Below the pieces are notes generated by a model, which saw nothing but the letters and a program-made list of their open reading frames with translations, had not been told where the DNA came from and searched no databases. This document shows, piece by piece, positions 1-64,000 of a stretch of DNA of 64,000 nucleotides. Location of the stretch: IMG/VR virus record IMGVR_UViG_3300027782_000065, positions 17,664 to 81,663 of that record. One strand, given 5' to 3'. How positions within the stretch are numbered: position 1 is the stretch's first letter; each line of letters starts with the position of its first letter. The stretch is from a virus. Taxonomy: Duplodnaviria > Caudoviricetes. The position numbers and the translations under genes are program-made.

Positions 1-301
1 CAGTATCATAAACCGCAGCATAATCAGTATAGTCCTGGACAACCTGATCGGAGTTTTTTTGATAATCGGATATAATTTTAAGAGGATTTTTAATTGGATC
101 AATTTCTGTGATGTGATTCTCCCTCCACATACCATCACGTCCCTGAACAACCTGCCTTCTTGTTACACTTTCTGGAAGAACAGTACCGTTAAGATCACTA
201 CCTTCTACACCATATTCATTGCATTTGGTTAATTCATCCGTAAGAAATTGTGTTATTTTATATGCGGCAACTTCTTGTCTATTTTGTCCATCCATATTCA
301 T
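1..301 (-). CDS. hypothetical protein, 3'-truncated by the window edge (MNMDGQNRQEVAAYKITQFLTDELTKC...)
   Basis: Manual translation: ATG at 301, open to position 1; not in the ORF track; follows the propeller genes co-directionally. Confidence 0.6.
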   Translation of the reverse strand, partial: MNMDGQNRQEVAAYKITQFLTDELTKCNEYGVEGSDLNGTVLPESVTRRQVVQGRDGMWRENHITEIDPIKNPLKIISDYQKNSDQVVQDYTDYAAVYDT

Positions 302-351
302 ACTTAATCATAATTGATAGAATATCTATAAGAGTTATAGTGAATTAAGTT

Positions 352-1602
352 TTATTTCAAGACTAATTTATATTGAAAAATTATTTTACTTCCATTTCCC
401 ACAATATAAAAATCCATATTATTATTTTGGGTATTCATGAACACTCCTTGAGGTTCTCTCTCACCAGAATTTAATGCTCCCACATATGACATATTATTAC
501 TAGGATCGCCAGTTGATGAAATATCTACTGTAGGAGGATTTATAACATCAACAAAAGAATTATCATAATTTAACCCAAATAAAACTGCTTTAGTTACTCC
601 GATGAAATACATCTTATTAGAATTATTATTGACGCACATTCCTCTAATGTTTCCATATGATCCCTCATAACTAGTACCAGTTATTAATCGAGATCCTCCT
701 TGAATAGTATAATTTGCACTATTACTTGATATTATGGTACTATTTGCAATAGCAGCACCACTATATGCATATGATCCAATGTCAAATGGAGTTCCGCCAC
801 TTTTTAATATAAATCTATGCACTTGTTCGATTCCTATAGGATTAGTAGTAGGAGGTTGCCTTCGTGTTCCTAAAACATAAAGATTTAGACCATCATCAGA
901 AAAACAAAAATCACGATCTTGAAGTTTATATGAAAGATATGCTTGGTTTGAAGCATCTGTTCCAGAAATTGTCCAAAATATTGGTGCTGGTGTGAATGGT
1001 GGAAAATTTTGCCTACAGTCGGGGAAAGATAATGATCCATCACTTAGGTCCCATGGAGTATTCAATGTAAATTGAACAATTTTGCAGTATCCTGCATTAC
1101 CATCCAAAATATGCATTTTTGTTCCATCAGGACTAAACCTTATGCCTTGACCGTCCAACAAATCATAATAACTTTTTGGACTTCCTGGATTCTGAGTTGG
1201 TGATGTATCAACCCAATTTGGATTAATATTAGTCTTGGTAGCACCAGTTGTTCGTTCAATTAAATATGAATTAAGATTACGACTACCAGTTATAGATGCT
1301 GTATCTAAAGTTGAAATGTCCCATGGTGTTAAAAGAGTATATCGATACACTTGGCGGGTATTTCTATTATAAACAAAAGCATATTTACCCAAATAATCTC
1401 CAGAACCACCAATAAATAATCCAGGAATGTCAATATTGGGATCAATACCTGTTAATGCTGGAGATTGTCCTACCTGTACATAACATTCAGGACCTCCATT
1501 AAAGGATTGTATATGTTCATTACTTTCTGGTCGATAGATACCAAGATTAGCAGTTCTATCAGTAATTGTATTTCCAGTAAAACCCAAAAGACCTAATTTC
1601 AT
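352..1602 (-). CDS. beta-propeller-like virion/tail-tip protein
   Basis: Repeated FSxDG(T/L)x(M/L)(H/Y)(I/V)L and LxTPWD(I/L)S motifs typical of phage propeller repeats; lies in a fibre cluster. Confidence 0.6.
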   Translation of the reverse strand: MKLGLLGFTGNTITDRTANLGIYRPESNEHIQSFNGGPECYVQVGQSPALTGIDPNIDIPGLFIGGSGDYLGKYAFVYNRNTRQVYRYTLLTPWDISTLDTASITGSRNLNSYLIERTTGATKTNINPNWVDTSPTQNPGSPKSYYDLLDGQGIRFSPDGTKMHILDGNAGYCKIVQFTLNTPWDLSDGSLSFPDCRQNFPPFTPAPIFWTISGTDASNQAYLSYKLQDRDFCFSDDGLNLYVLGTRRQPPTTNPIGIEQVHRFILKSGGTPFDIGSYAYSGAAIANSTIISSNSANYTIQGGSRLITGTSYEGSYGNIRGMCVNNNSNKMYFIGVTKAVLFGLNYDNSFVDVINPPTVDISSTGDPSNNMSYVGALNSGEREPQGVFMNTQNNNMDFYIVGNGSKIIFQYKLVLK

Positions 1603-1608
1603 AATAAT

Positions 1609-2844
1609 TTAAAATGCAAGAGTATCGAATTGAAAATATCTATTATAAGCACTGTTATAATTATTAGAAACAATTAAACTTTCTTGATTATTTGAAAATG
1701 CCATGCCTGTACCAACGTACAAAGAAGCCTCTTGTTGGCTAAATGCATTAAGATAACCAAGTGTTTTATATTGTCCAACATAAAGATAACTATTATATGT
1801 TGCAGTAGTTATATCCCAAGCAGCAGAAAGATTATATACATATAAAGCTCCACCATAATTTCTACCAAGAAGATAAAGTGTGGTTCCATCAGAACTAAAT
1901 GAAATTGACACAAGATAATTTTTACCATCAGCAAAATCCCTTGATCCTGCCGCAGATAAATTAGCACCATCAGATCCTATATCCCAAGAAGAAGAAATAT
2001 TGGATTGATATAATACATCACCTCTCAAATAATATAATCTACTTCCATCTGGTTTGACAAAAATATCTCGCATTTTTATCTTGGTTGTATCATATGCATT
2101 AAGTGCTTGTGGACCTCCAAACGTAGCAGTTGATACTTTAACAGATTCTGTGTCTAGTGCATATTTTCTATCTGGTGCGTAACTATAAGCGACAGGAACG
2201 GAGTTAGTATATATATTATAAGTAACACCATCCAAAGTGAAAGATGAGTTGGTATTCATTGAATTTAAATTCCATGCAGTATTAAGATTATATTGGAATA
2301 TAAATGGACCATAGTAATAAAAATTTTGACTTCCACCAAAACCATAAAAAACACGTATAAGATTTCCACAAATAATTAATCTTGTTCCATCTGGTTTAAA
2401 TGAAATTCCGGAAGGTTCTGGATAAATTACAGTATAACTAGCACCACCCTCTGATGATGTTCCCATTTTTAAATATTTTCTATTATAAGTTGTAGATGCT
2501 GAAATTGATTCGATGCTCCCATTATTCAGAGGCATTGATGTAATAGAATTGTCAGCACTAGGATACTCATAAAATGGATCAGCATTTGCACCAGTTACAA
2601 ATAATGTTGAATCATCTGGTTTAACAAACATTCCAGTTACAGTACCCGGATTATTATTATATACCGAATCACTACAATCAGTATAAAAAAGATGTTTTAA
2701 ATTATCTTGTTTAGCATAATTTTGTATGTAAGCATTATCTTCTGGACGATACATTCCAGATTTATATCGCCTTTGTGCCCGACTATCTACGGGAGCAGTA
2801 TAATCAGAACCAATTCGACTAAGAGTACTTCTTTGAGGGCTCAT
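1609..2844 (-). CDS. beta-propeller-like virion/tail-tip protein, paralog of 352..1602
   Basis: Repeats FKPDGTRL, FVKPDGSRLY, FSSDGTTLY and LNTAWNL, SSSWDI, LSAAWDITTA. Confidence 0.6.
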   Translation of the reverse strand: MSPQRSTLSRIGSDYTAPVDSRAQRRYKSGMYRPEDNAYIQNYAKQDNLKHLFYTDCSDSVYNNNPGTVTGMFVKPDDSTLFVTGANADPFYEYPSADNSITSMPLNNGSIESISASTTYNRKYLKMGTSSEGGASYTVIYPEPSGISFKPDGTRLIICGNLIRVFYGFGGSQNFYYYGPFIFQYNLNTAWNLNSMNTNSSFTLDGVTYNIYTNSVPVAYSYAPDRKYALDTESVKVSTATFGGPQALNAYDTTKIKMRDIFVKPDGSRLYYLRGDVLYQSNISSSWDIGSDGANLSAAGSRDFADGKNYLVSISFSSDGTTLYLLGRNYGGALYVYNLSAAWDITTATYNSYLYVGQYKTLGYLNAFSQQEASLYVGTGMAFSNNQESLIVSNNYNSAYNRYFQFDTLAF

Positions 2845-3224
2845 GGTGGGTTTGAAATTTTCTCATAAGAAACTATGACATCAATATAATTTGTATTTCC
2901 GGCAGATGCTCTTATAGACCAACCTTCTTCTAGATAAAAATAAGTTTCTTTTGTAGAAATAATTTGTGTAGCATCTGGTGGAACATTGATGGTACTTGCA
3001 AGATAATGATCATTAGTGCCAGATGGGCCTGTCCCATACAGGGATATGCTGATTGTTGTGAAACTAGCCCCATTTGTATTTGCGGCAAAAATACTATTAA
3101 TTTTATAAACTTCTCCACTTGCAGCACCATTTGCTAAAACTGCTGTTAGACCAGTAGGAACGTTTTTATATACTGCAGTTTTTCCAATAAGGCTACTTGG
3201 ATTTCTAATATTAGGTGCTGCCAT
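2841..3224 (-). CDS. small beta-rich virion protein (MAAPNI family, putative adaptor)
   Basis: Clear paralog of 53360..53734 (MAAPNI..., KINSIFAAN/KVNTLLASN, DVIVSYEKIS/DIVASYETIS). Confidence 0.6.
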   Translation of the reverse strand: MAAPNIRNPSSLIGKTAVYKNVPTGLTAVLANGAASGEVYKINSIFAANTNGASFTTISISLYGTGPSGTNDHYLASTINVPPDATQIISTKETYFYLEEGWSIRASAGNTNYIDVIVSYEKISNPP

Positions 3225-3245
3225 TTTTTTATAGTCTTATGAGAT

Positions 3246-3252
3246 TATTTAT
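3246..3252 (-). promoter_or_regulatory. T4-type late promoter (ATAAATA)
   Basis: ATAAATA about 22 nt upstream of the 2841..3224 start. Confidence 0.55.
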
Positions 3253-3263
3253 TATTAAAAGCA

Positions 3264-6200
3264 TCAAAATAACATTGCCAAAATAACCAAACTAACGTCA
3301 TCGGAAGCAGCAAGACCTTGAGTAGATTGAACCCCTTGAAGTCCTTGAGTACCCTGATTATTACTTAATGGTCCTTGAAGTCCTTGAGTACCTTGATTAC
3401 TTAAACCTTGTAGTCCTTGTAGTCCTTGAGTACCTTGGGCATTCTGAACACCTTGAGCACCTTGAGCACCTTGAGCACCTTGAAGTCCTTGAGTACCTTG
3501 AGTACCTTGAAAATTACTTAAAGAACCTTGTAATCCTTGCAATCCTTGAGAACCCTGAAGTCCTTGTCTTCCTTGAAGTCCTTGAGTACCTTGATTACTT
3601 AAACCTTGAAGTCCTTGAAGTCCTTGAGAACCTTGAAGTCCTTGAGAACTTTGAAGCCCCTGTGTTCCTTGTCTTCCTTGAGTACCTTGAGCACCTTGAG
3701 TACCTTGAGCACCTTGAGTACCTTGGTTATCACTTAAAGCACCTTGAAGACCTTGAGTACCTTGAGATCCTTGTCTTCCTTGAGTACCTTGAAAATTACT
3801 TAAAGAACCTTGTAATCCTTGCAATCCTTGAGAACCTTGGAGTCCTTGAGAACCTTGAAGTCCTTGTCTTCCTTGAAGTCCTTGAAGTCCCTGATTACCT
3901 TGAGTACCTTGAGCACCTTGAGTACCTTGGTTATCACTTAAAGCACCTTGAAGTCCTTGTCTTCCTTGAAGTCCTTGAGTACCTTGAGCATTCTGAACAC
4001 CTTGAGCACCCTGAGTACCTTGAGCACCTTGAGAACCTTGAAGTCCTTGTCTTCCTTGAGAACCTTGATTACTTAAACCTTGTAGTCCTTGAAGTCCTTG
4101 AAGTCCCTGATTACCTTGTGTTCCCTGTTCCCCCATTGGACCAAATCCAACAGAATTTAAACTTGAAAATTCTTTAAAGGAACTGTCAAGATACAGTGGA
4201 ATTCCAATAGATCTTTCCGTGGTTCTGATACCCACACCATCTTTCCAATATCTAACATTATATCCATCATAGGTAATACTGACAACTGTTGAAGTAGTAT
4301 AAGATCCATGTGAATATAATGTTGAACCAAATTGATCAGTTTCATGAATTGCTAATACACCACCCAAACTAAAAAGCCACCCATAATCTATGGTGTTAAA
4401 ATTAGCACTTGTTGTTGGATTTGTATTGAGACCAACCACAATTTCAGCATTTATTTGAGATGCCTTGGCAGTAACATAAACGCCTCTAGTATAACCTTCA
4501 GTTGAATAAACTTGTCCATCAAAAACATTATTGTTTCCATTGGATTTGGTAAAAGTATTACCATTAACAATAACAACACCACCAGTTACATTTGGAGTCC
4601 ATTGGGATGTTCCACTTATACCTTGAGAACCTTGATTACTTAAACCTTGGATACCCTGAAGTCCTTGAGTTCCCTGAGCACCTTGAGAACCCTGAAGTCC
4701 TTGAGTGCCTTGAGCATTCTGAACACCTTGAGCACCTTGAGTACCTTGAGCACCTTGAGTACCTTGAGCACCTTGAGAACCTTGAAGTCCTTGATTACCT
4801 TGAGTACCTTGAGTACCTTGAGTACCTTGAGCACCTTGAGAACCTTGAAGTCCTTGAGCACCTTGAGTACCTTGAGCACCTTGAGTGCCTTGAGTACCTT
4901 GAGCACCTTGAGTACCTTGAGAACCTTGAAGTCCTTGAGTACCTTGGGCATTCTGAACACCTTGAGCACCTTGAGTACCTTGGGCACCTTGAAGTCCTTG
5001 AGTACCTTGAGCATTCTGAACACCTTGAGCACCCATAGGTCCTTGAGCACCCAATGATGAATATACTTGCCACGTAGTTCCATCATAGATAAGATCCAAA
5101 ATTGTATTTCCAATATCAACTGTCAAAACTTCATCAGCATATCCCTCTATTGTATTACCATAAGTAAGGGGATTTATGAGTAAATTATTAACAGTCCAAT
5201 CTGCACCATCAGCAATACGAACTATTGAGGAAACTGTTGGTGATTCTGGAAGAGTTAAGGTAAATGAACCTCCAGAAGTATTTGCAATAATTTGATCTCC
5301 ATCATTCAGGGTATAATCAGCAGTCTTTACTACCCATCCAGAAGGTTTTCCTACAATTCCTTGAATTCCCTGAGAACCTTGTCTTCCTTGAGTACCTTGT
5401 AGTCCTTGAGAACCTTGAATACCTTGTGTTCCCTGAGCACCTTGATTACCTTGCAGTCCTTGAGTACCTTGAGCATTCTGAACACCTTGAGCACCCTGAT
5501 TACCTTGAATACCTTGTGTTCCCTGAGCACCTTGAGAACCTTGAAGTCCTTGAGTTCCCTGCAATCCTTGAGAACCTTGAATACCTTGAGAACCTTGAAG
5601 TCCTTGAGAACCTTGAAGACCTTGATTTCCTTGCAATCCTTGAGAACCTTGAAGTCCTTGAGAACCTTGAAGTCCTTGAGAACCTTGAAATCCAGAACCC
5701 TGAAGTCCTTGAAGACCTTGATTACCTTGGGATCCAGAACCCTGAAGTCCTTGAAGACCTTGATTACCTTGGGATCCAGAACCTTGAAGACCTTGAAGAC
5801 CTTGAGTACCTTGTAATCCTTGAGTACCTTGGGCATTTTGAACACCTTGAGCACCTTGTCTTCCTTGAAGACCTCTGCTTCCCAGATCACCTTGAAGTCC
5901 TTGATCACCTTGAGTACCTTGAAGTCCTTGAGTTCCTTGGAGTCCTTGATTACCTTGAAGACCTTGATTACCTTGGGATCCACCTTCACCAGAACCACCA
6001 GCAAAACCCTGAAGACCTTGAAGTCCTTGAGTACCTTGGGCATTTTGAACACCTTGAGCACCTTGTCTTCCTTGAGGACCTCTGCTTCCTAAATCACCTT
6101 GAAGTCCTTGATTACCTTGTATCCCTTGAGTACCTTGAGCACCTTTTGCACCAACTCCAGATGGAGATATCCAATATCTTTTTCCGGGATATCCATCAAC

Positions 6201-6377
6201 TGCACTTAAAATATATTTTTCTCCACTAGGTGCTGGATTTACACTGACTGAAGAAACACCAACTATAGGATCACCTAAATCTGGTTCTGCCTGTTCCAAT
6301 CCAAGAAATTCATACCTATCAGAGGTAATCCCCGATTGCCCAAATCTTCTTACTCGTCCAGAATTATATCTTACCAT
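3264..6377 (-). CDS. collagen-like (Gly-X-Gln)n fibre protein with three globular inserts, 1037 aa
   Basis: Three GXQ tracts; internal domain TADYTLNDGDQIIANTSGGSFTLTLP resembles T4-like fibre repeats; hydrophobic C-terminus VILAMLF. Confidence 0.8.
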   Translation of the reverse strand: MVRYNSGRVRRFGQSGITSDRYEFLGLEQAEPDLGDPIVGVSSVSVNPAPSGEKYILSAVDGYPGKRYWISPSGVGAKGAQGTQGIQGNQGLQGDLGSRGPQGRQGAQGVQNAQGTQGLQGLQGFAGGSGEGGSQGNQGLQGNQGLQGTQGLQGTQGDQGLQGDLGSRGLQGRQGAQGVQNAQGTQGLQGTQGLQGLQGSGSQGNQGLQGLQGSGSQGNQGLQGLQGSGFQGSQGLQGSQGLQGSQGLQGNQGLQGSQGLQGSQGIQGSQGLQGTQGLQGSQGAQGTQGIQGNQGAQGVQNAQGTQGLQGNQGAQGTQGIQGSQGLQGTQGRQGSQGIQGIVGKPSGWVVKTADYTLNDGDQIIANTSGGSFTLTLPESPTVSSIVRIADGADWTVNNLLINPLTYGNTIEGYADEVLTVDIGNTILDLIYDGTTWQVYSSLGAQGPMGAQGVQNAQGTQGLQGAQGTQGAQGVQNAQGTQGLQGSQGTQGAQGTQGTQGAQGTQGAQGLQGSQGAQGTQGTQGTQGNQGLQGSQGAQGTQGAQGTQGAQGVQNAQGTQGLQGSQGAQGTQGLQGIQGLSNQGSQGISGTSQWTPNVTGGVVIVNGNTFTKSNGNNNVFDGQVYSTEGYTRGVYVTAKASQINAEIVVGLNTNPTTSANFNTIDYGWLFSLGGVLAIHETDQFGSTLYSHGSYTTSTVVSITYDGYNVRYWKDGVGIRTTERSIGIPLYLDSSFKEFSSLNSVGFGPMGEQGTQGNQGLQGLQGLQGLSNQGSQGRQGLQGSQGAQGTQGAQGVQNAQGTQGLQGRQGLQGALSDNQGTQGAQGTQGNQGLQGLQGRQGLQGSQGLQGSQGLQGLQGSLSNFQGTQGRQGSQGTQGLQGALSDNQGTQGAQGTQGAQGTQGRQGTQGLQSSQGLQGSQGLQGLQGLSNQGTQGLQGRQGLQGSQGLQGLQGSLSNFQGTQGTQGLQGAQGAQGAQGVQNAQGTQGLQGLQGLSNQGTQGLQGPLSNNQGTQGLQGVQSTQGLAASDDVSLVILAMLF
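3320..6150. repeat. 9-nt-period coding repeat arrays (about 3320-4130, 4620-5050, 5360-6150)
   Basis: Recurrent ccttgagtac/ccttgaagt/ccttgagcac units, the reverse complement of GXQ codons. Confidence 0.9.
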
Positions 6378-6383
6378 TTTTCA

Positions 6384-6743
6384 CTATTGTTTTGCAGTTT
6401 CTAAAATACTTAATACAAGATTTAAAGCATTATTCGCATTTGCTTTGATTTTAATAACATCATCAGTTTCTAGTGCAAGTCTTCCATCAGAAACTAAATT
6501 TAATCCATCGTTTGATGGAATTGAAATCTCATTTGCAAAAATATAATCTGCCGGTGATTCGCTAGTTCTTGAATGAGTTGCGGTTACAGTATATGTACTT
6601 CTTGCTGCACCAGATGATATATTGCTAACCTGAGATAAAATAACAATAGATGCAACACCTGTTGGACAAGTATAAATCCCAACATTATTGGTTGTAATAC
6701 TAACTCTAATTGTTCGGAACTTATTAAGTGCTACTACTGCCAT
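6384..6743 (-). CDS. small beta-rich virion protein (putative adaptor)
   Basis: 119 aa; IYTCPTG..SIVILSQVSN..LALETDDVIKIKA..LNLVLSILE pattern resembles 57926..58285 and the MAAPNI proteins. Confidence 0.55.
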   Translation of the reverse strand: MAVVALNKFRTIRVSITTNNVGIYTCPTGVASIVILSQVSNISSGAARSTYTVTATHSRTSESPADYIFANEISIPSNDGLNLVSDGRLALETDDVIKIKANANNALNLVLSILETAKQ

Positions 6744-6744
6744 T

Positions 6745-9700
6745 TTAGTTACCTAGTGCAATGATAAGGGGTGTTACTGTATTTAATAAACTTTGACTAA
6801 ATGCTCTACCAGAAATAGTTCCGGTTAATTGATTAATTATAACATCATCTCCGATTTGAAAATTACCAGATTGATTTGTACTAGTATAAATTACTTGTCC
6901 ACCATTTACCTTATAAACCTCATTATCTTGAATAGAAACTCCACCCAAAGCAGGTTTTGCAGTATTAATATTAGTTCCAGATCCAACCCATTCTAATGAT
7001 ATTGATGTTGCAAGTTGCAGACTTAATCTTGAAAAATATGCAGTTGATCCGGCACTAACTGTATTATTTAGATTCTGTGTCAAAACGATTGTAGATATTC
7101 CTGCATTTGGTAATGTTGCACTTTCAATTCCATAATAAATTGGATCCAATACTGGAGATGCTGCAGCATTAGATCCCTCACCACCAGTAATTTGAATATT
7201 TGGATTAGTTAAGTATTGTGATCCAGAACTAATAATATCAATAGAAGTTACTTTTCCACCCGAAATGTTTGCAGATCCTTCTGCCCTAATTCCACTTGGA
7301 CCTGTTGGAGCATCAATTGTTACTATAGGAACTGATGTATAACCAGAACCACCATTAGTTACATCAATTCTCAATATGGAGTAATATAATTTATCAAAAT
7401 AAACTGCCTGACCATCATAAGGACGATTTGATGCAATTCCAGAAATAATTAAAGTATCAGTACCTTGTGATGCAGTCTGTGTTACTATTCCACTATAACG
7501 ATAGATGGATCTTGAAGATGCATCCCCAATTCCATTGGAATATAACCCATAATTACCAAAAGATGCATTAGAATTGGTAATATCACATTGCCCACCACCT
7601 GCAGTATAAACCGCAATATCATCACAAATTGTAAAGAGAGAAACCAACTGAGCATATGCACCATTGGTGATGGATGCACCTATTCCACCTTGATTGTATT
7701 GAGTATATGAATCCAAACTCATAGATCCAGTTACACCAATATCATCTTGATCTCCCGGTTCTGCCTCAAATCCATTAACTTTTAAACCAATACTTTTTGG
7801 TATAAAATTAGTACAGTTTCTGATGTAAGGTCCTTGTGTAATTGGTCCAACACCTGGCGAATAAGTATTTCCTCCAATTTTTGTTGCCGACCAATTATTA
7901 TTTGTTAGTCCATCATATGCTGTAGGATATGTAGTGTTAATTCCTGCACCACCAAGAGCACCCAATCCATCTCTAATAATTGTCGTAACAACACCAACAC
8001 AAGAGTAAATTGCCGATACAACATTTGCACAACCACTTAAACTTTGATTACCATATGCACCATCAGATTGCATACTTAAATCTTTTATTTGTGTATAATT
8101 TCTATAATTTCCACCACCTGGTTTTGTGAAAGAAACATTATTAATACAAGACCTTGCAATTCCGGCAGCATATGTTAGAGCATCCATTGTCTCAGTTTTT
8201 ATTCCAACAATATATTGAAGTACTCCTGCATCTGTATAATATGTCTTACCTGCTCCAACAGATTTAGAGTTTCCACCTCTTGTGATATCAAAACAAACTG
8301 CTTTCAATACTGATTTAATATCTGAGGTTGATACTCCAATTGAAAATGCTGGATTCCTATAATCAGTACTAGTTAAATATCCTACTGTTTCACTCGCAAT
8401 AAAATCTAGATTCATACGAATCATTCTTGCACCATCAAAGAAACGATTTGATGAAACTCCAGATAATGGGCGGAATGCTATAACTGATGCGCCGTTTGTT
8501 GAATCTGGTCCAACAAAACTCAAATCTGTTACGTGACAACTATTATTAACGTGGAATAAATCTAATCCAGAATTTTGTGGCGTAACAATGCAGTTTCTAA
8601 GTTCTGCCCCCTCAACAGAAACACTTTTTTCAAGAATTATTGGATTATTTTCAACATATACTCCAGGAAAAACTTTAATTGTGTCTCCAGAACTTGCAAT
8701 TCCTGCAGCAGATTTAATTGATCTTTTTGGATAATTTTCTGCTAAACCAGTATAACTATCATTGCCATTTTGTGAAACATAGATTGTTTTTCCAATTGGC
8801 GAATATGAATATACTTGAACTCTACCCTTTCCATTTACAGGATCTAATGTAACTCCAATACCAGCAACAATCTGAGTGACAATTCCAACAAGAGTTGCAC
8901 CACTACCATAATAATCAGTTGCTGTTGCAGTTCCAACAACTGTTAAAGTATTTGTTATAACAGTTGTTCCAATTCCAATACTTCCAGTTGATGGATTGAA
9001 GACTAATTTTTCGGATGAAACAAATATTGTTGATATGGATCCACTTGATGCTGTTGAAAGACCAATATATCTCAATTCATTTGATTGATCATTTTGTACT
9101 TTAAATGATTCACTTATATTGGAACCTTGTGTTCCTTGAAGTCCTTGAGTACCTTGTCTTCCTTGAGTACCTTGAAGTCCTTGAGTACCTTGTCTTCCTT
9201 GAGTACCTTGAAGTCCTTGAGTACCTTGAAGTCCTTGTGTTCCCTGAGCACCTTGAGTACCTTGAAGTCCTTGAGCACCTTGAAGTCCTTGAGCACCTTG
9301 AAGTCCTTGTGTTCCCTGAGCACCTTGAGCACCTTGAAGTCCTTGAGTACCTTGAGATCCAGAACCTTGCATACCTTGAAGTCCTTGAGCACCTTGTAGT
9401 CCTTGAGCACCTTGTAGTCCTTGAGCACCTTGTAGTCCTTGAGTACCTTGAGATGCAGAACCTTGCATCCCCTGAAGTCCTTGAGAACCCTGAAGTCCTT
9501 GAGTACCTTGAGCATTCTGAGAACCTTGAAGTCCTTGAGTTCCCTGCAATCCTTGAGAACCTTGAAGTCCTTGAGTTCCCTGCAATCCTTGAGAACCTTG
9601 AATACCTTGAGAACCTTGAGTACCTTGAGAACCTTGAGAACCTTGTAATCCTTGAGAACCTTGAGATCCAGAACCTTGCATCCCCTGAAGTCCTTGAGAA

Positions 9701-11415
9701 CCTTGAAGACCCTGAATACCTTGTAATCCTTGAGTACCTTGCAGTCCTTGAGAACCTTGTAGTCCTTGTATTCCTTGAAGTCCTTGTATTCCTTGAAGTC
9801 CTTGTATTCCTTGAAGTCCTTGAGCACCTTGAAGACCTTGATTGCCTTGAAGACCTTGATTGCCTTGAAGACCTTGATTTCCTTGAGATCCAGAACCTTG
9901 AATACCTTGAAGTCCTTGAAGTCCTTGATTACCTTGATTACCTTGATTACCTTGAGCACCTTGAGTACCTTGAGCACCTTGAGTACCTTGAGCACCTTGA
10001 GAACCTTGAAGTCCTTGATTACCTTGAGTACCTTGAGTACCTTGAGCACCTTGAGCACCTTGAAGACCCTGAGTGCCTTGAAGACCCTGAGTACCTTGAA
10101 TTCCTTGAGTACCTTGAATTCCTTGAGTACCTTGAGCATTCTGAACACCTTGAGCACCCTGGGTGCCTTGAAGTCCTTGCCTCCCTTGAGTACCTTGAGC
10201 ATTCTGAACACCTTGAGCACCCTGGGTGCCTTGAAGTCCTTGTGTTCCCTGAGCACCTTGAGCATTCTGAACACCTTGAGCACCCTGGGTGCCTTGAAGT
10301 CCTTGTGTTCCCTGAGCACCTTGACAACCTTGAAGTCCTTGAGTTCCCTGCAATCCTTGATTACCTTGAAGTCCTTGAGTTCCCTGTAATCCTTGATTAC
10401 CTTGAAGTCCTTGAGTTCCCTGTAATCCTTGAGTTCCCTGCAATCCTTGAGAACCTTGAATGCCTTGAGAACCTTGAATGCCTTGAGCACCTTGAAGTCC
10501 TTGAGTTCCTTGAAGTCCTTGCAATCCTTGAGTACCTTGTAATCCTTGATTACCTTGATTACCTTGATTACCTTGAAGTCCTTGAAGACCTTGAGTGCCT
10601 TGAGTACCTTGGTTATTACTTAAAGCACCTTGAAGTCCTTGAAGTCCTTGAGTACCTTGAAGACCCTGAGTGCCTTGAAGACCCTGAGTACCTTGAATTC
10701 CTTGAGCACCTTGCAATCCTTGAGTACCTTGAGCATTCTGAACACCTTGAGCACCCTGGGTGCCTTGAAGTCCTTGAAGTCCTTGATTACCTTGATTACC
10801 TTGATTACCTTGATTACCTTGATTACCTTGAGCACCTTGCAATCCTTGAGTACCTTGAGCATTCTGAACACCTTGAGCACCCTGGGTGCCTTGAAGTCCT
10901 TGAGCACCTTGCAATCCTTGAGTACCTTGGTTATTGCTTAAAGCACCTTGAAGACCTTGTCTTCCTTGAAGTCCTTGCCTTCCTTGAAGACCTTGAAGAC
11001 CTTGAGTACCTTGAAAATCGCTTAGTGCTCCCTGAACACCCTGACCTGCAAATTGTCCAGCAATTCCCTGATTACTTCTTCCCTGAACACCCTGAGCTCC
11101 CTGATCTCCTCCGCCAGCGCCACCACCACCTCCAGAAGCATAGGCAAGAGCACTCCAAGCAGTTGATCCATCACCAAATTTAAACTTACGAGTATCAGAT
11201 TCAATACCCATTTCACCTGCAAGAAGTACAGGATCTTCATCAATCCATTCTGCTTCAGTTGCATATTTAAGTATAATATGTTGAGCAGTTAAAACACCAT
11301 TAACAACACTAAGTCCTTGAACACCACCAGTTCCAGTGACAGATAGACTATCAACCTCTAAAAAAGAAACATCTTCTGGAGGTCTGTCGGTGTAATAGAC
11401 TTTAATTCTAGTCAT
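6745..11415 (-). CDS. large collagen-like fibre protein: Mtd_N-like N-terminus, about 660-aa GXQ tract, putative beta-helix C-terminal region
   Basis: EWIDEDPVLLAGEMGIESDTRKFKFGDGSTAWSALAY (Mtd_N/hyaluronidase-N-like); IYVSQNGNDSYTG..PKRSIKSAA..GDTIKVFPGVYVE (start typical of pectin-lyase-like folds). Confidence 0.75.
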   Translation of the reverse strand: MTRIKVYYTDRPPEDVSFLEVDSLSVTGTGGVQGLSVVNGVLTAQHIILKYATEAEWIDEDPVLLAGEMGIESDTRKFKFGDGSTAWSALAYASGGGGGAGGGDQGAQGVQGRSNQGIAGQFAGQGVQGALSDFQGTQGLQGLQGRQGLQGRQGLQGALSNNQGTQGLQGAQGLQGTQGAQGVQNAQGTQGLQGAQGNQGNQGNQGNQGNQGLQGLQGTQGAQGVQNAQGTQGLQGAQGIQGTQGLQGTQGLQGTQGLQGLQGALSNNQGTQGTQGLQGLQGNQGNQGNQGLQGTQGLQGLQGTQGLQGAQGIQGSQGIQGSQGLQGTQGLQGTQGLQGNQGLQGTQGLQGNQGLQGTQGLQGCQGAQGTQGLQGTQGAQGVQNAQGAQGTQGLQGTQGAQGVQNAQGTQGRQGLQGTQGAQGVQNAQGTQGIQGTQGIQGTQGLQGTQGLQGAQGAQGTQGTQGNQGLQGSQGAQGTQGAQGTQGAQGNQGNQGNQGLQGLQGIQGSGSQGNQGLQGNQGLQGNQGLQGAQGLQGIQGLQGIQGLQGIQGLQGSQGLQGTQGLQGIQGLQGSQGLQGMQGSGSQGSQGLQGSQGSQGTQGSQGIQGSQGLQGTQGLQGSQGLQGTQGLQGSQNAQGTQGLQGSQGLQGMQGSASQGTQGLQGAQGLQGAQGLQGAQGLQGMQGSGSQGTQGLQGAQGAQGTQGLQGAQGLQGAQGLQGTQGAQGTQGLQGTQGLQGTQGRQGTQGLQGTQGRQGTQGLQGTQGSNISESFKVQNDQSNELRYIGLSTASSGSISTIFVSSEKLVFNPSTGSIGIGTTVITNTLTVVGTATATDYYGSGATLVGIVTQIVAGIGVTLDPVNGKGRVQVYSYSPIGKTIYVSQNGNDSYTGLAENYPKRSIKSAAGIASSGDTIKVFPGVYVENNPIILEKSVSVEGAELRNCIVTPQNSGLDLFHVNNSCHVTDLSFVGPDSTNGASVIAFRPLSGVSSNRFFDGARMIRMNLDFIASETVGYLTSTDYRNPAFSIGVSTSDIKSVLKAVCFDITRGGNSKSVGAGKTYYTDAGVLQYIVGIKTETMDALTYAAGIARSCINNVSFTKPGGGNYRNYTQIKDLSMQSDGAYGNQSLSGCANVVSAIYSCVGVVTTIIRDGLGALGGAGINTTYPTAYDGLTNNNWSATKIGGNTYSPGVGPITQGPYIRNCTNFIPKSIGLKVNGFEAEPGDQDDIGVTGSMSLDSYTQYNQGGIGASITNGAYAQLVSLFTICDDIAVYTAGGGQCDITNSNASFGNYGLYSNGIGDASSRSIYRYSGIVTQTASQGTDTLIISGIASNRPYDGQAVYFDKLYYSILRIDVTNGGSGYTSVPIVTIDAPTGPSGIRAEGSANISGGKVTSIDIISSGSQYLTNPNIQITGGEGSNAAASPVLDPIYYGIESATLPNAGISTIVLTQNLNNTVSAGSTAYFSRLSLQLATSISLEWVGSGTNINTAKPALGGVSIQDNEVYKVNGGQVIYTSTNQSGNFQIGDDVIINQLTGTISGRAFSQSLLNTVTPLIIALGN
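9120..11100. repeat. about 2-kb 9-nt-period GXQ coding array
   Basis: Continuous ccttg-based 9-mers. Confidence 0.9.
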
Positions 11416-11417
11416 TG

Positions 11418-12368
11418 TTATGTTGTGGTATTATATGGATAATAAAAACTATAAGGATTATTTAATGAATTACTAGAATTTACAAATTCTTCAGTATTTC
11501 TATTAGATATTGCTGCCATACCAGAAGATGCATATTCCCTATTATCTCCAGGATAATCATCATAAGTTCCTTCATATTCTGGAATATTTTTTCCAGTATC
11601 TGCTCTTTCACCATAAACAGTATAATAACAATTAATTGTAGAACCAGAATTATTTTTAATTAAAATTCTAGTTCCCCATTCAATTTTATCAACATATAAT
11701 TCTTGATGTGCTGCAATCGGAGTCAAATTTACAGTAATCGTTTCGGGATCAACTAAATTTTTCCAATATTCTGGAAGTTCAATTACGTTTGAACCCTTAA
11801 GTTTTCCTCTCACATATACATCTGCCGTTGGACCTTCAATACAAACGTGTCTCAATCTCCATCCACTTTTTGTTGGATGTGGAATATCAAATGGTTTTTT
11901 TGCAGTCCACTCTGCAGCTTTTGCAAACCAATCCAAACCACCAATATTAATACTCATACCTTCTATTGTTACTTTCAATCCTTCAACACTTACACCCGTT
12001 GCACCAGTAATGAAAGCTTTATCGGTAGTAACATTAAAACTTCCAGTATTAAAAGATGCAGTTGTCGTACTACAATCCATTAATGCGCCAGAAAGTTGAG
12101 TGTGACCTAATACAAACATAGAACCATTCTGATTATGAACTCCAGTAAATGTAGAGGCACCAGCAAGCACTTGTGAAAGTGGTGCTGTTGGAGATGGTCC
12201 TACAGCAAGTGAGGCAAGTTCAAGTCCAGTAACTTTTCCAACAGAAATATTATATAAATTACAATATCCACTTTTATAAAAAGTAGTGGGAAGATCCACA
12301 GAAGCCCCAAATAAGGAATTGACTCCTTCTATATTTCCAAATGCTACTGAATCAAAATAATGCGTCAT
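11418..12368 (-). CDS. baseplate/tail-associated protein with conserved cyanophage C-terminal domain
   Basis: KPFDIPHPTKSGWRLRHVCIEGP..VYVRGKL motif common at cyanomyovirus fibre/baseplate C-termini; sits downstream of the gp5 region. Confidence 0.55.
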   Translation of the reverse strand: MTHYFDSVAFGNIEGVNSLFGASVDLPTTFYKSGYCNLYNISVGKVTGLELASLAVGPSPTAPLSQVLAGASTFTGVHNQNGSMFVLGHTQLSGALMDCSTTTASFNTGSFNVTTDKAFITGATGVSVEGLKVTIEGMSINIGGLDWFAKAAEWTAKKPFDIPHPTKSGWRLRHVCIEGPTADVYVRGKLKGSNVIELPEYWKNLVDPETITVNLTPIAAHQELYVDKIEWGTRILIKNNSGSTINCYYTVYGERADTGKNIPEYEGTYDDYPGDNREYASSGMAAISNRNTEEFVNSSNSLNNPYSFYYPYNTTT

Positions 12369-12380
12369 AATACTATCCTC

Positions 12381-12980
12381 CTAAATTATTGAAACACTTC
12401 CACAAGATTTTGTTAAACCTTCAATCAAAGCTCCCCAGTTTCCGGCAACAAGATTTTTAATTGCAGAAACTGCGGTTACTGGACCAAATGCTTTTAAATC
12501 TCCAGACATATTAATAAAATTTCCACTTACAATATTTACACCTGCTGTTCCATTAATACAAATCCTAGTTCCGGCAAGGCGAACCTCTTCGGTGGAAGCC
12601 AAAACAATGTATCCATTAGAAGTTAGTAAAAAATTTCCTTCTGGTGATGTTCCATTTGTTTCCATTAAAATATTTTTCGCTATCAGTTTAATATTTCCTT
12701 TTTCGGCATTTATAACAATATCTCCAGAATGGGCAGTTATTGATCTTGCAATTGCTTCATTTTGTTTAGGATTTTTACCTAAACCAGAAACTTCTTTCCA
12801 AGCTCCTTCTATGTGTTCGGTTTTATTGCCGTTTTTATAATGAGCAATATGATTTCCTCCACCCCCAGTAATAATAGTCAGATCTCTTCCATCATCCTCT
12901 TTATCGGATCCTATTGGACCACAATGTATAAGAGCGTGTGGATTATTTGCAAGGGTAAAATCTGGTGCTGGGTTTGCCAT
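12381..12980 (-). CDS. gp5-C-like baseplate spike protein (beta-helix type)
   Basis: Short beta-strand repeats (GDIVINAEKGNIKLIAKNILM...); position after the gp5 N-terminal gene. Confidence 0.5.
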   Translation of the reverse strand: MANPAPDFTLANNPHALIHCGPIGSDKEDDGRDLTIITGGGGNHIAHYKNGNKTEHIEGAWKEVSGLGKNPKQNEAIARSITAHSGDIVINAEKGNIKLIAKNILMETNGTSPEGNFLLTSNGYIVLASTEEVRLAGTRICINGTAGVNIVSGNFINMSGDLKAFGPVTAVSAIKNLVAGNWGALIEGLTKSCGSVSII

Positions 12981-15352
12981 TATCTAGTAATACAATCTAT
13001 AACTTGGACTAATTTCTGTGGACCAATTGCTGATAATTCTAATTGTTTTTCAGTAATAAATTGTCCAATAGGAGTGAATTTAAGATTCAATCTAAACCTT
13101 GCTCCTACGCCAGTATCACTATTTATTACCATATCAGGAATGGTGACAAATCCATATCCAGGAGAAATAACTTTTACATTAACAATTTGACCTGTAGGTG
13201 TAAGTTCAAGTTCAAAATCTGCCCCATTATTTCCTCCAATTATTTCGACAGTATCTTCTGGCAAATATCCAGTCCCAGTATCATCAATTATGATGACATC
13301 ATCAATTTCGGAAATGGCATCATTTGGATTATATTCATTTACATTAGGAGTTTCGCCACCAGCACCAATATCAGCAGGAACACCATCCCCAGGATCAACA
13401 ATACCACCTTCACCATCAATACCACCAATATCCGGAGGTACTAGCAATGATCCAGTACTCACTTTCTTTACTATTTCAACAGAAATTGTATTAGTAACAA
13501 CTCTTTGACCGATAGGAGCATTTGAATTTTCTGCGGTTAAAGTATATGTTTGAAATAACTTACTCCCATCTGCAGGAAATTTTAAATCTGATGGTACAAC
13601 AAAAGATATTGCCCCATCAAAAGGAACCGTTTCAAATCCAGGAATATTAAGAGAGACTTTTGTTGTGTTTGATGTTTGCCAGTTGAGTGTTAGTACATCA
13701 CCCAATGATAAAACTTTTGGATCTGGCTCAAACAAATCAATTGTTGGAGGATTTGCATTTATATCCGCATTGAGATTCTGATCTTTAGTCACAACAGTAA
13801 TTTCCAAATCTCTAGTTACAATTTGATCCTCGGATTTATCATTTTTATTTTTTGCAGTAAGTGTATATGTTACTTTTGCTTCTGTTTCACCCGGAGCAAA
13901 GTAGACGTCCTCCTCATAAATTGGTAAAGATATTGATTGGACGGGTGAAAGATCACTATAACCAGGAACATTTAATGAAATTTTTGATGCATTTCTAACA
14001 TCCCAAGATAAAATTAATGCTGTTCCAACAGTGATTGGATTTGGAGATCCATCAAAGGAATTAATAATTGGGGGACCACCATTAAACTTGTCACTATAAC
14101 CATATCCCGAACCAATAATAATAATTTTTTCAACTTCACTTTTATTATCATTATTTGGATCAGGTGGTCCTAAAACGGAATATGCGGATGCATTTACTCC
14201 ACAACCCGCAGGATCCACAATTGAAACAAAAGGTGGCGAAGTGTATCCAGTACCTTTAAAGAATAGGTTGGCACCAATCACTTGCCCGATAGAATTGACA
14301 ACTGCACCCGCAACGGCACCAGAACCTCCACCGCCAAAAATTTGAATCTGAGGAATGCCACACTCAAAAGATCCAGAATAACATCCACCAGGAGATAAGT
14401 ATTCTTCATCTCTTGGTCCAAAGAAATCATTCATCCAACCTTCAACATTCTTATTATTAATTACATTTGAAATTTTTAAAAAACCAAAATCAAGTTTTGA
14501 ATCTTTTTCAGATTCTTCGGATCCTCCAGTTTTATATTCCTTTACTTCTGGACATTTTGGTCCTTTACATAAGAACCCCTCAAATCCAAGAACAAAATCT
14601 ATTGCTTGAAATACCGATGCAGTAATCTGACTAACACCCCCCAAAACTTGATTAATTTGAGCAAAAATTGGATCCAATGCTCTCTGAATATCATTTGCAA
14701 CTTTGTTTAAGAGAGCATTGACAAAATTCTCTGCGGCACATAAAGGGGCATTGATAATTTGCCCAACCAAAGAGTATAAAAATTCTGCAACCAATTTAGC
14801 AAGATTGGCAATAATCTGTTCAAACTTACAAAAAAGTTGATCTATAAGTGTCTTCAAAACACCACTCTTAATTTGTTTAAGTAGTGGTGGTAAGATCATA
14901 TTTAATATGTCTTCTATACCTGCTCGTATTTTTTTTAAAATCCATTCCCTAATTCTTTGAACAATACTACGCATAGCAGATGCTATTACTTCTATTGTGG
15001 AACGAATTTCTCCCTCCAAATCTTGAATGGCATTGATTGCTCCATTAATGTATTTGTCTGCAAATTTCTTAACTTTCTTTAAAAATTTAAACAATCTTTG
15101 AAGAGCTCTATTAATCTTAGAAAACTTATCCTTACCACAAGGATCTCCAGTACTATAAGACACCTCACAATAACCATTATTCTTTTCAAGTGCAGCAGTA
15201 AGTGCTATTTTTTGGCGTATTGCAATTACCTGTTCTTCAGTGACTGGGCCACCACCCAATTTAATTCTTGCCTTTTCATCAAGTTCTTTTTGAACTTCTT
15301 TTGTAAATTGAGTTAGATCAGAATTAATAGCATCTGAATTTTTTTTTGCCAT
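12980..15352 (-). CDS. baseplate hub-associated protein (gp5-region), with two Ig-like inserts
   Basis: Cys-containing helical N-half; GGGGSGAVA..G.GYTSPPFVSIVD repeat; two PP.I..F..P..(I/L).(V/L)G..L.L.W repeats. Confidence 0.55.
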   Translation of the reverse strand: MAKKNSDAINSDLTQFTKEVQKELDEKARIKLGGGPVTEEQVIAIRQKIALTAALEKNNGYCEVSYSTGDPCGKDKFSKINRALQRLFKFLKKVKKFADKYINGAINAIQDLEGEIRSTIEVIASAMRSIVQRIREWILKKIRAGIEDILNMILPPLLKQIKSGVLKTLIDQLFCKFEQIIANLAKLVAEFLYSLVGQIINAPLCAAENFVNALLNKVANDIQRALDPIFAQINQVLGGVSQITASVFQAIDFVLGFEGFLCKGPKCPEVKEYKTGGSEESEKDSKLDFGFLKISNVINNKNVEGWMNDFFGPRDEEYLSPGGCYSGSFECGIPQIQIFGGGGSGAVAGAVVNSIGQVIGANLFFKGTGYTSPPFVSIVDPAGCGVNASAYSVLGPPDPNNDNKSEVEKIIIIGSGYGYSDKFNGGPPIINSFDGSPNPITVGTALILSWDVRNASKISLNVPGYSDLSPVQSISLPIYEEDVYFAPGETEAKVTYTLTAKNKNDKSEDQIVTRDLEITVVTKDQNLNADINANPPTIDLFEPDPKVLSLGDVLTLNWQTSNTTKVSLNIPGFETVPFDGAISFVVPSDLKFPADGSKLFQTYTLTAENSNAPIGQRVVTNTISVEIVKKVSTGSLLVPPDIGGIDGEGGIVDPGDGVPADIGAGGETPNVNEYNPNDAISEIDDVIIIDDTGTGYLPEDTVEIIGGNNGADFELELTPTGQIVNVKVISPGYGFVTIPDMVINSDTGVGARFRLNLKFTPIGQFITEKQLELSAIGPQKLVQVIDCITR

Positions 15353-15357
15353 GTCTA

Positions 15358-15846
15358 CTATTTTCTAAAAAATTTGAAATCAACTGGAGCATTTGTCTGA
15401 TTTGAGCGATTTGATTTTACCAAAACTAGATATTGTGCCGGAGTTAAGGAACCAAACCAATTTAAAGTTGTTTTATATTCGCTACTTTCACCATTTTTTA
15501 CCTGACTTCCAGTAATATTATAAGAAGGATCAGTTCTTCCCAGAACACCAATAATCATAGGTTTTTCATAATCATCATCAAGAAAGATACCAACTACCCA
15601 TTCACCACCAACAATTCCAGTACTCATTTTATTTAGAGACCCATGAGAAGTGTGGCGAAGAACAATTGCCCAGGGCAAATCTTTATCTTTTAATATAGAT
15701 CCTTCTGCAGGTTGATATCCCATAATACGAACCTTAACTCTATCGGCCCATCCTTCAGGATTTGTTTTATTTTCAGTTTGATCTAATGGAACTTGTCCAA
15801 TAAACCAACGAGGTGGATTTTTACCAAAAAAACCTGGTTTAAACAT
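15358..15846 (-). CDS. gp5: gp5 N-terminal OB-fold (baseplate hub/spike)
   Basis: WFIGQV..RVKVRIMGY..DLPWA..G.WVVG.FLD..P.I.G motif of T4 gp5 OB domain. Confidence 0.8.
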   Translation of the reverse strand: MFKPGFFGKNPPRWFIGQVPLDQTENKTNPEGWADRVKVRIMGYQPAEGSILKDKDLPWAIVLRHTSHGSLNKMSTGIVGGEWVVGIFLDDDYEKPMIIGVLGRTDPSYNITGSQVKNGESSEYKTTLNWFGSLTPAQYLVLVKSNRSNQTNAPVDFKFFRK

Positions 15847-15853
15847 TTGCTAA

Positions 15854-17173
15854 TTATCCTCCACCTGTATATAGACCATAAGTATCACGAACTAATGTTA
15901 ATGATGTAAAGGATCTTTTTGTATCAAAAGAGTGGCAGAGATGCATAATTAAATACTTTCCACTCTTAGATTCTTCAATAGAACCCTCTGCCTTATTTCC
16001 GAAAGTTGTTTTTTCAAATTCACAAATTATATTATCCCCAGCTTTTAACTTCGGATTACAAGGAATCATCATAGTCAAAACTTGAGTCATCAATAGATTA
16101 TATCTCATTACTGCCTTTGCCTGATATTCTCTAGGATCGTTGTTGATTTTATTACTAATTCCAATTTCCATATTTCCAGGATCAAGTATAAAATGATGTG
16201 TTCTGGTGAAGGCATCTTTTGCATCAAATTCTCCAGGATACTCTGGTTCTGATCCCAAATTTATTAAACCTGCCTTAGATAATGAGAGATAAATTTCAGT
16301 ATATTCAAAATTATATGGATTAAAGAAAACATTTTTTGTTTTATATGAACCAGTCTGCAAAGCATTTAACATATTATGATCTTTTTGAGAACTATATGAA
16401 TAAATTCTAAAGTCATTATCATCATTATCATAACTAGTTGTCGCAACTCCATAATATTGATATGTTGCTACAGGAGAAGCACCAATTAAACTATCAATGG
16501 ATCTGAAATTAAATCCAACTCTATTCTCCCAAAATAAAAATCCAGCAGAACCTTGAACAGGAATTGATTTAGAGCATAAAGAATTAATTAGTGAAAATGG
16601 AGATCTACTAGATCCAGTAAATGCATATGAATTTTTAGTTTTTTCTACAGTAAGTTTATTTGAAGGAACATTTAATTCTTTAGTAAGAATTTGATTTACA
16701 GTCTCTCCAATATTATTGTAATACTTCTTATAAAGTGTTGCCGTTTCATTTTCAATTGCTGCTCTTGATGATAAGGACAGCATTGTTGCTTGGCGCAATG
16801 ATTCTTGAGTTGGTGTTGTTGCGGCAATTACATATAATGGATATGACCTAAAATCAAGTTTTCCCAATTTACTGTTTATAATAAATTCAAATTTTTCATT
16901 TCCCCGAATTGGAAGAGATGATGTAAGTGTTCCTGCTCTTTCAGAAACGTCCTCCGATTTATTAGCACTTACTGCATTACCCAAATCAGTATAAATTATG
17001 TTTGCGGTTACATTTGGATGGAAAAGACTTTCATAATATGAAAAATTATTAATGGTAATTTTCTTATCTAAATTTACAAAATTAACTCTTTCACCATTTT
17101 TATCAATGGTCATATGTTCATACTTTGATGCTTCCGATGCGTGTTTTGTGCTCATATTATGCTGATACGACAA
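15854..17173 (-). CDS. baseplate hub protein, gp27/GpD-like
   Basis: Position before gp5; FLFWENRVGFNFRSIDSL and C-terminal SGKYLIMHLCHSF..T.LTLVRD pattern of hub proteins. Confidence 0.6.
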   Translation of the reverse strand: MSYQHNMSTKHASEASKYEHMTIDKNGERVNFVNLDKKITINNFSYYESLFHPNVTANIIYTDLGNAVSANKSEDVSERAGTLTSSLPIRGNEKFEFIINSKLGKLDFRSYPLYVIAATTPTQESLRQATMLSLSSRAAIENETATLYKKYYNNIGETVNQILTKELNVPSNKLTVEKTKNSYAFTGSSRSPFSLINSLCSKSIPVQGSAGFLFWENRVGFNFRSIDSLIGASPVATYQYYGVATTSYDNDDNDFRIYSYSSQKDHNMLNALQTGSYKTKNVFFNPYNFEYTEIYLSLSKAGLINLGSEPEYPGEFDAKDAFTRTHHFILDPGNMEIGISNKINNDPREYQAKAVMRYNLLMTQVLTMMIPCNPKLKAGDNIICEFEKTTFGNKAEGSIEESKSGKYLIMHLCHSFDTKRSFTSLTLVRDTYGLYTGGG

Positions 17174-19610
17174 TTGGTTGGATTATTCTATTATTTACCA
17201 GTATAGTTTTCTGATTTGGATCTCCAGTATTTAATCGGGAAGCAATCATATTACCATCTTTACCTACAGTTCTAATTGATGCATTGCCACCATAATTACG
17301 GTAATTTTCTGGTGGTTGTTTATTTTTATAATATTTAAGATCGTTTAAAAGTTTCTTTAAAGTTTCTAAATTATCTTTATTCTTAACATCAACATTAATA
17401 TCCCATAAACCCAAGACATCTAAAGCTCCCAATGGACCTTTTTTCTCAACTTTTAGATTGGTGCCATCAAGAGTTAATGTATAAGGACCCAATTGTAATA
17501 TATCTTTCTTAAGATCTTGCATAGTATGAACAATTTCAGTCAATGGAGGAAGATTTTGTTTTGCTACTTTTGGGGCAGTTTTGTTTGCACCCAGATCTTC
17601 CAAAAATTTAACTGGATTCACTGTTCCTGCATATCCATAAGTTGTAGATTTACCTTTTCTAATTTCATAATGTATTACCCCGGTTGCAGATAATCCCTGT
17701 ACAACTTTATCTCCAGGATTAACCGAATCTCCTTTTTTAACTAAAACTTGTCTTCCTTCGGCAATTCTTTCAGTCACATTAAGTTTTGAATTATAAATGT
17801 CAATATAATTTCCATATCCTTTTGGAGATGGATCAAAATCCTTATAAGTAACTACTCCACCAATTCTACTATAAAAGTAGTCATTTTCACCTATTGGAAA
17901 ATCAACACCAGCGTGTTGTCTTTTTTTACCGTCTTTACCTATTCTTTCGGCACCATATTGTTGACCAGATAAATTTCTTTCTGGAAGTGGGGGAAGTTTT
18001 CTTTGACTTACTTTAGTAATTGCTTTTGGAAGCTTACCTTTGTATTTTTTATAAAAACCTCTTGCATAATTTTGACGCTTTGTAAGACCATCGCTTGCTA
18101 CCTCATATTTTTCATACCAAATTTGAGCTGCCTCTTCAGGAGTTTTTGCATTTTTAATCTCATTATAAGCAGTATTATAACTTCCTTCCAATTCGACCCA
18201 AGTCCATTCCAATTGAGTGTCAATATTTTCTGGATCGTATTTCTTTTTCTTGGCCCATTTTACCAATTGACCCCATCTATCACCATCACCACCATTTCCC
18301 CATTGAAATATTCCAATAAATTTGCCACCATTTCCTCTTTGAGAATGGGCAATCGTTGGATTAAATCCACTTTCTTGTTGAGCATTTCCCATAATTCCCG
18401 AAACAGCGATATCAGATAATTTTTTCCCCTTAAAGAAATTCCAAACTCTGTCGGCACCTTGTCCTTCAAAAACTGTTGCTCCCTCAAGTCCACCACCTCC
18501 ATTACCATCTCCAGTATCATTAGGATTTCCTCTATCAGTAGCATTTCCACTTTTATCATCTTTAAGTTTTGATTTTAACTTATTAACTGCTTTCAATCTT
18601 TCTGTAATATCTTCAAATTTATTAGTATTTTCCTCACTCATCTTAGTGTTTCTTTCCGAATTTTTAGTATTCTTATTAAATGCTCCAAAATAATTGACAG
18701 ATTGAACTGCCTTTCTTCCTTTTGCAGTCCCACCAGGTCTAGCAAATGGTGAGGTTGCAACTGTTGATGTTCTTGTTTCTGGTCGTGCTGAAGTTCCCAC
18801 AGCATTTGATCTGGAACTAGATACAGTGCCACCAGAAGCAAGTTTTTGCTTTGGTCTTTTCTGTTGTTGTATTGATGTAATTTGTTGTTGGGCACCATTC
18901 ATAACTTGAGGATTTTTTAATGCTGTTGCATAATTTGCATATGTTTTTCCAGTTGTGCTCGAATAATATTTTCCTTTACTTTTAGCATATGCTTGTGCCG
19001 CAGTTGCAGATGCTGCTGTCGATGGTTTTGCTGTTGGTTTTGGATTAAAGAATGAAGTCCATTTAGTAATTAAATCTTTAATTTCTTTTTCTGAGTTATT
19101 GTATAAATTACCCAAACCATCAATTTGTTTTTTTATATCTTGAGTGGTTTTAGCAATAGTGGCATAAGTTCCTCCAGCAAATTTGGAAAAATTATTAACT
19201 AAATCAATAAATCCCAGTATTCCCTTTCCAATTGTTTTAATAGTCCATTCAATAGTCTTAAGAATCCAAGGATTATTGCCAAAAAATTTCTGTAGTCCTG
19301 CAATAATTTTGGGAAGATTATTCACCAATAATCCAAAAACAATAATTGTAAGAAATTCCTTTATCTTATCAAGAATACTCATTGGACCAGCAATTAGTCT
19401 TTGTTTGATATTAGATCCTATGGATTTAATTTTCTCTAGAGGACTTTCAATCTTATTTTCCTTTTCATTTTTTTTATTTTCACTTTCTTCTTTGGAGAAG
19501 AAACTTTTTCTATCCGATCTTATTTTCTTAGATTGCTTGCCATAAGAAAACAAAGAACTCTTTATATTAGTAACGTTTAGTTTTAATTTTTTTAATTCTG
19601 TAGTTTTCAT
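17157..19610 (-). CDS. tail/baseplate protein with phage tail lysozyme domain and M23-like peptidase domain
   Basis: AVSGIMGNAQQESGFNP..GIFQW (Phage_lysozyme2-like); HAGVDF..GYGNYIDI..IHYEIR (M23-like). Confidence 0.7.
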   Translation of the reverse strand: MKTTELKKLKLNVTNIKSSLFSYGKQSKKIRSDRKSFFSKEESENKKNEKENKIESPLEKIKSIGSNIKQRLIAGPMSILDKIKEFLTIIVFGLLVNNLPKIIAGLQKFFGNNPWILKTIEWTIKTIGKGILGFIDLVNNFSKFAGGTYATIAKTTQDIKKQIDGLGNLYNNSEKEIKDLITKWTSFFNPKPTAKPSTAASATAAQAYAKSKGKYYSSTTGKTYANYATALKNPQVMNGAQQQITSIQQQKRPKQKLASGGTVSSSRSNAVGTSARPETRTSTVATSPFARPGGTAKGRKAVQSVNYFGAFNKNTKNSERNTKMSEENTNKFEDITERLKAVNKLKSKLKDDKSGNATDRGNPNDTGDGNGGGGLEGATVFEGQGADRVWNFFKGKKLSDIAVSGIMGNAQQESGFNPTIAHSQRGNGGKFIGIFQWGNGGDGDRWGQLVKWAKKKKYDPENIDTQLEWTWVELEGSYNTAYNEIKNAKTPEEAAQIWYEKYEVASDGLTKRQNYARGFYKKYKGKLPKAITKVSQRKLPPLPERNLSGQQYGAERIGKDGKKRQHAGVDFPIGENDYFYSRIGGVVTYKDFDPSPKGYGNYIDIYNSKLNVTERIAEGRQVLVKKGDSVNPGDKVVQGLSATGVIHYEIRKGKSTTYGYAGTVNPVKFLEDLGANKTAPKVAKQNLPPLTEIVHTMQDLKKDILQLGPYTLTLDGTNLKVEKKGPLGALDVLGLWDINVDVKNKDNLETLKKLLNDLKYYKNKQPPENYRNYGGNASIRTVGKDGNMIASRLNTGDPNQKTILVNNRIIQPIVVSA

Positions 19611-19614
19611 ATAA

Positions 19615-21840
19615 TTAACCTATCCCCTTTCCTATTCCCAAACTAGTCATCCAACCACCCATAGCTTCCGCAAACAGTCCATTAATTGGTGATATGTTGG
19701 GCAATGGAGTAGGATCTCCTCCAGATACTGGAACACTTCCTACTTTGTTTTTATTAGTAAGATCAATAGCAGAATTTGTTTCTACCATATTAAACACTTT
19801 TATAGAAGGTCCTGATGGTTTTAGTGATTCTAGGTTTTTTCTATTGGCAGAAAATAGACTACTTAGATTATCTGTAGATGGATTTTTAGTTTTGAACGGC
19901 AATAATCCAATAGGAGATGCTGTTGATTCTGGTGATGCTGATGATGTTGTTGGTTTTGGTTTTGGTGGTGGAAGATTACCAACTTGTTCCCCAATTCTAG
20001 GAGAGTTTGGATTTCCAGGATCTCCTAGTGCTCCAGGTTTGCTGGCATCTGGCATCGCTCTATTATTACCACCACCTCCACTAGTTGGAGTAGGGGCAGC
20101 AGCACCACCACCACTAGTTGCAGGAGCACCACCACCTCCACTAGTTACAGGAGTAGGAGCAGCAGCAGGAGCAGGAGCACCACCACCTCCACTAGTTACA
20201 GGAGTAGGAGCAGCAGCAGGAGCAGGAGCACCACCTCCTCCACCAGAACTACCACCTCCACTAGTTACAGGAGTAGGAGCGGCAGGAGCACCACCACCGC
20301 CACCACCGCCAGGACGTGTTGGTTTGTTCTTCAACATCGTATCATTATATTTTTTACGCAATCTTCTTTCTTCTTCCTTTAAGACCTTATCATAATCTTC
20401 AAGAACTTTAGAAAATCTAGTATTATTTTCTGCCTGAACAGTATTTGTAGATTCTTGTTTCTTTATACCTTCTGCAAATTTAAGCCACTCTCTGCCACCA
20501 TTACTATTAATGTCTTTCAGAAGTGGTCTGAAAAGCATCGCTGCACTAGTTTTGATAACTTCTTCACCCTCATCAAGCATTACTCTTCTACCGCCACGAA
20601 CCATTGCTGGAACGGTATCTGTTCCTGGGCGATCTCCCTTACCAACTGTTCCACCTGTTGAAAAATGTGGAAACATAGAACAAGAAGTGCATTTCTTTTT
20701 GGGTTTTTCAATTGTTCCACCTTCTGCTTTGGCGTCGGCCGACGCAAGAGCAGAAAAAATATTCCATAAGGTACTAAAAGTTGCTGCCGTAATAGCACCT
20801 GCTCCAGTAAGTGCGGTTGTGTCTATATTTCCCATTCCTTGCACAATACCATCTATCCAAGAAGGATTTCCTTGTGATTGGAAGGCAGGTTGAGGTTGGG
20901 GTTGGGGTTTTCGTGTAGGTATTCCAGCTACAGGAGGAAGATTTAGTGGTTTTCCTGCAGGGCCAAGTAAAGGAGGTACAACAGGAACTGGAGGTATAGA
21001 AGCACCTCCAACTAAACCTTTTGCACCTTGTACGAAAATAGCATTTTTAAGTAAATTTTGTGCTAAAGATGTTACATTAGCAGGATCACCAAAACAACTC
21101 AACATTTGATTACAAATGTTAGGAATACCTCCTCCACCACCGGGAGGTTTCTTTTTGAATAGATCAATAAGACCTTTAAGAGCCTTAGCAGCACCAACTA
21201 CCTTGAGTAGAACACTTAAAAGTTTGGCGGTTCCTAATATAATTAAAATTTCTTTCCAATGATCAACTACAAAATCAAAAAATTTCTTTAATTTTTCTCG
21301 GTTTTCTTTCTTTGATAACCAATTAAATGCATTATTGACAATTAAACCAGTAAGTATTATTGAAAAGAAATCTATTAACTTTTGAAATATACTCTTTATT
21401 GGTGCAGTAACTCTATCAAAAATTCTTTCTGCAATATTTTTTTTAGGTTCTTCAATCTTTTTCTCTTTATCCGATACTTTTTTTCTTGATATTCTTTTCT
21501 TATCTTTTTCTAATTGTAATTTTTCTGCTGCAATTCTACTTAAATGATCAAGTGCTAATTGATTTTGAACTTGTACTAAAATTTTATTTGTTGATCCAAG
21601 AAAAGATTCTATGATAGAAAATTTCTTATCAGTATCTCCTTCTTTTTTTAGAATTGGTCCTAAACTTTCTGTGGTAAGACCTTCTTCTATTTTTGGTTTT
21701 ACAAAAGATCTGGCAAAACTAAAATTTGTTTTCTTTAATGCAATCTGTGGTTTAATGGCACCAGTAATTAGTGCAGACTTAATGTTCCTTCTGCCTAACT
21801 TGGGTATTGCTGGTGCCGAATAAACCTGATTAAGATCCAC
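19615..21840 (-). CDS. tape-measure/gp29-like tail protein with Pro/Ala/Gly/Thr-rich segment
   Basis: Coiled-coil helical N-half; GTV..G..PGTDTVPAM...LDEGEEVI motif; position next to gp51/gp26. Confidence 0.55.
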   Translation of the reverse strand: MDLNQVYSAPAIPKLGRRNIKSALITGAIKPQIALKKTNFSFARSFVKPKIEEGLTTESLGPILKKEGDTDKKFSIIESFLGSTNKILVQVQNQLALDHLSRIAAEKLQLEKDKKRISRKKVSDKEKKIEEPKKNIAERIFDRVTAPIKSIFQKLIDFFSIILTGLIVNNAFNWLSKKENREKLKKFFDFVVDHWKEILIILGTAKLLSVLLKVVGAAKALKGLIDLFKKKPPGGGGGIPNICNQMLSCFGDPANVTSLAQNLLKNAIFVQGAKGLVGGASIPPVPVVPPLLGPAGKPLNLPPVAGIPTRKPQPQPQPAFQSQGNPSWIDGIVQGMGNIDTTALTGAGAITAATFSTLWNIFSALASADAKAEGGTIEKPKKKCTSCSMFPHFSTGGTVGKGDRPGTDTVPAMVRGGRRVMLDEGEEVIKTSAAMLFRPLLKDINSNGGREWLKFAEGIKKQESTNTVQAENNTRFSKVLEDYDKVLKEEERRLRKKYNDTMLKNKPTRPGGGGGGGAPAAPTPVTSGGGSSGGGGGAPAPAAAPTPVTSGGGGAPAPAAAPTPVTSGGGGAPATSGGGAAAPTPTSGGGGNNRAMPDASKPGALGDPGNPNSPRIGEQVGNLPPPKPKPTTSSASPESTASPIGLLPFKTKNPSTDNLSSLFSANRKNLESLKPSGPSIKVFNMVETNSAIDLTNKNKVGSVPVSGGDPTPLPNISPINGLFAEAMGGWMTSLGIGKGIG
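20068..20310. repeat. tandem coding repeat (AP)AAAPTPVTSGGGG, about 51-nt units
   Basis: accacctccactagtt(a/g) recurs about 4 times. Confidence 0.8.
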
Positions 21841-22003
21841 TTTGATTCTTTGCGTTTTCTTCTTCTATATGCTGTTGTAAGAGAGATACATAGATATCTC
21901 TTTCCCAAGGAAGCATATTTTCAATATCCCATAATGAATATTTATGATGCTGCATCAAAGCAAAATTAATTTTAAAATATGACTCAAGATTGGTATGAGC
22001 CAT
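21830..22003 (-). CDS. gp51: baseplate hub assembly catalyst gp51 (57 aa, missed by the ORF track)
   Basis: Manual translation MAHTNLESYFKINFALMQHHKYSLWDIENMLPWERDIYVSLLQQHIEEENAKNQSGS; directly after gp26. Confidence 0.9.
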   Translation of the reverse strand: MAHTNLESYFKINFALMQHHKYSLWDIENMLPWERDIYVSLLQQHIEEENAKNQSGS

Positions 22004-22005
22004 TA

Positions 22006-22728
22006 TTAGGTGAAAAAACTTGCTAAGCCCTCCAGTACTACTTCACTTTCAATTTCAGTCTTAGGATTTTTTACTACAATTGTATGAGACAACTTAGGCA
22101 TAGTTGTAAAGAAAGATTCAATTTCTTTAAACTGCTTGGTATTCATTTGCTCAACAAATTCCTTAAGTTCTTTCTTGGTGCAATCCTTAGAAGACCAAGA
22201 TTCTTCGGCATTATAAACCATATCAATACAGGATGTGATCATCATTAAAGATTTATCAACATCAGTTTCTTCTTCACTGAATTCAAAGTTATTTTCAATA
22301 AATTGATCCAAAGAAGGATACTTCATTTTCATTGAAAGAGTATCATCAAGTTTTACAATACTGTTATGATTTGGATCTCTCTGAACTTTAATCGTATCAA
22401 TATCAATTTCCATTGATACTTGAGTTTCTCCATCATCTGGGCAAGTAATATTAACTTCAATAGTTTCCCCAACTGATTTGGCACGAACATTCAGGAACAA
22501 ATATTCAATGTCAAATGTAGAAAGTTCGGAAATCTTCACACCCTTACTAAGAATACATTCTGTCAAGATCTGAACAATTGCATTAGAAATCTGTTTCATA
22601 TCTTCAGATTCCAATGCCATAATCAGAATTTTTTCTTCTTTAACTAGAAATGGGCGATATCTGATCTTTTTTTCATTTGAAGGCAATTCCAACTCATATG
22701 TTGGTGTAGAAATTTTTGGTAAAGGCAT
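22006..22728 (-). CDS. gp26: baseplate hub subunit gp26
   Basis: MPLPKISTPTYELELPS..IRYRPFLVKEEKILIMA..FDIEYLFLNVRAKSVGE. Confidence 0.9.
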   Translation of the reverse strand: MPLPKISTPTYELELPSNEKKIRYRPFLVKEEKILIMALESEDMKQISNAIVQILTECILSKGVKISELSTFDIEYLFLNVRAKSVGETIEVNITCPDDGETQVSMEIDIDTIKVQRDPNHNSIVKLDDTLSMKMKYPSLDQFIENNFEFSEEETDVDKSLMMITSCIDMVYNAEESWSSKDCTKKELKEFVEQMNTKQFKEIESFFTTMPKLSHTIVVKNPKTEIESEVVLEGLASFFT

Positions 22729-22754
22729 AATGACCTATAGAATTCAGGTTTAGT

Positions 22755-22761
22755 TATTTAT
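22755..22761 (-). promoter_or_regulatory. late promoter ATAAATA upstream of gp26
   Basis: Motif 27 nt upstream of the start codon. Confidence 0.6.
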
Positions 22762-23546
22762 TGGGGAAAATCTTTTATTGTAATCGTGGGTTGTTCTGGA
22801 CCAAGTACTGCATCATAAGCTCTTTGTAAATCATCACCCTGAAAAGAACCTGGTGGATTAACAACCGGAGCATATTCTCTTCTTGCAATATAACGATCAT
22901 AGTTCATAGTAACTGTTACTTTTAATACTTCCGATTCACCATAAGATACTGATAGTGAAGAAACAGATTTTGGAAATGCATTTATCAGTTGAAAAGAAAT
23001 ATTAGGAGCATTTGAAGTTTGCCAATCTTTTTCAAACTTTTTAATATAAATTCCACTCTTATTCTTATAAAGATTGGGATAATTAAATCTTCTATAATAA
23101 TTACCAAGTTGCAAAGCATTATCATTATCTATAGCAACTTTTGCTCCACCAGAAATAAAATCCATCCAAGCTTCAAAAAAACCTAAAACCTTATATTCTC
23201 TGTCAATATAAAAAGTAAAATCAATATCCGTATTAATTCTTGTATGGGCAAACTCTTGGGATACTCCCATAAAATTATCTTTTACTTCTGAAGTTGCATA
23301 AGATGATGTCGGAATAGTTGCTTCAGAACATAAAAGACCTAAAGTATTTGAAAAATCATTTTCAAAATTAATTACACCATACCTACTGGCACCTTTTTTT
23401 AAATGTGTTAAAAAATTTTGCTCCGTTGCATCACGACCAATTCCCCACTGTGGAGTAATATAAACCTGATACAAATTGGTCCTTGCCAAGTTAAGAAAAC
23501 TTGGCAAAGTAGTCATATTGACTTGTCCAATTGGTGGAATTGCCAT
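22758..23546 (-). CDS. tail tube family protein (gp54/gp19-like baseplate tail-tube initiator)
   Basis: RTNLYQV..LCSEATIP...FTFYID...FFEAWMDFI...AFPKSVS..VTVTMNY tube-fold pattern. Confidence 0.7.
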   Translation of the reverse strand: MAIPPIGQVNMTTLPSFLNLARTNLYQVYITPQWGIGRDATEQNFLTHLKKGASRYGVINFENDFSNTLGLLCSEATIPTSSYATSEVKDNFMGVSQEFAHTRINTDIDFTFYIDREYKVLGFFEAWMDFISGGAKVAIDNDNALQLGNYYRRFNYPNLYKNKSGIYIKKFEKDWQTSNAPNISFQLINAFPKSVSSLSVSYGESEVLKVTVTMNYDRYIARREYAPVVNPPGSFQGDDLQRAYDAVLGPEQPTITIKDFPQ

Positions 23547-23547
23547 C

Positions 23548-23555
23548 TATAAATA
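23548..23555 (+). promoter_or_regulatory. late promoter TATAAATA for gp4
   Basis: Exact T4 late consensus 31 nt upstream of the gp4 ATG. Confidence 0.7.
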
Positions 23556-23579
23556 TTTCTATAACACTATATTATAAAG

Positions 23580-23586
23580 TATTTAG
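23580..23586 (-). promoter_or_regulatory. late promoter CTAAATA for the leftward tail operon
   Basis: Divergent partner of the gp4 promoter. Confidence 0.55.
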
Positions 23587-24024
23587 ATGTCTTATAAGGG
23601 AAAATATCAACCATCATTTCCCCAAAAGTATAAAGGAAATACCACAAATATTGTGTATAGATCTTTATGGGAAAGAAAATTTATGGTGTATTGTGATACT
23701 AATGAAAATATTTTGGAATGGGGAAGTGAAGAAATTGCACTTCCTTATAGATCCCCAATAGATAATAAGATTCATAGATACTTTCCAGATTTCTATATTA
23801 AAACCAAAGAAAGTAATGGGGAAGTTAAAAAATATTTGATTGAGATTAAACCAAAAAAACAAACAGTAGAACCAATACCACAAAAAAGAAAAACAAAAGG
23901 ATATATCTATGAGGTTTATGAGTATGTCAAGAATCAGGCAAAATGGAAAGCAGCAGAAGAGTTTTGTAAGGATCGTCAGTGGGTGTTTAAAGTTCTCACC
24001 GAACAAGATTTAAATATAAAGTAA
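23587..24024 (+). CDS. gp4: head completion nuclease gp4
   Basis: KYKGN..IVYRSLWERKFM..CD....WGSEEI..PY.SP.D...HRYFPDF..EIKP. Confidence 0.95.
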   Translation: MSYKGKYQPSFPQKYKGNTTNIVYRSLWERKFMVYCDTNENILEWGSEEIALPYRSPIDNKIHRYFPDFYIKTKESNGEVKKYLIEIKPKKQTVEPIPQKRKTKGYIYEVYEYVKNQAKWKAAEEFCKDRQWVFKVLTEQDLNIK

Positions 24025-24563
24025 TGGCACTTACAGGACTTGAAAAACCATTAGAACAATATAATAGGGACGACATTCGTAAGATTGCGGTTCTTTATGG
24101 AATTCCATTAAACAAAATTATTAGTCAAAAACTTACCAAGGCACAGGTAATTGATGCGATTCGCAATAGTCCAAAATATCAGGAGAAACAACAAAGAAGA
24201 CCCACAGATGATAACAGTAATCGTGTTCGCAATATAATTAATAATTTAATTGGAAATGAAGATCCAGATGATTTGATGGTTGAAATAATATCAGTTTTAA
24301 GTGAAAGTGGAAAGGTTCCTAGTGCAGGAAAATATTATGTATTTGTCTATAATCCCAAAACACCAAATATTCAATATGATCAGAATCCCCTAGTAGCAGT
24401 TACTGATGTTTTTTCTTGGGGATTTAGAGGAATTAATTTTCATTGGGGAGAAATTCGCCAATACACTTGGGATGAAGTTGCTAAAGGAATTTATGAAGTT
24501 TATTCTTGGGAAATAAAAGATCTTCAGGCAATACCATTTGGAAAATTTCGTCTAAATAGTTAG
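24024..24563 (+). CDS. conserved T4-like protein, DNA end protector gp2-like
   Basis: YVFVYNPKT...YDQNPLV...GFRGINFHW pattern; position after gp4. Confidence 0.5.
   Translation: MALTGLEKPLEQYNRDDIRKIAVLYGIPLNKIISQKLTKAQVIDAIRNSPKYQEKQQRRPTDDNSNRVRNIINNLIGNEDPDDLMVEIISVLSESGKVPSAGKYYVFVYNPKTPNIQYDQNPLVAVTDVFSWGFRGINFHWGEIRQYTWDEVAKGIYEVYSWEIKDLQAIPFGKFRLNS
24552..24558 (+). promoter_or_regulatory. late promoter CTAAATA for gp48
   Basis: Motif 14 nt upstream of the gp48 ATG. Confidence 0.6.
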
Positions 24564-24572
24564 AAAAGGATA

Positions 24573-25514
24573 ATGACACAGGTATTAAGATATCCTTATG
24601 AAGCTATAACCGATAGTACCGACTATTTGCAGATTACTATTTCGGCATATACACCTCCAGGAACAACTCTTGTTAGAACTAATATCCTAAACAATGCAGA
24701 TGCGGTTAATGTTAGTGAAACTAGACCCATTACGGATAAAAATATACAATCTTTAACTCAAGATGGTGTTATATTATTACCAATGCCGTCCAACATTCAA
24801 GATGGAAATTCAGTAAGTTATGGTGAGAGTAGTGTAGATGCTTTTACGGCAATTGGGGCTGCGAGTGCAGGAAACATGATGAATACCGATTTTACAAACG
24901 CAAAGACTGTCAATAACAAAAAGGTATTTGATATCACTGGAGGATTAAGCAAAATTGCAACTGAAGGTATAGAAGCAATAAAAGATCTTCAAGATGCTGG
25001 TGCTCAAAAAATGATTTTAAAGGCATTAGCTGCAGAGGCTGTTAGTGTTTTTGGGGGAAATATTACTGCTAATCAATTACTTGCAAGAGAAAGTGGACAA
25101 ATATTGAATCCAAATATGGAACTTCTATTCAATGGAGTTACCTTAAGGACATTTAGATTTTCATTTAAGATGACTCCAAGAGATGATAAGGAAAGTGAGC
25201 AAATTAAATATATTATGAGAAGTCTTAAAAGAAATATGGCAGCAAAAAGTGGCGGTGAAGGTAAAAATACTTTTTTAAATGCTCCCAATATTTTTGAACT
25301 TACATATAGAAAAGGTAATAATAATCATCCATTTTTACATAAATTTAAGCCGTGTGCATTGACAGATATGGCAGTTAATTATACTGGCGAAAATGTATAT
25401 GCAACTTATCATGATGGAACTCCAGTTTCAATGACTATGGATTTGACATTTAAAGAATTAGTTCCAATTTATGGCCTTGATTATAAAGATTCAGACACAA
25501 CAGTAGGATACTAA
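24573..25514 (+). CDS. gp48: baseplate tail tube cap gp48
   Basis: LRYP..ILLPMPSNIQD..NPNMELLFNGVTLRTFRFSFKMTPR..C.LTDMAVNYT. Confidence 0.9.
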   Translation: MTQVLRYPYEAITDSTDYLQITISAYTPPGTTLVRTNILNNADAVNVSETRPITDKNIQSLTQDGVILLPMPSNIQDGNSVSYGESSVDAFTAIGAASAGNMMNTDFTNAKTVNNKKVFDITGGLSKIATEGIEAIKDLQDAGAQKMILKALAAEAVSVFGGNITANQLLARESGQILNPNMELLFNGVTLRTFRFSFKMTPRDDKESEQIKYIMRSLKRNMAAKSGGEGKNTFLNAPNIFELTYRKGNNNHPFLHKFKPCALTDMAVNYTGENVYATYHDGTPVSMTMDLTFKELVPIYGLDYKDSDTTVGY

Positions 25515-25515
25515 A

Positions 25516-26244
25516 ATGGGATACTTCAGAGAACTACCAGATTTAGAATATCTCTCACCACTTTCAGAAAGAACTTCTTCTTCTGATTATGTTCTGGCAA
25601 AAAATCTTTTTAGAAGAGTTAAGTTAAGAACAGATTTACAAAATATTTTTACAGTCTTTGACAAATACCAAATTCAAGAAGATAAAAGACCAGATCAAGT
25701 TGCAGAAGAACTTTATGGATCAGCAAATCTTGATTGGGTAGTTTTAATTACTGCAGGTATCACTCATATCAGAGATCAGTGGCCACTATCCAATAAGGAC
25801 ATTTATGATTTTGCATATAATGTTTATGGAAATAATTTAACCAGCACACATCACTACGAAACAAAAGAAGTCAAAGACTCAAGTGGGAAATTAATTTTAC
25901 CTGCTGGTCAAATTGTGGATTATAATTTCAAATCTCCGAGACCAAAAACAAAATTTGATGATAATGGAAATATTATTCCCGAAGAACCAACGAGTTCATA
26001 TGTCAGATATTATGATTCTGCTTCTGGCATATATGTTAGAAAAGATAACATAACCATTTCAGTAACCAATTTGGAATATGAAATTAAAAAGAATGATGAA
26101 AAAAGAGGAATATATGTATTGAAACGTGGATATCTACAACAATTCTTAAATGATACTAGAAATATAATGATATATCCAAAATCTTCCCAATACGTGAATA
26201 CTCGCTTAATTAGAGGCGATAACGTTAGAATCAAGTCCCCATAA
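25516..26244 (+). CDS. gp53: baseplate wedge subunit gp53
   Basis: YFRELPDL..KNLFRR..RPDQVAEELYG..LDWVVLITAGI..WP. Confidence 0.9.
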   Translation: MGYFRELPDLEYLSPLSERTSSSDYVLAKNLFRRVKLRTDLQNIFTVFDKYQIQEDKRPDQVAEELYGSANLDWVVLITAGITHIRDQWPLSNKDIYDFAYNVYGNNLTSTHHYETKEVKDSSGKLILPAGQIVDYNFKSPRPKTKFDDNGNIIPEEPTSSYVRYYDSASGIYVRKDNITISVTNLEYEIKKNDEKRGIYVLKRGYLQQFLNDTRNIMIYPKSSQYVNTRLIRGDNVRIKSP

Positions 26245-26272
26245 AAAAGGGGAGATTTCTCTCCCCGTTCTT
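26243..26272 (-). terminator. intrinsic terminator between convergent gp53 and gp32
   Basis: GGGGAGA-GAAA-TCTCCCC stem followed by a U6 tract on the minus strand. Confidence 0.8.
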
Positions 26273-26273
26273 A

Positions 26274-27188
26274 TCACTCGGCAAGTTTTGCAAAGTAACT
26301 CAGAGTATCATCATCGTCTTCATCATAAGAAGAAGATTTGGTAGAACTCAGATTACTCAGTTCTGTACGAAGATCTTCATCAAGGTCACGAACCGGACCA
26401 CGGGAAGTTGATTCCTCATCGGCAACCTCAGGATCTTGACGACGAGTTCCTTTGTTACCAAGAACATAATCAAGACGCTTCTTCAGTTCATCATAGGACT
26501 TGAACTGATCAGGAGCAACGAGTTCTGCAAGAGAATACTGCTTCTTCCAGATTGCTTCCATTGCATCATCATCGTCCAGAAGAGCACCTTGTGCGGCAAA
26601 CTCACTGGAATCATAGTTACGATACCCAGCAACGTTCTTTGCTTTCAGTTTGAAGTTAGCACCCTGCCAGAAGTCAAACGGATCGATAGGAGTCTCATCC
26701 TCAAACTCAGGTTGCATTGCGGCAGTAATCTTATCAAAGATTTTCTTACCGAACTTATAAAGGAAAACTTTACCTTCGTTATCAGGATTTGCGGGATCCT
26801 TTACGACATAGATGTTGCTTACATAAGTCAGCTTACGCTTTTGCTTACGGGCAATCTCTTTACCAGCATCAGTACCATTGTTCCAGAGTTCAGAGTTCAG
26901 TTCCGACACAGGATCTTTCTGATTCAGTGTAGTCAAACTGTTCTCAATGAACCAACCACCAGGACCTTGGAAGGCGTGTGAGTACAGTTTTACAAACGGC
27001 AGATCTTCGCCGTTAGGAGCAGGAAGAAAGCGAATAACGGCATAACCATTGCCGCTCTTATCACATTCTAGTTTCCAGATGCGATCATCACCAGATGATG
27101 CGCTATTATTCATTTTTTCTACTTCTTTAACCAGTTTCGCAGTCAGCGAACCAAGTTTGGATTGTTTCTTAAGATCAGAAAAAGACAT
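26274..27188 (-). CDS. gp32: single-stranded DNA-binding protein gp32
   Basis: DDRIWK..DKSGNGYAVIRFLPAP..HAFQGPGGWFIENSLTTL..FDFWQGANFKLK; acidic tail. Confidence 0.97.
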   Translation of the reverse strand: MSFSDLKKQSKLGSLTAKLVKEVEKMNNSASSGDDRIWKLECDKSGNGYAVIRFLPAPNGEDLPFVKLYSHAFQGPGGWFIENSLTTLNQKDPVSELNSELWNNGTDAGKEIARKQKRKLTYVSNIYVVKDPANPDNEGKVFLYKFGKKIFDKITAAMQPEFEDETPIDPFDFWQGANFKLKAKNVAGYRNYDSSEFAAQGALLDDDDAMEAIWKKQYSLAELVAPDQFKSYDELKKRLDYVLGNKGTRRQDPEVADEESTSRGPVRDLDEDLRTELSNLSSTKSSSYDEDDDDTLSYFAKLAE

Positions 27189-27231
27189 TTGGATTTTTTG
27201 GGTAAATTGGATTTGTTGGATTTACTTAGAT

Positions 27232-27260
27232 ATTATAACAAAAATGATCTCATTTGTCAA
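27232..27260 (-). promoter_or_regulatory. sigma70-type early promoter for gp32
   Basis: TTGACA (27260-27255), 17 nt, TATAAT (27237-27232): perfect consensus. Confidence 0.85.
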
Positions 27261-27582
27261 TAAATTGTTTGAGAGATTCAATCGTTTTAGTCATACTATT
27301 GAAAAGTAAATTCATATCTGTGTCGGGAGGAAATCCCATAATTGCCACAGATTTGCGGAGATTCTCTTTCATCTCAACCGCTTGTGGGTCATCAGAAAGA
27401 GAAAGTCTTGTGTACATAATACGTTGCTTTTCCAGCAACTGAGACAGTTTATCAATGTGTTCCAGTTTATCTTCACGGGTCATTGAACCGAATGATAAAA
27501 TACTTCCATAAATGAACTTTTGAAGATCATTAATCTCCTCAAGTTCATCCTGAATCAATTCAGAATCAAAGAATTTACTCAT
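27250..27582 (-). CDS. DUF1825-like cyanophage protein
   Basis: FFDSELIQDELEEI..LQ....LLEKQRIMYTRLSLSDDP; canonical position between gp59 and gp32. Confidence 0.75.
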   Translation of the reverse strand: MSKFFDSELIQDELEEINDLQKFIYGSILSFGSMTREDKLEHIDKLSQLLEKQRIMYTRLSLSDDPQAVEMKENLRKSVAIMGFPPDTDMNLLFNSMTKTIESLKQFIDK

Positions 27583-28165
27583 TTACAATTTCCCGCAAAA
27601 GTTTTTTGTACTGAAACTTATCAATATTTAGAAACGGTTTGTACTTCTTGATTTTTAAACTTACGGTTTCCCATACAGGGTCCATAAGTTTCTTATCAAA
27701 CACATTCCCAAACTGAAAGATTATATCATAAATTACTAGTACTTCAGGTGAAATCTTCCCACCCAGGAACTTTTTTAGAACTGGTGGATGACCTTTCGAG
27801 CAGTTGAAAGCATCTTCTAATTTTGTTTCCGAGAGTAATTCTTCCGATTGTTCTTTGAACAAGTAGGTCAAACTCTGCTGTCGTTTCATCCACTCTGTGT
27901 AAGTCCTTTCTCCAGAGTTTATGATTTCTCCAATCCATATGTTTTGTGGGTTGTCTGTGGCAACAAAGTTTGATACAAGAAAATCTACAATTTCCTTATC
28001 AGAATATTTCCTTGAAGATTTTTCAAAAAAATACTTATCCTTGCGTTTGTTAAAGGAAGTCAGAGTTGCTCTAGACTTCCCACCATATTTAAAGAAATCG
28101 TATTTTGGATTTGTAAAATGACTTTTAAGTGAAAGATAATGTTGATATGTCTCAAATGGACTCAT
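27575..28165 (-). CDS. gp59: helicase loader gp59
   Basis: YLSLKSHFT..YDFFKYGGK....F.KRKDKYFFEK. Confidence 0.9.
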   Translation of the reverse strand: MSPFETYQHYLSLKSHFTNPKYDFFKYGGKSRATLTSFNKRKDKYFFEKSSRKYSDKEIVDFLVSNFVATDNPQNIWIGEIINSGERTYTEWMKRQQSLTYLFKEQSEELLSETKLEDAFNCSKGHPPVLKKFLGGKISPEVLVIYDIIFQFGNVFDKKLMDPVWETVSLKIKKYKPFLNIDKFQYKKLLREIVNE

Positions 28166-28494
28166 AGTGGAAGTTTTGCTCTTGAAGTTTTCTTCATAAA
28201 GTTTAGATTGATGGCATCATACTTCAATCTTTCCTTAAGAGGTTTAGATACAAGTTTTGTAACAGAATCTACCTCAATACCATTAATTTCACAATAGTGA
28301 CAAATAGCGTCAATATAATTCATATTCTCCTCCACAACAATCTTCTCTATTTCAAGAGAAAACTTAGAAGGAGTTAGAAACTTATCCTCTATTGCTTGTT
28401 GTAAGGTTTCTTCATACTTCGGAGAGTATTCGTAAAAAGAGTCATTTCTTACATTAGACTTTCCATCTTTTCTTAGCGTTTTATCTGGTTCCAT
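28162..28494 (-). CDS. gp33: late transcription coactivator gp33 (likely start MEPDK at 28494)
   Basis: FLTPSKFSLEIEKIV..NYIDAICHYCEIN.IEVDSV.KL.SKPLKERLK.DA. Confidence 0.88.
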   Translation of the reverse strand: MEPDKTLRKDGKSNVRNDSFYEYSPKYEETLQQAIEDKFLTPSKFSLEIEKIVVEENMNYIDAICHYCEINGIEVDSVTKLVSKPLKERLKYDAINLNFMKKTSRAKLPL

Positions 28495-29167
28495 ACTGCT
28501 CAAGTTTATCTCCAACAAACTTTCTAATATATTGGACGAGCAATTTGAGGTATTTTGCTTTGTCGTATTCTTCATAAACTACACATTCTCCATTTTCACA
28601 AGACATGATGATAACAAATTTTTTGACTGATATTCCAGTCAGTTCATAAAACATTGCTGCATAGGCACAGCACTGGACAAAATAATGATCAATCCACGCA
28701 CGTGGTTTGGGTTTTTTGGAAGTCTTAAAGTCGATGATTGCTAGTTCGCCATTATATTCGGCAATGCAATCAACCGTTCCCGCAATACCTAATTGCTTAC
28801 TATATAGGGAACCTTCAAGAGAGTGAATATTATCAATATTCTTGAGAGTTGATTTAGCAATATTAAAAAGAAACTCTGAAATTGGTAGAATATCCGTAGG
28901 AAGATCTTGATTTTTCAGAAAATACTCAGTAAGAGTATGCATATCCGTACCACGACTTGTTGCAAGTTTTGTGATACGGTCTGCTTCCTCATCACCAACT
29001 CTCTTCCGCCACTTCACAAAAATTTCTTTATTAAAATGACTTGTAACAGAAGTAATTGAAAATAGTTTTAGAATCTCATCTTCATCAGGAACTTTATAAT
29101 ATCGAATACCATCTATAGTCTCCCGTTCAAGTTGCGGGAGAATCATATCAATATGATTAAATTTCAT
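28481..29167 (-). CDS. PD-(D/E)xK exonuclease (cyanophage exonuclease, Cas4-like fold)
   Basis: SITSV..RGTDMH..GIAGTVDCIAEYNGELAIIDFKTS..YFVQ..AY. Confidence 0.85.
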   Translation of the reverse strand: MKFNHIDMILPQLERETIDGIRYYKVPDEDEILKLFSITSVTSHFNKEIFVKWRKRVGDEEADRITKLATSRGTDMHTLTEYFLKNQDLPTDILPISEFLFNIAKSTLKNIDNIHSLEGSLYSKQLGIAGTVDCIAEYNGELAIIDFKTSKKPKPRAWIDHYFVQCCAYAAMFYELTGISVKKFVIIMSCENGECVVYEEYDKAKYLKLLVQYIRKFVGDKLEQYGTR

Positions 29168-29874
29168 TTATGTAAAAATTTAAATGGACATTTTTTTATA
29201 GGCGTTTTTGAAAATAATTTAGATTTCCAATTATCTCTACTCATATCAAGATTACGATATTCTAATATATACTCATCAATTTTTTTTTGATCTAATTCTT
29301 TTTTTAAGATAATTCCATCATCTAAGTTTGGAGGATAAAAAGATAGTCTAAAAAGAGGATCTCCTTTTTTTATTGTTATTGGTTTTGTTTCATCTATCAT
29401 GGTTACTACCAAAGCAATATTCCTTTTCCAGTTAGATAAGTTAAACCATCCAGAAACAGCAACAAAATTATTATTTAAAGATGTCATTGGATGATCATTA
29501 AATTCCATCCAAATATTCGGAATATCTGTCCAAAAAAACAATCGCGGATAACTTATTTCAAATAATGGTGAGGGACCATCCAAATTAAATGGATAAAAAT
29601 TTAGTCCAGAATCAGATTCAAAAATATCCCGCGATTGCTCATAATTTATAAAATTTTGATCACCAACACTAATTAATTTATTTTTCCTATCAATTTTAAA
29701 AGAAAGGTCAAAGGGAGATATTCCAACAAAAGTTCTATTACTTTTATGATTAAAAACTGGACAAGTTGAATATAAAGATTTGCTATCAATTAATTTTGTA
29801 TTTCTAATTAATATTTCATTCAATTCAGTTTTATTATTTTCAGAAATTATACAATTAATTTTAACATTACTCAT
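29164..29874 (-). CDS. hypothetical protein
   Basis: 236-aa ORF overlapping both neighbours; weak dUTPase-like C-terminal pattern (IKKGDPLFRL). Confidence 0.6.
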   Translation of the reverse strand: MSNVKINCIISENNKTELNEILIRNTKLIDSKSLYSTCPVFNHKSNRTFVGISPFDLSFKIDRKNKLISVGDQNFINYEQSRDIFESDSGLNFYPFNLDGPSPLFEISYPRLFFWTDIPNIWMEFNDHPMTSLNNNFVAVSGWFNLSNWKRNIALVVTMIDETKPITIKKGDPLFRLSFYPPNLDDGIILKKELDQKKIDEYILEYRNLDMSRDNWKSKLFSKTPIKKCPFKFLHK

Positions 29875-30629
29875 TAAAGACCTACTTCTAATTTTGCAAT
29901 AATATATTCTTTGACAAGTCCAGAACGGACAATATCATCAACACCAAACTCTATTATATCAATAGATGGCATTTTACGCAAGATGTTCATAAAATCAACA
30001 ATTCCATTACGCTCATTAGATTTCTGCAAATCCGACTGAGAAGCATCTCCACAAAACATAATCTTAGAGTTCTCACCAACACGAGTAATGATTGAATCCA
30101 GTTCATGTGCTGTGCAGTTTTGGAATTCATCTACAATGACGATAGAGTTATCAAGTGTGGTTCCTCTTAAGAATGAGGTGCTCCAGAATTTAATAGTCTC
30201 CTGTGACTTAAGATTACCATAGAGCATCTCAAACTCGGCATCAGAAGGCATCTGGAACATATACTTCACCATATTCTTATAAGGAATCTGGTAGATGTCT
30301 GACTTATCCTCATAGGAACCAGGAAGGAAACCAATCTCTCTGGTAGCAACTAAAGAACGAACAAGATAAATTTTCTCATAAGGAGTTCTTTCATCAAGAA
30401 CTTCACGAAGAGCATTGTAAAGAGTGATGAAAGTCTTACCCGTTCCTGCACATCCATAGGCAACAAGGTGCTTACCTTCGGCATATGCATCAAAAAGTTT
30501 TCTTTGATTGTCTGTGAGTGGGTCAATATCTAATAGATATTCACTCCCAAGTGCCTTTTTTCTTTTCATCTGACGAGTTGTAAGACCAACACCGATTGGT
30601 TGATCATTCGTTCTTTTTCTTCTTGCCAT
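29874..30629 (-). CDS. phoH: PhoH family ATPase
   Basis: GCAGTGKT Walker A; LVRSLV..REIGFLPG; SFLRGTTL; IVDEFQN; GD..QSDL; IVRS. Confidence 0.95.
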   Translation of the reverse strand: MARRKRTNDQPIGVGLTTRQMKRKKALGSEYLLDIDPLTDNQRKLFDAYAEGKHLVAYGCAGTGKTFITLYNALREVLDERTPYEKIYLVRSLVATREIGFLPGSYEDKSDIYQIPYKNMVKYMFQMPSDAEFEMLYGNLKSQETIKFWSTSFLRGTTLDNSIVIVDEFQNCTAHELDSIITRVGENSKIMFCGDASQSDLQKSNERNGIVDFMNILRKMPSIDIIEFGVDDIVRSGLVKEYIIAKLEVGL

Positions 30630-30638
30630 ATTAGTAGT

Positions 30639-30881
30639 TTAGATTTTCTTTACTATTGACCCAGGCATTTTCTGAGCACGACCCAATACATCATTCCATC
30701 CAGGATTTTTTGCGACGAGTTTATCTTTCCACTCACCGACTTCTCCCGGACTTGCGGATCCCTGCGACCAATCCCTTTTCCATTCAGGATTGTCCTGATA
30801 CCACTGTGTGATATCATGAACACTCATTTCAATCACTTTAGTCTCACCAGTTTCTTTGTTTATAATGGGATATATTGCCAT
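30639..30881 (-). CDS. conserved cyanophage hypothetical protein
   Basis: YPIINKETGE..MSV....W...NPEW..GW.DVL; usual position before phoH. Confidence 0.7.
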   Translation of the reverse strand: MAIYPIINKETGETKVIEMSVHDITQWYQDNPEWKRDWSQGSASPGEVGEWKDKLVAKNPGWNDVLGRAQKMPGSIVKKI

Positions 30882-30903
30882 TTTTTTTAATAATGTGTAT
30901 GGT

Positions 30904-30910
30904 TATTTAG
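30904..30910 (-). promoter_or_regulatory. late promoter CTAAATA
   Basis: Motif 22 nt upstream of the 30881 start. Confidence 0.55.
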
Positions 30911-30911
30911 A

Positions 30912-31664
30912 TTAAGGACTCAACCTTGCCTTATGAAGTCTCTTCTCTTCATAGTATGCCCAAACATTTGGAGTCCATTTTTGAAGTTCTGGTGCAAAAG
31001 AATCACACAATGCTTGAATCTCAAGTTGTGCGTCAAGTTTAGAACGAAGATCCATAAAGTGAAGTACAGAACGAAGATTGAATGAAACTACAAAGTTCTG
31101 GCGAATTGCTTGTGCAAGATAATCACGAATGTGCTCTTCACACATACCCTTATCATACTTTACAGCATAACGCTTACACCCCTCCAGAATCCACTGTAGT
31201 TCATCTTGCCGATCTTCTCCTGTCCACTCATACTTCTTTCCCTTACGGTTGGTATAGAACCCCACAGGGCGCACATAGAAGACTTCTTCAACATCTAGTT
31301 CCCCACTGGCAACTTTAACTACACGCTTACCAGTATAACGCTGAGATTGAACATCCCAGGTAGTTCCGATACGATGAGTTCTTGCCTGAACCATTACATT
31401 ATGAACAAATCCAGCACAAGAAAATGTAATTTGTGGATGCTCTAAAGGTCCCCAATGTCCCCTTTCATTTGCCAGAAGTTGTTCTACAACCCACTCACCA
31501 CATTTTTGATTGCTAGGAACTTCCACTTGATGAATAGGAACTTCAGAATAATCACCCTTACCTGCTTGCCAAATTACTTGCTCTGGAATTGGGTAGCATT
31601 GAAGTTTTACTACCTCAAGATTCTTATCAAGTTCAAGTAGATCTTTTGATTTAATAGGTCTCAT
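30912..31664 (-). CDS. thyX: flavin-dependent thymidylate synthase
   Basis: GHWGPLEH..VQARTHR..WDVQSQRY (ThyX motif variant)..NLRSVLHFMDLR..AQLEI. Confidence 0.92.
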   Translation of the reverse strand: MRPIKSKDLLELDKNLEVVKLQCYPIPEQVIWQAGKGDYSEVPIHQVEVPSNQKCGEWVVEQLLANERGHWGPLEHPQITFSCAGFVHNVMVQARTHRIGTTWDVQSQRYTGKRVVKVASGELDVEEVFYVRPVGFYTNRKGKKYEWTGEDRQDELQWILEGCKRYAVKYDKGMCEEHIRDYLAQAIRQNFVVSFNLRSVLHFMDLRSKLDAQLEIQALCDSFAPELQKWTPNVWAYYEEKRLHKARLSP

Positions 31665-31816
31665 TTCTTTCCAAATCCTTTATATTCTTTTGATTTTTGC
31701 TTTTCTAATTCTAGCACAGAAAGTTGTGTCTTCATAAATTGAAGTTCTTCACCAGAATACAAATGGTCTTGTTTCAGTGCTTGCTTAATTAATTGAATTG
31801 CCTTTTTAGTTCTCAT
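31661..31816 (-). CDS. small hypothetical protein, 51 aa (not in ORF track)
   Basis: MRTKKAIQLIKQALKQDHLYSGEELQFMKTQL...KGFGKK; ATGA overlaps at both ends. Confidence 0.75.
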   Translation of the reverse strand: MRTKKAIQLIKQALKQDHLYSGEELQFMKTQLSVLELEKQKSKEYKGFGKK

Positions 31817-31968
31817 TCAAAATCCTCAAAAATTTCGTCGTAATCTAACTCTTTTGGTGTAATATCATCAAACTTATATTCCGGAATATCAGAATATAAT
31901 TCTGTTTTTAAGGAATCGACAAGAAGTTCCATATTACGAACAATAAGTTTTACTTTTTCCTTATCCAT
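31813..31968 (-). CDS. small hypothetical protein, 51 aa (not in ORF track)
   Basis: MDKEKVKLIVRNMELLVDSLKTELYSD...DYDEIFEDFE; stop overlaps next ATG. Confidence 0.75.
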   Translation of the reverse strand: MDKEKVKLIVRNMELLVDSLKTELYSDIPEYKFDDITPKELDYDEIFEDFE

Positions 31969-31989
31969 AAGTTAAAATTGTTTCAATTC

Positions 31990-32018
31990 ATTTTAGCATA
32001 AAAAAAGGAGGGAATCAA
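31990..32018 (-). promoter_or_regulatory. sigma70-type promoter overlapping a terminator hairpin
   Basis: TTGATT, 17 nt, TG-c-TAAAAT (extended -10). Confidence 0.55.
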
Positions 32019-32025
32019 TCCCTCC
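32000..32025 (-). terminator. intrinsic terminator of the riboswitch-peptide unit
   Basis: GGAGGGA-TTGAT-TCCCTCC followed by U7. Confidence 0.85.
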
Positions 32026-32031
32026 AGATAA

Positions 32032-32124
32032 TCAGCGCATTGCCATTGCAAGTTTTGCTTGGTGTTTGCGTTGTTCCTTTTCCTTTTGTTGTTTAATTAA
32101 AATAAGTTGCCAATTGTTTTTCAT
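32032..32124 (-). CDS. 30-aa basic, Gln-rich peptide downstream of a glutamine riboswitch
   Basis: MKNNWQLILIKQQKEKEQRKHQAKLAMAMR; AAGGAG SD 9 nt upstream; terminator right after the stop. Confidence 0.75.
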   Translation of the reverse strand: MKNNWQLILIKQQKEKEQRKHQAKLAMAMR

Positions 32125-32155
32125 AAGAGGTGCTCCTTTACTTTGTGGGTATTGG

Positions 32156-32201
32156 TGCGTTGCTTCCCTTATTGGTACTTCCACTGGTTTCCCAGTCAAC
32201 G
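32156..32201 (-). ncRNA. glutamine-I (glnA motif) riboswitch aptamer
   Basis: CGUUGA-CUGG-GAAA-CCAG-UGGAAGUA-CC-AAUAA-GG-GAAG-CAACGCA: P1 CGUUG/CAACG, P2 with GAAA tetraloop, E-loop strands GGAAGUA/GAAG, minimal P3. Confidence 0.85.
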
Positions 32202-32207
32202 TTTGGA

Positions 32208-32215
32208 TATTTATA
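32208..32215 (-). promoter_or_regulatory. late promoter TATAAATA (also a -10-like box) directly upstream of the aptamer
   Basis: Exact T4 late consensus ending 6 nt before the aptamer. Confidence 0.7.
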
Positions 32216-32225
32216 TAATTAATTT

Positions 32226-32241
32226 TGTAACATTTGATACA
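32226..32241. promoter_or_regulatory. NtcA binding site
   Basis: TGTA-ACATTTGA-TACA matches TGTA-N8-TACA exactly. Confidence 0.75.
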
Positions 32242-32301
32242 ATTTTAAAAACCTTCGCGTGAGAAAATTTTTGGAGGAATTTTTTCCGACTATTTTGAAA
32301 A

Positions 32302-32700
32302 TCACTTTCGCTTTTTCCTTTCGGGTGCCTTGTATCCCCAGACTTTTGGACTAACTCTTCCATCTGCCCATCTAAATTCCTTTAGATCTTCACGAAATTT
32401 ATCCCAATACATATCAAACAAACTAGTTCTTTTTGAACATCTTGTAATATCATAACAAAGTTTTCCATCAAGAACATAAGAAACTAAGTATGCATCAAGA
32501 GGTAACTGTGGATTTTTAGAATCTTTTACATTACAATTTTCGTGCAGTATTTCACAACCATAACGTGATTTGGAAATTTCTCTTTCTTGCAATGTCCAAA
32601 CTTCCAATTTTTCTTTCTTAGATACCTCTTCATTTTGTATTGACATCTTTTTTCTTGGTGCAGTATTATTTTCCATTATATCAATTTCAATGTTTTTCAA
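32302..32700 (-). CDS. conserved cyanophage hypothetical protein (likely start 32676)
   Basis: CEILHE....LP.DAYLV.Y.......YD......LFDMYWDKF......G..SPK.WG. Confidence 0.7.
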   Translation of the reverse strand: MKNIEIDIMENNTAPRKKMSIQNEEVSKKEKLEVWTLQEREISKSRYGCEILHENCNVKDSKNPQLPLDAYLVSYVLDGKLCYDITRCSKRTSLFDMYWDKFREDLKEFRWADGRVSPKVWGYKAPERKKRK

Positions 32701-33294
32701 TCAGGTCCTATTACCCCATTTAATGTCTGGATAAGCATCCGAAACAATTTGCTTGGTAATCTTATATTTTGTTTCTAGTTTTTTATCTTTAACCAGAATA
32801 AGAATCTCTGCCTCAAGTGGATGCAGTCCCTCAAGAACATTAATGAACATTGTTTCTCTACGAAGAGAACTTAGTCCATCATTACCTCCACGAATAAAAT
32901 TATAAAACCGTGTATATTCTTTGCGAATTGTAGATCTACCTTGATCATTCATACCAAGTGAATTAGATCCCATTTCAGACATTTTACTGACTGCATCATT
33001 AATTTTACCACTAACAGTCCCACCAAAAGAATTTTGCTCCCCAACACTTGCATAAGGAACATCCCCTTCAGGAAGCATAGAGATTAAACTTTCATCAAAA
33101 TTCCAAATAAACAGAGCCTTCAGAGAAGGATCTCCATATTTTTTAAGAACTTCAACTTTTTTTGCATTTGTACGCTGTTTTGATGCAAGATTCAAAACTT
33201 CATATGCAAATGGATTTTGTGGAAGTTCTATGATTGCTGTAGGTTCTTTTACAACAATTTCTTTAGTCTTCGTCTTCGGCGTCGTCGTAGTCAT
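32701..33294 (-). CDS. conserved T4-like cyanophage hypothetical protein
   Basis: EVL..ASKQR..AKKVEVL....LKA.FIWNFD....LPEG.VPY..LRRETMFI..LEGLHP.EAE. Confidence 0.75.
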   Translation of the reverse strand: MTTTTPKTKTKEIVVKEPTAIIELPQNPFAYEVLNLASKQRTNAKKVEVLKKYGDPSLKALFIWNFDESLISMLPEGDVPYASVGEQNSFGGTVSGKINDAVSKMSEMGSNSLGMNDQGRSTIRKEYTRFYNFIRGGNDGLSSLRRETMFINVLEGLHPLEAEILILVKDKKLETKYKITKQIVSDAYPDIKWGNRT

Positions 33295-33490
33295 AATTTT
33301 CGTTTTCAAATCTAAAAGCAATTACTTCGTCAGGAATAATATTCCCATTGTTATCAAAAAATTCAGGATGCACTTTTGGTCCTTCCTGATAGTTCATCAT
33401 ATATTCTCTAGCGACCCAACCCGCGAGCAGTCCAACAATAAGAAACAGAGTGGTTATTAAACAACCGATTACTAAACTTGTTGCTAACAT
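33263..33490 (-). CDS. small membrane protein (DUF2973-like cyanophage protein)
   Basis: N-terminal hydrophobic helix, then HPEFFD.NG. Confidence 0.6.
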   Translation of the reverse strand: MLATSLVIGCLITTLFLIVGLLAGWVAREYMMNYQEGPKVHPEFFDNNGNIIPDEVIAFRFENENYDYDDAEDED

Positions 33491-33507
33491 TTTTTTTCTC
33501 CTGGGAA

Positions 33508-33693
33508 CTACTTAGTTTTCTTTATCGATAAAGAAAATTCAAAATAGATGGTCACCTCCCTTTTTAGAAAGCAAACCAACTTTTCAAAAATAATATGGAA
33601 ATTCTTGGGTTGCCTTCTCTTACCTCCAGTTAAGATAAGTTCTAAACCACGATTAATGTGATTGTCTAAGTTATTTATGTTTGAATCAGACAA
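33508..33693 (-). CDS. hypothetical protein
   Basis: 61-aa ORF in operon, overlapping the glutaredoxin stop. Confidence 0.6.
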   Translation of the reverse strand: MSDSNINNLDNHINRGLELILTGGKRRQPKNFHIIFEKLVCFLKREVTIYFEFSLSIKKTK

Positions 33694-33922
33694 CTTGCAT
33701 CTCTTTCAAAAATTTAACGGTATCAGTACATCCACCAAGTTTTTTTTCATCACAAAGAACCTGGGGAAAGGTAGATCCTTCTCCAAATTCAGCATAAAAC
33801 TCCTCTTTCGTAAAGTCTTCATTCAGATTATACACTACAAAGTTATTCCCCGTCAACTCAAGAACTTTTTTAACTTTGTAGCAATATGGGCATTCTGGTT
33901 TTGAATAAACTGTAAAATTCAT
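33686..33922 (-). CDS. nrdC: glutaredoxin
   Basis: CPYC active site; TFPQV; LGGCTD. Confidence 0.93.
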   Translation of the reverse strand: MNFTVYSKPECPYCYKVKKVLELTGNNFVVYNLNEDFTKEEFYAEFGEGSTFPQVLCDEKKLGGCTDTVKFLKEMQVV

Positions 33923-33954
33923 AGTTTGTTTAATTCTATTATAATTTATATAAG

Positions 33955-33980
33955 AAAAAAGAGGAGATTTCTCTCCTCTT
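33955..33980 (-). terminator. intrinsic terminator
   Basis: AAGAGGAGA-GAAA-TCTCCTCTT followed by further U residues. Confidence 0.85.
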
Positions 33981-34055
33981 ATTATACCACCAACTCACTT
34001 CTTCCCACCACAGAAGAAGGTCTTGGTCCCGAAGTCACAGGGAATCATCAAGACT
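33955..34055 (-). ncRNA. candidate ~100-nt small RNA or micro-ORF transcript (17-aa ORF MIPCDFGTKTFFCGGKK at 34048..33995)
   Basis: Bounded by a perfect sigma70 promoter and a terminator; stems GUCUUG/CAAGAC with inner UCCC/GGGA, and CUUCUUC/GAAGAAG. Confidence 0.55.
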
Positions 34056-34060
34056 CCTAT

Positions 34061-34089
34061 ATTATAAAGGATTTAGTTTCAAATGTCAA
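34061..34089 (-). promoter_or_regulatory. sigma70-type early promoter
   Basis: TTGACA (34089-34084), 17 nt, TATAAT (34066-34061): perfect consensus. Confidence 0.85.
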
Positions 34090-34930
34090 TCCCCATATTT
34101 CTAAAAATATCCAATACTTCATCATAAAAACATGAATGACCTTTATATTCATCAATACTAAAGTGCTTGCTCGGCCATTCAAAATCTATGACATCTTTTG
34201 GAAAAGATAAAAATGCTTTGGTAATTGTTTGAATGGATACATCTTGAGAATGATACCAATAGATGGCACCATCATACAAAGACTTATCAGGTGTTAAAAT
34301 CAAATTATTAATCTCATCATTAAATTTAGCACAGTAGTGAGCACCAATATAAGTTTCTGTTCTTATAAAATGATTATAATATTTGTGCAGATGTTGTTTA
34401 GTAACTTTGATTTGATCTATCAATCCATATTTTTCTAAGGGAATATCAAAAAGGTCAATTAGGTCTTCAGTATAACCCCAGAAAATATGGTCCCTAGGGG
34501 AAAAAAGCAAATTGAGAAAAATACCGGCAACGAATATTCTACCTTTGGGTTTATTCTGATCATATTGATATGAAGAAACTTTATCCTTATTCATCATAAA
34601 AAAATCAAACATTTTCATCATACTATCGTATGTGTATTTTTGATCAGATCTCATCTTCACAGAATACATTGTATTTGATTTTTTTAATCCTTGAAGTGAT
34701 GAATAAATTTGAAGATTTCTATTATCAGTTCCTGGAGATTCTGGGTACTCATTTATTACAAATTGGACTCTATCGGAAAAATATTTTGGATAGACTGGAC
34801 CTTTATTATCTTCCCAACAGGAAACAATAATATCATTTACACAAGGTATATTCAGATAAGACTCAATAATCTGATCCGAATACTCATCATATTTTCCTTG
34901 AAGGATTATATTTACTTTATCTTCAATCAT
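34079..34930 (-). CDS. WavE-like lipopolysaccharide/glycan synthesis protein
   Basis: IILQG..IIVSCW..NRNLQIYSSLQGL....VKMRSDQ..F.PRDHIFWG..E.YIG. Confidence 0.7.
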   Translation of the reverse strand: MIEDKVNIILQGKYDEYSDQIIESYLNIPCVNDIIVSCWEDNKGPVYPKYFSDRVQFVINEYPESPGTDNRNLQIYSSLQGLKKSNTMYSVKMRSDQKYTYDSMMKMFDFFMMNKDKVSSYQYDQNKPKGRIFVAGIFLNLLFSPRDHIFWGYTEDLIDLFDIPLEKYGLIDQIKVTKQHLHKYYNHFIRTETYIGAHYCAKFNDEINNLILTPDKSLYDGAIYWYHSQDVSIQTITKAFLSFPKDVIDFEWPSKHFSIDEYKGHSCFYDEVLDIFRNMGIDI

Positions 34931-34945
34931 GGTTAGAAATATAAA

Positions 34946-37891
34946 TCATAAAACTGGTGTAACTGGTTCTCCAATCTTTTCAAGATTTTCGTAAATTGCT
35001 TTAAGATGTTTTGAATCTATTTCTTTATATTCTGAAAGAATTTCTTTCAATAAACTTTTTGTCTCTTCGGATTTTCCCCACTGCCATCCTGATATAGCCT
35101 TTTCAAAAAGTAATCCATATTTTCCAGGATATTCAACATTAGTTTTTAGCGGAGGGCAATCAAAATTACAATATCTCAATGCAAGATCAGCATTCATATA
35201 ACAATCTTGCCACCACTCTCGTTTTTCTGCAAATCGACTTAACAGAAAATATGCTTCTGGACGCTGTGGTAAAAATGCCTGTGCTTGCCAAAGTAATGAC
35301 CTAGCACTACCATCTCTAGTTCCCTGCTTCTCATAGCAATATGATCCACGAATTAATGCTTCATAAGCAAGATCTTCATCCTCTGCTCGTTCTGCACATC
35401 TCAGAAAATATGTCAGTGCTGGTGCAGTATGTCCTTGATTCTCATACCAAACACCTAGTGCAAAATTATTTTCTGCATTTTCAGTATCTAAAGAATAAGT
35501 AGTAATTAATTCTTCAATTTCAGATTTAACAATAGGATTTAAATTGATTTCTTTTTCACTTCTATCTTTATTTTTCCACCATTCTAACACAAGATCTCTT
35601 GCAACTTTATGATTTGTTTTTTGCCCACCATTCACATCATCATCATTATTTTCAAATGTAGAAACAAACTCAGTATTCTCAACAAATAATGGAATTGTAT
35701 AAGTTTTTCCAAGAGAAGTAAAAATAATATTTTCAATTAGTGGCATTACATCATAATTTACAACCTCTAAATGATAGGTGTCTCCTTTGATATAATTATC
35801 AATGATTTTTTTGGCATAATCTCTAGTCAAAATATATGCAGTTGCTGCCCAATCGTCCCAATATCTTTCACGAATCTCAAAAGTGTCAAAATTACTTCTA
35901 ATAGTCAATAACTGAACACAATCAGCATCTTCTGGAAGAGAATCAATGAATTCATCCCAAGTAAAATCCCAATAATCCACAGTTTCTAAACTTAAATCAT
36001 CTTCACAGAAGAATCCATAATCTTCTTGAGTATTTTCATACCAATCTTTAATTGCCTTTAAATGAGAAACGCAGCAACCTTTTGTACCATCATTTAAAGT
36101 ATGTAAGTGCTTTCCAGTTACGATATCATTAGATTCCGAAAATCTTTTTGATATGATTGATTTTGGAGAAATATTATATTTTTCAAATTGATCTTCAATA
36201 CTTTTCTGCCTATCAACACATTCTTCTAAACTCATGTAATACACAGATACAAGTCCATCTAATTTATTTTTCATATTAATTTCTTCTGCAAAATAATTTT
36301 GATCGTCCATTTGAACAATATTCCAATTAGTTTTGGGTTTTACATAATAATCGGAAATTTTACCGATCATATTTTTATTTTCCTCAATATGTTTTTGAGA
36401 TAATGCATATTCAACTTGCCACTCCAATTCCCGACCACTATAATTAGGACTTAAATTTTCACGAATCATATTCTTATAATTTTCATCCCAACCAAATCCT
36501 TCAAAATTTTCAGTTCTTTTGCCATCTGGATGTGGCAAATGAATTAAATAATTATCATAATCAAGTTTATTCTCATTTAATCCCATATATCTAAGACGTT
36601 GAAATATTTCATCATCCTCATAAGAATAACACTTACCAAGATTTTCATTATAACCACCAATCTTATTGTAATTTTCTTTTGAAATAAACAAGAGACCTGT
36701 TAGATATAAGAAGTATGGACTATAAGAATTAAAATATTCTTTTAACTGCTCATCACTCATTTCATGCTTATTAATCATATAAAGACCAGTCTCAGGATCC
36801 AAATACTCTGGACTATTGGTATTATAAGATCCAGAAGTAAATGAATTATGATCTGGAAAATATTTTTCTACAAAATTATAATAAGGATTGATCAAATAAT
36901 CAGTATCTAGTTTAAGAATATAATCACCAGTTGCAAGGCTTGCGGCAAGATTTAAAGGTTGTGGTTGATTGAAATATTTTTTATCTTCAACTCTTACTAT
37001 CTTAATTCTTGAATCTAATTTTGTAAGATGATTTAAAGGTTCATCCGAACTCCAATCAACAATAATTATCTCCTGGATATTCTTAATTGACAACCAAGAA
37101 TTTAATGATACTCTAAGAGAATCGTATCTATTTTTACATGCACAAATTACTGAAATACTCATATTTGGTGAATTGGAAACATCAAGATTTTCAGAGTGAG
37201 GGATAATTTTAATATTTGAATCTTCTTTATGAAATGAAAGTGTGGCAATAAACAAATTTACTCCATTTTGATAAATTGGAGAATAATCAATATGCTCATA
37301 TTCTTTTTGATACTCACTTGTCAGTTTTAATCCAGAAGACTCTACAATTTTAATTAAATTTTCTGGAGAAATAAATTCTCCAGGATCTGGAATAAGAGTA
37401 ACATCGGTAGAAGAAATTAATCTACCGTTAGGTTTTAAAACTCTATAAACTTCATCCGCAATATTTTTCCATCCCCAATTTTCAATTCCGTGTCCCCATA
37501 CAGGTTCAAAACAATGTACGGAGCAACTGTCAATCACAACATCTACACTTGCATCCTCCATTTGTTTCAGTTCATATAAGGCATCACCAAGAATCATTTT
37601 ACTTAATCCTTTAGGACACCAATGATCAACAGAATTTAAATCTATTCCAGTAACATCATTTCCCCAACTAGCAATAATATGAGGAACACAACCATCTGCA
37701 GATCCCAATTCAATTACTTTTAAATTATTTTTACCAATTGACTTGAATTCCTCTAATATTGTGACCCATTTCACCATCGCAGCATCTATGTTCCAAAATT
37801 TATGGTGAAATCCAATCTCATCCCATTTTTCTTGTTCAAGTATATTTCTACATTTAGAAATATCTTTATCAGTAAGTACTCTATTATACAT
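34946..37891 (-). CDS. multidomain protein: SAM methyltransferase + GT2/GT7-like glycosyltransferase + GT25-like glycosyltransferase + TPR
   Basis: VIELGSADG..VLKPNG; CACKNR..IIIVDWSS..KLDTD..GGYNE..YEDDE; VYYMSL..R..GCCVSHL..FCEDD..AYILTR; TPR-like C-terminus. Confidence 0.75.
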   Translation of the reverse strand: MYNRVLTDKDISKCRNILEQEKWDEIGFHHKFWNIDAAMVKWVTILEEFKSIGKNNLKVIELGSADGCVPHIIASWGNDVTGIDLNSVDHWCPKGLSKMILGDALYELKQMEDASVDVVIDSCSVHCFEPVWGHGIENWGWKNIADEVYRVLKPNGRLISSTDVTLIPDPGEFISPENLIKIVESSGLKLTSEYQKEYEHIDYSPIYQNGVNLFIATLSFHKEDSNIKIIPHSENLDVSNSPNMSISVICACKNRYDSLRVSLNSWLSIKNIQEIIIVDWSSDEPLNHLTKLDSRIKIVRVEDKKYFNQPQPLNLAASLATGDYILKLDTDYLINPYYNFVEKYFPDHNSFTSGSYNTNSPEYLDPETGLYMINKHEMSDEQLKEYFNSYSPYFLYLTGLLFISKENYNKIGGYNENLGKCYSYEDDEIFQRLRYMGLNENKLDYDNYLIHLPHPDGKRTENFEGFGWDENYKNMIRENLSPNYSGRELEWQVEYALSQKHIEENKNMIGKISDYYVKPKTNWNIVQMDDQNYFAEEINMKNKLDGLVSVYYMSLEECVDRQKSIEDQFEKYNISPKSIISKRFSESNDIVTGKHLHTLNDGTKGCCVSHLKAIKDWYENTQEDYGFFCEDDLSLETVDYWDFTWDEFIDSLPEDADCVQLLTIRSNFDTFEIRERYWDDWAATAYILTRDYAKKIIDNYIKGDTYHLEVVNYDVMPLIENIIFTSLGKTYTIPLFVENTEFVSTFENNDDDVNGGQKTNHKVARDLVLEWWKNKDRSEKEINLNPIVKSEIEELITTYSLDTENAENNFALGVWYENQGHTAPALTYFLRCAERAEDEDLAYEALIRGSYCYEKQGTRDGSARSLLWQAQAFLPQRPEAYFLLSRFAEKREWWQDCYMNADLALRYCNFDCPPLKTNVEYPGKYGLLFEKAISGWQWGKSEETKSLLKEILSEYKEIDSKHLKAIYENLEKIGEPVTPVL

Positions 37892-37900
37892 ATGATTTAT

Positions 37901-38371
37901 TCAAACAATTTTTTTATAAAACAAAGGTTTATCGGTACAAATACCATAACTGTTTTTTATATATTCAATTCCGTGAGGAAAACTGTACAATGAAATACTT
38001 TCAGGCAAAACAATTACAGATTTTGAATATGGATATTGACCAACCAACACCCAACCAATGCCTTTACTTGTTAAGGTATAACGATCAGTTTCGTGCCAAA
38101 AATAATTAAATGCGGTTTTAGAAAATTCAGAAAGTGCTTCTAAATTTTTACAATGAACCCATAAATTTTCCCTATATTGACTTAACCAATACAAACTGAC
38201 AACATATTGTGGTTCATCATGCCCCAAATAAAAACACTTATCTTTATTATCATAACGCACATCAATCTCCACATCAAATCCTTGGGATAATGCTTCTTCA
38301 ATATATTCTGGACTATTTTCCCTCAGTGGATTAGGTCCATTGAGATTTCCACGATGAGAAATAATTTTCAT
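37901..38371 (-). CDS. glycerophosphodiester phosphodiesterase-like (GDPD/PLC fold) protein; start MKIISHRG at 38371
   Basis: ISHRG..ENS....AL..GFDVEIDV..LGHD..WVHCKN. Confidence 0.75.
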   Translation of the reverse strand: MKIISHRGNLNGPNPLRENSPEYIEEALSQGFDVEIDVRYDNKDKCFYLGHDEPQYVVSLYWLSQYRENLWVHCKNLEALSEFSKTAFNYFWHETDRYTLTSKGIGWVLVGQYPYSKSVIVLPESISLYSFPHGIEYIKNSYGICTDKPLFYKKIV

Positions 38372-38372
38372 A

Positions 38373-39611
38373 TCAAAACTCCAAAATCCATTCGGGGAGA
38401 GATCCACCACCAGTTTCATATCCCCATTTATCTATGGCGGCACGAAACTCTGGTCCAGGGGTTTTATCAATTGCCTGTCTCATTGCCAGAGCACCTGCCA
38501 GAGTGCCCTCAGGATGCCCGTGAATGGCACCTCCACAGTTGGCAAGGAAATCTGTACCAAACTTCTCTGCTGTGGTATTAACGATGCCTGGATGCATCCC
38601 ACAACTCAATGCTGGAAGTACATTGCGATTATGAAGTGTTGCAAGAGTTTGACGAAGTTCATTCTCATCATCACTCAGATAACCACCCCACATTCCAGCA
38701 TGAATCGTATCAACACCCATCAATCCGGCAAGATCACAAATCACATCCCAGTCTATTCCAAATGCGTGGCGTTTATCGGTAAGAATTTTGTCGCCACTCT
38801 TTTGAAAGTGTTGAAACATCGGTAGATCAAGTCTACGAATAGAGTTATAAACACCCAAACCACTCCAAAAATTAATATGGATACCGTTTCCACCATTATT
38901 AGAAACGAACTTAGCCCTTTCAAGAATCGTGTGGTGATCCCCATTAATACAGAACGCATAGATTACATTCCTCCCACAGTTATTCACAATATTTGAAATC
39001 AGTTCTACACGATCTTCAAGACGGCAGAACGATGGATTTGCCAGAATCTCATCTTCCTTAATGAAATCTACACCACCATCAAGAAGTTCTTTCACCATCT
39101 CAGAAAGAGTTTGTGGCGAAATACCAGTCTTTGGTTTTACAATAGCACCAGAAAGTGGTTTGTCATAACGATTTACAAACTTACGGATTCCATCAATACC
39201 ATACTTGGGTCCAAGAAACTGTGCTTCCACATCAGCAGGGAATTCAAGTTTCTGAAGACGACAAGATTTGAATACATCAATATCTAATTGACCTCCCATT
39301 ACCTGACAAAGAAGATGAGAAATACCATCACCTTCCCAATCTGTATTTACTTTAGGAAAACCAATTTTTACTACACCTTCTGTGAGTTGTGAGAGTTCAT
39401 TTTCATCTGCGTAGATAACACAAGATGATAGTTCAAACAGTTCATCGTTTTCCCAACGATTACGAACTTTTGGATTACCCACACTCTGCCCAATAGCAAG
39501 ATTCCAAGCAGCATCACGAAGATTGCCAACATTGGAATATGATTCAATATAATATGTTGCTACTACACAACGTTCTCTTTCTTGATCTGTTAGTTCTCTA
39601 AAAAATTTCAT
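38373..39611 (-). CDS. RuBisCO-like protein (form IV RLP), not a bona fide carboxylase
   Basis: IVKPKTG, GGVDFIKEDE, SCGMHP, GGAIHGHP motifs; positions equivalent to K334, H294 and N123 appear substituted. Confidence 0.9.
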   Translation of the reverse strand: MKFFRELTDQERERCVVATYYIESYSNVGNLRDAAWNLAIGQSVGNPKVRNRWENDELFELSSCVIYADENELSQLTEGVVKIGFPKVNTDWEGDGISHLLCQVMGGQLDIDVFKSCRLQKLEFPADVEAQFLGPKYGIDGIRKFVNRYDKPLSGAIVKPKTGISPQTLSEMVKELLDGGVDFIKEDEILANPSFCRLEDRVELISNIVNNCGRNVIYAFCINGDHHTILERAKFVSNNGGNGIHINFWSGLGVYNSIRRLDLPMFQHFQKSGDKILTDKRHAFGIDWDVICDLAGLMGVDTIHAGMWGGYLSDDENELRQTLATLHNRNVLPALSCGMHPGIVNTTAEKFGTDFLANCGGAIHGHPEGTLAGALAMRQAIDKTPGPEFRAAIDKWGYETGGGSLPEWILEF

Positions 39612-39934
39612 TGATCAACCTCAAACTTATCTCCAGGAATAGATGGAACTTTAACTACAACCACAACACAGTCTTCTAAAAATACAGGATTTGCAACTTC
39701 ACCTTTTTCAAAAACAAACACATCTCCAGAGTTAAGTTCTTTACTCTGAATAGTCATTTTACCCTGCACAAGAACATTATATTCTACACTTTCTTTATGA
39801 TAATGGGGTGCCCAATATTCACCTTTTTGGTGAGTAAGAACACCGACTTCAAAATCTTTAGTTCTCAAAAGTGATGGTTCAAAGTCTCCAATAAACCATC
39901 CACGATGATAATCCTTCAATTGAGTTACATTCAT
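39608..39934 (-). CDS. cupin-fold protein (sugar epimerase/isomerase-like)
   Basis: RGWFIGDFEP..FEVG....KGE..PHYH..VEYN..GKM. Confidence 0.75.
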   Translation of the reverse strand: MNVTQLKDYHRGWFIGDFEPSLLRTKDFEVGVLTHQKGEYWAPHYHKESVEYNVLVQGKMTIQSKELNSGDVFVFEKGEVANPVFLEDCVVVVVKVPSIPGDKFEVDQ

Positions 39935-40644
39935 ACTTTACGAATAAAATTTTCAAGATCTTCAGGTACTCCAACAGGATTATGTTGCCAGGATGGAATA
40001 TGATGAATGCCAACTTTTAATCCAGCACCAATCATATGATTATATGTTGGTCCGACATAAAATTCACCATTCGGTGCCCTATCATTACATTCTATCATAT
40101 TTTCCGTACTTTGTACAAAGTATTTCCCCTTTCTCCAATAATGAATCCCATTCAATGATATATCACTTATGACTTGCTTTTCTTTAATTTCTTGCACAAA
40201 TCCATTTTTATCAAGTCTAGCATAACTATTTTTTGGAGTGTCTGTACTATAAGTAACAACTAACCCATCATACTTATAATACCTAGCAGTTGTAAGAAAC
40301 AGATCTGCATCCCACCACATAATTTGATCACAATTTGCAATCACCAATTCCTCTTCACTATTAATAAAATCTTTAAATAAAAGACAACTTGAGGCAGGAC
40401 CTTCTGTAGTTTCTTCTACGCTAATAATTTTTGCCGATGGGAGAAGTGAATGTAAAAGAGTACAGACCTGATCATAGTAACTATCTTTTCTAATTACAAA
40501 GTGATAAGTTCCCACTAATCCTAACGATTGTATTGCTCGTTGAATCATAGGAATTCCATCAATTTCTATTAATGGTTTTGGAATTTTATAGGTATCTCTG
40601 GGAAATCTAGTCCCTTCACCTGCCATTGGAATTAAAATATTCAT
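39931..40644 (-). CDS. sugar-phosphate nucleotidyltransferase (NTP_transferase family)
   Basis: ILIPMAGEGTRF..PKPLI..T.GPA.S..IANCDQ..EFYVGP.YN..G.PEDL. Confidence 0.85.
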   Translation of the reverse strand: MNILIPMAGEGTRFPRDTYKIPKPLIEIDGIPMIQRAIQSLGLVGTYHFVIRKDSYYDQVCTLLHSLLPSAKIISVEETTEGPASSCLLFKDFINSEEELVIANCDQIMWWDADLFLTTARYYKYDGLVVTYSTDTPKNSYARLDKNGFVQEIKEKQVISDISLNGIHYWRKGKYFVQSTENMIECNDRAPNGEFYVGPTYNHMIGAGLKVGIHHIPSWQHNPVGVPEDLENFIRKV

Positions 40645-41456
40645 TCCTTAAAAGAGTATGTTAATTGATATACTAGATTATGGAAATCATCAGAGATGAA
40701 TGGAGTTTCACATTCTCCAGTCAAATAATAATTATAATACCTTTTTATGGATTCTTCCAAAGGATCACTACCTATAATAATTTCAGTACCTTCAAAATTA
40801 ATAGTATTAAAGGTATTAGATTCTATTATTTTTTCATCTACAATAAATCTAGTATAAGTTTTATTTGAAAATCCAAACTCAAAAGTAATATTTTTATTAT
40901 CCAAAATAAATTTTGATTTATAAATGGTAGTGCTTACTTTTTCAACAGAATGTAACGTAACATCATCCAATTCAAGTGATTTTAAAATACAAATCATGTG
41001 AGGTAAAAAATCTTCCAATATGGTCAATTTTCTATCAACATAATTAGCAGAAAAAAATTGAATATCTAAATTTAGAAAATTATTAGGTATAATTTCTTTA
41101 ATTTTTTTTATTTTTGATGAATTATACCAAAGGTAATTTACATAAGGATTATTTTTATACGAATTTTTTTTATTTTTAATATTAAAAGGTTTTTCAACAA
41201 AAACTTTTTTATTAAAAAGTGATATTATTTCATGATGATATAAAGGTCCAGTAAGAATAAAAGTTGGTAAATTTTTATCAACCTCTTCTATAAGATTTCT
41301 TGTAAGTATATTTTTACAATTTACAAAAACATCTTTCTTATCGGTAACTAAATTTTGAATTTGATATCCACTTGATTCTAATTTTTTTGCAACTCTAGAT
41401 CCCCAATTCCCATACCCAATGATGTTAATTGGAATATCACAATTAAAACTATCCAT
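40641..41456 (-). CDS. Gfo/Idh/MocA-like oxidoreductase
   Basis: IIGYGNWG Rossmann motif; VFVEKP; DFLPH. Confidence 0.6.
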   Translation of the reverse strand: MDSFNCDIPINIIGYGNWGSRVAKKLESSGYQIQNLVTDKKDVFVNCKNILTRNLIEEVDKNLPTFILTGPLYHHEIISLFNKKVFVEKPFNIKNKKNSYKNNPYVNYLWYNSSKIKKIKEIIPNNFLNLDIQFFSANYVDRKLTILEDFLPHMICILKSLELDDVTLHSVEKVSTTIYKSKFILDNKNITFEFGFSNKTYTRFIVDEKIIESNTFNTINFEGTEIIIGSDPLEESIKRYYNYYLTGECETPFISDDFHNLVYQLTYSFKE

Positions 41457-42294
41457 TAGTAACCTCGTTTAAATATTCATTAACTTCTCTTGGTAAAATG
41501 TCTGCCATCCAGTTTCTCATTCCACCAAAATATCTATTTAATTTATGAGCAAGTGCCCCACCTGCTTGATGTAAAACTTTAATATGCATTATATCATTAG
41601 TCACTGGATCGTTCAAATATAGTTGATTGTCCTTAATATACATCTGCTTCCAACTTTGCCAAGGATCATATTCTGGTCCCCATCCATTGTTGATTCCATA
41701 AGATAAATTACTACCTATTGGATCAACAATTTCAGAAGTATACTTGTTAGAATGAAAAATTAAATTTAAAACCCATTGTTCGTCAAGACATTGCTCAGGT
41801 TTATCTGAAAAATAATGATTAACATCATGCCAGTGATACCAAAATTCTTTATTGTTAGATGCCAAAAGTCCACCACAAACATATTTTTGCGTTGGTATAA
41901 TATCCCCATTTCCGAATGGGGGATGGTGGGGAAGTTGAGTTGGAGACCATGCTTGTGCCAAATTAAAACTATTATAACATCTAGAACTTATAATATCAGC
42001 ATTACTATTAAACAACTCATCCATCGGACCTGTTATGGTTGAATCAGCATCCATATGGATCACCATATCATAATTTTCAATAAATGGGATACAACTTGGG
42101 GGAGTCATCCACTTATTTTTTTTTGGTTCTATCCATGAATATTTTCCATATACTTGATTACTCATTTCTGTATTAAAAATAATACAATCAACTTCCGGAT
42201 GAAAATATTTAATTGAATTGATTAATTTATTTACACCCAAAAAATCTGCATAGTCATCAGTACACCAAGTTGTAATAAGAATTTTTTTACTCAT
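41449..42294 (-). CDS. putative glycosyltransferase (GT-A fold)
   Basis: IHMDAD DxD motif; CGGLL; DEQWVLN; VLHQAG. Confidence 0.6.
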   Translation of the reverse strand: MSKKILITTWCTDDYADFLGVNKLINSIKYFHPEVDCIIFNTEMSNQVYGKYSWIEPKKNKWMTPPSCIPFIENYDMVIHMDADSTITGPMDELFNSNADIISSRCYNSFNLAQAWSPTQLPHHPPFGNGDIIPTQKYVCGGLLASNNKEFWYHWHDVNHYFSDKPEQCLDEQWVLNLIFHSNKYTSEIVDPIGSNLSYGINNGWGPEYDPWQSWKQMYIKDNQLYLNDPVTNDIMHIKVLHQAGGALAHKLNRYFGGMRNWMADILPREVNEYLNEVTNG

Positions 42295-43003
42295 AATCTA
42301 GAATTACTTCGATTGTTTTTGTATTCATATAATTCTTGAGAATTTTTGCATTTGGAATAACACAATGACCTCCAATTTTTTTAGTTGGATAAAGAACTGG
42401 TCTAACCACATTTTCTTTTCCTAATTTTATATAACCTTCATTATACGATTGATTATAAAGAGTCATAACTTCTTCAAAATCAATCTCTTCATTTTTACAA
42501 AGATTTGCAACATCAGAATGAAAAGCAATGCACATCCCATAATAAGTTGTATCTAACAGTTTAGCATATTCAGTTGTCTTACTATCTTTGCAAATATGAC
42601 TTCTAATTCCAATACTATCTAAATGCTTTTTATATAGTATGGCGGAATTATCATCTTCTGGTCCAATATATTTCAAAAAAGTTTTCATACCCAAATCAAG
42701 ATTAGGATGCAATCCCCTCATAGGTGAGTGACAAACTTTACCACCAATAAGTTTAGTTGTTCCAGGAGAAACAGTGGAGTGAATGATTGTATAGTTTGGA
42801 TTTGCTTTTGCAACATATTCTTTAACAATATCCACAAAGTTATCGATGGATGGAATACAAATATTAAGTATTTCAACTCCATTAATATCATCATCAAAAT
42901 TTTGAAATGGATCTACTACTCTAATATCAAATCCACCAAAAGATCTATACACTTTTGCAATGCTGCTACCAATTTCTCCATGTCCAATGATTCCGATTTT
43001 CAT
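42287..43003 (-). CDS. UDP-glucose/GDP-mannose dehydrogenase family protein (no C-terminal domain)
   Basis: IGIIGHGEIG; IIHSTVSPGTT; EYAKLLDTTY; IGGHCVIPN with catalytic Cys. Confidence 0.8.
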   Translation of the reverse strand: MKIGIIGHGEIGSSIAKVYRSFGGFDIRVVDPFQNFDDDINGVEILNICIPSIDNFVDIVKEYVAKANPNYTIIHSTVSPGTTKLIGGKVCHSPMRGLHPNLDLGMKTFLKYIGPEDDNSAILYKKHLDSIGIRSHICKDSKTTEYAKLLDTTYYGMCIAFHSDVANLCKNEEIDFEEVMTLYNQSYNEGYIKLGKENVVRPVLYPTKKIGGHCVIPNAKILKNYMNTKTIEVILDYE

Positions 43004-43980
43004 CAAACACAAACTCCATTAATATAGTATTCTACCACTTCTTGAATAACTTCGTCAACCCCTTTAGTCGGACTCCACCCAAGCCTTTCTTTAATTTTTT
43101 CACTATCGGGAATTTTTTCCGGTGCTTCTGCAAAAAGTGGTCCATGAAGATCTATTGGATCAACATGAAGAATTTTTGATTTAGTTTGAGTCATTTCTTT
43201 AACTTTTTCTGCAAGGTAAAGAATTGTTCTTTCATTATTTTTATTACCAATATTCCACTCCTCATTCCAATCAGAATCATTAGCAGTGGAAGCAAGATAA
43301 ATTCCATCCACAATATCTTTAACCCAAGTGAATGCTCTCAACTGCAGACCATCATAATAAACTGTTATGTCTTGATTGTTTAATGCCTGATTAACAAATC
43401 TAGGAAGAACAAATCCACCATTAGGAAGTTGATATTTACCAGTGACATTAAATGGTCTGATAATCTGATATTTAAAATCAGAGTCAATTTTTGCATGATT
43501 CGTTAAAACAATTTCAGATAATAATTTAGCAACTGCATATTCATTTCTAACAGTAAAATCACCATGAAGAACTTTATCACTCTCTTCTTTCAAATAACTT
43601 TTACCGTCCCTATGTCCATAAATTTCTGAAGTAGAAATAAATATTAAAGGACATTGATTATACTTGGCAGTATTAATTGCCCAGTAAATATCATCTAAGA
43701 TAATTCTTGCCATATTACCAGAGTGTTTTAAAACACCCACAGGTCCTACAGGAGAAGCAAGATGAAGAACTAAATCAAATTTGGGTAAAGATTTATAATC
43801 AACATCTAAAATATTTTTTCCAATAACATCAACATCTTCAACCAAATGATAATCTGTAGGTATAGCATTTGTAGATAAATTATCTATGACACAAATGTCC
43901 CAACCTTCAGATTTCCATTTTTCAATGCAGTGTGCTCCAATGAATCCTAATCCACCAGTTATTAATATTTTTTTATTCAT
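43003..43980 (-). CDS. NAD-dependent epimerase/dehydratase/decarboxylase (extended SDR)
   Basis: ITGGLGFIG; FISTSEIYG; YAVAK; RPFNVTG; RAFTWVKD. Confidence 0.9.
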   Translation of the reverse strand: MNKKILITGGLGFIGAHCIEKWKSEGWDICVIDNLSTNAIPTDYHLVEDVDVIGKNILDVDYKSLPKFDLVLHLASPVGPVGVLKHSGNMARIILDDIYWAINTAKYNQCPLIFISTSEIYGHRDGKSYLKEESDKVLHGDFTVRNEYAVAKLLSEIVLTNHAKIDSDFKYQIIRPFNVTGKYQLPNGGFVLPRFVNQALNNQDITVYYDGLQLRAFTWVKDIVDGIYLASTANDSDWNEEWNIGNKNNERTILYLAEKVKEMTQTKSKILHVDPIDLHGPLFAEAPEKIPDSEKIKERLGWSPTKGVDEVIQEVVEYYINGVCV

Positions 43981-44731
43981 AATTTTTAATTATTTGTCTT
44001 TCATTAAGCATTTTTGATGCAGAATTCCATAATGGATTCAAATTTCCATTGTTAAGTAACTTATTTACTTCATCATAGTAAATGTTTAATTTAGATTCTT
44101 TCCAGGAATTCCAGGAATTTGATATTTCAGGAACAGAATTTTCGATAAATTTATCCCAATGGTTGTAATTTTCTTCTGGAATATTTTTATATATAACGCT
44201 ATTATCATACTGATTATATTTACTTTGCCAATGAACTGTAGCATCAATAGAAGAATTAGTTAATGATGTTTTCCAACTATGGTCATATGTGGATTCTAAA
44301 CTTTCATAAATCGCAAAATCATTCATGTATATTCTCCAGACCCAATCACGATCCTCCCAACCAGAATGTGTAAATCTTTCATCCCACCAACCAATTTTCC
44401 TAACCAATTCTTTAGAAAATCCCATGAATCCGACATTATATAAAAGAACACATGCAAATCCGCTTTCTAATAAATCAATCATTTTTTCCACTTCTTCTAC
44501 TGTTGGAAGTGTTCTATCATTAATTAATATCATCCACTCTGTAGATGAAGTTGCCACAGAATGATTAATTAATTTAGAATAAGAATCATATATTTCAGGG
44601 TGACGATCAATTCTATTATTCCAATGAACTTTATATTTTTCTTTTAAAGGTTCTAAAATTTTAATTTGATTATCTACAACTTCTCTGCTGCACCCACAAT
44701 GAAGACATATGGTAAATTCTTCAATTTTTAT
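43973..44731 (-). CDS. GT2-like glycosyltransferase; frame opens 58 codons upstream of the tracked GTG but has no ATG (ATA at 44731)
   Basis: IKIEEFTICLHCGC...LINHSVATSSTEWMILINDR..GWWDERF..GWEDRDW. Confidence 0.7.
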   Translation of the reverse strand: MKIEEFTICLHCGCSREVVDNQIKILEPLKEKYKVHWNNRIDRHPEIYDSYSKLINHSVATSSTEWMILINDRTLPTVEEVEKMIDLLESGFACVLLYNVGFMGFSKELVRKIGWWDERFTHSGWEDRDWVWRIYMNDFAIYESLESTYDHSWKTSLTNSSIDATVHWQSKYNQYDNSVIYKNIPEENYNHWDKFIENSVPEISNSWNSWKESKLNIYYDEVNKLLNNGNLNPLWNSASKMLNERQIIKNYE

Positions 44732-45978
44732 TTTTTTTTTATCTTAACAAATCCGATCCCGTGATCTTTAGGGCAACAATTTTCAATTACATCCCATTTT
44801 GTTCTATCTAAATGTTCTAGAAAAATTTTAGGACCAGGATGGCAAGAGGTATCGTGAAATCCAACAATTCCATCATCTGCAAGAAGATTTGTATATTCCC
44901 AATCTAATAGTACTTGATTAATGCTATGCCATCCATCAATAAAAATAAAATCAAATTTTTCTACACCAATCTGTTTAAAAATATTCAAATTCTCACTATA
45001 ATTTGAACTATTATTTTGAATCGTATAAATGTTATTTTCAGAATCTCTTAAAAAAGATCTATCATCTATATCAATACCAACATAGATTGTTTCTTTCTTT
45101 TTATTATTAAAAAATACATGACAGAAAGATTCTGTCGAATTTCTTCCTATTCCAATTTCAAGTATTGCTTTAGCATTATCTCGTAGTTTGTTAAATTGTT
45201 CCAACAAATGATATCTATTACAATCAGTAACTTCAGCATCATAAATTTCATTTTGATTATCATCAATGCCACGAAATCCATATCCATAAGGATGTGGTAA
45301 AGACCAATCTCGATCATCAAATTCAGTGAAGGTCCTAATATCTTCAATTAAATCTTGATTAAATTTCATTTCATCAAACTCCTTTATGTTTTTATTTTCA
45401 AATGCACAATCATATTCATGTAAGGAAGGAACCTGCTCATATCCCATTCCCCTTAACATACATTCAAGATTGTATTTATAATCCCCAAGATGTTTATATT
45501 CAAACTCTATTTTTTTAATTTTATACTTTTTCCAATTAAAATTCAAAAGTATTTCAGATTCTATTCCCTCAATATCAAGTAGAAGATAATCCAAATAGTA
45601 AATATTATATTTTTCAAATAGTTTATCTAATGTTAAGCAAGGAACTTTAAACGATTTAATTTCACCATCTGCTAAACCAGGATTCCATCTCTCATCAGAA
45701 TGATTTAAAACATGCGATAACTTAGAAGAACAAATCTGACCAAAAATATCTGCAGTATTATAAAAAATTTCAAGTTCATTCTCCTTTTCAAAGGGAGATT
45801 TTATTGCAATATTTTCAACATTTACATTATCATAATTTGAATAAGATTCTTTTATCTTATCAATAAAGATAGAATTTGCATCTACAAATAATCCAAATTC
45901 TATCTTAGAATAATTAGATTTTAAATATCTTGATAGATCATCTTCTCCATCATTTGTGCCAATTTGAACTACCCTCAT
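44728..45978 (-). CDS. FkbM-family methyltransferase fused to a second class I SAM methyltransferase domain
   Basis: VQIGTNDG..LFVDAN..LLLDIEG..IEFE; ILEIGIG..DFIFIDGWH..GIVGFHD. Confidence 0.75.
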   Translation of the reverse strand: MRVVQIGTNDGEDDLSRYLKSNYSKIEFGLFVDANSIFIDKIKESYSNYDNVNVENIAIKSPFEKENELEIFYNTADIFGQICSSKLSHVLNHSDERWNPGLADGEIKSFKVPCLTLDKLFEKYNIYYLDYLLLDIEGIESEILLNFNWKKYKIKKIEFEYKHLGDYKYNLECMLRGMGYEQVPSLHEYDCAFENKNIKEFDEMKFNQDLIEDIRTFTEFDDRDWSLPHPYGYGFRGIDDNQNEIYDAEVTDCNRYHLLEQFNKLRDNAKAILEIGIGRNSTESFCHVFFNNKKKETIYVGIDIDDRSFLRDSENNIYTIQNNSSNYSENLNIFKQIGVEKFDFIFIDGWHSINQVLLDWEYTNLLADDGIVGFHDTSCHPGPKIFLEHLDRTKWDVIENCCPKDHGIGFVKIKKK

Positions 45979-46883
45979 TATAAAAATCTCTCCACTATTT
46001 TTTTAGTTGTTAAATTATTTTTAGTATGATTGAAAATATAATCATTAATCCAGTCATAATTTGGATGGACTTCATACCTTCTAGCGTATTTATTAGTTTC
46101 CAAAAATACTTCTTTTGGAAAATCCATCATCACAAAAGGAGGACAATCCCCAATATCCGGAAAATATGGAATACATTTATTTGCAAGAATTTCAAGATGC
46201 CTCATACAATTCCATTGACCTTTTTTCCAAGTCATCCCATAATAAGATTTTGCATAATCATTATAATATGATTCTTCATCATTGTAAATGTATGTTTTTC
46301 TATCTCCAGGAATAATATCTGCAAATATTTTTTCCTTCTTTGGATTTTCTTTGATTAATTGAGATTCTGGTATGCCAAAACAAATTGGATTTGCTGCTCC
46401 AATACTTTCCAATTGTGTTTTCCAAACGGTTCCATATGATGCTATTCCATTTGAATGAGCAAAGTTCCACGGATTATCTGATCCATCAATAAAATGAATT
46501 TTATCTTTTGGATAATATTTGACAACCTCATCAAGATAATCTAAACATTGCCTTCTTGGCATTCCTTCATGAGTATAAACACATCCGTAAATTATAATGT
46601 CATAAAATTTGGATTTTATTTTATGAACAATAGTAGATTCAGATTGAACTCTAGGTGTATGATTTAATTTACCATATAAAGTAAATGTAGTATTAGGCAT
46701 TCCACCATATATGTAATTTGACACATCATCATATATGCTTTCTTTTTTAAATTGAAATCCGGACATCATATACTGTGGATAATGAGTTTCATAAATTTCA
46801 AATCCACTATCAATTAAACCATGGTAAATTGTATCGGATTGATAATCTGGATAAGCAAAATTATAGACATATAAAATTTTCAT
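45978..46883 (-). CDS. putative glycosyltransferase-related protein (start MKILYV)
   Basis: DYQSD..YHGL..FIDGSD..KKGQWNCMRHLEILAN.CIPYF pattern seen in glycan islands. Confidence 0.5.
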   Translation of the reverse strand: MKILYVYNFAYPDYQSDTIYHGLIDSGFEIYETHYPQYMMSGFQFKKESIYDDVSNYIYGGMPNTTFTLYGKLNHTPRVQSESTIVHKIKSKFYDIIIYGCVYTHEGMPRRQCLDYLDEVVKYYPKDKIHFIDGSDNPWNFAHSNGIASYGTVWKTQLESIGAANPICFGIPESQLIKENPKKEKIFADIIPGDRKTYIYNDEESYYNDYAKSYYGMTWKKGQWNCMRHLEILANKCIPYFPDIGDCPPFVMMDFPKEVFLETNKYARRYEVHPNYDWINDYIFNHTKNNLTTKKIVERFL

Positions 46884-46887
46884 AGTT

Positions 46888-48507
46888 TTATTTTCCTTTT
46901 CTCCAAAAAACTGAGTATTTATTAATATCCACAATAGTATCCGTTATATTATGCTTATTTCTATAATCAACAACTGCTTTATGTGCTCCAGGAAGTGTCC
47001 AATCATCAACTATTAAATATCCACCTGCAGATAATCTTGGATATAAATTTTCTAATGCATCCCATGTAGAACCATACATATCACCATCTAATCTAATTAA
47101 TGAAAAAATTTCATTTTTCAGTGTCGGTAAAGTATTTTCAAACCACCCCTTCACAAAAATAATATTTTCATCTAATAAATCATATGCTTTAAAATTGTTA
47201 CTAACTTCATCAATCGATATTTTCATATAATCACACATCCAATGAGGATCTCCTTCTTCATCTGGAAATCTTTCTATATTAGGATATGGCAAACCTTCAA
47301 ATGAATCGGCAACAAAAATTTTTCTTTTTTGCTCATAAATTTTTATTAAACCTGCCATAAAAATAGTAGAACCTCCTCTCCACACACCAGTTTCAATCAA
47401 ATCTCCAGGAATATTATCTTTCATAACAGTATCAAAACACTCCTGAATATTATCAAGTCTCTTTAGACCTATCATAGATTGTGATCTTTTACTTGTAGTT
47501 AAACAATCTTCGGTTACACAAACACCATCCAAATGATCCTCTCTCAAAAGTTCATGGTTATATAAGGCATCTGTTACACTTTTTTTCAATAAATTTAAAT
47601 ACAAAAACTTAGTATTGTCTGTTGGAAAATTTTGAAAATTTCTAAAGAACTTTTCAGGAAAAAACTTAATTATTAATTTTTTTAAATCTTCTGGATAATT
47701 ATTAAAATCATAATCAGAACATGATATAGATTCATCGTAATATAATTTTTTATTTTTTATACAATTCTCAAGATAAATTTCATTTGTTAAATTTTCATTA
47801 TTAACTTCTTGATGAGCAAATGAATTAATTTTCAATTTAATTTTTTCAACATCTCCAAAATAAGTAAAATGCCATCCAGCATTTTCAATAAAATCAGTTA
47901 CTATCTCCATTTCATCTCTTTGATTTTGATCAAAATATTTAAAAACTCCACGCATAAACTCAGATCCATTTTTAATACAAGTGTCAACTGTTGCAACCGA
48001 TGTTCCCACCCATTGATCAGTTAAATATATATTAAAATTATAAACAAATGCTTGATGTTTTAAACCTACAACGGTATCATGATTTATAGTATTATCTAAA
48101 AAATTTTTTACAACTTTTTTTTTTGGAATTTCGTCCAAATCACTCACCATTATAATATCATCAGGAGAAAATTGGTCCAGATTTTTACTAATAAAATTTC
48201 TTTGTTCCTTTTCTAATCTCCAAGCATCATTATAGTAATACCTCCCATCAATTTCATATTTAATTCTAATAATTTTTTTGCGAATATTCTCAGGAATATC
48301 ATCAATTACTTCATCCAAATAATATGGTTTTGGAATTGCTGAATAAGTGTGATTGCATTCACAGATTAAAAAATAATCTACAATATCATTCAAATAATTT
48401 AAACGAAGTTTAAGTAAGTCAAATTCATTAAAAAATGAAAATGAATCAATTATTTTTTTGTTGTTTTTGTAAGAATTAAATTTATTCATAGTTAAATAAT
48501 AATCCAA
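46888..48507 (-). CDS. GT17-like N-acetylglucosaminyltransferase fused to TylF/MycF-type O-methyltransferase
   Basis: FSFFNEFDLL.LRL..SDLDEIP..GWHFTYFG; MIGLKRL..PGDLIETGVWRGG..DSFEG..RLDGDMY..IVDD. Confidence 0.8.
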   Translation of the reverse strand: MDYYLTMNKFNSYKNNKKIIDSFSFFNEFDLLKLRLNYLNDIVDYFLICECNHTYSAIPKPYYLDEVIDDIPENIRKKIIRIKYEIDGRYYYNDAWRLEKEQRNFISKNLDQFSPDDIIMVSDLDEIPKKKVVKNFLDNTINHDTVVGLKHQAFVYNFNIYLTDQWVGTSVATVDTCIKNGSEFMRGVFKYFDQNQRDEMEIVTDFIENAGWHFTYFGDVEKIKLKINSFAHQEVNNENLTNEIYLENCIKNKKLYYDESISCSDYDFNNYPEDLKKLIIKFFPEKFFRNFQNFPTDNTKFLYLNLLKKSVTDALYNHELLREDHLDGVCVTEDCLTTSKRSQSMIGLKRLDNIQECFDTVMKDNIPGDLIETGVWRGGSTIFMAGLIKIYEQKRKIFVADSFEGLPYPNIERFPDEEGDPHWMCDYMKISIDEVSNNFKAYDLLDENIIFVKGWFENTLPTLKNEIFSLIRLDGDMYGSTWDALENLYPRLSAGGYLIVDDWTLPGAHKAVVDYRNKHNITDTIVDINKYSVFWRKGK

Positions 48508-49247
48508 TTAGGAAGGTATAAATCTTTAGTATTCCAGTTGGATAAAGATCCATTTGGAGAAAACCAGTTTTTAGGAGCAATAGTTTGTTTGCTATTTGCC
48601 AACCAAGATCCCCACCAAGAAAATGAAGAGTTGGCAATAATATGATAATCACAAAGAGACATCAAGCAAATATCATAAAAAGGATCTTGAAATGGAGAGA
48701 TGATAAATGGATCTGTTTTAAATACATTTTTACACCACTCCGGATCATCACTAAAAACTATCACTGGAAAGTTTGGTAGAAGTTTTAATGCGTTCCAATA
48801 ATAATCAAGTGAAAGGCACTCAAAATTTGGATCGCTAGTATAATCACCTCTTCTAATATGTAGTGATATTATTTTAGTGTTTATAAAATTATTTTTGTAA
48901 GACAAACATTCTTCAAGTATTCTATCATGAAAAGTAAAGTCTTGTCTAATTTGTTGCTCTATGTGCTTAAAATATTTTTCCGATTGAAAGTATCCACACA
49001 CATCAACATCATCAGGGCAATTATTAAAAAACTCCTCATCAAATTCAAACTTTTCTACATTCACAACACTATGATTGTTATTGGACAATGTTTCTGGTAT
49101 TTTAAAACATTGACTCAAAGAAGTATTTGATGGTACAGAATACCAATATCCTTTGTGTGTTGCTATTCCTTTAACTCCAGCATACTGAAACATTTGGTTT
49201 CCCAAATATCCAATATATCCCATATTATTAAATGATATCATTACCAA
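48492..49247 (-). CDS. GT11 alpha-1,2-fucosyltransferase-like protein
   Basis: GYLGNQMFQYA; GYFQSEKYF; SLHIRRGDY; FSDD; IIANSSFSWWG. Confidence 0.9.
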   Translation of the reverse strand: MVMISFNNMGYIGYLGNQMFQYAGVKGIATHKGYWYSVPSNTSLSQCFKIPETLSNNNHSVVNVEKFEFDEEFFNNCPDDVDVCGYFQSEKYFKHIEQQIRQDFTFHDRILEECLSYKNNFINTKIISLHIRRGDYTSDPNFECLSLDYYWNALKLLPNFPVIVFSDDPEWCKNVFKTDPFIISPFQDPFYDICLMSLCDYHIIANSSFSWWGSWLANSKQTIAPKNWFSPNGSLSNWNTKDLYLPNWIII

Positions 49248-49996
49248 TTCACCAAATCAGGATACCAAACTTTTCTAAAATCTTGTCCATTATTAATTCT
49301 AACTGGAAAGTCAATTCTATTTGGAACTAAATTCATATTTTTTAAATGTAACTTCAACATCCTTTCAGGATAATATTTAATTGATTGCATATAATGAAAA
49401 TTATTATAAAGATTGGAATACAAATTTATCGCATGAGAATTTCCAATAGCAAATTGATCATTAATTGAATCATCACCCCAATCTTCCCCAGAAGGAATGT
49501 TTAAATTAGGATCTAAGAAACTAATATCTAAAGATTGGTATTTAAAATCACTATCAGTTCTCATTCTAATTACCCAATCAAAGATCATATTATTTTCTTT
49601 CTCATATTCCTTTTTAAGTTGATTTGCTTTGTATATCGAATAATACATACTGATTGGTCCCACATCAAGTCTTGGACATTCGTCTTCCGAATCTGTTGAA
49701 GGAACAAATTTTAAAGTACTTAAAAGATTTTCAAATTTTTTTTCACACTCATCATAATTTTCAATCAAAAGTTTTTCATAATTATAATATTCCAAAGAAG
49801 ATAAATTAGTCTCAACAGTTTTATCTACTTCTTTATGGTCTAATCCATGTAAAGTTTTTACAAATGCAGATCTATCTTTTATCTTCCATGTATGAATGAA
49901 TACTTTTACATATTCATTTGGTATAATTTTTCGAATACTTTGAAGGCCTAAATGTGGATATCTGACTCCCCCAGAAATACAAACCGCTATTTTCAT
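49241..49996 (-). CDS. glycan-island protein, putative glycosyltransferase
   Basis: KIAVCISG..VFIHTW..SMYYSI..FDWVIRMRTD..INDQFAIG..PE..L..HL. Confidence 0.55.
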   Translation of the reverse strand: MKIAVCISGGVRYPHLGLQSIRKIIPNEYVKVFIHTWKIKDRSAFVKTLHGLDHKEVDKTVETNLSSLEYYNYEKLLIENYDECEKKFENLLSTLKFVPSTDSEDECPRLDVGPISMYYSIYKANQLKKEYEKENNMIFDWVIRMRTDSDFKYQSLDISFLDPNLNIPSGEDWGDDSINDQFAIGNSHAINLYSNLYNNFHYMQSIKYYPERMLKLHLKNMNLVPNRIDFPVRINNGQDFRKVWYPDLVNW

Positions 49997-50973
49997 TCTT
50001 CAAAAATATACTCCTTTACAAATTTTTGATTAACTCTTAATAGATATGCAGCATTATCCTGAAAACCAAAAGTAATCAAATAGTCATCACCATATTCACA
50101 CATACCAACAGCAAACTCAATCTCTGCTTCAAGAAAAGAAAATCTTCTCGATACTTTTACAATATTCCAATCTTTATCCCAGACAATAAAACGGTGGCGA
50201 TATGTGCCATCTTTTCTTCCGGCAGGACTCTTAAACAAGAATGTTTCATGATTAAGTGCCAGACGATATTCACCGAAAGGAATCACCTGAGATCCACCAC
50301 GAAGATCAATACACCCAAGATCTTTCCATGCAGTAACTGCCACCTGAGTTGTTTGTCCGGTATGAATATCATACTTAACAACTTCAGTACCATTAGTCCA
50401 TTTCACAAAGTGATAAGGCATGTCAAGAATTGGCATCCAATTCTTTTCACAATAAGATTTATTGTCACCAGGAGTTGGAATTCTATATTGATTAATCTCC
50501 TTCACACCATTCTCAGTAATTTCAATTTCGCAAAGTTCCATTCTTCCAGTACCAATCGTATCAAGATCTCTCCTAACACCACAAGTATAAAGTTTTCTAT
50601 CCCAACGGACAATACGAGCATCCTCTAATCCAACAAATTCCCAAAGTTCTTTATCTGGGTGTTTTGAAGTATCAATACGATGATGCTGCCTAATTCTCAT
50701 ATTTTCATCCATTTCGCACATAAAATTCCATGTGCGAAGACGGAGATCATTCTCAGGATGAATATACACCAAAGGACCCCAATGATGCTCAAACTTCTTT
50801 TTTTCAGAATGATATAAGGTATAATTAATATTCCTAAGATTTACAAGAATTTTACCATTATCATTGTAGATAGATGGGTTTGTAATTGCTGGTCCTTGCA
50901 AATCAGATGTGGGAATTATAAGTGGATGAATAGATCCACCATTTTCGAGGGCAAGTTTGACAAAGTTGCTCAT
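49993..50973 (-). CDS. five-bladed beta-propeller glycosidase/phosphorylase-like protein (GH130/GH43-like)
   Basis: NPSI..LRNINY; GLEDARI; CEKNWMP; LRGGSQ; YRHRF; IEFAVG; ITFGFQD. Confidence 0.6.
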   Translation of the reverse strand: MSNFVKLALENGGSIHPLIIPTSDLQGPAITNPSIYNDNGKILVNLRNINYTLYHSEKKKFEHHWGPLVYIHPENDLRLRTWNFMCEMDENMRIRQHHRIDTSKHPDKELWEFVGLEDARIVRWDRKLYTCGVRRDLDTIGTGRMELCEIEITENGVKEINQYRIPTPGDNKSYCEKNWMPILDMPYHFVKWTNGTEVVKYDIHTGQTTQVAVTAWKDLGCIDLRGGSQVIPFGEYRLALNHETFLFKSPAGRKDGTYRHRFIVWDKDWNIVKVSRRFSFLEAEIEFAVGMCEYGDDYLITFGFQDNAAYLLRVNQKFVKEYIFEE

Positions 50974-50994
50974 ACTTTTTACAAATTTAATATC

Positions 50995-51023
50995 AGTATA
51001 TCATATTTAAACTCATTTGTCCA
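50995..51023 (-). promoter_or_regulatory. sigma70-type promoter heading the glycosylation island
   Basis: TGGACA, 17 nt, TG-a-TATACT; the spacer also holds a late-like TTAAATA. Confidence 0.6.
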
Positions 51024-51414
51024 TTACACGCTGTTTCAAATCCCATTCAAGATTTTCTTCATTCCATTCATAATAATACATATTATTTTTTTGTTCTTCG
51101 GTAAGTTTTGGTTCTGGAACAGAAGATTCCCAATCATAAGTTTCTATATTTAAAACCCAAGATGAATATGGTTTAGGTAATAGAAATACATTATGCTCTT
51201 CATTATAGGTCATTCCAATTCCAGCATAACGACATCTAAAGGAATTATTATAGGATGTCTGTTTCCATTTAGTAGTTGCCCCAAATAATTTCTTACAAAA
51301 TCCAATACCAATTTCTTCAACCTCATTTCCATTTAGGTCGGAGGTATCGTCATTTGATACAACAATTACTTGTTTAACTATATTATTTTCATCCAATTCT
51401 GCAAAATGTGCCAT
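51013..51414 (-). CDS. conserved phage protein (MAHFA family), paralog of 55631..56023
   Basis: MAHFAELDENN.V..V.VV..WKQTSYNNSFRCRYAGIGM.Y..FL..PY.SW.LN...W. Confidence 0.75.
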   Translation of the reverse strand: MAHFAELDENNIVKQVIVVSNDDTSDLNGNEVEEIGIGFCKKLFGATTKWKQTSYNNSFRCRYAGIGMTYNEEHNVFLLPKPYSSWVLNIETYDWESSVPEPKLTEEQKNNMYYYEWNEENLEWDLKQRVMDK

Positions 51415-51429
51415 AGATCTATTTTCAAT

Positions 51430-52404
51430 TTATGTATAATTTATATATCGGAGAATCACAATACCAGATCCACCAGATCCGCCAGATCCACCACCAGGAG
51501 ATGCTGCACCACCTCCACCACCTCCACCAGTATTTAGGGTTCCTGCAGTTCCATTTCTCAATGATGGTGCTACTGCACTGGGAATACCTCCAGCTCCACC
51601 TCCTCCAGATCCACCTGATCCTGCAGTTCCTGGACTAGCACCGCCTCCCCCACCAGCAAAAAATCTACCAGGAGTAGGGCCAGGAGTTCCGTAAGAAGGT
51701 GGAATACCAGAATCTCCTAAAAATGCTCTTCTACCATTACCTCCATTACCACCAGGTCCTCCAGGACCAGGTGAAGTTCCAGGAGTTCCAGCACCACCGG
51801 CACCGCCGCCACCACCTGATGCAAATGATAATATTGCACAATATCCACCAGGAGTTCCTTGATCTATTGTTCCATCACCACCATGATATTGTGATGTTCC
51901 TCCCCCTCCACCACCACCCGATCCACCAGGATTTCCGCTAACTGGTTGAGGCCAAACTCCACCTACTCCACCAGCAATCGCAGTTTTAGTGACAAATAAT
52001 GAGGGTCCAGAAATAGAAGAATTAGAAGTAGATCCCCCAACAGTAATTGTATAAGGTCCAGGATAAAATAAAGTATTACCTTCTAAAAATCCTCCGGCAC
52101 CTCCTCCACCACCAGAAGTATCAGTAAATGTACCGCTTCCAGAAGCACCAGTGGCGCCACCAGCAATTACAGCATAATCTATATAAATTTCACCACCAGA
52201 AATAGTAAGTGGACCTGTGCCAGTAAAAACGGTATAGGTATAACCATTTCCGGGAGAAAATGTAGCATTTCCACCAGAAATAACTGCTTTACTCACCCAT
52301 TTTTGTTTTCTAAGTAAAAATGATTGGGAGGATAAATTAAAAAGTCCCCCATCAGAGTAAGAACTTACACCAAATCCAATTCTATTTCCAAGATGCTTTG
52401 ACAT
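51430..52404 (-). CDS. glycine-rich domain virion protein
   Basis: Y.VFTGTG..DYAVIAGG..GGGGAGG..NTGGGGGG..GGSGIVILRY. Confidence 0.7.
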   Translation of the reverse strand: MSKHLGNRIGFGVSSYSDGGLFNLSSQSFLLRKQKWVSKAVISGGNATFSPGNGYTYTVFTGTGPLTISGGEIYIDYAVIAGGATGASGSGTFTDTSGGGGGAGGFLEGNTLFYPGPYTITVGGSTSNSSISGPSLFVTKTAIAGGVGGVWPQPVSGNPGGSGGGGGGGTSQYHGGDGTIDQGTPGGYCAILSFASGGGGGAGGAGTPGTSPGPGGPGGNGGNGRRAFLGDSGIPPSYGTPGPTPGRFFAGGGGGASPGTAGSGGSGGGGAGGIPSAVAPSLRNGTAGTLNTGGGGGGGAASPGGGSGGSGGSGIVILRYINYT

Positions 52405-52415
52405 TTAACTATCCT

Positions 52416-53354
52416 TTAAGAATATACATATCGAACAATTACAATTCCAGAACCACCTGCCGATCCCAGACCGCCATCGCTTCCACCACCCCCACCAGAT
52501 CCAGTATTAATTTTTCCAGGAGATCCAGAATCACCTTGACCACCCCCATTTCCTCCGCCGCCGCTGCCACCAAGTGCTGGAGTATTAAAACCAGGATCTC
52601 CGCCGCCAGCTCCACCACCAGCAAACCAACGTCCAGCAGTAGGTCCAGGCATTCCATAAGCACCAGGTAATCCAGTATCACCACTAAAAGCAGTCTTACC
52701 TGCACCACCTGCGCCACCAGTTGATGATGATGGACTAGTAGATTCACCTGAACCTCCTGCTCCTCCACCACCACCAGCTGGATTAAATGTAGGAGAATTT
52801 CCACCAGGAGTTCCTTGTGGCGGTGATACAGCTGGAACATTTCCAGATCCACCAAGTGATGTTCCCGTTGCACCATCCCCAGCACCGCCGCCCGATCCAC
52901 CTGAAGTTCCATTACCATTTGGAACTCCTCCACCTCCACCTGTCTGAGAAGTTATAGTAGTAAATAAAGGAGGTCCTCCAATAGAAGAATTAGATCCTGC
53001 ACCACCTACAGTGATTGTATATACACCTGATCCAAGTTGAATTGTTGAGCTCCTAAAACCACCTGCTCCGCCACCGCCCCCACCGCCAAAAGAAGGAGGA
53101 GAAGGAGATCCAGCACCTGCTCCACCACCAGCAATTACAAGATATTCAACAGAACCACCACTATTTACAGTTAGTGTTCCAGTGCTTCCAAAAACATGAT
53201 ACCTATAACCATTTCCCGGAATATGAGGTGTTCCTCCTGCTATATCAATTCTATTCCAAATATTTGTTTTCTTAAGAACTTGCTGAGATAAACTATTAAA
53301 AAATCCACCATTATCTGGAGATGCGCCAACAAAATTACCAATATCTCTAGTCAT
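52416..53354 (-). CDS. glycine-rich domain virion protein
   Basis: YHVFGSTG..VEYLVIAGGG..NTGSGGGG..GGSGIVIVRY. Confidence 0.7.
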   Translation of the reverse strand: MTRDIGNFVGASPDNGGFFNSLSQQVLKKTNIWNRIDIAGGTPHIPGNGYRYHVFGSTGTLTVNSGGSVEYLVIAGGGAGAGSPSPPSFGGGGGGGAGGFRSSTIQLGSGVYTITVGGAGSNSSIGGPPLFTTITSQTGGGGGVPNGNGTSGGSGGGAGDGATGTSLGGSGNVPAVSPPQGTPGGNSPTFNPAGGGGGAGGSGESTSPSSSTGGAGGAGKTAFSGDTGLPGAYGMPGPTAGRWFAGGGAGGGDPGFNTPALGGSGGGGNGGGQGDSGSPGKINTGSGGGGGSDGGLGSAGGSGIVIVRYVYS

Positions 53355-53359
53355 TTTTA

Positions 53360-53734
53360 TTAACTAATAGTCTCATAAGATGCGACAATATCAATAGAAT
53401 TTGCAGTTCCAGCAATTGCTCCTATTGAACGATTTTCTTCAATATAAACTGGCGTATCTTTTCCAATAAGTGCTAATGTAGATCCAGAAGGAACTGCGAT
53501 TGTGGTTCCTATTGAAACAGAAGTTCCAGCACCTGCAGATGCTCCAAAAAATTTAACCGTAATATTTGCAGAAGTTGCTGTAATATTAGATGCAAGCAAT
53601 GTATTAACCTTCAATACAGTATTACTTGATGAAGCATTAGAAATAATTACAGATGGTGATGTAGTACTAATACCTCCAACAAAAGTAGTAATTCCAATAA
53701 TTGAGGTTACATTGACAATATTTGGTGCTGCCAT
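53360..53734 (-). CDS. small beta-rich virion protein (MAAPNI family, putative adaptor)
   Basis: Paralog of 2841..3224. Confidence 0.65.
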   Translation of the reverse strand: MAAPNIVNVTSIIGITTFVGGISTTSPSVIISNASSSNTVLKVNTLLASNITATSANITVKFFGASAGAGTSVSIGTTIAVPSGSTLALIGKDTPVYIEENRSIGAIAGTANSIDIVASYETIS

Positions 53735-53767
53735 TTATTTTATCTTCTTTTTTAAATTATTTATAAA

Positions 53768-53977
53768 TTATCCAGGAGTCAACCAAGCAAGCATTGAAAG
53801 ACCCCTTCTATTCGCAGAATAGATTCCTTGAGTACCCTGTCCAAGATCTCCGCCACCAAGACCTTGAACTGCCTGCGTTCCTTGAAAACTTTGAATACCT
53901 TGAATACCTTGAAAACTTTGAAGACCTTGAAGACCCCTATTATTTGATGCTAGATATGCGGATAAAGATGTTGGCAT
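53768..53977 (-). CDS. 69-aa mini-collagen
   Basis: MPTSLSAYL cap, short GXQ tract, GLSMLAWLTPG tail. Confidence 0.7.
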   Translation of the reverse strand: MPTSLSAYLASNNRGLQGLQSFQGIQGIQSFQGTQAVQGLGGGDLGQGTQGIYSANRRGLSMLAWLTPG

Positions 53978-53993
53978 TTTTATTAGAACTAAC

Positions 53994-54203
53994 TTATGAT
54001 GGAGATAACCAAGAAATTACAGCAAGACCCATATCAGATCTTCCTTGAACACCCTGCGTTCCTTGAATATCATATGATCCTATTGTACCTTGTAACCCTT
54101 GTAACCCTTGAAGACCTTGAATACCTTGAAGACCTTGAGTACCTTGAAGACCTTGAAGTCCAGTATATGTTGTTCCTAAAAAACTAGATAAAGAAGTTGG
54201 CAT
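53994..54203 (-). CDS. 69-aa mini-collagen, paralog of 53768..53977
   Basis: MPTSLSSFL cap, about 12 GXQ triplets, GLAVISWLSPS tail; ATAAATA late promoter at 54225-54231. Confidence 0.7.
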   Translation of the reverse strand: MPTSLSSFLGTTYTGLQGLQGTQGLQGIQGLQGLQGLQGTIGSYDIQGTQGVQGRSDMGLAVISWLSPS

Positions 54204-54232
54204 TTTTATATTATAATATTTAGTTATTTATT

Positions 54233-54952
54233 TTATCGAGAAGCATCAAATGCACATTGAGAGCGTTGTCCATCAGCAAGAACATAATGAAAAAAGACTT
54301 GGTGATAATAAAGTCCTTCTTTTTCTACTCTTTTTCCATACCAAGTTCTCTTATATTCAGTTGGCATAAAATCTCTCCAATGAGGTCTTTCGCACCCCTT
54401 ATAAATCATTCCATCACCAACAGATAAAATTACAGAACGATTTTCACCTTTTTTTGAGATAATTGTTTTATTTTTATCTGTATATGTATCTGGAGTTTTA
54501 ATCCATATAGGCCAAGGTTCTTTGAGATTTGTACTGATATGAACTGTCACCGAAATTTCACAAGCATCACGATCTGCGTGACGTGTTAATTCTTGTCCTG
54601 GAAAATAAAAACGATCATAATAATAAGTATTATAAAGTTTTCTTCCAAGAATTTTTTCTAATTTTAAACGAACACCCGAATGAATTGAACGATATTGTGG
54701 ATGCCAGTAACAAGCAAGAGACCCTTCCACTTGCTGTTCTAATTCATAATGAGTAAATTGATCTAATTTTTTACCCCAATAATTAATTTGTCCTCTTTCA
54801 TCTGAAACAGGACGATAAAGTTCTTGGGAATCCCATAAGTTTTTTACAACTAAGTATCCATCTTTATCAAATTGTTCGTTACGAGTCCAAGTAGTTCCAG
54901 TGTTAAGTCTCTCTTGGTAGAAGAGTTGCTCTTCTGTCATTTGTTCTGCCAT
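54233..54952 (-). CDS. 2OG-Fe(II) oxygenase-like protein (start MAEQM at 54952)
   Basis: RFY..GQEL..HADR..CEIS.T....GDG.IYKGC..PHWR..QVFFHYV. Confidence 0.75.
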   Translation of the reverse strand: MAEQMTEEQLFYQERLNTGTTWTRNEQFDKDGYLVVKNLWDSQELYRPVSDERGQINYWGKKLDQFTHYELEQQVEGSLACYWHPQYRSIHSGVRLKLEKILGRKLYNTYYYDRFYFPGQELTRHADRDACEISVTVHISTNLKEPWPIWIKTPDTYTDKNKTIISKKGENRSVILSVGDGMIYKGCERPHWRDFMPTEYKRTWYGKRVEKEGLYYHQVFFHYVLADGQRSQCAFDASR

Positions 54953-54953
54953 A

Positions 54954-55574
54954 CTATTTCCACCTCGGACCAACAACCCATCCAACAAGACTCTTACGAG
55001 TTCCCTTTGTAACTTTAAGAACCCGATGTTGAGTTCGAGAATCAAAAATAATTACAGTCCCTCTTTTTCTTGGTGCAAAATAAGACTTTCCATCTTCTGC
55101 AAGAAGTTGAAGATTTCCACCCTCATAATCATCAGGGTCTGAAAGTTGAACTACAAAGGAAAGTTTTCTGACAAGTTCTAAATTCTCATTTAAGTAATCC
55201 TGTGCTCTTCCTTCGTGATGATTTCCAACAGAAACTGGTTTATAATGACCCGCAATACCAGCATCATTATGCCACCCATAAAATTCACCCTCATCATATT
55301 GAGTGAATTGCATAGATTCACCGTCAATATTTCTTATATCGTAAAGAAAATTTTCACGATTTGCTCTTTCTACATAATGCCAAACAAATCCCGCAGTCCA
55401 ATGACTTGTTGGAATCCAGGCATTTTTTGAGTTTCTTTTATCCCGATTAAGGGCATCTCCCATAAGTTTGGAGTCCCCCATTTGCGATTGAAACTTATCC
55501 GTTAAATCTTCTTCTATTGTTCTTACAATTTTTTCTGGAATATCACTGAAATGCCAGATTGACTGGAATGCCAA
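54954..55574 (-). CDS. 2OG-Fe(II) oxygenase (PKHD/prolyl-hydroxylase-like), TTG start
   Basis: QFTQY..FYGWHND..RKLS....LS...YEGG.L..GT.IIFDS...HRV..VTKG.RKSLVGW; AGGAG SD. Confidence 0.85.
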   Translation of the reverse strand: MAFQSIWHFSDIPEKIVRTIEEDLTDKFQSQMGDSKLMGDALNRDKRNSKNAWIPTSHWTAGFVWHYVERANRENFLYDIRNIDGESMQFTQYDEGEFYGWHNDAGIAGHYKPVSVGNHHEGRAQDYLNENLELVRKLSFVVQLSDPDDYEGGNLQLLAEDGKSYFAPRKRGTVIIFDSRTQHRVLKVTKGTRKSLVGWVVGPRWK

Positions 55575-55605
55575 ATCTCAATCTCCTTATAATTTATTCA
55601 TCACC

Positions 55606-55634
55606 ACTATATATCAATTCTATAAAAATGTCAA
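55606..55634 (-). promoter_or_regulatory. sigma70-type early promoter for the 2OG oxygenase pair
   Basis: TTGACA (55634-55629), 17 nt, TATAGT (55611-55606). Confidence 0.75.
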
Positions 55635-56023
55635 GTTATTGTGTTTAACACCCATTCTTTTGCTTCTTCATTCCACTCATAATAACTTCCAGATTCTTTT
55701 TGTTCTTCTGTAAGTTCTGGTTTTGATACTGGTGCGTCCCAATCATAATTTTCAGTATTCAAGATCCAAGAAGGATATGGTTGCTGATGTAAAAATACAT
55801 CATGCTCTACATTATAAACCATTCCTATTCCAGCATAACGACATCTAAAACTATTGTTGTATGATGTTTGAAGCCACATCGTCTTCTCGCCATGTATGGA
55901 TTTGAGGTATTGTATTCCTACATCTTCACTCTCATTTCCATCACCATCAAAAATATCTTCGTTTCTTACGACAGATACTCTTATAACTTTATTTTCATAA
56001 TCAATTTGTGCAAAATGTGCCAT
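55631..56023 (-). CDS. conserved phage protein (MAHFA family)
   Basis: Paralog of 51013..51414, sharing QTSYNNSFRCRYAGIGM exactly. Confidence 0.75.
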   Translation of the reverse strand: MAHFAQIDYENKVIRVSVVRNEDIFDGDGNESEDVGIQYLKSIHGEKTMWLQTSYNNSFRCRYAGIGMVYNVEHDVFLHQQPYPSWILNTENYDWDAPVSKPELTEEQKESGSYYEWNEEAKEWVLNTIT

Positions 56024-56038
56024 ATAAACTTAACCTCC

Positions 56039-57922
56039 TTATTCTGGGTATTGAATAATTACAATGCCTGAACCACCAGTTCCAGCAGTAAGTCCTCCAG
56101 CGGATGGTCCTCCAGCACCCCCACCACCACCAGTGTTTGCTGTAGCTGGTCTGGGAGTTGAAGGAGCTCCAGCGCCTCCACCACCTGATGCAGGTGCTGC
56201 TCCACCTGGATAACCTCCTCCTCCACCAGCAAAATATCTTCTTCCTACTACTGGTCCAGATGTTCCATATGCAGGTGGGGATATAACCGAATACCATCCA
56301 TCCCCACCTGGTGTTGGCATTGACCCACCATAACTTCCTGCTCCCCCACCAGCACCTCCACTTGCAACTGCTGGGAATACAGTTGAACCACCAGTATTAC
56401 CCTGAGTCGCAGGGGAGGGAGTCGCAGTACCACCTGAAGCAGATGGAGTAATGGCAGTTTTAGCTCCCCCACCACCCGATCCGCCCGCACCTCCAGTAGT
56501 TACAGTTGGAGCGCCATTAGCTCCTCCTCCTCCACCATATGCTATAATTTGAGTAGGACCTGGGGCACCAATAGTGGTTGGAGTACCTGTAGTACCAGTT
56601 CCTCCTGCCGTTCCACCACCTGCCCCTCCAGGTCCTATAGAAACTGGATAAGATGTAGCAGACACAGGCATTCTTTCTCCCGTTTGAATAGAATATCCAG
56701 GATTCCAAGGATATGCTTCTGGAATAGTAGTTGGAGTAGTATTTGAAGAGTGAATAGAAGTTACAAATCCTCCGGCACCACCACCTCCTCCTGCAGATGG
56801 TGCTGGTGCTCCTCCTCCCCCACCACCACCACCAACAGCCAAATAATCAATCCATTGAAGAGATGGATCAGTAACTGTGAAAGTTCCTGGTGTTGTAAAG
56901 ATATGTCTCCATACTCCTGGATGATTTGGATCAGTATTAGGTTCTATAGTACCTCCTGTGGCTCTTGAGTATGCTGAAGGTTTCAGGTATCTTATGCAAA
57001 CAATTCCCGATCCGCCAGCGGCGCCAGAAGTACTTCCATCAGCTCCATATCCCGTATTTGCTACGGCAGTCCTTTGTTGTGGTGCTGGAACTGGACCTCC
57101 ATATCCACCAGAAGCAAAACCACTAAGATCGATCAAGGGATACCAAGTAGGGTAATTTGCAGTAGGTATTGCCGGTCCAAGAGCACTTGTTGGAAAATTT
57201 GGTTCAATTCTTCCTGGACCTCTAGTCCCACCGATGTTCGGTGCAGAACCTCCGTTTCCTATACCCCCTGCACCACCACCACCTCCGCTACCTCCGGTGG
57301 CAGGACCACCGGAACCTCCGGAATATCCTTGTCTAGGAATTGTTGGTGGAGTATCACCAGGTCCTACTCCGATTGGAGTTACAATTCCACCTTGACCACC
57401 TCCACCTGAACCTCCCGAACCTGCAGCACCCCCAACTGCTGGAGAACCGGAGTAGCTGGATCCACCTCCACCGCCTGCAGCAGTCAATCCAAATGCAGTT
57501 GAGGGACTTCCGTTTCTAGGAGTTCCTGGAGCTCCAGGACTGGATGGTCCACCACCACCAACGGTGATTGGATAAGAACCAGGAGTATTTGATACTGTTG
57601 CCTGTCCAAATAAAAATCCTCCACCACCTCCTCCTCCGCCGCTCAGGAGTTGGGGGCCCGCACCACCACCCCCAGCAACAATCAAATATTCAACACTATC
57701 AATTATAGTAGGTGGACTTGTAACTGTAAAAGTTCCGTCACTAATAAAAATGTGATAGACGTATCCATCACCCGCATCAAAGACAGTTCCACCAGTACCA
57801 TAAGGATTTAATCCAGGAGCATTTTCTGAAGTGTAAAAATCACGATTTTTTCCACTTGCTCTATATTTTGTTGTTACTGGACCTGGACTCCAATTACCAG
57901 ATTTCGAACTTTTACCTGCCAC
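56039..57922 (-). CDS. tandem double glycine-rich domain virion protein
   Basis: Two copies of H.F...GTFTV..(E/D)YL.V.GGG...(NT/GY)G.G..GGSGIV.I.Y; Pro-rich. Confidence 0.7.
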   Translation of the reverse strand: MAGKSSKSGNWSPGPVTTKYRASGKNRDFYTSENAPGLNPYGTGGTVFDAGDGYVYHIFISDGTFTVTSPPTIIDSVEYLIVAGGGGAGPQLLSGGGGGGGGFLFGQATVSNTPGSYPITVGGGGPSSPGAPGTPRNGSPSTAFGLTAAGGGGGSSYSGSPAVGGAAGSGGSGGGGQGGIVTPIGVGPGDTPPTIPRQGYSGGSGGPATGGSGGGGGAGGIGNGGSAPNIGGTRGPGRIEPNFPTSALGPAIPTANYPTWYPLIDLSGFASGGYGGPVPAPQQRTAVANTGYGADGSTSGAAGGSGIVCIRYLKPSAYSRATGGTIEPNTDPNHPGVWRHIFTTPGTFTVTDPSLQWIDYLAVGGGGGGGGAPAPSAGGGGGAGGFVTSIHSSNTTPTTIPEAYPWNPGYSIQTGERMPVSATSYPVSIGPGGAGGGTAGGTGTTGTPTTIGAPGPTQIIAYGGGGGANGAPTVTTGGAGGSGGGGAKTAITPSASGGTATPSPATQGNTGGSTVFPAVASGGAGGGAGSYGGSMPTPGGDGWYSVISPPAYGTSGPVVGRRYFAGGGGGYPGGAAPASGGGGAGAPSTPRPATANTGGGGGAGGPSAGGLTAGTGGSGIVIIQYPE

Positions 57923-57925
57923 TTA

Positions 57926-58285
57926 TCAAGCCTCCCTATCTCCAAGAATTAAAACATTAATTGCAGTTGTAGCACTTGTATTAGCAATCTGAATAGTGTC
58001 ATTATTAGTTGATAATGTAATAGGATATGCAAGTTCAAAGAAATAAGTATCTACTGGTTGAATTGAAAGTTGTGCAAGTTGATTAATCGAACTTGCTGTT
58101 CCCGCACTTACACCAAAAGCTGGAACAACATGAATTTTTACAGTACTTGTAACTGTAGAATCAATATTATGAATGACTACTGAACGAATATAAGCAGTCT
58201 TTGCTGAACCTACAGTATAAACTGTGGATGTAGTTGATGTTCCAACTCTTGTAACTGTTGTTAGTCCTACCTTTGCAAGTGCCAT
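57926..58285 (-). CDS. small beta-rich virion protein (putative adaptor)
   Basis: VYTV.S.K.AYIRSVVIHN..ITL.TNND.IQI..INVLILGDRE; resembles 6384..6743. Confidence 0.6.
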   Translation of the reverse strand: MALAKVGLTTVTRVGTSTTSTVYTVGSAKTAYIRSVVIHNIDSTVTSTVKIHVVPAFGVSAGTASSINQLAQLSIQPVDTYFFELAYPITLSTNNDTIQIANTSATTAINVLILGDREA

Positions 58286-58309
58286 TATATTATTTTACTT
58301 ATTGAATAT

Positions 58310-58597
58310 TTATGCGAATAACATCACTTCTAGTATATCAATACTAGAACCACCCCCAGAAGCAGTGGAATTGATAGTTACTTGTCCAGTACTTGCAGAA
58401 ACACTAATATTACTACCAGCAACAATAGAAGTTACAATACCAGTTAAATTAGTACCAGAACCACTAAATGAAGTAGCAGTTACAATTCCAACAACATTTG
58501 CACCAGAAGAACTTAAGGTTACGGCAGAACCTACAACAACACTCGTATCAATCGTTGCTGTTCCGTAAATTCTTGTACCAGATTTAAGTTTTGCCAT
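58310..58597 (-). CDS. short fibre-like protein with hydrophobic C-terminal tail
   Basis: VGIVTATSFSGSGTNLTGIVTSIVAG (similar segment in 6745..11415); ends ILEVMLFA. Confidence 0.6.
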   Translation of the reverse strand: MAKLKSGTRIYGTATIDTSVVVGSAVTLSSSGANVVGIVTATSFSGSGTNLTGIVTSIVAGSNISVSASTGQVTINSTASGGGSSIDILEVMLFA

Positions 58598-58600
58598 TTC

Positions 58601-61600
58601 TTATGCTTGTGCCTCCGTCCAGGATAAACGACCAAACACATTACAACTTGTTGTTGTAAGGTTAGTAACCACAATCGTTAATGTATCTGGTCCATCAGGA
58701 TAAATTTGAGTATTAGCAGTAGTTCCCCCACCACCAAGAATTGAATTACCAAGGTCTCTAACTTGAGAAAGGTCAATTGAGTTTGCACCAGAACCCACGA
58801 AGAAACCAGCAGTAACCTCACCACCACTTACAGTTGTAGTAGTAATACCAGCAAAATCTGCAATTTGTGCAAGAGAAGAATTGACACGACCAGTAACATT
58901 ACCGACAGCATTTGTCCAAGTTGTTGCAGTAGATGGAGTTCCATTCAAAACTGCCTGAACAAGTAAGTTTGCATTTACAGTACCTGAAAGTGGAACTGCG
59001 GCAACATCAAGTGCTCGGAGTGTCAATTGCATTCTATTAACAAGTTCTCTTGCTCCAAATGCTGCAGAAATACCATTATCAACAGAAGGTGCTACACGAA
59101 TCGAAAATAGTGCTCTGGTTGAACTTGATCCAATAGCAAGTGCATTAGACTGACCATAAACAAAGACCAAAGATTTATCATCATCAAATCGTCCGTCCAT
59201 AATGACACTCGTACCCCAGTGTGAAATAGAAGGACCATAAGTTGGGAATGCAAACTCAACAGCAACAGGGTCAGTTGCAGAATAAGTAAATGCTACTCCA
59301 ACTGGTGAACCCATTGGAACTGCTGCCACTGTTGGGTTTGCTGCGGTTGCTGCATTACTTAATGTGATAGTTCCTGCACCAATAGCACTAATATAAGTAC
59401 CCTCGGGGAAACCTGTGTTTCCAGCACCTATAATTCTTTGTCCAACTTGTAGGTTCGTTGTAGTTGCAGTCGCCACATTTGAACCTGCTGGAATATTGGT
59501 AAGAGCAAGAGAAGCATTACCAGATTGTCCTCTAATCAATCCAGTAAATGCGGTCGTACCAATACCAGCATAATTCGCATACTCATAAGTTTCTGCATTT
59601 CTAATCAGTAATGTTCCAGAAGGTGCAAATCCTGCGGTACTTGCTACACCAACAGTAGTGTCAGATGCTCCCAAACTAGTGGTAATATAAGTTGTTGGTG
59701 GTCTGCTTTCAGATTCATATCGTGCGGGTAAGTTTCCAGAACGCATATATGCTTCGGTATTCACATTATTGTTTATAACCTTATGACAATAAAATACATT
59801 ACCATCTGGACCTCTAAATCCCCAACGAATAAATCCAGCACCATACCAAGAATAGTCCATATAGAACATCTGCATCTTGGTGAGGTCAATGTTGTAACCA
59901 GAAGGTCCAGTACCATCACACTTATCAATATTCCAAGTTGATTGTGGATATTTTGTATCAACTGTTTCTGACATAATGACATAATCAGCAGTTGCTCCTC
60001 TATAAGAAGGAGAGATCGTCATACTTGTATCACTTGCAATATCAACAACACGATATGATTGCCCACGAAGAACAATAAAGTCTCCAATATTCAGTTGTTT
60101 TGCAAATGCCGTTGGGAATGATGCATTTGTTTGTGTTATTGTATTACTATTATTGGTTACCGTTACTTTACCTGCGAGTTGGAAAGTAGAGCTTCTACGA
60201 ACCGCAGAAAGTGTTTGACCATCAAACTCAAAGAAAATGCCGTTTTGAGAATCAAATATTCCAAGACGATTTGAACATCCATACCAACTCGCAACATTAC
60301 AACTATAATTACCAGATGCTGTTGTAGTTGTAAGTCCTGCTGTTGCAGTCACTTGAAAAGTATTATATCCAGTTACAGAAGTTACACTATAAGTTTGATT
60401 ATATCCAGTTTCATTTGCTCCAATAATTGCAATTTGAGTTCCTGGGGTTGCTGCTTGAATATTGTGTTGTTCTTTTGTTTGTACATTAATCGTACTTCCA
60501 ATACTGATTCCAGTAGCAGTTAGTGAATCAATTTGTAGATTTGGTTTGATAATTGTACCAGAACTGACTTGAAGACCTTTACCAGATTGATAACGGAAAT
60601 ATCTTCTTGTCTGACGAGTTGCCGTCTCAAAGTTACCATTTGCATTACTTGTAAAGAATACTCCACCATCAAATGGTCTATGTAAAAATTGTCCTTGTGG
60701 TCTTACATAAACTAAACCACCACTTGGAGCTCCTCCTGGTGCAGTATTTGTATAATAAGTAAAGGTTCTTGAACTTGTAATACCAGCAACAATGTGGGAA
60801 CCATTTGCATTTGTTTGATTAGTTCCAACAATTGAAACTTCATTACCAATTGCAAGTCCGTGTGGAACTGTTGTGGTTACAGTGACCGCAGTTCCAACAG
60901 AGGTAAATGTAGGAACTCCCCCAATTGCAGCACCAGAATAAACTGTTCCACTGAAAATACCAGTCTTATTTGGATCAAAAATACTAGTGACTAATCCAGT
61001 ATTTGTTGCTCTTGCACTATAAGTAAAACTTGTACCACTAGCACCAACACTTTCTATAATAAAGTTTCCATTTGCAATATTTAAATAAGTATCTTGGACA
61101 GTAATTGCGGTTCCAATTCCAGGAACTAATGTAGTTCCAGCACCAACTACTCCAACTGTTACTGTTCGGGAATTGGTTGGTAGTGTGATCGTAGCAATTC
61201 CAGTTATACCAACAGAAGAAGCAAAGGCAAAAGGACGATTATTAATCATTGCAATATTCTCCCACTTGGAGATTTGAGTACCATACTCAAAGTCAGTATC
61301 AATCAGTGCTTGTGGTGATGATGTACGGAACTTGTTTACTGGGTCAACATATACTTCAGAAGGTGTAAATTTCTCATCATACTCATCTACGGTGATTTGA
61401 AGTTTATCAGTACTACTCATTCCAGAAGTATTATAATTCAATACGACTGTGGTTGTATTTGTACCACCAGTAGTTGATACAGTATAAGTATTTGCTTTTA
61501 GGTTTGAATCAGAAAAATTATAGATTACAGTGTTCGTTGTTACATTCGTAATCAGTATCAATCTTTCTCTCGGTACTACACGAGGAATGACAATAGTATT

Positions 61601-61651
61601 TGTGGAAGGTGTGAATGTATATCCAGTTTCCAGTATTGCCTTTCTTGCCAT
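58601..61651 (-). CDS. large cyanophage virion structural protein
   Basis: YTFTP..ERLILITNVT..IYNF..KFRTSSPQALIDTDFEYG.Q.SKWE; T/S/G-rich beta content. Confidence 0.7.
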   Translation of the reverse strand: MARKAILETGYTFTPSTNTIVIPRVVPRERLILITNVTTNTVIYNFSDSNLKANTYTVSTTGGTNTTTVVLNYNTSGMSSTDKLQITVDEYDEKFTPSEVYVDPVNKFRTSSPQALIDTDFEYGTQISKWENIAMINNRPFAFASSVGITGIATITLPTNSRTVTVGVVGAGTTLVPGIGTAITVQDTYLNIANGNFIIESVGASGTSFTYSARATNTGLVTSIFDPNKTGIFSGTVYSGAAIGGVPTFTSVGTAVTVTTTVPHGLAIGNEVSIVGTNQTNANGSHIVAGITSSRTFTYYTNTAPGGAPSGGLVYVRPQGQFLHRPFDGGVFFTSNANGNFETATRQTRRYFRYQSGKGLQVSSGTIIKPNLQIDSLTATGISIGSTINVQTKEQHNIQAATPGTQIAIIGANETGYNQTYSVTSVTGYNTFQVTATAGLTTTTASGNYSCNVASWYGCSNRLGIFDSQNGIFFEFDGQTLSAVRRSSTFQLAGKVTVTNNSNTITQTNASFPTAFAKQLNIGDFIVLRGQSYRVVDIASDTSMTISPSYRGATADYVIMSETVDTKYPQSTWNIDKCDGTGPSGYNIDLTKMQMFYMDYSWYGAGFIRWGFRGPDGNVFYCHKVINNNVNTEAYMRSGNLPARYESESRPPTTYITTSLGASDTTVGVASTAGFAPSGTLLIRNAETYEYANYAGIGTTAFTGLIRGQSGNASLALTNIPAGSNVATATTTNLQVGQRIIGAGNTGFPEGTYISAIGAGTITLSNAATAANPTVAAVPMGSPVGVAFTYSATDPVAVEFAFPTYGPSISHWGTSVIMDGRFDDDKSLVFVYGQSNALAIGSSSTRALFSIRVAPSVDNGISAAFGARELVNRMQLTLRALDVAAVPLSGTVNANLLVQAVLNGTPSTATTWTNAVGNVTGRVNSSLAQIADFAGITTTTVSGGEVTAGFFVGSGANSIDLSQVRDLGNSILGGGGTTANTQIYPDGPDTLTIVVTNLTTTSCNVFGRLSWTEAQA

Positions 61652-61682
61652 AATTAATGAATACCTTTGTTATATTTATGTG

Positions 61683-61979
61683 TTAGTAAATAGTCGTAAT
61701 TTCATCAATCTCATTATAAACAATCACCGACTTATCAGTATTTTGTCTCATATATCTTCCTTGTCCTGCACCAAATAAAGTTCCTCCAAATTCATCATAA
61801 ACAATATCATAAGGAGGAAAGACATTTGCATCAAGTGTAGTAGTAATACCTACATTCTCAGAAAACTCTGATGCATAATAAGTTCCAATTCCAGTAATAC
61901 TTGGACCATTCGCAGTAGTCTCATCAAACTCAGTTGCGAGCATTGATGCATATTGGTCTAATCTTCCTACAACACCCAT
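61683..61979 (-). CDS. small conserved phage protein
   Basis: RL....ML.TEFDE...VYNEIDE pattern; ATAAATA at 61673-61679 precedes the next gene. Confidence 0.55.
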   Translation of the reverse strand: MGVVGRLDQYASMLATEFDETTANGPSITGIGTYYASEFSENVGITTTLDANVFPPYDIVYDEFGGTLFGAGQGRYMRQNTDKSVIVYNEIDEITTIY

Positions 61980-61983
61980 AATA

Positions 61984-64000
61984 TTATCCTGCTACAAAGT
62001 CCAAACTATTTGCAGTTGAGTTGTACTGTATGTAGAAGTTTGTGGTTCCTGCAGTTCCACCAAATCTCATTTTATTAGAACTGGTAATACGAAGGTCTCC
62101 CGCAACATCAGCAAGGAATTGTGGCGAACTGGTTCCAATACCAACTCTTACATTTATATCATCATAATTAAGTCCTGATGCACCACCGGCAACTCCACCG
62201 TTATTATAAATTACCTGCCCATCACTACCCGCAACAGGTCCAATAAGACCTTGAAGACCTTGAAGACCTTGAGCACTTTGATTACCCTGAGTACCTTGAA
62301 GACCTTGAGAACCTTGAAGACCTTGAGAACCTTGATTACTTAAACCTTGAAGTCCTTGAAGTCCTTGATTACCTTGAAGACCTTGAGAACCTTGATTACT
62401 TAAACCTTGAAGTCCCTGTCTTCCCTGAGTACCTTGAAGACCTTGAGAACCTTGATTACTTAAACCTTGTAGTCCTTGAAGTCCTTGTCTTCCCTGAGTA
62501 CCTTGAAGACCTTGAGAACCTTGATTACTTAAACCTTGTAGTCCTTGAAGTCCTTGATTACCTTGAAGACCTTGAGAACCTTGATTACTTAAACCTTGTA
62601 GTCCTTGAAGTCCTTGATTACCTTGAAGACCTTGAGAACCTTGATTACTTAAACCTTGAGTACCTTGTAGTCCTTGATCACCTTGTAATCCTTGAGAACC
62701 TTGATTACTTAAACCTTGAGTACCTTGTAGTCCTTGATCACCTTGTAATCCTTGAGAACCTTGATTACTTAAACCTTGAAGACCTTGAGCACTTTGATTA
62801 CCCTGAGTACCTTGAAGACCTTGAGAACCTTGATTACTTAAACCTTGAAGTCCTTGAAGTCCTTGATTACCTTGAAGACCTTGAGAACCTTGATTACTTA
62901 AACCTTGAAGTCCCTGTCTTCCCTGAGTACCTTGAAGACCTTGAGAACCTTGATTACTTAAACCTTGTAGTCCTTGAAGTCCTTGTCTTCCCTGAGTACC
63001 TTGAAGACCTTGAGAACCTTGATTACTTAAACCTTGTAGTCCTTGGAGTCCTTGATTACCTTGAAGACCTTGAGAACCTTGATTACTTAAACCTTGAGTA
63101 CCTTGTAGTCCTTGATTACCTTGAAGACCTTGAGAACCTTGATTGCTTAAACCTTGAGTACCTTGTAGTCCTTGATCACCTTGAGTACCTTGAAGTCCTT
63201 GAGTTCCTTGGAGTCCAGCAGCAAATGGAGTTGTCCAAGAAACTCCAGCACCAGTAGAGATTAAAATAGAACCAGCAATACCTACAGTATTATAAAAATC
63301 TCGCAATCCTGCATCAAGTTCAAGAATTCCACCAAAAGTGGAAACCCCAGTTATATTAATAGATGAAATTTTAAGATTTGTATCAGTAACTTGCATTCCA
63401 CCTGCTGCAAGTCTAACTCCATAAGGGACTTGAGTACTACCAATACCAACACCATAATTAAATATCCAAGCATCAGTACCCAATCCAGTCCAAGAACCAG
63501 ACTTCAACCACATAATCTGCTTATATGTGGATGGAATACTATCAGTACCAGTACCAGCATTAATATCAATTAATGGGGTGCCTTCTGTGGAAGCAATCGC
63601 AATACCACCGTGATTTGCTGTTGTATCAGTAGAAACATCCTGATTGGAGGCATTGGTTGTGATGCCAAGTATAATATCTTTATCTTTTACCTTAAGTTCA
63701 TTGACCGCAAGGAATGCTGATGTACCACCGATGGTTATATTACCACCAACAAAAAGATTAGATCCATCAAAGGTTAGATTATTAGAACCAGCAGGATTAT
63801 TAGAACCATCCTTATAGACAACTTGATTTGCAGAACCTGCTACTGGTCCAGAAACACCTTGAGTACCCTGAGTACCTTGAAGTCCTTGAAGTCCTTGATT
63901 ACCTTGAAGACCTTGAGAACCTTGATTACTTAAACCTTGAAGTCCCTGTCTTCCCTGAGTACCTTGAAGACCTTGAGAACCTTGATTACTTAAACCTTGT
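61984..64000 (-). CDS. collagen-like fibre protein, 5'-truncated by the window edge (frame is open beyond the tracked ATG at 63513)
   Basis: In-frame upstream: ...GTQGVSGPVAGSANQVVYKD...LAVNELKVKDKDIILGITT..TANHGGIAIASTEG..; two GXQ tracts. Confidence 0.8.
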   Translation of the reverse strand, partial: QGLSNQGSQGLQGTQGRQGLQGLSNQGSQGLQGNQGLQGLQGTQGTQGVSGPVAGSANQVVYKDGSNNPAGSNNLTFDGSNLFVGGNITIGGTSAFLAVNELKVKDKDIILGITTNASNQDVSTDTTANHGGIAIASTEGTPLIDINAGTGTDSIPSTYKQIMWLKSGSWTGLGTDAWIFNYGVGIGSTQVPYGVRLAAGGMQVTDTNLKISSINITGVSTFGGILELDAGLRDFYNTVGIAGSILISTGAGVSWTTPFAAGLQGTQGLQGTQGDQGLQGTQGLSNQGSQGLQGNQGLQGTQGLSNQGSQGLQGNQGLQGLQGLSNQGSQGLQGTQGRQGLQGLQGLSNQGSQGLQGTQGRQGLQGLSNQGSQGLQGNQGLQGLQGLSNQGSQGLQGTQGNQSAQGLQGLSNQGSQGLQGDQGLQGTQGLSNQGSQGLQGDQGLQGTQGLSNQGSQGLQGNQGLQGLQGLSNQGSQGLQGNQGLQGLQGLSNQGSQGLQGTQGRQGLQGLQGLSNQGSQGLQGTQGRQGLQGLSNQGSQGLQGNQGLQGLQGLSNQGSQGLQGSQGLQGTQGNQSAQGLQGLQGLIGPVAGSDGQVIYNNGGVAGGASGLNYDDINVRVGIGTSSPQFLADVAGDLRITSSNKMRFGGTAGTTNFYIQYNSTANSLDFVAG
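62245..63215. repeat. higher-order tandem array of 51-69-nt units encoding GLSNQGSQGLQG(N/T/D)QG...
   Basis: ccttgagaaccttgattacttaaacc recurs about 16 times and again at 63910-64000. Confidence 0.9.

Follow-up and report, generated by a model that had tools for sequence, protein, structure and literature searches.

A marine phage most likely makes the fibres with which it recognises its host from stalks and tips that are encoded separately, with small jellyroll proteins as connectors. Judging from sequence comparison and structure models, it is reasonably likely that these jellyrolls are structural joints between the segments. Each connector subfamily would recognise two short tags: the ~10-residue hydrophobic extreme C-terminus of the upstream stalk (presumably trimeric, often collagen-like), and a ~40-residue N-terminal peptide of the downstream protein or proteins, which we call the docking peptide. 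The order of the genes would mirror the order of assembly.

Results

Gene layout

The window, i.e. the whole stretch of 64,000 nucleotides that was analysed, belongs to an 81.6-kb contig and contains one gene chain (A) and two modules (B and C), all on the minus strand. The sequence-only reading had described here, four times, a fibre or collagen gene with a hydrophobic tail followed by a small protein, and both the coordinates and the C-termini check out. The genes are listed in their order from stalk to tip.

Chain A
6745..11415, minus strand: proximal stalk, 1556 aa, collagen repeats (PF01391, E 7.5e-86) and Mtd_N domain; C-terminal tag ...TPLIIALGN, an F3-type tail
6384..6743, minus strand: F3 jellyroll connector, 119 aa; matches phrog_1276 (N-terminal part)
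3264..6377, minus strand: second stalk, collagen (PF01391, E 2.5e-78), 1037 aa; starts with an F3-class docking peptide, MVRYNSGRVRRF..ITSDRYEFLGLEQAEPDLGDP, and ends with an F1-type tail, ...SLVILAMLF
2841..3224, minus strand: F1 (MAAPNI) jellyroll connector, 127 aa; F1 HMM E 3e-50
1609..2844, minus strand: tip 1, putative propeller (propeller-like repeats), 411 aa; N-terminal peptide of F1 class
352..1602, minus strand: tip 2, 416 aa; weak paralogue of tip 1

Module B
53994..54203, minus strand: mini-collagen stalk a, 69 aa; tail ...LAVISWLSPS; Collagen PF01391 E 1.3e-6, 28.5 bits (cut-off 27.2 bits)
53768..53977, minus strand: mini-collagen stalk b, 69 aa; tail ...LSMLAWLTPG; weak PHROG fibre matches only
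53360..53734, minus strand: F1 jellyroll connector, 124 aa; AF2 model pLDDT 90.7, jellyroll fold matches
52416..53354, minus strand: Gly_rich_2 tip, 312 aa; PF21722 35.7 bits; F1-class docking peptide
51430..52404, minus strand: Gly_rich_2 tip, 324 aa; PF21722 35.1 bits; F1-class docking peptide
51013..51414, minus strand: MAHFA protein, 133 aa; phrog_7759; candidate chaperone of the Gly-rich tips

Module C
58310..58597, minus strand: stub stalk, 95 aa; F2-type tail ...SSIDILEVMLFA (ends ILEVMLFA)
57926..58285, minus strand: F2 jellyroll connector, 119 aa; phrog_20100; AF2 model pLDDT 90.8
56039..57922, minus strand: double Gly_rich_2 tip, 627 aa, GTG start; PF21722 130.4 bits, two stretches, E 1.3e-37
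55631..56023, minus strand: MAHFA protein, 130 aa; phrog_7759

The gaps in chain A are 1 nt between the proximal stalk and F3, 6 nt from there to the second stalk and 39 nt from the second stalk to F1. Across the window and 223 related phage loci, stalk and connector are separated by 0-40 nt, the connector lying directly downstream of the fibre gene. The proteins previously described as Gly-rich in modules B and C belong to Pfam PF21722 (Gly_rich_2), all three scoring above the gathering cut-off of 24.3 bits. Tips 1 and 2 of chain A are 24% identical (E 6e-4) and contain SPDGT...WD-type repeats. The MAHFA gene was correctly read as closing a module twice, both copies being phrog_7759. The same position after Gly-rich tips is taken by Bellamy gene 34, HTVC033P gp63 and S-SM1 SSM1_050, and the MAHFA proteins are probably tip chaperones.

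The connectors form one superfamily

By sequence, the four small proteins make up three families: F1 (the pair 2841-3224 and 53360-53734, 36% identical, E 2e-21), F2 (57926-58285) and F3 (6384-6743). Homology between them had been set beforehand as a point on which the sequence-only reading could fail; profile search relates all of them, and they have a common fold. Against a broad F3 profile, hhalign gives full-length alignments for both F1 (97.2%, E 4.4e-11) and F2 (87.1%, E 4e-6), while the direct comparison of the F1 and F2 profiles is not significant (E 0.07), so that the link between these two runs only through F3. AF2 models were made for F1 (53360-53734, nine strands) and F2 (57926-58285) as monomers; both are jellyrolls, with overlapping nearest fold neighbours (7a02, 8pdz, 7dou_4, 7cz6, 3x0t). 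The fold of F3 was placed via the match between the F2 model and the S-SCSM1 F3 protein in BFVD (TM 0.59-0.62). By profile comparison and predicted fold, F1, F2 and F3 are one unnamed superfamily of jellyroll proteins of ~110-135 residues. It is very abundant in ocean phages; F3 comprises 826 clusters and 1123 representatives. The module is present in the cultured cyanophages Bellamy, S-SKS1, P-SSM2 and S-SCSM1 and in a pelagiphage, and Bellamy has several orthogonal pairs in one genome (genes 31/32, 36/37, 39/40 and 42/43). No description of the family or its function was found in the literature searched, and no PDB sequence match was found for the F3 profile.

Stalk tails follow the connector family

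In the 223 related loci, the gene directly upstream of the connector ends in a hydrophobic tail of ~10 residues, with a motif that depends on the connector family: ...AIAMAIVFG for F1, ...D-x-x-x-LF for F2 and ...PLIIALG for F3. The family-specific tail was found on 76 of 83 upstream genes for F1, on 55 of 65 for F2 (nine others have a different ...LF tail), and on all 100 for F3. Overall, 231 of 248 upstream genes in these loci match the pattern of their family, compared to 10 of 1591 other ORFs. Only three ORFs in the whole contig bear such a tail, and each is precisely the one before an adaptor gene. Because the tails are restricted in this way in the contig and in the loci, chance is excluded as the source of the tail-adaptor pairing, and the association is far beyond it. 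The two mini-collagen tails of module B (AVISWLSPS, MLAWLTPG) are atypical for F1 and fit the pattern poorly. The F3-type tail also occurs on S-SKS1 SWZG_00012, P-SSM2 PSSM2_021 and S-SCSM1 gp026, and the F2 tail of the stub stalk recurs in loci L004-L011 on stalks of 90 to >1324 aa. The upstream tail is conserved in other genomes, as the proposal implied, and co-varies there with the adaptor family.

Docking peptides co-vary with the connector

In the related loci, the first ~40 residues of the downstream gene co-vary with the adaptor family and subclade, and peptides of the same class sit on unrelated protein bodies. This co-variation is new here; since the two tags and the connector between them occupy a single uninterrupted stretch of ~520 nt, part of it is simple linkage. 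Docking HMMs were built from other loci and then run on the ORFs of the contig, where they selected precisely the post-connector genes. The F3-class HMM detected the second stalk with E 4e-28. The F1-class HMM gave 52416-53354 as the top match in the contig (E 5.4e-5) and 51430-52404 with E 6.5e-5, while tip 1 came third (E 0.0077) and tip 2 fourth (E 0.19). An arrangement homologous to that of tip 1 exists in locus L205, and a homologue of tip 2 follows an F1 gene in L211. Comparison with L004-L011 shows that 56039-57922 starts with the DILEVMLFA-subclade docking peptide, (V)AGKSSKSGNWSPGP..YRASGKNRDFYTSENAPG. In the F2 family nearly every tail class has its own N-terminal class, and both track the connector tree, on which the tag classes change 8 times, compared to 33 when shuffled.

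Stalk and tip bodies are shuffled

The tag-connector-tag unit is conserved while the stalk and tip bodies around it are unrelated. For example, loci L130 and L090 share 75% identity in the tail, 81% in the connector and 78% in the N-terminus, with 21% and 11% in the bodies. Pairs with conserved tags but unrelated bodies number 284 for F1 stalks, 111 for F1 tips and 1221 for proteins downstream of F3. The earlier idea that stalk and head are shuffled independently is borne out, the bodies being swapped freely around the kept unit. The gene after an F3 connector always encodes a further stalk, and the N-terminus of this stalk stays conserved where the body differs. The order in the chains is stalk, F3, stalk, F1 or F2, tip, and the tips are Gly_rich_2 adhesin-like or propeller-like proteins. 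The F3-type adaptor thus recruits a further stalk, and the system builds chains. That adaptors recruit interchangeable tips is strongly supported by the co-variation of the N-terminal peptides on unrelated bodies, but does not apply to F3, which is followed by a stalk.

Discussion

In the proposed assembly, the baseplate-proximal collagen stalk 6745-11415 would be capped by F3, and F3 would carry the second stalk 3264-6377. This stalk would be capped by the F1 connector bearing one or both propeller-like tips, while two further short stalks would carry F1 or F2 with Gly_rich_2 (polyglycine-type, adhesin-like) tips. The connector would bind both tags directly, the stalk tail being inserted into it, presumably in a trimeric state and in place in the virion. 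Because only the tags need to match the connector, the bodies of stalks and tips could be exchanged by recombination. The plug-and-socket arrangement of the sequence-only reading thus survives in part: connector homology, tail conservation and tip co-variation speak for it, but F3 carries a stalk, and what had been taken for generic virion decoration has the context of baseplate and tail fibre, with a gp5 OB domain at 15358-15846 in the same window and 'tail fiber' genes (T4-GC 18-20) in P-SSM2.

Could the jellyroll instead be a fibre-assembly chaperone or trimerisation clamp, which grips three stalk tails and is then released or partly kept? It would set the chains in register and perhaps grip incoming N-termini, and would not be a load-bearing joint. 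We consider this main rival rather unlikely. A gene directly after the fibre is in the classical fibre-chaperone position, as is that of Pam3 gp25, a protein with a beta-sandwich which forms a 3:3 complex with its fibre and, as has been proposed, departs before maturation (PMC9608196). A collagen-like stalk that lacks a globular C-terminal domain requires a nucleation site, and the strict coupling to the upstream tail fits a chaperone equally well. However, the downstream N-terminal peptide co-varies too, which would be superfluous if the jellyroll served the upstream stalk alone. The F3 homologue S-SCSM1 gp027 (E 2e-32) may also be a virion component: it is labelled 'virion protein', its neighbours on both sides are virion tail-fibre proteins, and the authors of the record analysed CsCl-purified particles by mass spectrometry; the label is the depositors' own, and Table S1 gives gp027 as hypothetical only. 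P-SSM2 PSSM2_022 and metagenomic relatives, which have the same jellyroll, bear large structural insertions of 200-1300 residues, some of them resembling annotated cyanophage virion structural proteins; this too speaks against a chaperone. Finally, searches of Pfam, PHROGs and NCBIfam matched none of the four proteins to a known family of chaperones (Tfa, gp38/gp57-type, Pam3 gp25-type).

It is very improbable that the jellyroll is a terminal receptor-binding knob, a lectin-like head of the TNF/C1q type, with the downstream genes encoding fibres or adhesins attached elsewhere. Such a knob would agree with the fold neighbours, which include trimeric jellyroll lectins (BC2L-C N-terminal domain, PLTL), phage needle knobs, and C1q and collagen VIII NC1 heads, and with the annotation of the DSL-LC04 homologue as 'putative lectin'. 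Receptor-binding heads are usually hypervariable, whereas the connectors are conserved within subfamilies (mean column identity 47-71%). Moreover, the downstream N-termini follow the connector subfamily, and after F3 there is always a stalk with a conserved N-terminus on differing bodies. That the three elements are mainly a DNA-level recombination cassette with no need for specific protein contacts, as their contiguity and the sharp boundaries of conservation might suggest, is scarcely credible given protein-level conservation at 30-50% identity (far under what homologous recombination needs), several distinct non-interchangeable tag classes in one genome, and a small gene that codes for a well-folded domain under clear constraint.

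Comparison with known systems

As proposed structural joints, the connectors can be compared with several known proteins. Their nearest solved folds are the subunits Ena1B/2A/3A of endospore appendages (7a02, 9i0y, 8pdz) and the trimeric cement protein of KHP40 (7dou_4), with Z 8.8-9.3 and TM 0.52-0.60. These are likewise small jellyrolls with an N-terminal arm for subunit contacts, but their biological context differs and the likeness is one of fold only; the connectors have no Pfam DUF3992 match, and the N-terminal arms of those in the window contain no Cys. C1q and the NC1 domains of collagen VIII/X (1o91, 5hzf) match the fold in the generic jellyroll range (Z 6.7-7.5, with 7.2-7.5 for 1o91 and 5hzf). 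There a jellyroll at the end of a collagen stalk trimerises and registers the three chains; it is fused to the stalk, whereas here it is a separate polypeptide that would be held by a 10-residue tag and carry a further protein. A weak fold match to the F1 model (Foldseek E 0.008-0.009), with no sequence relation found, was given by 7r5i, 9h3d and 8d02, from the Bacillus exosporium, where jellyroll trimers of ExsFA/BxpB anchor collagen-like BclA or the F-Ena anchor. There a small jellyroll anchors a collagen-like filament by a short terminal peptide, as proposed here, but on a bacterial spore surface and by an N-terminal peptide.

In Pam3, the receptor-binding part of gp24 consists of a TNF-like sandwich that bears a glycine-rich lattice, and gp25, encoded downstream of the whole fibre, trimerises through a helical domain and covers the receptor-binding loops (PMC9608196). 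A similar lattice is expected for the Gly_rich_2 tips. The connectors resemble gp25 as small proteins with a beta-sandwich encoded next to a fibre gene; unlike gp25, they lie between stalk and tip, are all-beta and vary in step with both neighbours, while a virion annotation exists for one homologue.

The long tail fibre of T4-type phages (gp34-gp35-gp36-gp37) is made of separate segments, with small joint proteins and a gene order equal to the fibre order, and T2/S16 fibres have the gp38 adhesin at the distal end. As cited in PMC9608196, S16 gp38 is a glycine-rich (polyglycine-II) adhesin that joins the end of the trimeric stalk non-covalently. The likeness to our system, in separate segments in gene order, small joint proteins and a distal Gly-rich adhesin, lies in function and gene order only: no match to the gp35/gp36 joint-protein families was found in Pfam or PHROGs, and no sequence relation to T4-type fibres in Pfam, PHROGs or NCBIfam. 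Unlike in T4-type fibres, the joint here would be a jellyroll of 110-135 aa working with a short C-terminal tag and an N-terminal docking peptide, and several orthogonal versions of it exist per genome.

Fibre modules in the window

The window covers the rightmost 64 kb of a phage contig of 81.6 kb, which is related to marine phages of Synechococcus and Prochlorococcus. Its G+C content is about 35%, nearly all genes lie on the minus strand, and baseplate genes, including the gp5 OB domain at 15358-15846, occupy approximately 12-17 kb. The sequence-only reading held that the hydrophobic tail of a stalk plugs into a small adaptor, which recruits interchangeable tips; the genes it listed, with their lengths and C-terminal tails, were all present as described. 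They are listed here with the features discussed below, F1, F2 and F3 being the families of the small proteins, hereafter called connectors.

Stalks, connectors and neighbouring genes in the window
2841-3224: connector, family F1
3264-6377: second long stalk
6384-6743: connector, family F3
6745-11415: first long stalk
38000-51000, minus: about a dozen genes resembling sugar-modifying or glycosyltransferase genes, directly upstream of module B
51013-51414, minus: MAHFA gene of module B
53360-53734: connector of module B, family F1
53768-53977 and 53994-54203: mini-collagens of module B
54233-55574, minus: two genes between modules B and C
55631-56023, minus: MAHFA gene of module C
56039-57922, minus: double Gly-rich tip of module C
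57926-58285: connector of module C, family F2
58310-58597, minus: stub (short stalk) of module C
61683-61979, minus: 98-aa ORF between 61984-63513 and 58601-61651

Both long stalks are collagen-repeat proteins. The Gly-rich proteins belong to Pfam Gly_rich_2, with two copies in the 627-aa double tip; this gene has a GTG start, and an ATG-only gene call leaves just 210 aa of the protein, so that the N-terminal docking peptide is missed. Tips of the Gly_rich_2 kind have been shown to bind receptors in Pam3 gp24 and S16 gp38 (PMC9608196). The connector was also considered as a TNF-like half detached from a Pam3-type tip; we rejected this, as Gly_rich_2 already covers the whole sandwich-plus-glycine unit.

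Several neighbouring genes deserve mention. The two MAHFA genes of the window belong to phrog_7759, which has no assigned function, and gave no match in PDB sequence or Pfam searches. MAHFA follows Gly_rich_2 tips in the window, in Bellamy (gene 34), in HTVC033P (gp63) and in S-SM1 (SSM1_050), a gene position analogous to that of Pam3 gp25, and is a candidate tip chaperone. One of the two genes at 54233-55574 encodes a 2OG-Fe(II) oxygenase (PF13640, E 2e-15), and such oxygenases also flank modules in Bellamy (genes 45, 46 and 48), HTVC033P (gp60-61), DSL-LC04 and S-SM1. Collagen-like substrates have been predicted for some bacterial oxygenases of this type (PMC2938197), and those near the modules could hydroxylate collagen-like or Gly-rich fibre proteins. 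The sugar-modifying-like genes at 38000-51000, one of which matches a 'beta-mannosyltransferase' of phage DSL-LC02, could glycosylate fibres. Finally, the ORF at 61683-61979 starts 4 nt past a 509-aa collagen protein (ending ...NSLDFVAG) and precedes a 1016-aa virion structural protein (phrog_5838). It had no family match and falls outside F1-F3; it may be a different type of small joint or partner protein.

The connectors belong together

In the window, F1 comprises the connectors at 2841-3224 and 53360-53734, whose paralogy is clear (36% identity, E 2e-21). BLASTP found no similarity between F1, F2 and F3, shallow four-sequence profiles gave nothing significant, and neither did alignments built from top matches alone, apart from a weak F1-F3 signal. 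The families were linked by diverse alignments and by no other kind. With these, F3 aligned over its full length with F1 (86%, E 5e-6) and F2 (78%, E 2e-5), and a broad F3 profile of 126 representatives at no more than 50% identity gave 97.2% (E 4.4e-11) against F1 and 87.1% (E 4e-6) against F2.

AF2 models of F1 and F2 were confident (pLDDT 90.7 and 90.8, respectively). Both are jellyrolls of eight to nine strands with common nearest solved folds, namely Ena subunits, the KHP40 cement trimer, a totivirus protrusion and PirA; TNF/C1q-type heads rank lower. The F2 model is also similar to the structure predicted for the S-SCSM1 'virion protein', which belongs to F3. The four connectors thus form part of a single superfamily and are exactly its members in the contig. 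In a single complex-prediction job, three F2 copies with three copies of the 95-aa stub scored 0.07, against a mark of 0.32, which weighs neither for nor against binding.

Public data contain at least 7987 F1, 5470 F2 and 826 F3 clusters (90% identity), and no Pfam domain was found in any of them. The four connectors matched no Pfam or NCBIfam family, the PHROG families that they matched have no function assigned, and a protein Atlas search returned unnamed viral clusters only. PDB sequence searches with a Gly-rich tip and the F3 profile gave no match.

A tail tag precedes each connector family

We read the genes that neighbour F1, F2 and F3 homologues in 223 loci retrieved from IMG/VR. The gene directly upstream of the connector (gap 0-40 nt) carries a C-terminal tail motif that depends on the connector family.

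Upstream tails by connector family
F1: ...GKAIAMAIVFG, ...IMTAMIWG, ...VILAMLF
F2: ...DITASLF(x), ...ELDAALFN, ...DILEVMLFA, ...VLKAMLFV, ...DTWLYGGG
F3: ...TPLIIALG(x), ...SLGLAIALGG

Simple patterns made by hand matched 76/83 upstream genes for F1, 55/65 for F2 (nine further ones end ...LF) and 100/100 for F3, compared to 10/1591 other ORFs in the same loci. The tails occur on stalks of all kinds (collagen-like, beta-structured or Gly-linked) and of all lengths, between 60 and more than 1300 aa. In the contig only three ORFs bear them, those ahead of F3, of F1 at 2841 and of F2; the two mini-collagens ahead of the other F1 gene carry a looser version (...AVISWL.., ...MLAWL..). Two premises of the sequence-only reading are hereby borne out: the small proteins are homologous by profile search, with jellyroll models for F1 and F2, and the upstream tail is conserved, in family-specific form, in other genomes.

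A putative docking peptide follows each connector

The first approximately 40 residues of the downstream gene likewise depend on connector family and subclade. At the level of sequence, this is a second, unreported coupling.

Docking peptides by connector family
After F1: MPRGNGGIIGPANIPT..KGVWSL.EQ, or MAKGKGGFIGQDGLNAPD
After F3: M.KYNSGRVKRF.Q.GITSDRYEFLGLEQAEPDLGDP, or MADRNGYIGRAPGDS
After F2: six classes, paired nearly one-to-one with six tail classes

The F2 classes follow the connector tree, with 8 label changes versus 33 in shuffles. Docking-peptide HMMs trained exclusively on other loci identified the correct genes in the contig. The four best of about 100 ORFs by the F1-class HMM were the pair of Gly-rich tips, at E 5e-5 and 7e-5, followed by both propeller-like ones, at E 0.008 and 0.19. 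The second collagen stalk was found by the F3-class HMM (E 4e-28). At its N-terminus, the double Gly-rich tip carries the docking peptide of the DILEVMLFA subclade.

The N-terminus of the stub at 58310-58597 (MAKLKSGTR...) resembles the F3-class docking peptide of one fetched locus, L005 (MAKLISGRLK...). In L005 an F3 gene precedes this stalk; the window stub has no adjacent F3, and its HMM match is not significant (E 0.41). The stub might dock on the sole F3 connector, 51 kb away, and the F3 joint would then be branched.

Bodies are exchanged between fixed tags

One docking peptide occurs on unrelated bodies. Between loci L130 and L090 the tail (75% identity), the connector (81%) and the N-terminal peptide (78%) are kept, with 21% identity in the stalk body and 11% in the tip body; such pairs, with kept tags and connector but unrelated bodies, number in the hundreds. 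After F3 there is almost always a further stalk, with an F1- or F2-type tail at its own end. Chains result: in the window, 6745-11415, F3, 3264-6377, F1 and two tips; in L005, a stalk, F3, a 251-aa stalk, F2 and a Gly-rich tip; in Bellamy, gene 29, gene 30 (a longer F3 form), 31, 32 (F2), 33 (Gly-rich) and 34 (MAHFA). Bellamy has three additional modules of different tag classes. In both the window and HTVC033P, a single connector is followed by two tips that share a tag.

Cultured carriers and virion evidence

Connector modules in cultured phages
S-SKS1: syntenic with window 2841-11415
P-SSM2: PSSM2_021 (...TPLILALR), PSSM2_022 (F3 jellyroll), PSSM2_023 (MSKRYLSGRVKR...)
Pelagiphage HTVC033P: fibre (...GKAIAMAIVFG), F1, Gly-rich, MAHFA, Gly-rich
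Freshwater phage DSL-LC04: short stalk (...GKSIAMAMIFGF), F1 ('putative lectin'), Gly-rich tip
S-SCSM1: gp026 (...TPFILALGGN, virion tail fibre), gp027 (F3, E 2e-32), gp028 (virion tail fibre)

PSSM2_021-023 correspond to T4-GC 18-20 and adjoin the baseplate hub. In the S-SCSM1 record gp027 is named 'virion protein' and its neighbour gp030 'hypothetical'. The S-SCSM1 authors applied mass spectrometry to CsCl-purified particles and detected 45 proteins, 13 of unknown function. Since their homology table gives ORF27 as hypothetical only, this naming most likely reflects detection of gp027 in particles.

S-SM1 has a small virion protein after a fibre gene, T4-GC 347 (140 aa), which was represented by 32 peptide counts in virions (Sullivan et al., 2010, Table S8). 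We rejected it as a connector, as it is not a member of F1-F3, of which the first 50 kb of S-SM1 contain none. From SSM1_043 to SSM1_047 (L227:25688-31521) a fibre is followed by small proteins that have a different motif in common, RP..P..G.LRFNTD..EYY. T4-GC 347 is among them and looks like an unrelated small protein in an analogous position.

Insertion and tandem variants

In metagenomic relatives, insertions of 500-1300 residues interrupt the jellyroll, whose first or last strand stays at the terminus. Such long proteins were considered as stalk-connector or connector-tip fusions; given the kept terminal strand and the inserted domain, they are single jellyrolls with a large inserted domain and not Rosetta-stone fusions. 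One kind of insertion consists of helical repeats after the first strand, the other of F-T-C..D....H.YPR..DP repeats before the last. The F3-type jellyrolls with very large insertions are P0442, P0456, P0469, P0491 and P0506; P0443, P0473 and P0493; and PSSM2_022 (L226:7001-7993), where an insertion of approximately 200 residues precedes the last strand. The jellyroll is therefore also a scaffold for the display of other domains. P0366, P0504 and P0372 are tandem double-jellyroll connectors; P0372, the entry with 'three stretches', is not a single-chain trimer and has an insertion in its first copy.

Discussion

The three-way coupling of tail, connector and docking peptide persists despite exchange of both flanking bodies, and its simplest reading is a structural joint, in which the connector would grip the stalk by its tail tag and the following segment by its N-terminal tag. 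That several orthogonal versions coexist within one genome, and that one phage has a virion label for its connector, also argues for it. Direct binding, oligomeric state and particle location of the connectors are inferred. The chief alternative, a chaperone or trimerisation clamp like Pam3 gp25, accounts for the tail coupling and the gene position but leaves three things unexplained: that the downstream peptide is coupled as well, the virion label and the insertion variants. Part of the tag-connector co-variation is due to linkage and shared ancestry; a purely DNA-level recombination cassette is a less likely account of the tag-connector-tag arrangement, as is a lectin-like terminal knob of the connector.

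It is tempting to extend the structural joint to a general orthogonal tag-socket-tag code in aquatic phages, in which subfamily-specific, probably trimeric connectors read C-terminal tags of about 10 and N-terminal tags of about 40 residues; we give this slightly less than an even chance. If it were true, a single virion could put together between four and six different fibres, chained or branched, alternative tips could be loaded on one stalk, host range would evolve via body swaps between fixed tags, and tag-connector pairs could be natural, programmable couplers for phage fibre engineering. Few viruses of the sea are as numerous as cyanophages and pelagiphages. A simple rule of tail tag, connector subfamily and N-terminal tag would allow fibre architecture and branching to be predicted from sequence, explain the independent shuffling of stalk length and adhesin type, supply concrete pairs for pull-down or cryo-EM, and aid the annotation of thousands of 'hypothetical' phage genes.

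In the literature searched, we found no paper describing the connector families or the tag rule. For T4-type fibres it is well established, as a principle, that small proteins form joints and that adhesins attach non-covalently. The connectors are an unnamed, very abundant family within this already known principle of segmented, adaptor-joined phage fibres.

Follow-up and report, generated by a model that had tools for sequence, protein, structure and literature searches.

The short leader that precedes a 30-codon open reading frame (ORF) in a viral genome raises the question of whether the virus senses glutamine through its RNA and, if so, which gene would be controlled and by what mechanism. 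The leader lies in a 64,000-nt stretch of DNA (hereafter, the window) that is part of an 81.6-kb IMG/VR virus record. A first-pass annotation of the window had proposed a glnA-motif (glutamine-I) aptamer with a reduced P3 stem at positions 32125–32201, upstream of a small peptide gene, and had named an Infernal search with the Rfam glutamine model as a check.

Identity and Anatomy of the Aptamer

The Infernal search was positive. It recovered a full-length match to Rfam model RF01739 (37.9 bits, gathering score 35; model positions 1–53 of 53) at 32203–32154 on the minus strand, with an E value of 9.6e-7 in a local scan and of 3.8e-8 for the whole 81.6-kb record. The proposed class was thus borne out, at a score margin over the cut-off of only 2.9 bits. 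A whole-window Rfam scan with default speed filters at the gathering threshold returned no match; this is an effect of the filters, not an absence of the aptamer, and it means that routine annotation would miss the element. On the basis of the RF01739 match and of stem covariation among 69 distinct phage aptamers, positions 32154–32203 (minus strand) encode a genuine type-1 glutamine riboswitch (glnA-motif) aptamer with a three-way junction. The string of letters given in the first-pass annotation is present letter for letter from 32201 (C) to 32156 (A). The minus strand had been left unsaid there; the rest of the interval that it assigned, to 32125, comprises the linker, the SD sequence, and the 8 nt before the ATG (32124–32122).

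Stem P1 comprises 5 bp (32201–32197 with 32162–32158) and P2 comprises 4 bp capped by a GAAA loop (32195–32192 with 32187–32184), followed by the junction UGGAAGUA at 32183–32176. P3 consists of CC/GG only (2 bp, 32175–32174 with 32168–32167) around the 5-nt loop AAUAA, and both strands of the E-loop are unchanged (GGAAGUA, 32182–32176; GAAG, 32166–32163). The nucleotide preceding GGAAGUA is U in the window and C in 65 of the 69 phage aptamers among the matches listed. The 3' strand of P1 is followed by C-A-C-C, the first C of which (32157) is, according to the Rfam alignment and published work (PMC6212724, PMC6698751), the linchpin C (C60 of the solved structure); its partner is G 32181, and it doubles as nucleotide 2 of the anti-SD stretch discussed below. 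The ligand-contact positions of the solved glutamine-I structure, as relayed in PMC6698751 and PMC6212724, are all present by sequence (C1:G59 = 32201/32158, G2:C58 = 32200/32159, and G22 = 32182), as is the long-range G23:C60 pair (32181/32157) that the same sources describe. Judging from its sequence, the window aptamer would be expected to bind L-glutamine.

Conservation of the Aptamer Among Phages

Scanning of IMG/VR with a pattern that fixed only the conserved core, and that did not require pairing, yielded at least 119 contigs, from which 69 distinct aptamers were analyzed. Pairs were counted with an anchored script because a MAFFT alignment split P1 with a gap. Among the matches listed, the free fifth pair of P1 was Watson-Crick in all 69 distinct phage aptamers (C-G in 57, G-C in 9, and U-A in 3). 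In the same set, P2 had at least 3 bp in 69/69, compared with 5.5% of shuffles, and P3 had at least 2 bp in 69/69, compared with 14% of shuffles. The 2-bp P3 that the first-pass annotation had described is real, though not unusual: 21 of the 69 phage aptamers among the matches listed have it, indicating that the “minimal” P3 is a common state.

The form found in the window, comprising a single aptamer followed by the peptide gene, recurs in L130, L117, L136, L189, L114/L166, L113, and L086. In leaders of this peptide family (those loci, L166 aside), the linker is near-constant and all three helices differ by compensatory changes. Specifically, P1 is CGUUG/CAACG or CGUUC/GAACG, P2 takes the form of six different helices, and P3 is CC/GG, GG/CC, or GCC/GGC. 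We also gathered 80 IMG/VR loci with a relative of the 132-codon gene that neighbors the element and searched 50 of their records with RF01739. Matches were recovered in 25 of these 50 related virus records, 19 of them above the cut-off, and in the loci read they lie just downstream of the neighbor gene.

The ORFs that follow phage glutamine-I aptamers (L113–L192, IMG/VR contigs) comprise many families of very short, basic ORFs of 18–81 aa. The Lys-rich family to which the window peptide belongs accounts for 18 of 81 such ORFs and YRG/DUF4278-like ORFs account for 17 of 81; other types also recur (e.g., 64–65 aa, 49–51 aa, and 28–35 aa). A few short-ORF families were also encoded on SAR11 or SAR86 MAG contigs (L246, L261, L267, and L297).

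The 30-Codon ORF and Its Peptide Family

The ORF directly downstream of the aptamer (32032–32124, minus strand) extends from an ATG at 32124–32122 to a TGA at 32034–32032 and encodes a basic peptide rich in Lys and Gln. When the window was compared with four relatives, 15 of the 18 variable sites of the ORF fell at codon position 3, and codon differences comprised 75 that were synonymous versus 12 that were non-synonymous. The small gene anticipated by the first-pass annotation is therefore present and coding by its substitution pattern, and the 30-codon ORF is under purifying selection.

ORF finders extend this gene through the aptamer to a TTG start at 32199, giving 55 aa (32032–32199, minus strand), and gene calls of this kind conceal the riboswitch as well as the correct 30-codon gene. 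Profile searches for the family used an alignment headed by a 43-aa fused form. Among 1.8 billion proteins, HMMER recovered 49 representatives at 50% identity, nearly all of 29–60 aa; two longer family matches are public gene calls that wrongly read through an aptamer, an artifact to which P0141 and P0146 are tied. At 90% identity the family comprises 614 clusters; the 120 listed have no Pfam domain, and all are unnamed or “hypothetical.” The Lys-rich phage peptide is widespread and unannotated.

Cassette Organization and Viral Carrier

The aptamer and ORF form part of a cassette of ~240 nt, located between the stop of the upstream 132-codon gene (32302) and the sole terminator (32025–32000), in the order NtcA-type box, TATAAATA, aptamer, 20-nt linker, SD, 30-codon ORF, and terminator. 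The element TATAAATA (32208–32215, minus strand) resembles a T4 late promoter or a −10 element, and its end lies 6 nt upstream of aptamer nucleotide C1. In the window, L113, L114, L117, L136, and L189, an A/T-rich, TAAATA-type element stops at exactly this distance from C1, in surrounding sequence that differs. The position of TATAAATA suggests that the transcript probably starts 1–2 nt before P1. A candidate NtcA-type box, a perfect TGTA-N8-TACA at 32226–32241 (minus strand), lies ~10 nt upstream of TATAAATA, with its center ~30–32 nt upstream of the likely transcript start. Of 77 distinct phage aptamers, 18 have the motif GTA-N8-TAC in the preceding 100 nt, compared with 3.2% of background 100-nt windows, and in 10 of the 18 its center lies 31–32 nt before C1. 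The NtcA boxes of gifA and gifB occupy repressor-type positions (−30.5 and −7.5; PMC6316151), and the placement of the box in the window would be repressor-like in the same manner.

The intrinsic terminator (32000–32025, minus strand; 7-bp stem, 5-nt loop, and U7) is kept in phage S-SRM01 and in the cassette-less L004. No terminator-like hairpin was found between the aptamer and the ORF. Overlapping the terminator at 31990–32018 (minus strand) is a sigma-70-like TTGATT-17-TAAAAT with a TG extension, which, from its sequence, could provide a start for the next genes (two 51-codon ORFs and thyX).

The record is syntenic with the freshwater Kyanoviridae phage S-SRM01. Glutaredoxin, DUF2973, DUF6433, the 132-codon ORF, the riboswitch element, two 51-codon ORFs, ThyX, and PhoH follow one another on the same strand, and S-SRM01 has the same gene order around the element. 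DNA nearly identical to the window was found in freshwater and riverine metagenomes from many studies. The carrier of the riboswitch is a freshwater T4-like cyanophage. A blastn search of the cassette against cultured phages returned matches only in DSL-LC02 (linker region) and S-SRM01 (terminator), and contigs from two metatranscriptome runs map to 32374–32601 only, with none over the cassette.

In two freshwater metagenomes, the summed short-contig depth over 32040–32175 (the peptide gene and the 3' part of the aptamer) is 10–20x that of the flanks, indicating that many co-occurring phage genotypes carry the cassette core. Loose contig ends at the core run into other sequences in these metagenomes, including a double-core form. 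The cassette core breaks metagenome assemblies.

Variation at the Locus

The two closest relatives (neighbor protein 95% and 87% identical) are without the whole ~220-nt unit (L003 2930–2965 and L004 2955–2975, compared with window 32020–32245), and in L004 the upstream gene runs directly into the same terminator. The unit is thus a presence/absence variant inserted between gene and terminator. Most other relatives carry a composite aptamer of 92–105 nt, which Rfam aligns as one aptamer with a 45–57-nt P3 insert and which can also be read as two interleaved cores (L083 1501–1604, L085 187–286, L088 1501–1592, L104 1453–1557, and L106 1444–1551). The insert, flanked on either side by an aptamer half of normal type, resembles a second, partial core, with CGCAA in place of CGGAAGUA and without P3. 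In the composites, covariation (G:C or C:G) links position 23 of the first core to the nucleotide that follows the last P1 strand. The second-core hairpin closes around a complete 50–55-codon ORF in the cultured phages S-SRM01 (L002 2908–3140) and DSL-LC02 (L352 495–745) and in L096 (1501–1750).

In the operon of the relatives, the Lys-rich peptide gene is preceded by a DUF4278-like ORF (Pfam E 1e-3 to 1.5e-4, short of the cut-off) and often followed by an ORF for a hydrophobic peptide of 27–28 aa. A short piece of the DUF4278-like ORF with one YRG motif is fused to the peptide in L096 and P0164. The 27–28-aa ORF is conserved, is hydrophobic with a single helix, ends the operon in many relatives, where it overlaps the stop of the Lys-rich gene, and is absent in the window (L083 1156–1239, L091 401–484, L104 1699–1785, L105 1158–1244, L106 1100–1183, and L097 1837–1923). 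The P2 in the 5' half of the window element is the same as that of L083, whereas the match of the 3' half and of the linker is to L101; the window therefore represents the plain single-aptamer form of this locus.

Expression Platform

The SD sequence AAGGAG (32133–32138, minus strand) lies 8 nt before the start codon. The conserved linker that leads to it (32132–32158, minus strand) is near-invariant while aptamer stems differ and could form an OFF-state hairpin of a predicted −2.3 kcal/mol, in which GCACC (32158–32154) pairs with GGAGC (32136–32132) and an inner UAC (32151–32149) pairs with GUA (32141–32139). GCACC comprises the last nucleotide of P1, the linchpin C, and the following ACC. 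The hairpin appears in unconstrained folds of L114, L117, L136, and L189, and its counterparts in L086 (−5.4 kcal/mol) and L113 gain strength from changes confined to the 5' side; the DUF4278-type leaders show it as a perfect CUCUUU:AAGGAG duplex (−4.6 kcal/mol). Since the SD strand never varies, these data constitute one-sided variation in support of the hairpin and not true covariation. Across 64 distinct phage leaders, the 8-nt tail that begins at G59 pairs with the SD region at −3.76 kcal/mol, compared with −2.55 kcal/mol for shuffled sequences, a value that none of 200 shuffles reached. The CAC after P1 is conserved family-wide and may serve the aptamer fold itself.

In the window the anti-SD hairpin is weak, at an energy equal to that of a pairing between AAGGAG and CUCUU proposed in the first-pass annotation. 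In a thermodynamic model, the probability that the SD is unpaired is 0.44 for the free window RNA and 0.38 with the aptamer enforced. Enforcing the aptamer raised this probability only slightly, from 0.41–0.42 to 0.46–0.49, in four of the six relatives modeled and did not free the SD in the other two. When the window is folded without constraints, the P3 region (AUAAGGG) pairs with CCUCUUAU at the start codon; since this pairing is not maintained in L130 and the other relatives, we rejected it as a platform.

Collectively, our findings suggest that the locus is, in all likelihood, a functional type-1 glutamine riboswitch in a freshwater T4-like cyanophage that controls translation of the 30-codon ORF that follows. 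The type-1 class turns expression ON in reporter assays with translational fusions, and an anti-SD ON mechanism has been postulated for Synechocystis gifB (PMC6212724); by analogy, the window switch would also be an ON switch. According to the mechanism toward which we lean, if only slightly, the transcript would start 1–2 nt before P1 from TATAAATA, with the NtcA-type box in its repressor-like position. Without glutamine, GCACC would base-pair with the GGAGC segment of the ribosome-binding site, with the inner UAC/GUA helix assisting. With glutamine bound, P1 would close on the ligand and the linchpin C would pair with G 32181, such that the anti-SD stretch is withdrawn and the peptide is made only when host glutamine is high.

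Alternative Explanations

The first-pass annotation had placed the platform of this aptamer elsewhere, in a local hairpin between AAGGAG (32138–32133) and CUCUU (32129–32125) just before the AUG. That pairing can indeed form (5 bp, 3-nt loop, −2.3 kcal/mol), is present in the aptamer-enforced fold of the window, and could be retained in L130, whose nearly identical cassette keeps CUCUU. It is not conserved, however: CUCUU is missing in L117, L136, L189, L114, and L101 despite a kept linker, SD, and peptide. The hairpin also has no nucleotide in common with the aptamer, leaving no evident way for glutamine binding to open it, and in the model it forms with the aptamer folded, contrary to what is expected of an ON switch. 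We consider it improbable that this hairpin is the platform. A somewhat better, though still unlikely, case can be made for a glutamine-sensing aptamer that acts mainly otherwise than by SD occlusion, through mRNA stability (RNase E and the A/U-rich linker) or through the fate of read-through transcripts. The modeled differences in SD accessibility are small (0.44 free versus 0.38 enforced in the window), and PMC6212724 still describes how the class acts as unclear. Moreover, the cassette lies between the upstream stop at 32302 and the sole terminator at 32025–32000, and since this terminator directly follows the upstream gene in L004, read-through RNAs with an internal aptamer are likely in the window. 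Weighing against such a mode are the lack of a terminator-like hairpin between the aptamer and the ORF, the significant complementarity between aptamer tail and SD over 64 leaders, and the fact that the reporter results for the class come from translational fusions (PMC6212724).

The history of the locus could also suggest that the element is a non-functional, decaying remnant of a larger double-core riboswitch and DUF4278 operon. Relatives have a 92–105-nt composite aptamer at the same spot, often followed by a DUF4278-like gene, the unit has been lost altogether in the two closest relatives, and a P2 like that of L083 combined with a 3' half and linker like those of L101 fits a deletion derivative. 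Yet the core nucleotides of the window aptamer are all intact, the single aptamer and peptide form recurs in several contigs with compensatory stem changes, and purifying selection on the ORF and the cassette depth of 10–20x the flanks in two freshwater metagenomes also argue against a remnant, which we regard as very improbable. Chance resemblance in A/T-rich phage DNA, to which the score near the cut-off and the empty default Rfam scan might point, was rejected as next to inconceivable: the match has an E value of 3.8e-8 for the record and syntenic counterparts in 25 of 50 related records, the aptamer lies exactly within an interval from promoter to SD, and relatives show compensatory changes.

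Possible Role of the Peptide

A gif-like role for the phage peptide is an attractive idea because, in cyanobacterial genomes, genes preceded by this aptamer pattern encode either DUF4278 proteins or small proteins matching the IF7A model (NCBIfam, E 6e-4 to 9e-10). The glutamine synthetase (GS) inactivating factor IF17 has DUF4278 as its N-terminal part and a C-terminal part that resembles IF7 (PMC6316151). In several cyanobacteria, type-1 aptamers were found directly before proteins of 49–56 aa that match IF7A and not DUF4278 (L263 4205–4360, L272 2147–2296, L275 635–790, L276 7632–7802, and L245 7222–7389), so the type-1 switch also fronts gifA-like genes, an arrangement not stressed in the 2018 survey (PMC6212724).

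Searches of the phage peptide against Pfam and NCBIfam returned no match, and none in NCBIfam even at an E value of 10; this includes the IF7 model (NCBIfam NF052599), although cyanobacterial riboswitch-linked small proteins match at E 6e-4 to 9e-10. Comparison of the peptide family with IF7-like cyanobacterial proteins by hhalign gave a probability of 0.3%, and no IF17-sized relative of the peptide was found among 1.8 billion representatives with HMMER. We therefore rejected the peptide as an IF7/IF17 homolog on sequence grounds. DUF4278 is absent from the peptide and from the 81.6-kb record, the PDB returned nothing for the peptide or for IF7-like proteins, and look-alikes in the ESM Atlas were generic charged-helix clusters only. 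Complex prediction of the peptide with Synechocystis GS, used as a stand-in for the host enzyme, gave a score of 0.01, which weighs neither for nor against an interaction.

It is thus only as a tentative analogy that the peptide might be a gif-like inhibitor of nitrogen assimilation. By the same doubtful analogy, the cassette could be a pared-down viral counterpart of gif, with the peptide as a new, phage-specific small inhibitor of GS or of another nitrogen-control protein. If the cassette were such a counterpart, the peptide would be made only with NtcA off and host glutamine high, and the phage could reset nitrogen assimilation late in infection.

Comparison With Known Glutamine Riboswitches

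Since 2010 the glnA motif has been known, along with its tandem forms and its distribution in marine environments (PMC2864571), and the function of the class was shown in 2018 (Klahn et al., PMC6212724). Glutamine riboswitches have also been mentioned in T4-like cyanophages (PMC9964418, PMC9602691) and reported in Melnitz-like methylophages and pelagimyophages (PMC9004378). The statement in the first-pass annotation that the class is known, cyanophages included, agrees with the 2010 report and with the three phage reports, and the riboswitch itself adds nothing new in kind. Like these phage copies, the window element belongs to the same class in T4-like aquatic phages and is variably present among close relatives. 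The genes regulated by the cyanophage copies were not analyzed in PMC9964418 and PMC9602691, whereas the target in the window is a defined, conserved 30-codon ORF. The Melnitz element adjoins a two-piece tmRNA (PMC9004378), whereas the element described here lies inside a promoter-to-terminator unit.

A glutamine-sensing leader likewise precedes a very short ORF in the type-2 switch (Downstream-peptide motif, RF01704) of the 33-codon yfr6 of Prochlorococcus MED4, which is an ON switch in reporters (PMC6212724). The type-2 switch differs in that it has a pseudoknot and no P3, and the MED4 peptide carries DUF4278; RF01704 had no match in the 81.6-kb record.

The leader of gifB (IF17) in Synechocystis sp. 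PCC 6803 (PMC6212724; structure of Ren et al. 2015 as relayed in PMC6212724 and PMC6698751) shares with the window the aptamer family, the core nucleotides, and the linchpin pair. In both, the aptamer lies in the 5' leader of a gene for a small basic protein, and the sequence immediately following P1 shows complementarity to the ribosome-binding site. A further likeness, in this case to both gifA and gifB (−30.5 and −7.5; PMC6316151), is the repressor-like placement of an NtcA-type box. Unlike gifB, the window copy is viral, its P3 is cut to 2 bp, its transcript probably starts at P1, and its target is a 30-aa peptide without DUF4278 and with no detectable similarity to IF7/IF17.

The nearest counterparts are the composite, double-core riboswitches of S-SRM01, DSL-LC02, L083, L096, and others, which occupy the same syntenic locus, have the same NtcA box, linker, SD, and terminator, and encode the same peptide family at the end of the operon. 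Unlike these, the window has one plain 50-nt aptamer in which CC-AAUAA-GG replaces the 45–57-nt P3 insert or, in composites with an enclosed gene, the ~170-nt insert with its 50–55-codon ORF, and it has neither the DUF4278-like ORF nor the 27–28-aa hydrophobic ORF. Because two cultured freshwater phage-host pairs (S-SRM01 and DSL-LC02) carry the larger versions of the unit, its biology is testable. The window, by comparison, represents the simplest natural form of this phage nitrogen-sensing unit, comprising one aptamer, one linker, one tiny ORF, a promoter, and a terminator, and as such offers a clean construct for studies of type-1 translational switching and of the function of the Lys-rich peptide.

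Follow-up and report, generated by a model that had tools for sequence, protein, structure and literature searches.

Gene content and organization of the locus

Four co-directional genes on the minus strand form a compact cassette in the window, by which we mean the whole stretch of 64,000 nucleotides analysed here. The ORF listing of the window gives a nucleotidyltransferase of 237 aa (39931..40644; PF00483, phrog_3980), a single-domain metal cupin of 108 aa (39608..39934; assigned by phrog_24762, motif and predicted fold), a form IV RuBisCO-like protein (RLP) of 412 aa (38373..39611; PF00016) and a miniature GDPD-fold phosphodiesterase-like protein of 156 aa (mini-GDPD, 37901..38371; assigned by phrog_34507, motif and predicted fold). 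The transferase/cupin and cupin/RLP junctions in this listing are 4-nt overlaps, and the sequence reads through the RLP stop codon TGA (38375-38373) and one further base into the mini-GDPD start codon ATG at 38371, which opens M-K-I-I-S-H-R-G-N. The mini-GDPD ORF was listed as 37901-38419, but its real start at 38371 is shared with every homologue in our alignment A1, and because all of them begin with this same motif, the 1-nt gap and the 156-aa product are correct. The coupling of the four genes by 4-nt overlaps or a 1-nt gap, as reported in a preliminary description of this DNA, is therefore confirmed by the ORF coordinates and by the sequence at the RLP stop.

The cassette is placed in a glycan island of ~17 kb on a cyanomyovirus-like (T4-like cyanophage) contig. 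This setting near a WavE-like gene had also been described before and holds up, with the WavE-like gene at 34079-34930 matching PF07507 (E 7.6e-11) and the glycosyltransferase and methyltransferase genes around the cassette proving real in domain searches of the window. SDR enzymes, such as the dehydratase/epimerase gene at 43003-43980 found by domain search, and DegT aminotransferases are present in the window as they are in the loci of relatives. Directly upstream, a minus-strand gene at 40641..41456 overlaps the transferase start by 4 nt; it had no Pfam, PHROG or NCBIfam match, and an ESM Atlas structure search, which we treat as a lead only, gave TM scores of 0.78-0.83 to GFO_IDH_MocA clusters, so that the modelled protein is probably a Gfo/Idh/MocA-type NAD(P) oxidoreductase. 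Neither this gene nor the unannotated one that follows upstream of the cassette (41449-42294) had a phmmer homologue in the other fetched loci, and both were therefore rejected as members of the conserved unit.

A RuBisCO-like protein with an intact metal site

The RLP matches PF00016 RuBisCO_large with 150 bits (E 1e-43; cut-off 30.1) and the form III structure 2cwx from P. horikoshii (E 6.8e-41). Following our own residue mapping via the P. horikoshii form III enzyme to spinach numbering, the metal/carbamate site is kept (K175, K177, the carbamyl-lysine K201, D203 and E204) together with the P1 phosphate-binding loops, and seven residues are replaced (K334Y, N123G, E60G, T65N, W66P, H294Q and R295K). 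The changes at carboxylation residues are invariant across 27 diverse RLP members, with K334 being Tyr throughout. Homology of the catalytic domain, loss of carboxylation residues and retention of the metal site together place the protein in form IV of the RuBisCO superfamily. Judging from these residues, the RLP cannot carboxylate and is not a CO2 fixer, since residues needed for carboxylation are lost (K334Y, N123G, E60G). As the metal site and the P1 phosphate loops are intact, it should instead bind a phosphorylated carbonyl compound and enolise or isomerise it. The invariant positions of the family (K159, K161, K185, D187, E188, Q270, Y311, S336, C337, G338, G360 and G361), taken with the residue mapping, indicate one conserved catalytic function of these RLPs. 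Y311 belongs to one loop of the protein, and a loop at the N-terminus reads GQSVGNPxVR.

Models of characterised relatives were rejected for this protein. Bona fide RuBisCO (forms I-III) is ruled out by the replaced residues and by scores of 196 bits against 497 for TIGR03326 and 190 against 438 for NF003252. The 2,3-diketo-5-methylthiopentyl-1-phosphate enolase MtnW reached 173 bits against 409 (NF007095) and 131 against 514 (TIGR03332), and the 3-oxo-isoapionate-4-phosphate decarboxylase OiaX/OiaC 155 bits against a cut-off of 700 (NF042437). The relatives of the RLP comprise 227 viral and 40 cellular sequences, those of Pelagibacter being 64-67% identical to the protein in the window, and a tblastn search of 50,697 GenBank phage records returned no RLP. 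The RLP gene has a GC content of 0.41 against about 0.30, with a modest rise in GC3 (0.27 against about 0.18), and its raised GC mostly reflects amino-acid composition.

Nucleotidyltransferase, cupin and mini-GDPD

The transferase scores 33.3 bits against PF00483 NTP_transferase (cut-off 21.2), matches phrog_3980 (E 3.8e-56) and carries the nucleotide loop G-x-G-T-R at its N-terminus as MAGEGTRF (residues 7-14), which together identify it as a sugar-phosphate nucleotidyltransferase. Its best NCBIfam matches are sugar-1-P transferases (E 1e-10), all of them below equivalog cut-offs. Hence the named equivalogs RmlA, GalU, GlmU, MurU, HddC and IspD/TarI were discarded, the best being TIGR01208 with 39 bits against 320, and NCBIfam gave no IspD match. 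The nearest solved structure is 4evw, an uncharacterised NDP-sugar pyrophosphorylase from Vibrio (E 1.2e-11).

The cupin matches phrog_24762 (E 1.8e-31) and stays below the cut-offs of the Pfam cupin models (22.7 bits against 27). Its predicted fold is the double-stranded beta-helix of the superfamily, whose metal motif G(x)5HxH(x)3-4E(x)6G is conserved here as H44-x-H46-x4-E51-x6-G58, so that motif 1 is intact, while the motif-2 His is absent. H44 and E51 are invariant in our alignment A2, and H46 is found in at least 90% of the sequences. Foldseek matches of the AF2 model (pLDDT 96.7) are small cupins that include an archaeal phosphomannose isomerase (7zvm), KdgF and putative sugar-phosphate isomerases. 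The gene is missing from Legionella loci, most DPANN loci and one SAR11 type, and the cupin is therefore not obligatory.

The smallest gene had been described as GDPD-like, an identity that is upheld by its motif set, its AF2 model (pLDDT 95.5) and its Foldseek matches. The protein matches phrog_34507 (E 1.1e-33), keeps the GDPD motif HRG/EN/ExD/HD and shows invariant H6, R7, G8, E18, N19, E35, D37 and H51 among the 27 sequences of A1, whose profile aligns to the N-terminal catalytic motif of the GDPD 7e0v (E 1.2e-4). All top Foldseek hits are GDPDs, with TM scores of 0.5-0.6 by query and 0.35-0.45 by target that denote a partial match. The catalytic motif of GDPD (PF03009) is thus present; the full-length TIM barrel of about 240 aa is not, the protein having 156 aa and no Pfam match. 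From its sequence it is a miniature GDPD derivative, a designation that does not imply glycerophosphodiester activity. Its family is very large, with at least 1331 clusters at a threshold of 50% identity, and is not specific to the RLP: it has a much wider distribution, accompanies HAD-transferase fusions lacking an RLP just as often, and includes members fused to WavE, GT61 and DUF7796 domains and to O-methyltransferases. Given these fusions to glycosyltransferase-like and methyltransferase domains and the wide occurrence without an RLP, the mini-GDPD may have the glycan, and not a soluble cyclic phosphate, as its substrate. Spread and fusions also fit a role at the level of the polymer better than precursor salvage.

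Conservation across viruses and cells

These genes are found as a group in more than 100 independent loci, and the arrangement in the window is therefore not a product of chance. The preliminary description had staked its proposal on co-occurrence in glycan loci elsewhere, and the cassette does recur there, in phages as well as in cells. The order transferase-cupin-RLP is found in nearly all of 80 viral loci with RLP identities of 57-94%. After dereplication at 90%, 55 of 61 clusters (27 of 31 viral, 28 of 30 cellular) have a transferase no more than 500 bp from the RLP, and this adjacency is kept despite shuffled gene order in SAR11, DPANN, Legionella, Francisellaceae, Azospirillum, Elusimicrobia and Verrucomicrobia. 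The RLP is genetically locked to the nucleotidyltransferase across viruses, Bacteria and Archaea. The cassette also occurs on giant-virus-like contigs, and two giant-virus-like proteins, P0121 (encoded on a contig with Pox_VLTF3) and P0122, have RLP, transferase and cupin fused in one chain, and an archaeal 505-aa protein (locus L101) is a fusion of transferase and GDPD, the latter recognised by Pfam with 30.5 bits (cut-off 23.6).

The loci of relatives contain glycosyltransferases, O-methyltransferases, SDR epimerases and DegT aminotransferases, and in four Legionellaceae loci a LicD-family phosphotransferase is divergently adjacent to RLP-transferase, all of which agrees with the biosynthetic rather than catabolic context proposed earlier. 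LicD was rejected as a universal partner of the cassette, being confined to Legionellaceae; its occurrence in Legionella points to a donor of the phospho-alcohol or sugar-phosphate kind and away from a classical glycosyl donor. The earlier idea that Calvin-cycle intermediates feed the pathway is unlikely as a general answer because heterotrophs carry the cassette, which is found in SAR11, Legionella, Azospirillum, DPANN archaea and giant-virus-like contigs. Given this taxonomic spread, the substrate should be a universal metabolite.

Phages that lack the RLP offer an instructive comparison, as their transferase of this type is fused to a HAD domain, which the short transferase in the window does not have and which is beta-phosphoglucomutase-like, matching that family along its entire length. 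Among 54 mini-GDPD-centred loci, half (27) have the HAD-transferase fusion without RLP, nine have the RLP without HAD (a tenth such locus ends at a contig edge) and one has both, while only one of 80 RLP-centred viral loci contains the HAD domain. In a quick, partly unsupported tree, the HAD-fused transferases group with the RLP-adjacent transferases of the cupin-less SAR11 type (SH-aLRT 94). Since the RLP-less phages couple the HAD domain to the same transferase type, this pattern suggests that RLP and cupin are an alternative feeder of phosphorylated sugar in place of the HAD domain, although the two cassettes may make different products instead of being alternative routes to one.

Comparison with known systems

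Known RLPs act on phosphorylated ketoses as enolases or isomerases (MtnW; the 1,3-isomerase of R. rubrum), and to our knowledge every characterised RLP is an enzyme of salvage or catabolism. In the MTA-isoprenoid shunt of R. rubrum, the RLP is a 5-methylthioribulose-1-P 1,3-isomerase and the cupin a 1-methylthioxylulose-5-P methylsulfurylase. The RLP groups of the Global Ocean Sampling expedition presumably correspond to IV-GOS, a name that reportedly goes back to Tabita et al. 2007.

The R. rubrum shunt, whose pairing of RLP and cupin has been discussed previously (PMC6302742), seems the best mechanistic analogy to the cassette. Both combine an RLP with a small cupin, and the shunt RLP migrates the carbonyl of a phosphorylated pentulose by successive enolisations. 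The shunt is, however, a salvage route that is fed by MTA phosphorylase and an isomerase and ends in DXP, whereas the cassette lacks those genes, has a nucleotidyltransferase coupled to it and is located in glycan loci, and nothing specific beyond the fold links its cupin to the methylsulfurylase. The cultured Synechococcus phages B3, B23, DSL-LC03 and S-PRM1 share the transferase family and the mini-GDPD with the cassette, again in this kind of glycan island of Kyanoviridae, but they lack the RLP and have the HAD mutase-like domain in its place. A further likeness exists to the GDP-D-glycero-alpha-D-manno-heptose pathway (GmhA, HddA, the HAD phosphatase GmhB and the transferase HddC), where first a sugar bisphosphate and next a 1-phosphate are processed, by a HAD enzyme and an NTP_transferase-family enzyme in turn, and a Pelagibacter HAD-transferase fusion adjoins a SIS_2 gene and a GT9 heptosyltransferase gene. 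Yet the HAD domain here is of the beta-PGM type and not the GmhB type, the similarity of the transferase to HddC is marginal (E 0.0018), and the heptose pathway has no RLP.

RLPs of this kind have been seen before. Global Ocean Sampling RLP groups with substitutions at N123, H327 and other active-site positions were reported as functionally uncharacterised (Yooseph et al. 2007, PMC1821046); they are marine, like the Pelagibacter relatives of the RLP in the window, and no function or gene context was proposed for them, unlike the cassette presented here. According to the available part of a later study, ‘Form IV-like’ RLPs are encoded by Beckwithbacteria and by phages from IMG/VR and groundwater (about 80 scaffolds, including Myoviridae of about 200 kb); several catalytic residues are lacking and the function was left open (Jaffe, Castelle, Dupont and Banfield 2019, PMC6389311). 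The RLP in the window shares the residue pattern given in that part of the study and likewise comes from an IMG/VR myovirus-like contig, and it is therefore very probably a member of that set. The same part of the text treats the RLP alone, with regard to carbon metabolism and gene transfer, and does not cover the cassette, its glycan context or the fusions. Among open-access papers, we found none that describes the cassette or assigns an RLP a part in glycan biology.

Proposed pathway and alternatives

On the evidence of sequence and gene context, we regard it as reasonably probable, though far from assured, that the four genes are one conserved biosynthetic cassette that provides the glycosyltransferases and O-methyltransferases of the glycan island with an unusual sugar, or sugar-like unit, in nucleotide-activated form. 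The RLP would move or epimerise the carbonyl of a common ketose phosphate, much like the Rhodospirillum RLP does with methylthioribulose-1-P, the metal cupin would complete an aldose-ketose type isomerisation, and the transferase would couple the resulting phosphate ester to an NMP. RLP and cupin would thus deliver the phosphorylated substrate, which would be the job of the beta-phosphoglucomutase-like HAD domain in RLP-less cassettes. The mini-GDPD would handle a donor-linked phosphodiester, either by re-opening a cyclic phosphate from the breakdown of a labile NDP-sugar or by processing a phosphodiester of the glycan, which would be made in the infected cell and might be destined for the host surface or the virion. 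We count against this explanation that the transferase stays below every equivalog cut-off and that the cupin is missing from some loci. A more specific version, to which we give only a small chance, is a phosphomutase-independent route to a glycosyl-1-phosphate: the RLP would walk the carbonyl of a ketose 5-phosphate from the pentose-phosphate pathway (or of a hexulose or heptulose phosphate) to a ketose 1-phosphate, the reverse of the R. rubrum reaction, the cupin would close the furanosyl 1-phosphate, the transferase would make a labile NDP-furanose, and the mini-GDPD would recover the 1,2-cyclic phosphate that is shed.

The order of steps could also be reversed, with the transferase first activating an ordinary sugar phosphate and the RLP and an RmlC/FdtA-type cupin then enolising an NDP-ketosugar, whose diphosphate would occupy the P1 site, for epimerisation or keto-isomerisation. 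Cupins of nucleotide-sugar pathways act after activation, neighbouring SDR dehydratases/epimerases (family 6) are frequent (20 viral and 10 cellular loci, as well as the window), the oxidoreductase-like gene overlapping the transferase could make the keto intermediate, and the RLP-transferase-cupin fusion leaves the step order unconstrained. Still, we know of no RuBisCO-family enzyme acting on a nucleotide-linked substrate, the cassette has no dehydratase or oxidoreductase as a universal partner, and the near exclusivity with the mutase-like HAD domain fits a role before activation better, which leaves the reversed order unlikely. Another possible product is a CDP-type activated polyol or ketose phosphate, similar to CDP-ribitol or CDP-xylulose/arabinitol, that is transferred as a phosphodiester-linked decoration and trimmed or remodelled on the polymer by the mini-GDPD. 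The divergently adjacent LicD of the four Legionellaceae loci, the intact GDPD catalytic set and the fusions of the mini-GDPD to polymer-tailoring WavE, GT61, DUF7796 and O-methyltransferases speak in favour of such a product, and cytidylyltransferases for ketose-5-P and ketose-6-P are present in the capsule pathways of pneumococci and Campylobacter. Nevertheless, we found no LicD, Stealth or CDP-alcohol transferase in the window, the weak matches of the transferase are sugar-1-P enzymes and not IspD/TarI, and the beta-phosphoglucomutase-like partner in the sister cassette suggests a sugar-1-phosphate, so that a CDP-type product appears rather improbable.

Two further explanations detach the RLP from glycan synthesis. 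RLP and cupin might be a salvage or catabolic module, either of the methionine-salvage/MTA-isoprenoid-shunt or of the apiose-catabolism type, that came to lie in a glycan island by accident, as might be expected from the exclusively catabolic or salvage roles of characterised RLPs and from the RLP and cupin of the R. rubrum shunt. Yet all-against-all clustering of the 1727 ORFs from all loci revealed no mtnA, mtnK, mtnB, mtnP or apiose genes around any of the roughly 120 loci, the adjacency to the nucleotidyltransferase is kept across domains of life and accompanied by domain fusions, and the MtnW and OiaX models are far from their cut-offs (173 and 155 bits against 409 and 700), all of which makes accidental placement very unlikely. 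That the RLP is a true carboxylase supplementing host carbon fixation during infection is compatible with the retained K175, K177, K201, D203 and E204, but we consider it next to impossible in view of the invariant Tyr at K334 and the changes N123G, E60G, T65N, W66P, H294Q and R295K, of the cassette’s presence in heterotrophs and of the lack of any phosphoribulokinase gene in the window and the fetched loci.

That the cassette recurs in surface-glycan loci both of viruses (phages and giant viruses) and of cells (SAR11, Legionella and tiny archaea) suggests a possible sugar-building role for the RuBisCO fold. If this RLP branch indeed builds activated sugars for surface glycans, it would represent a new kind of chemistry for the RuBisCO superfamily, which ranks among the best-studied of all, and give a function to RLPs known from ocean metagenomes since 2007 and from phages since 2019. 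The phosphomutase-independent route, if true, would be the first anabolic role of the RuBisCO fold outside CO2 fixation, one that is spread by phages, giant viruses and streamlined cells and diversifies surface glycans. The cassette is found in the hypervariable glycan islands of SAR11 and in the glycan islands of cyanophages, which shape phage-host recognition in the most abundant marine microbes, and because of this location its product may be an ecologically important and chemically novel surface sugar. Cultured carriers are available, namely Azospirillum oleiclasticum (RWY-5-1-1, locus L117, with all four genes) and three Legionella species (among them L. nautarum ATCC 49506, locus L121), and the small size of the proteins goes along with confident structure models.

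Conserved coupling of an RLP to a nucleotidyltransferase

Four minus-strand genes, encoding a nucleotidyltransferase (237 aa, 39931-40644), a cupin (108 aa, 39608-39934), a form IV RuBisCO-like protein (RLP, 412 aa, 38373-39611) and a miniature GDPD-fold phosphodiesterase-like protein (mini-GDPD, 156 aa, 37901-38371), are joined by 4-nt overlaps at two junctions and a 1-nt gap at the third, and the preliminary description of this cassette holds in all details of coordinates and junctions. No convincing terminator was found on the coding strand inside the block, the next strong one lying 3' of the WavE-like gene. The cassette is part of a glycan island (~34.1-51.0 kb) of close-packed genes, nearly all on the minus strand, with glycosyltransferase domains (GT2, GT25, GT11, GT17, WavE), four methyltransferase domains and one SDR epimerase/dehydratase. 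The source, an 81.7-kb viral IMG/VR contig of ~38% completeness (CheckV), is likely a cyanomyovirus, because its ferrochelatase and 2OG-Fe(II) oxygenase genes (54233-55600) share ~70% DNA identity with Synechococcus phages S-SM2 and Bellamy, with DNA matches restricted to such T4-like Synechococcus phages, and because its mini-GDPD gene has matches in Kyanoviridae (e.g. B3, DSL-LC03).

The cassette is real, conserved and widespread. RLP relatives are encoded on 227 IMG/VR contigs, and the order transferase-cupin-RLP is near-universal in the 80 viral loci fetched from these (57-94% RLP identity), with a mini-GDPD gene adjoining or a few genes off in most. When one genome was scanned for each prokaryotic species, 40 cellular RLP loci emerged, in Woese-, Pace-, Nano- and Micrarchaeota, SAR11 (including one complete Pelagibacter chromosome), Verrucomicrobia, Elusimicrobia, Azospirillum oleiclasticum, Turneriella, Legionella (three species), Tatlockia, Francisellaceae, Balneola and Sphingobacteriales. 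Cellular gene orders vary (RLP-transferase, RLP-cupin-transferase, GDPD-transferase-RLP), the RLP keeping its place beside a transferase. A lack of co-occurrence elsewhere had been set beforehand as refuting the proposed pathway to an unusual nucleotide sugar; after dereplication at 90% identity, a transferase was found within 500 bp of the RLP in 27 of 31 viral and 28 of 30 cellular clusters, most exceptions being cut contigs or loci with a methyltransferase gene between cupin and RLP.

Domain fusions repeat this association. P0121 and P0122 (813 and 817 aa) each unite RLP, transferase and cupin in a single chain, and a Micrarchaeota locus encodes a 505-aa transferase-GDPD fusion adjoining an RLP-transferase pair. 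P0121 (L129:6001-8442) shares its contig with Pox_VLTF3 and P9_TM genes; given the poxvirus-type VLTF3 gene the contig looks like a giant virus, which suggests that eukaryotic giant viruses have acquired the cassette. Synteny and fusion thus couple the RLP to a nucleotidyltransferase in glycan loci. Since transferase adjacency is kept, fusions occur and glycan genes surround RLP loci throughout, genomic context gives good support for a functional link between the RLP and nucleotide activation in glycan synthesis.

Predicted activities of the cassette proteins

The RLP carries a RuBisCO large-subunit domain (E 1e-43). Assignment to form I-III RuBisCO, MtnW or OiaX was rejected, with scores far under all model cut-offs. 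Mapped by us to spinach numbering through alignment with the Pyrococcus form III enzyme, it retains K175, K177, K201 (carbamylated), D203, E204, H327, S379, G381, G403 and G404, and carries the substitutions T173I, H294Q, R295K, H298D, K334Y, N123G, E60G, T65N and W66P. These residues show a non-carboxylating superfamily member in which the metal site and the P1 site are both intact. The retained residues, together with Q270 (=H294) and Y311 (=K334), are invariant in 27 members down to 36% identity, except for the H327 equivalent (<90% conserved), as are an SCG motif, a GMxGGY loop and an N-terminal GQSVGNPxVR loop. Such invariance of kept residues, replacements and loops across diverse members indicates one conserved Mg-dependent, non-carboxylating, enolisation-type activity on a phosphorylated substrate.

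The transferase is a PF00483 member with a G-x-G-T-R loop; it reached none of the equivalog cut-offs, and among solved structures an uncharacterised Vibrio enzyme comes closest. The cupin, modelled with high confidence (pLDDT 96.7), has an intact metal triad (HxH...E) and looks like other small cupins, among them archaeal phosphomannose isomerase and KdgF. The mini-GDPD protein has no Pfam match; with a complete GDPD catalytic motif and top Foldseek matches that are all GDPDs, it is, as modelled (pLDDT 95.5), a truncated, compact GDPD barrel.

Putative pathway and proposed alternative feeders

By analogy with known RLP chemistry, the RLP would enolise a common ketose phosphate and shift or epimerise its carbonyl, the cupin would perform a metal-dependent aldose-ketose step, and the transferase would make an NDP-X for consumption by methyltransferases and glycosyltransferases. 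The initial interpretation is partly supported: it stands as to an RLP coupled to nucleotide activation in glycan loci, and its Calvin-cycle feedstock is less likely than a pentose-phosphate-pathway intermediate, because carriers are also found among heterotrophs, DPANN archaea and eukaryotic viruses. The mini-GDPD could re-open a cyclic phosphate from a labile donor, as first suggested, or process a polymer phosphodiester; its fusion partners (DUF7796, WavE and GT61 domains, O-methyltransferases) favour the polymer role.

Association with the RLP is not obligatory for the mini-GDPD, whose family comprises at least 1331 clusters (50% identity). In cultured cyanophages it lies 3' of a transferase fused to a HAD domain, whose whole length aligns with beta-phosphoglucomutase-family proteins, and the RLP is absent. 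Among 54 viral loci fetched with the B3 mini-GDPD as query, 27 have the HAD-transferase without RLP, nine have RLP and transferase without HAD (plus a tenth truncated by the end of its contig) and one has both; a HAD domain occurs in one of the 80 RLP-centred loci. HAD-fused transferase domains cluster with the transferases that adjoin an RLP in the cupin-less SAR11 type (quick tree, SH-aLRT 94). The simplest reading is that transferase and mini-GDPD form a shared core fed either by a mutase-like HAD domain or by the RLP, usually with cupin, although the two cassettes could instead yield different products. On that reading the RLP would act before activation, supplying the phosphorylated substrate.

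Relation to known systems

The nearest mechanistic analogue is the RLP-plus-cupin pair of the R. rubrum MTA-isoprenoid shunt. New RLP groups were noted in the GOS study (2007, PMC1821046), and Jaffe et al. (2019, PMC6389311) described phage scaffolds, some of them Myoviridae, that carry ~80 'Form IV-like' RLPs, with function left open. No GenBank phage record carries the RLP, and the open-access papers searched yielded no description of the cassette or of a glycan role for an RLP. The gene family and phage RLPs are known already; what would be new is the kind of function proposed, its chemistry being hypothetical.

Lineage-specific additions

A 271-aa ORF without family match (40641-41456, minus strand) shares 4 nt with the start of the transferase gene, and its model groups with Gfo/Idh/MocA NAD(P) oxidoreductases (TM ~0.8, ESM Atlas). 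The other loci fetched contain no homologue of this ORF or of the next gene (41449-42294), so the phage may contribute a redox step of its own to the pathway. A 241-aa UDP-glucose/GDP-mannose dehydrogenase-like protein (42287-43012, minus strand), about half the usual length and matching only the PF00984 central domain (E 3.6e-7), may be truncated, split or degenerate. DUF7796 is encoded at 49241-49996 (minus strand) and in 41 related viral loci; it probably works with the phosphodiesterase, being fused behind mini-GDPD in other proteins (P0172, P0192).

In one phage subgroup (L021:5330-6004; also L022, L025, L026, L042, L064) a 224-aa gene, class I SAM methyltransferase-like as judged by eye from its translation, lies exactly between cupin and RLP, and L008 has a Methyltransf_24 domain fused ahead of mini-GDPD; O-methylation therefore seems a recurrent fifth function. 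Legionellaceae loci (L121:4261-6538 of Legionella nautarum, L119, L122, L123) lack cupin and mini-GDPD; a conserved LicD phosphotransferase divergently adjoins the RLP-transferase pair, also flanked divergently by an unknown 323-aa protein and a 113-aa carboxymuconolactone-decarboxylase-family protein. The cultured A. oleiclasticum carries all four genes (L117:6771-9568), which makes it a tractable experimental system, and the CysD-like and CysN/CysC genes behind them (sulfate activation to PAPS) hint at a sulfated glycan.
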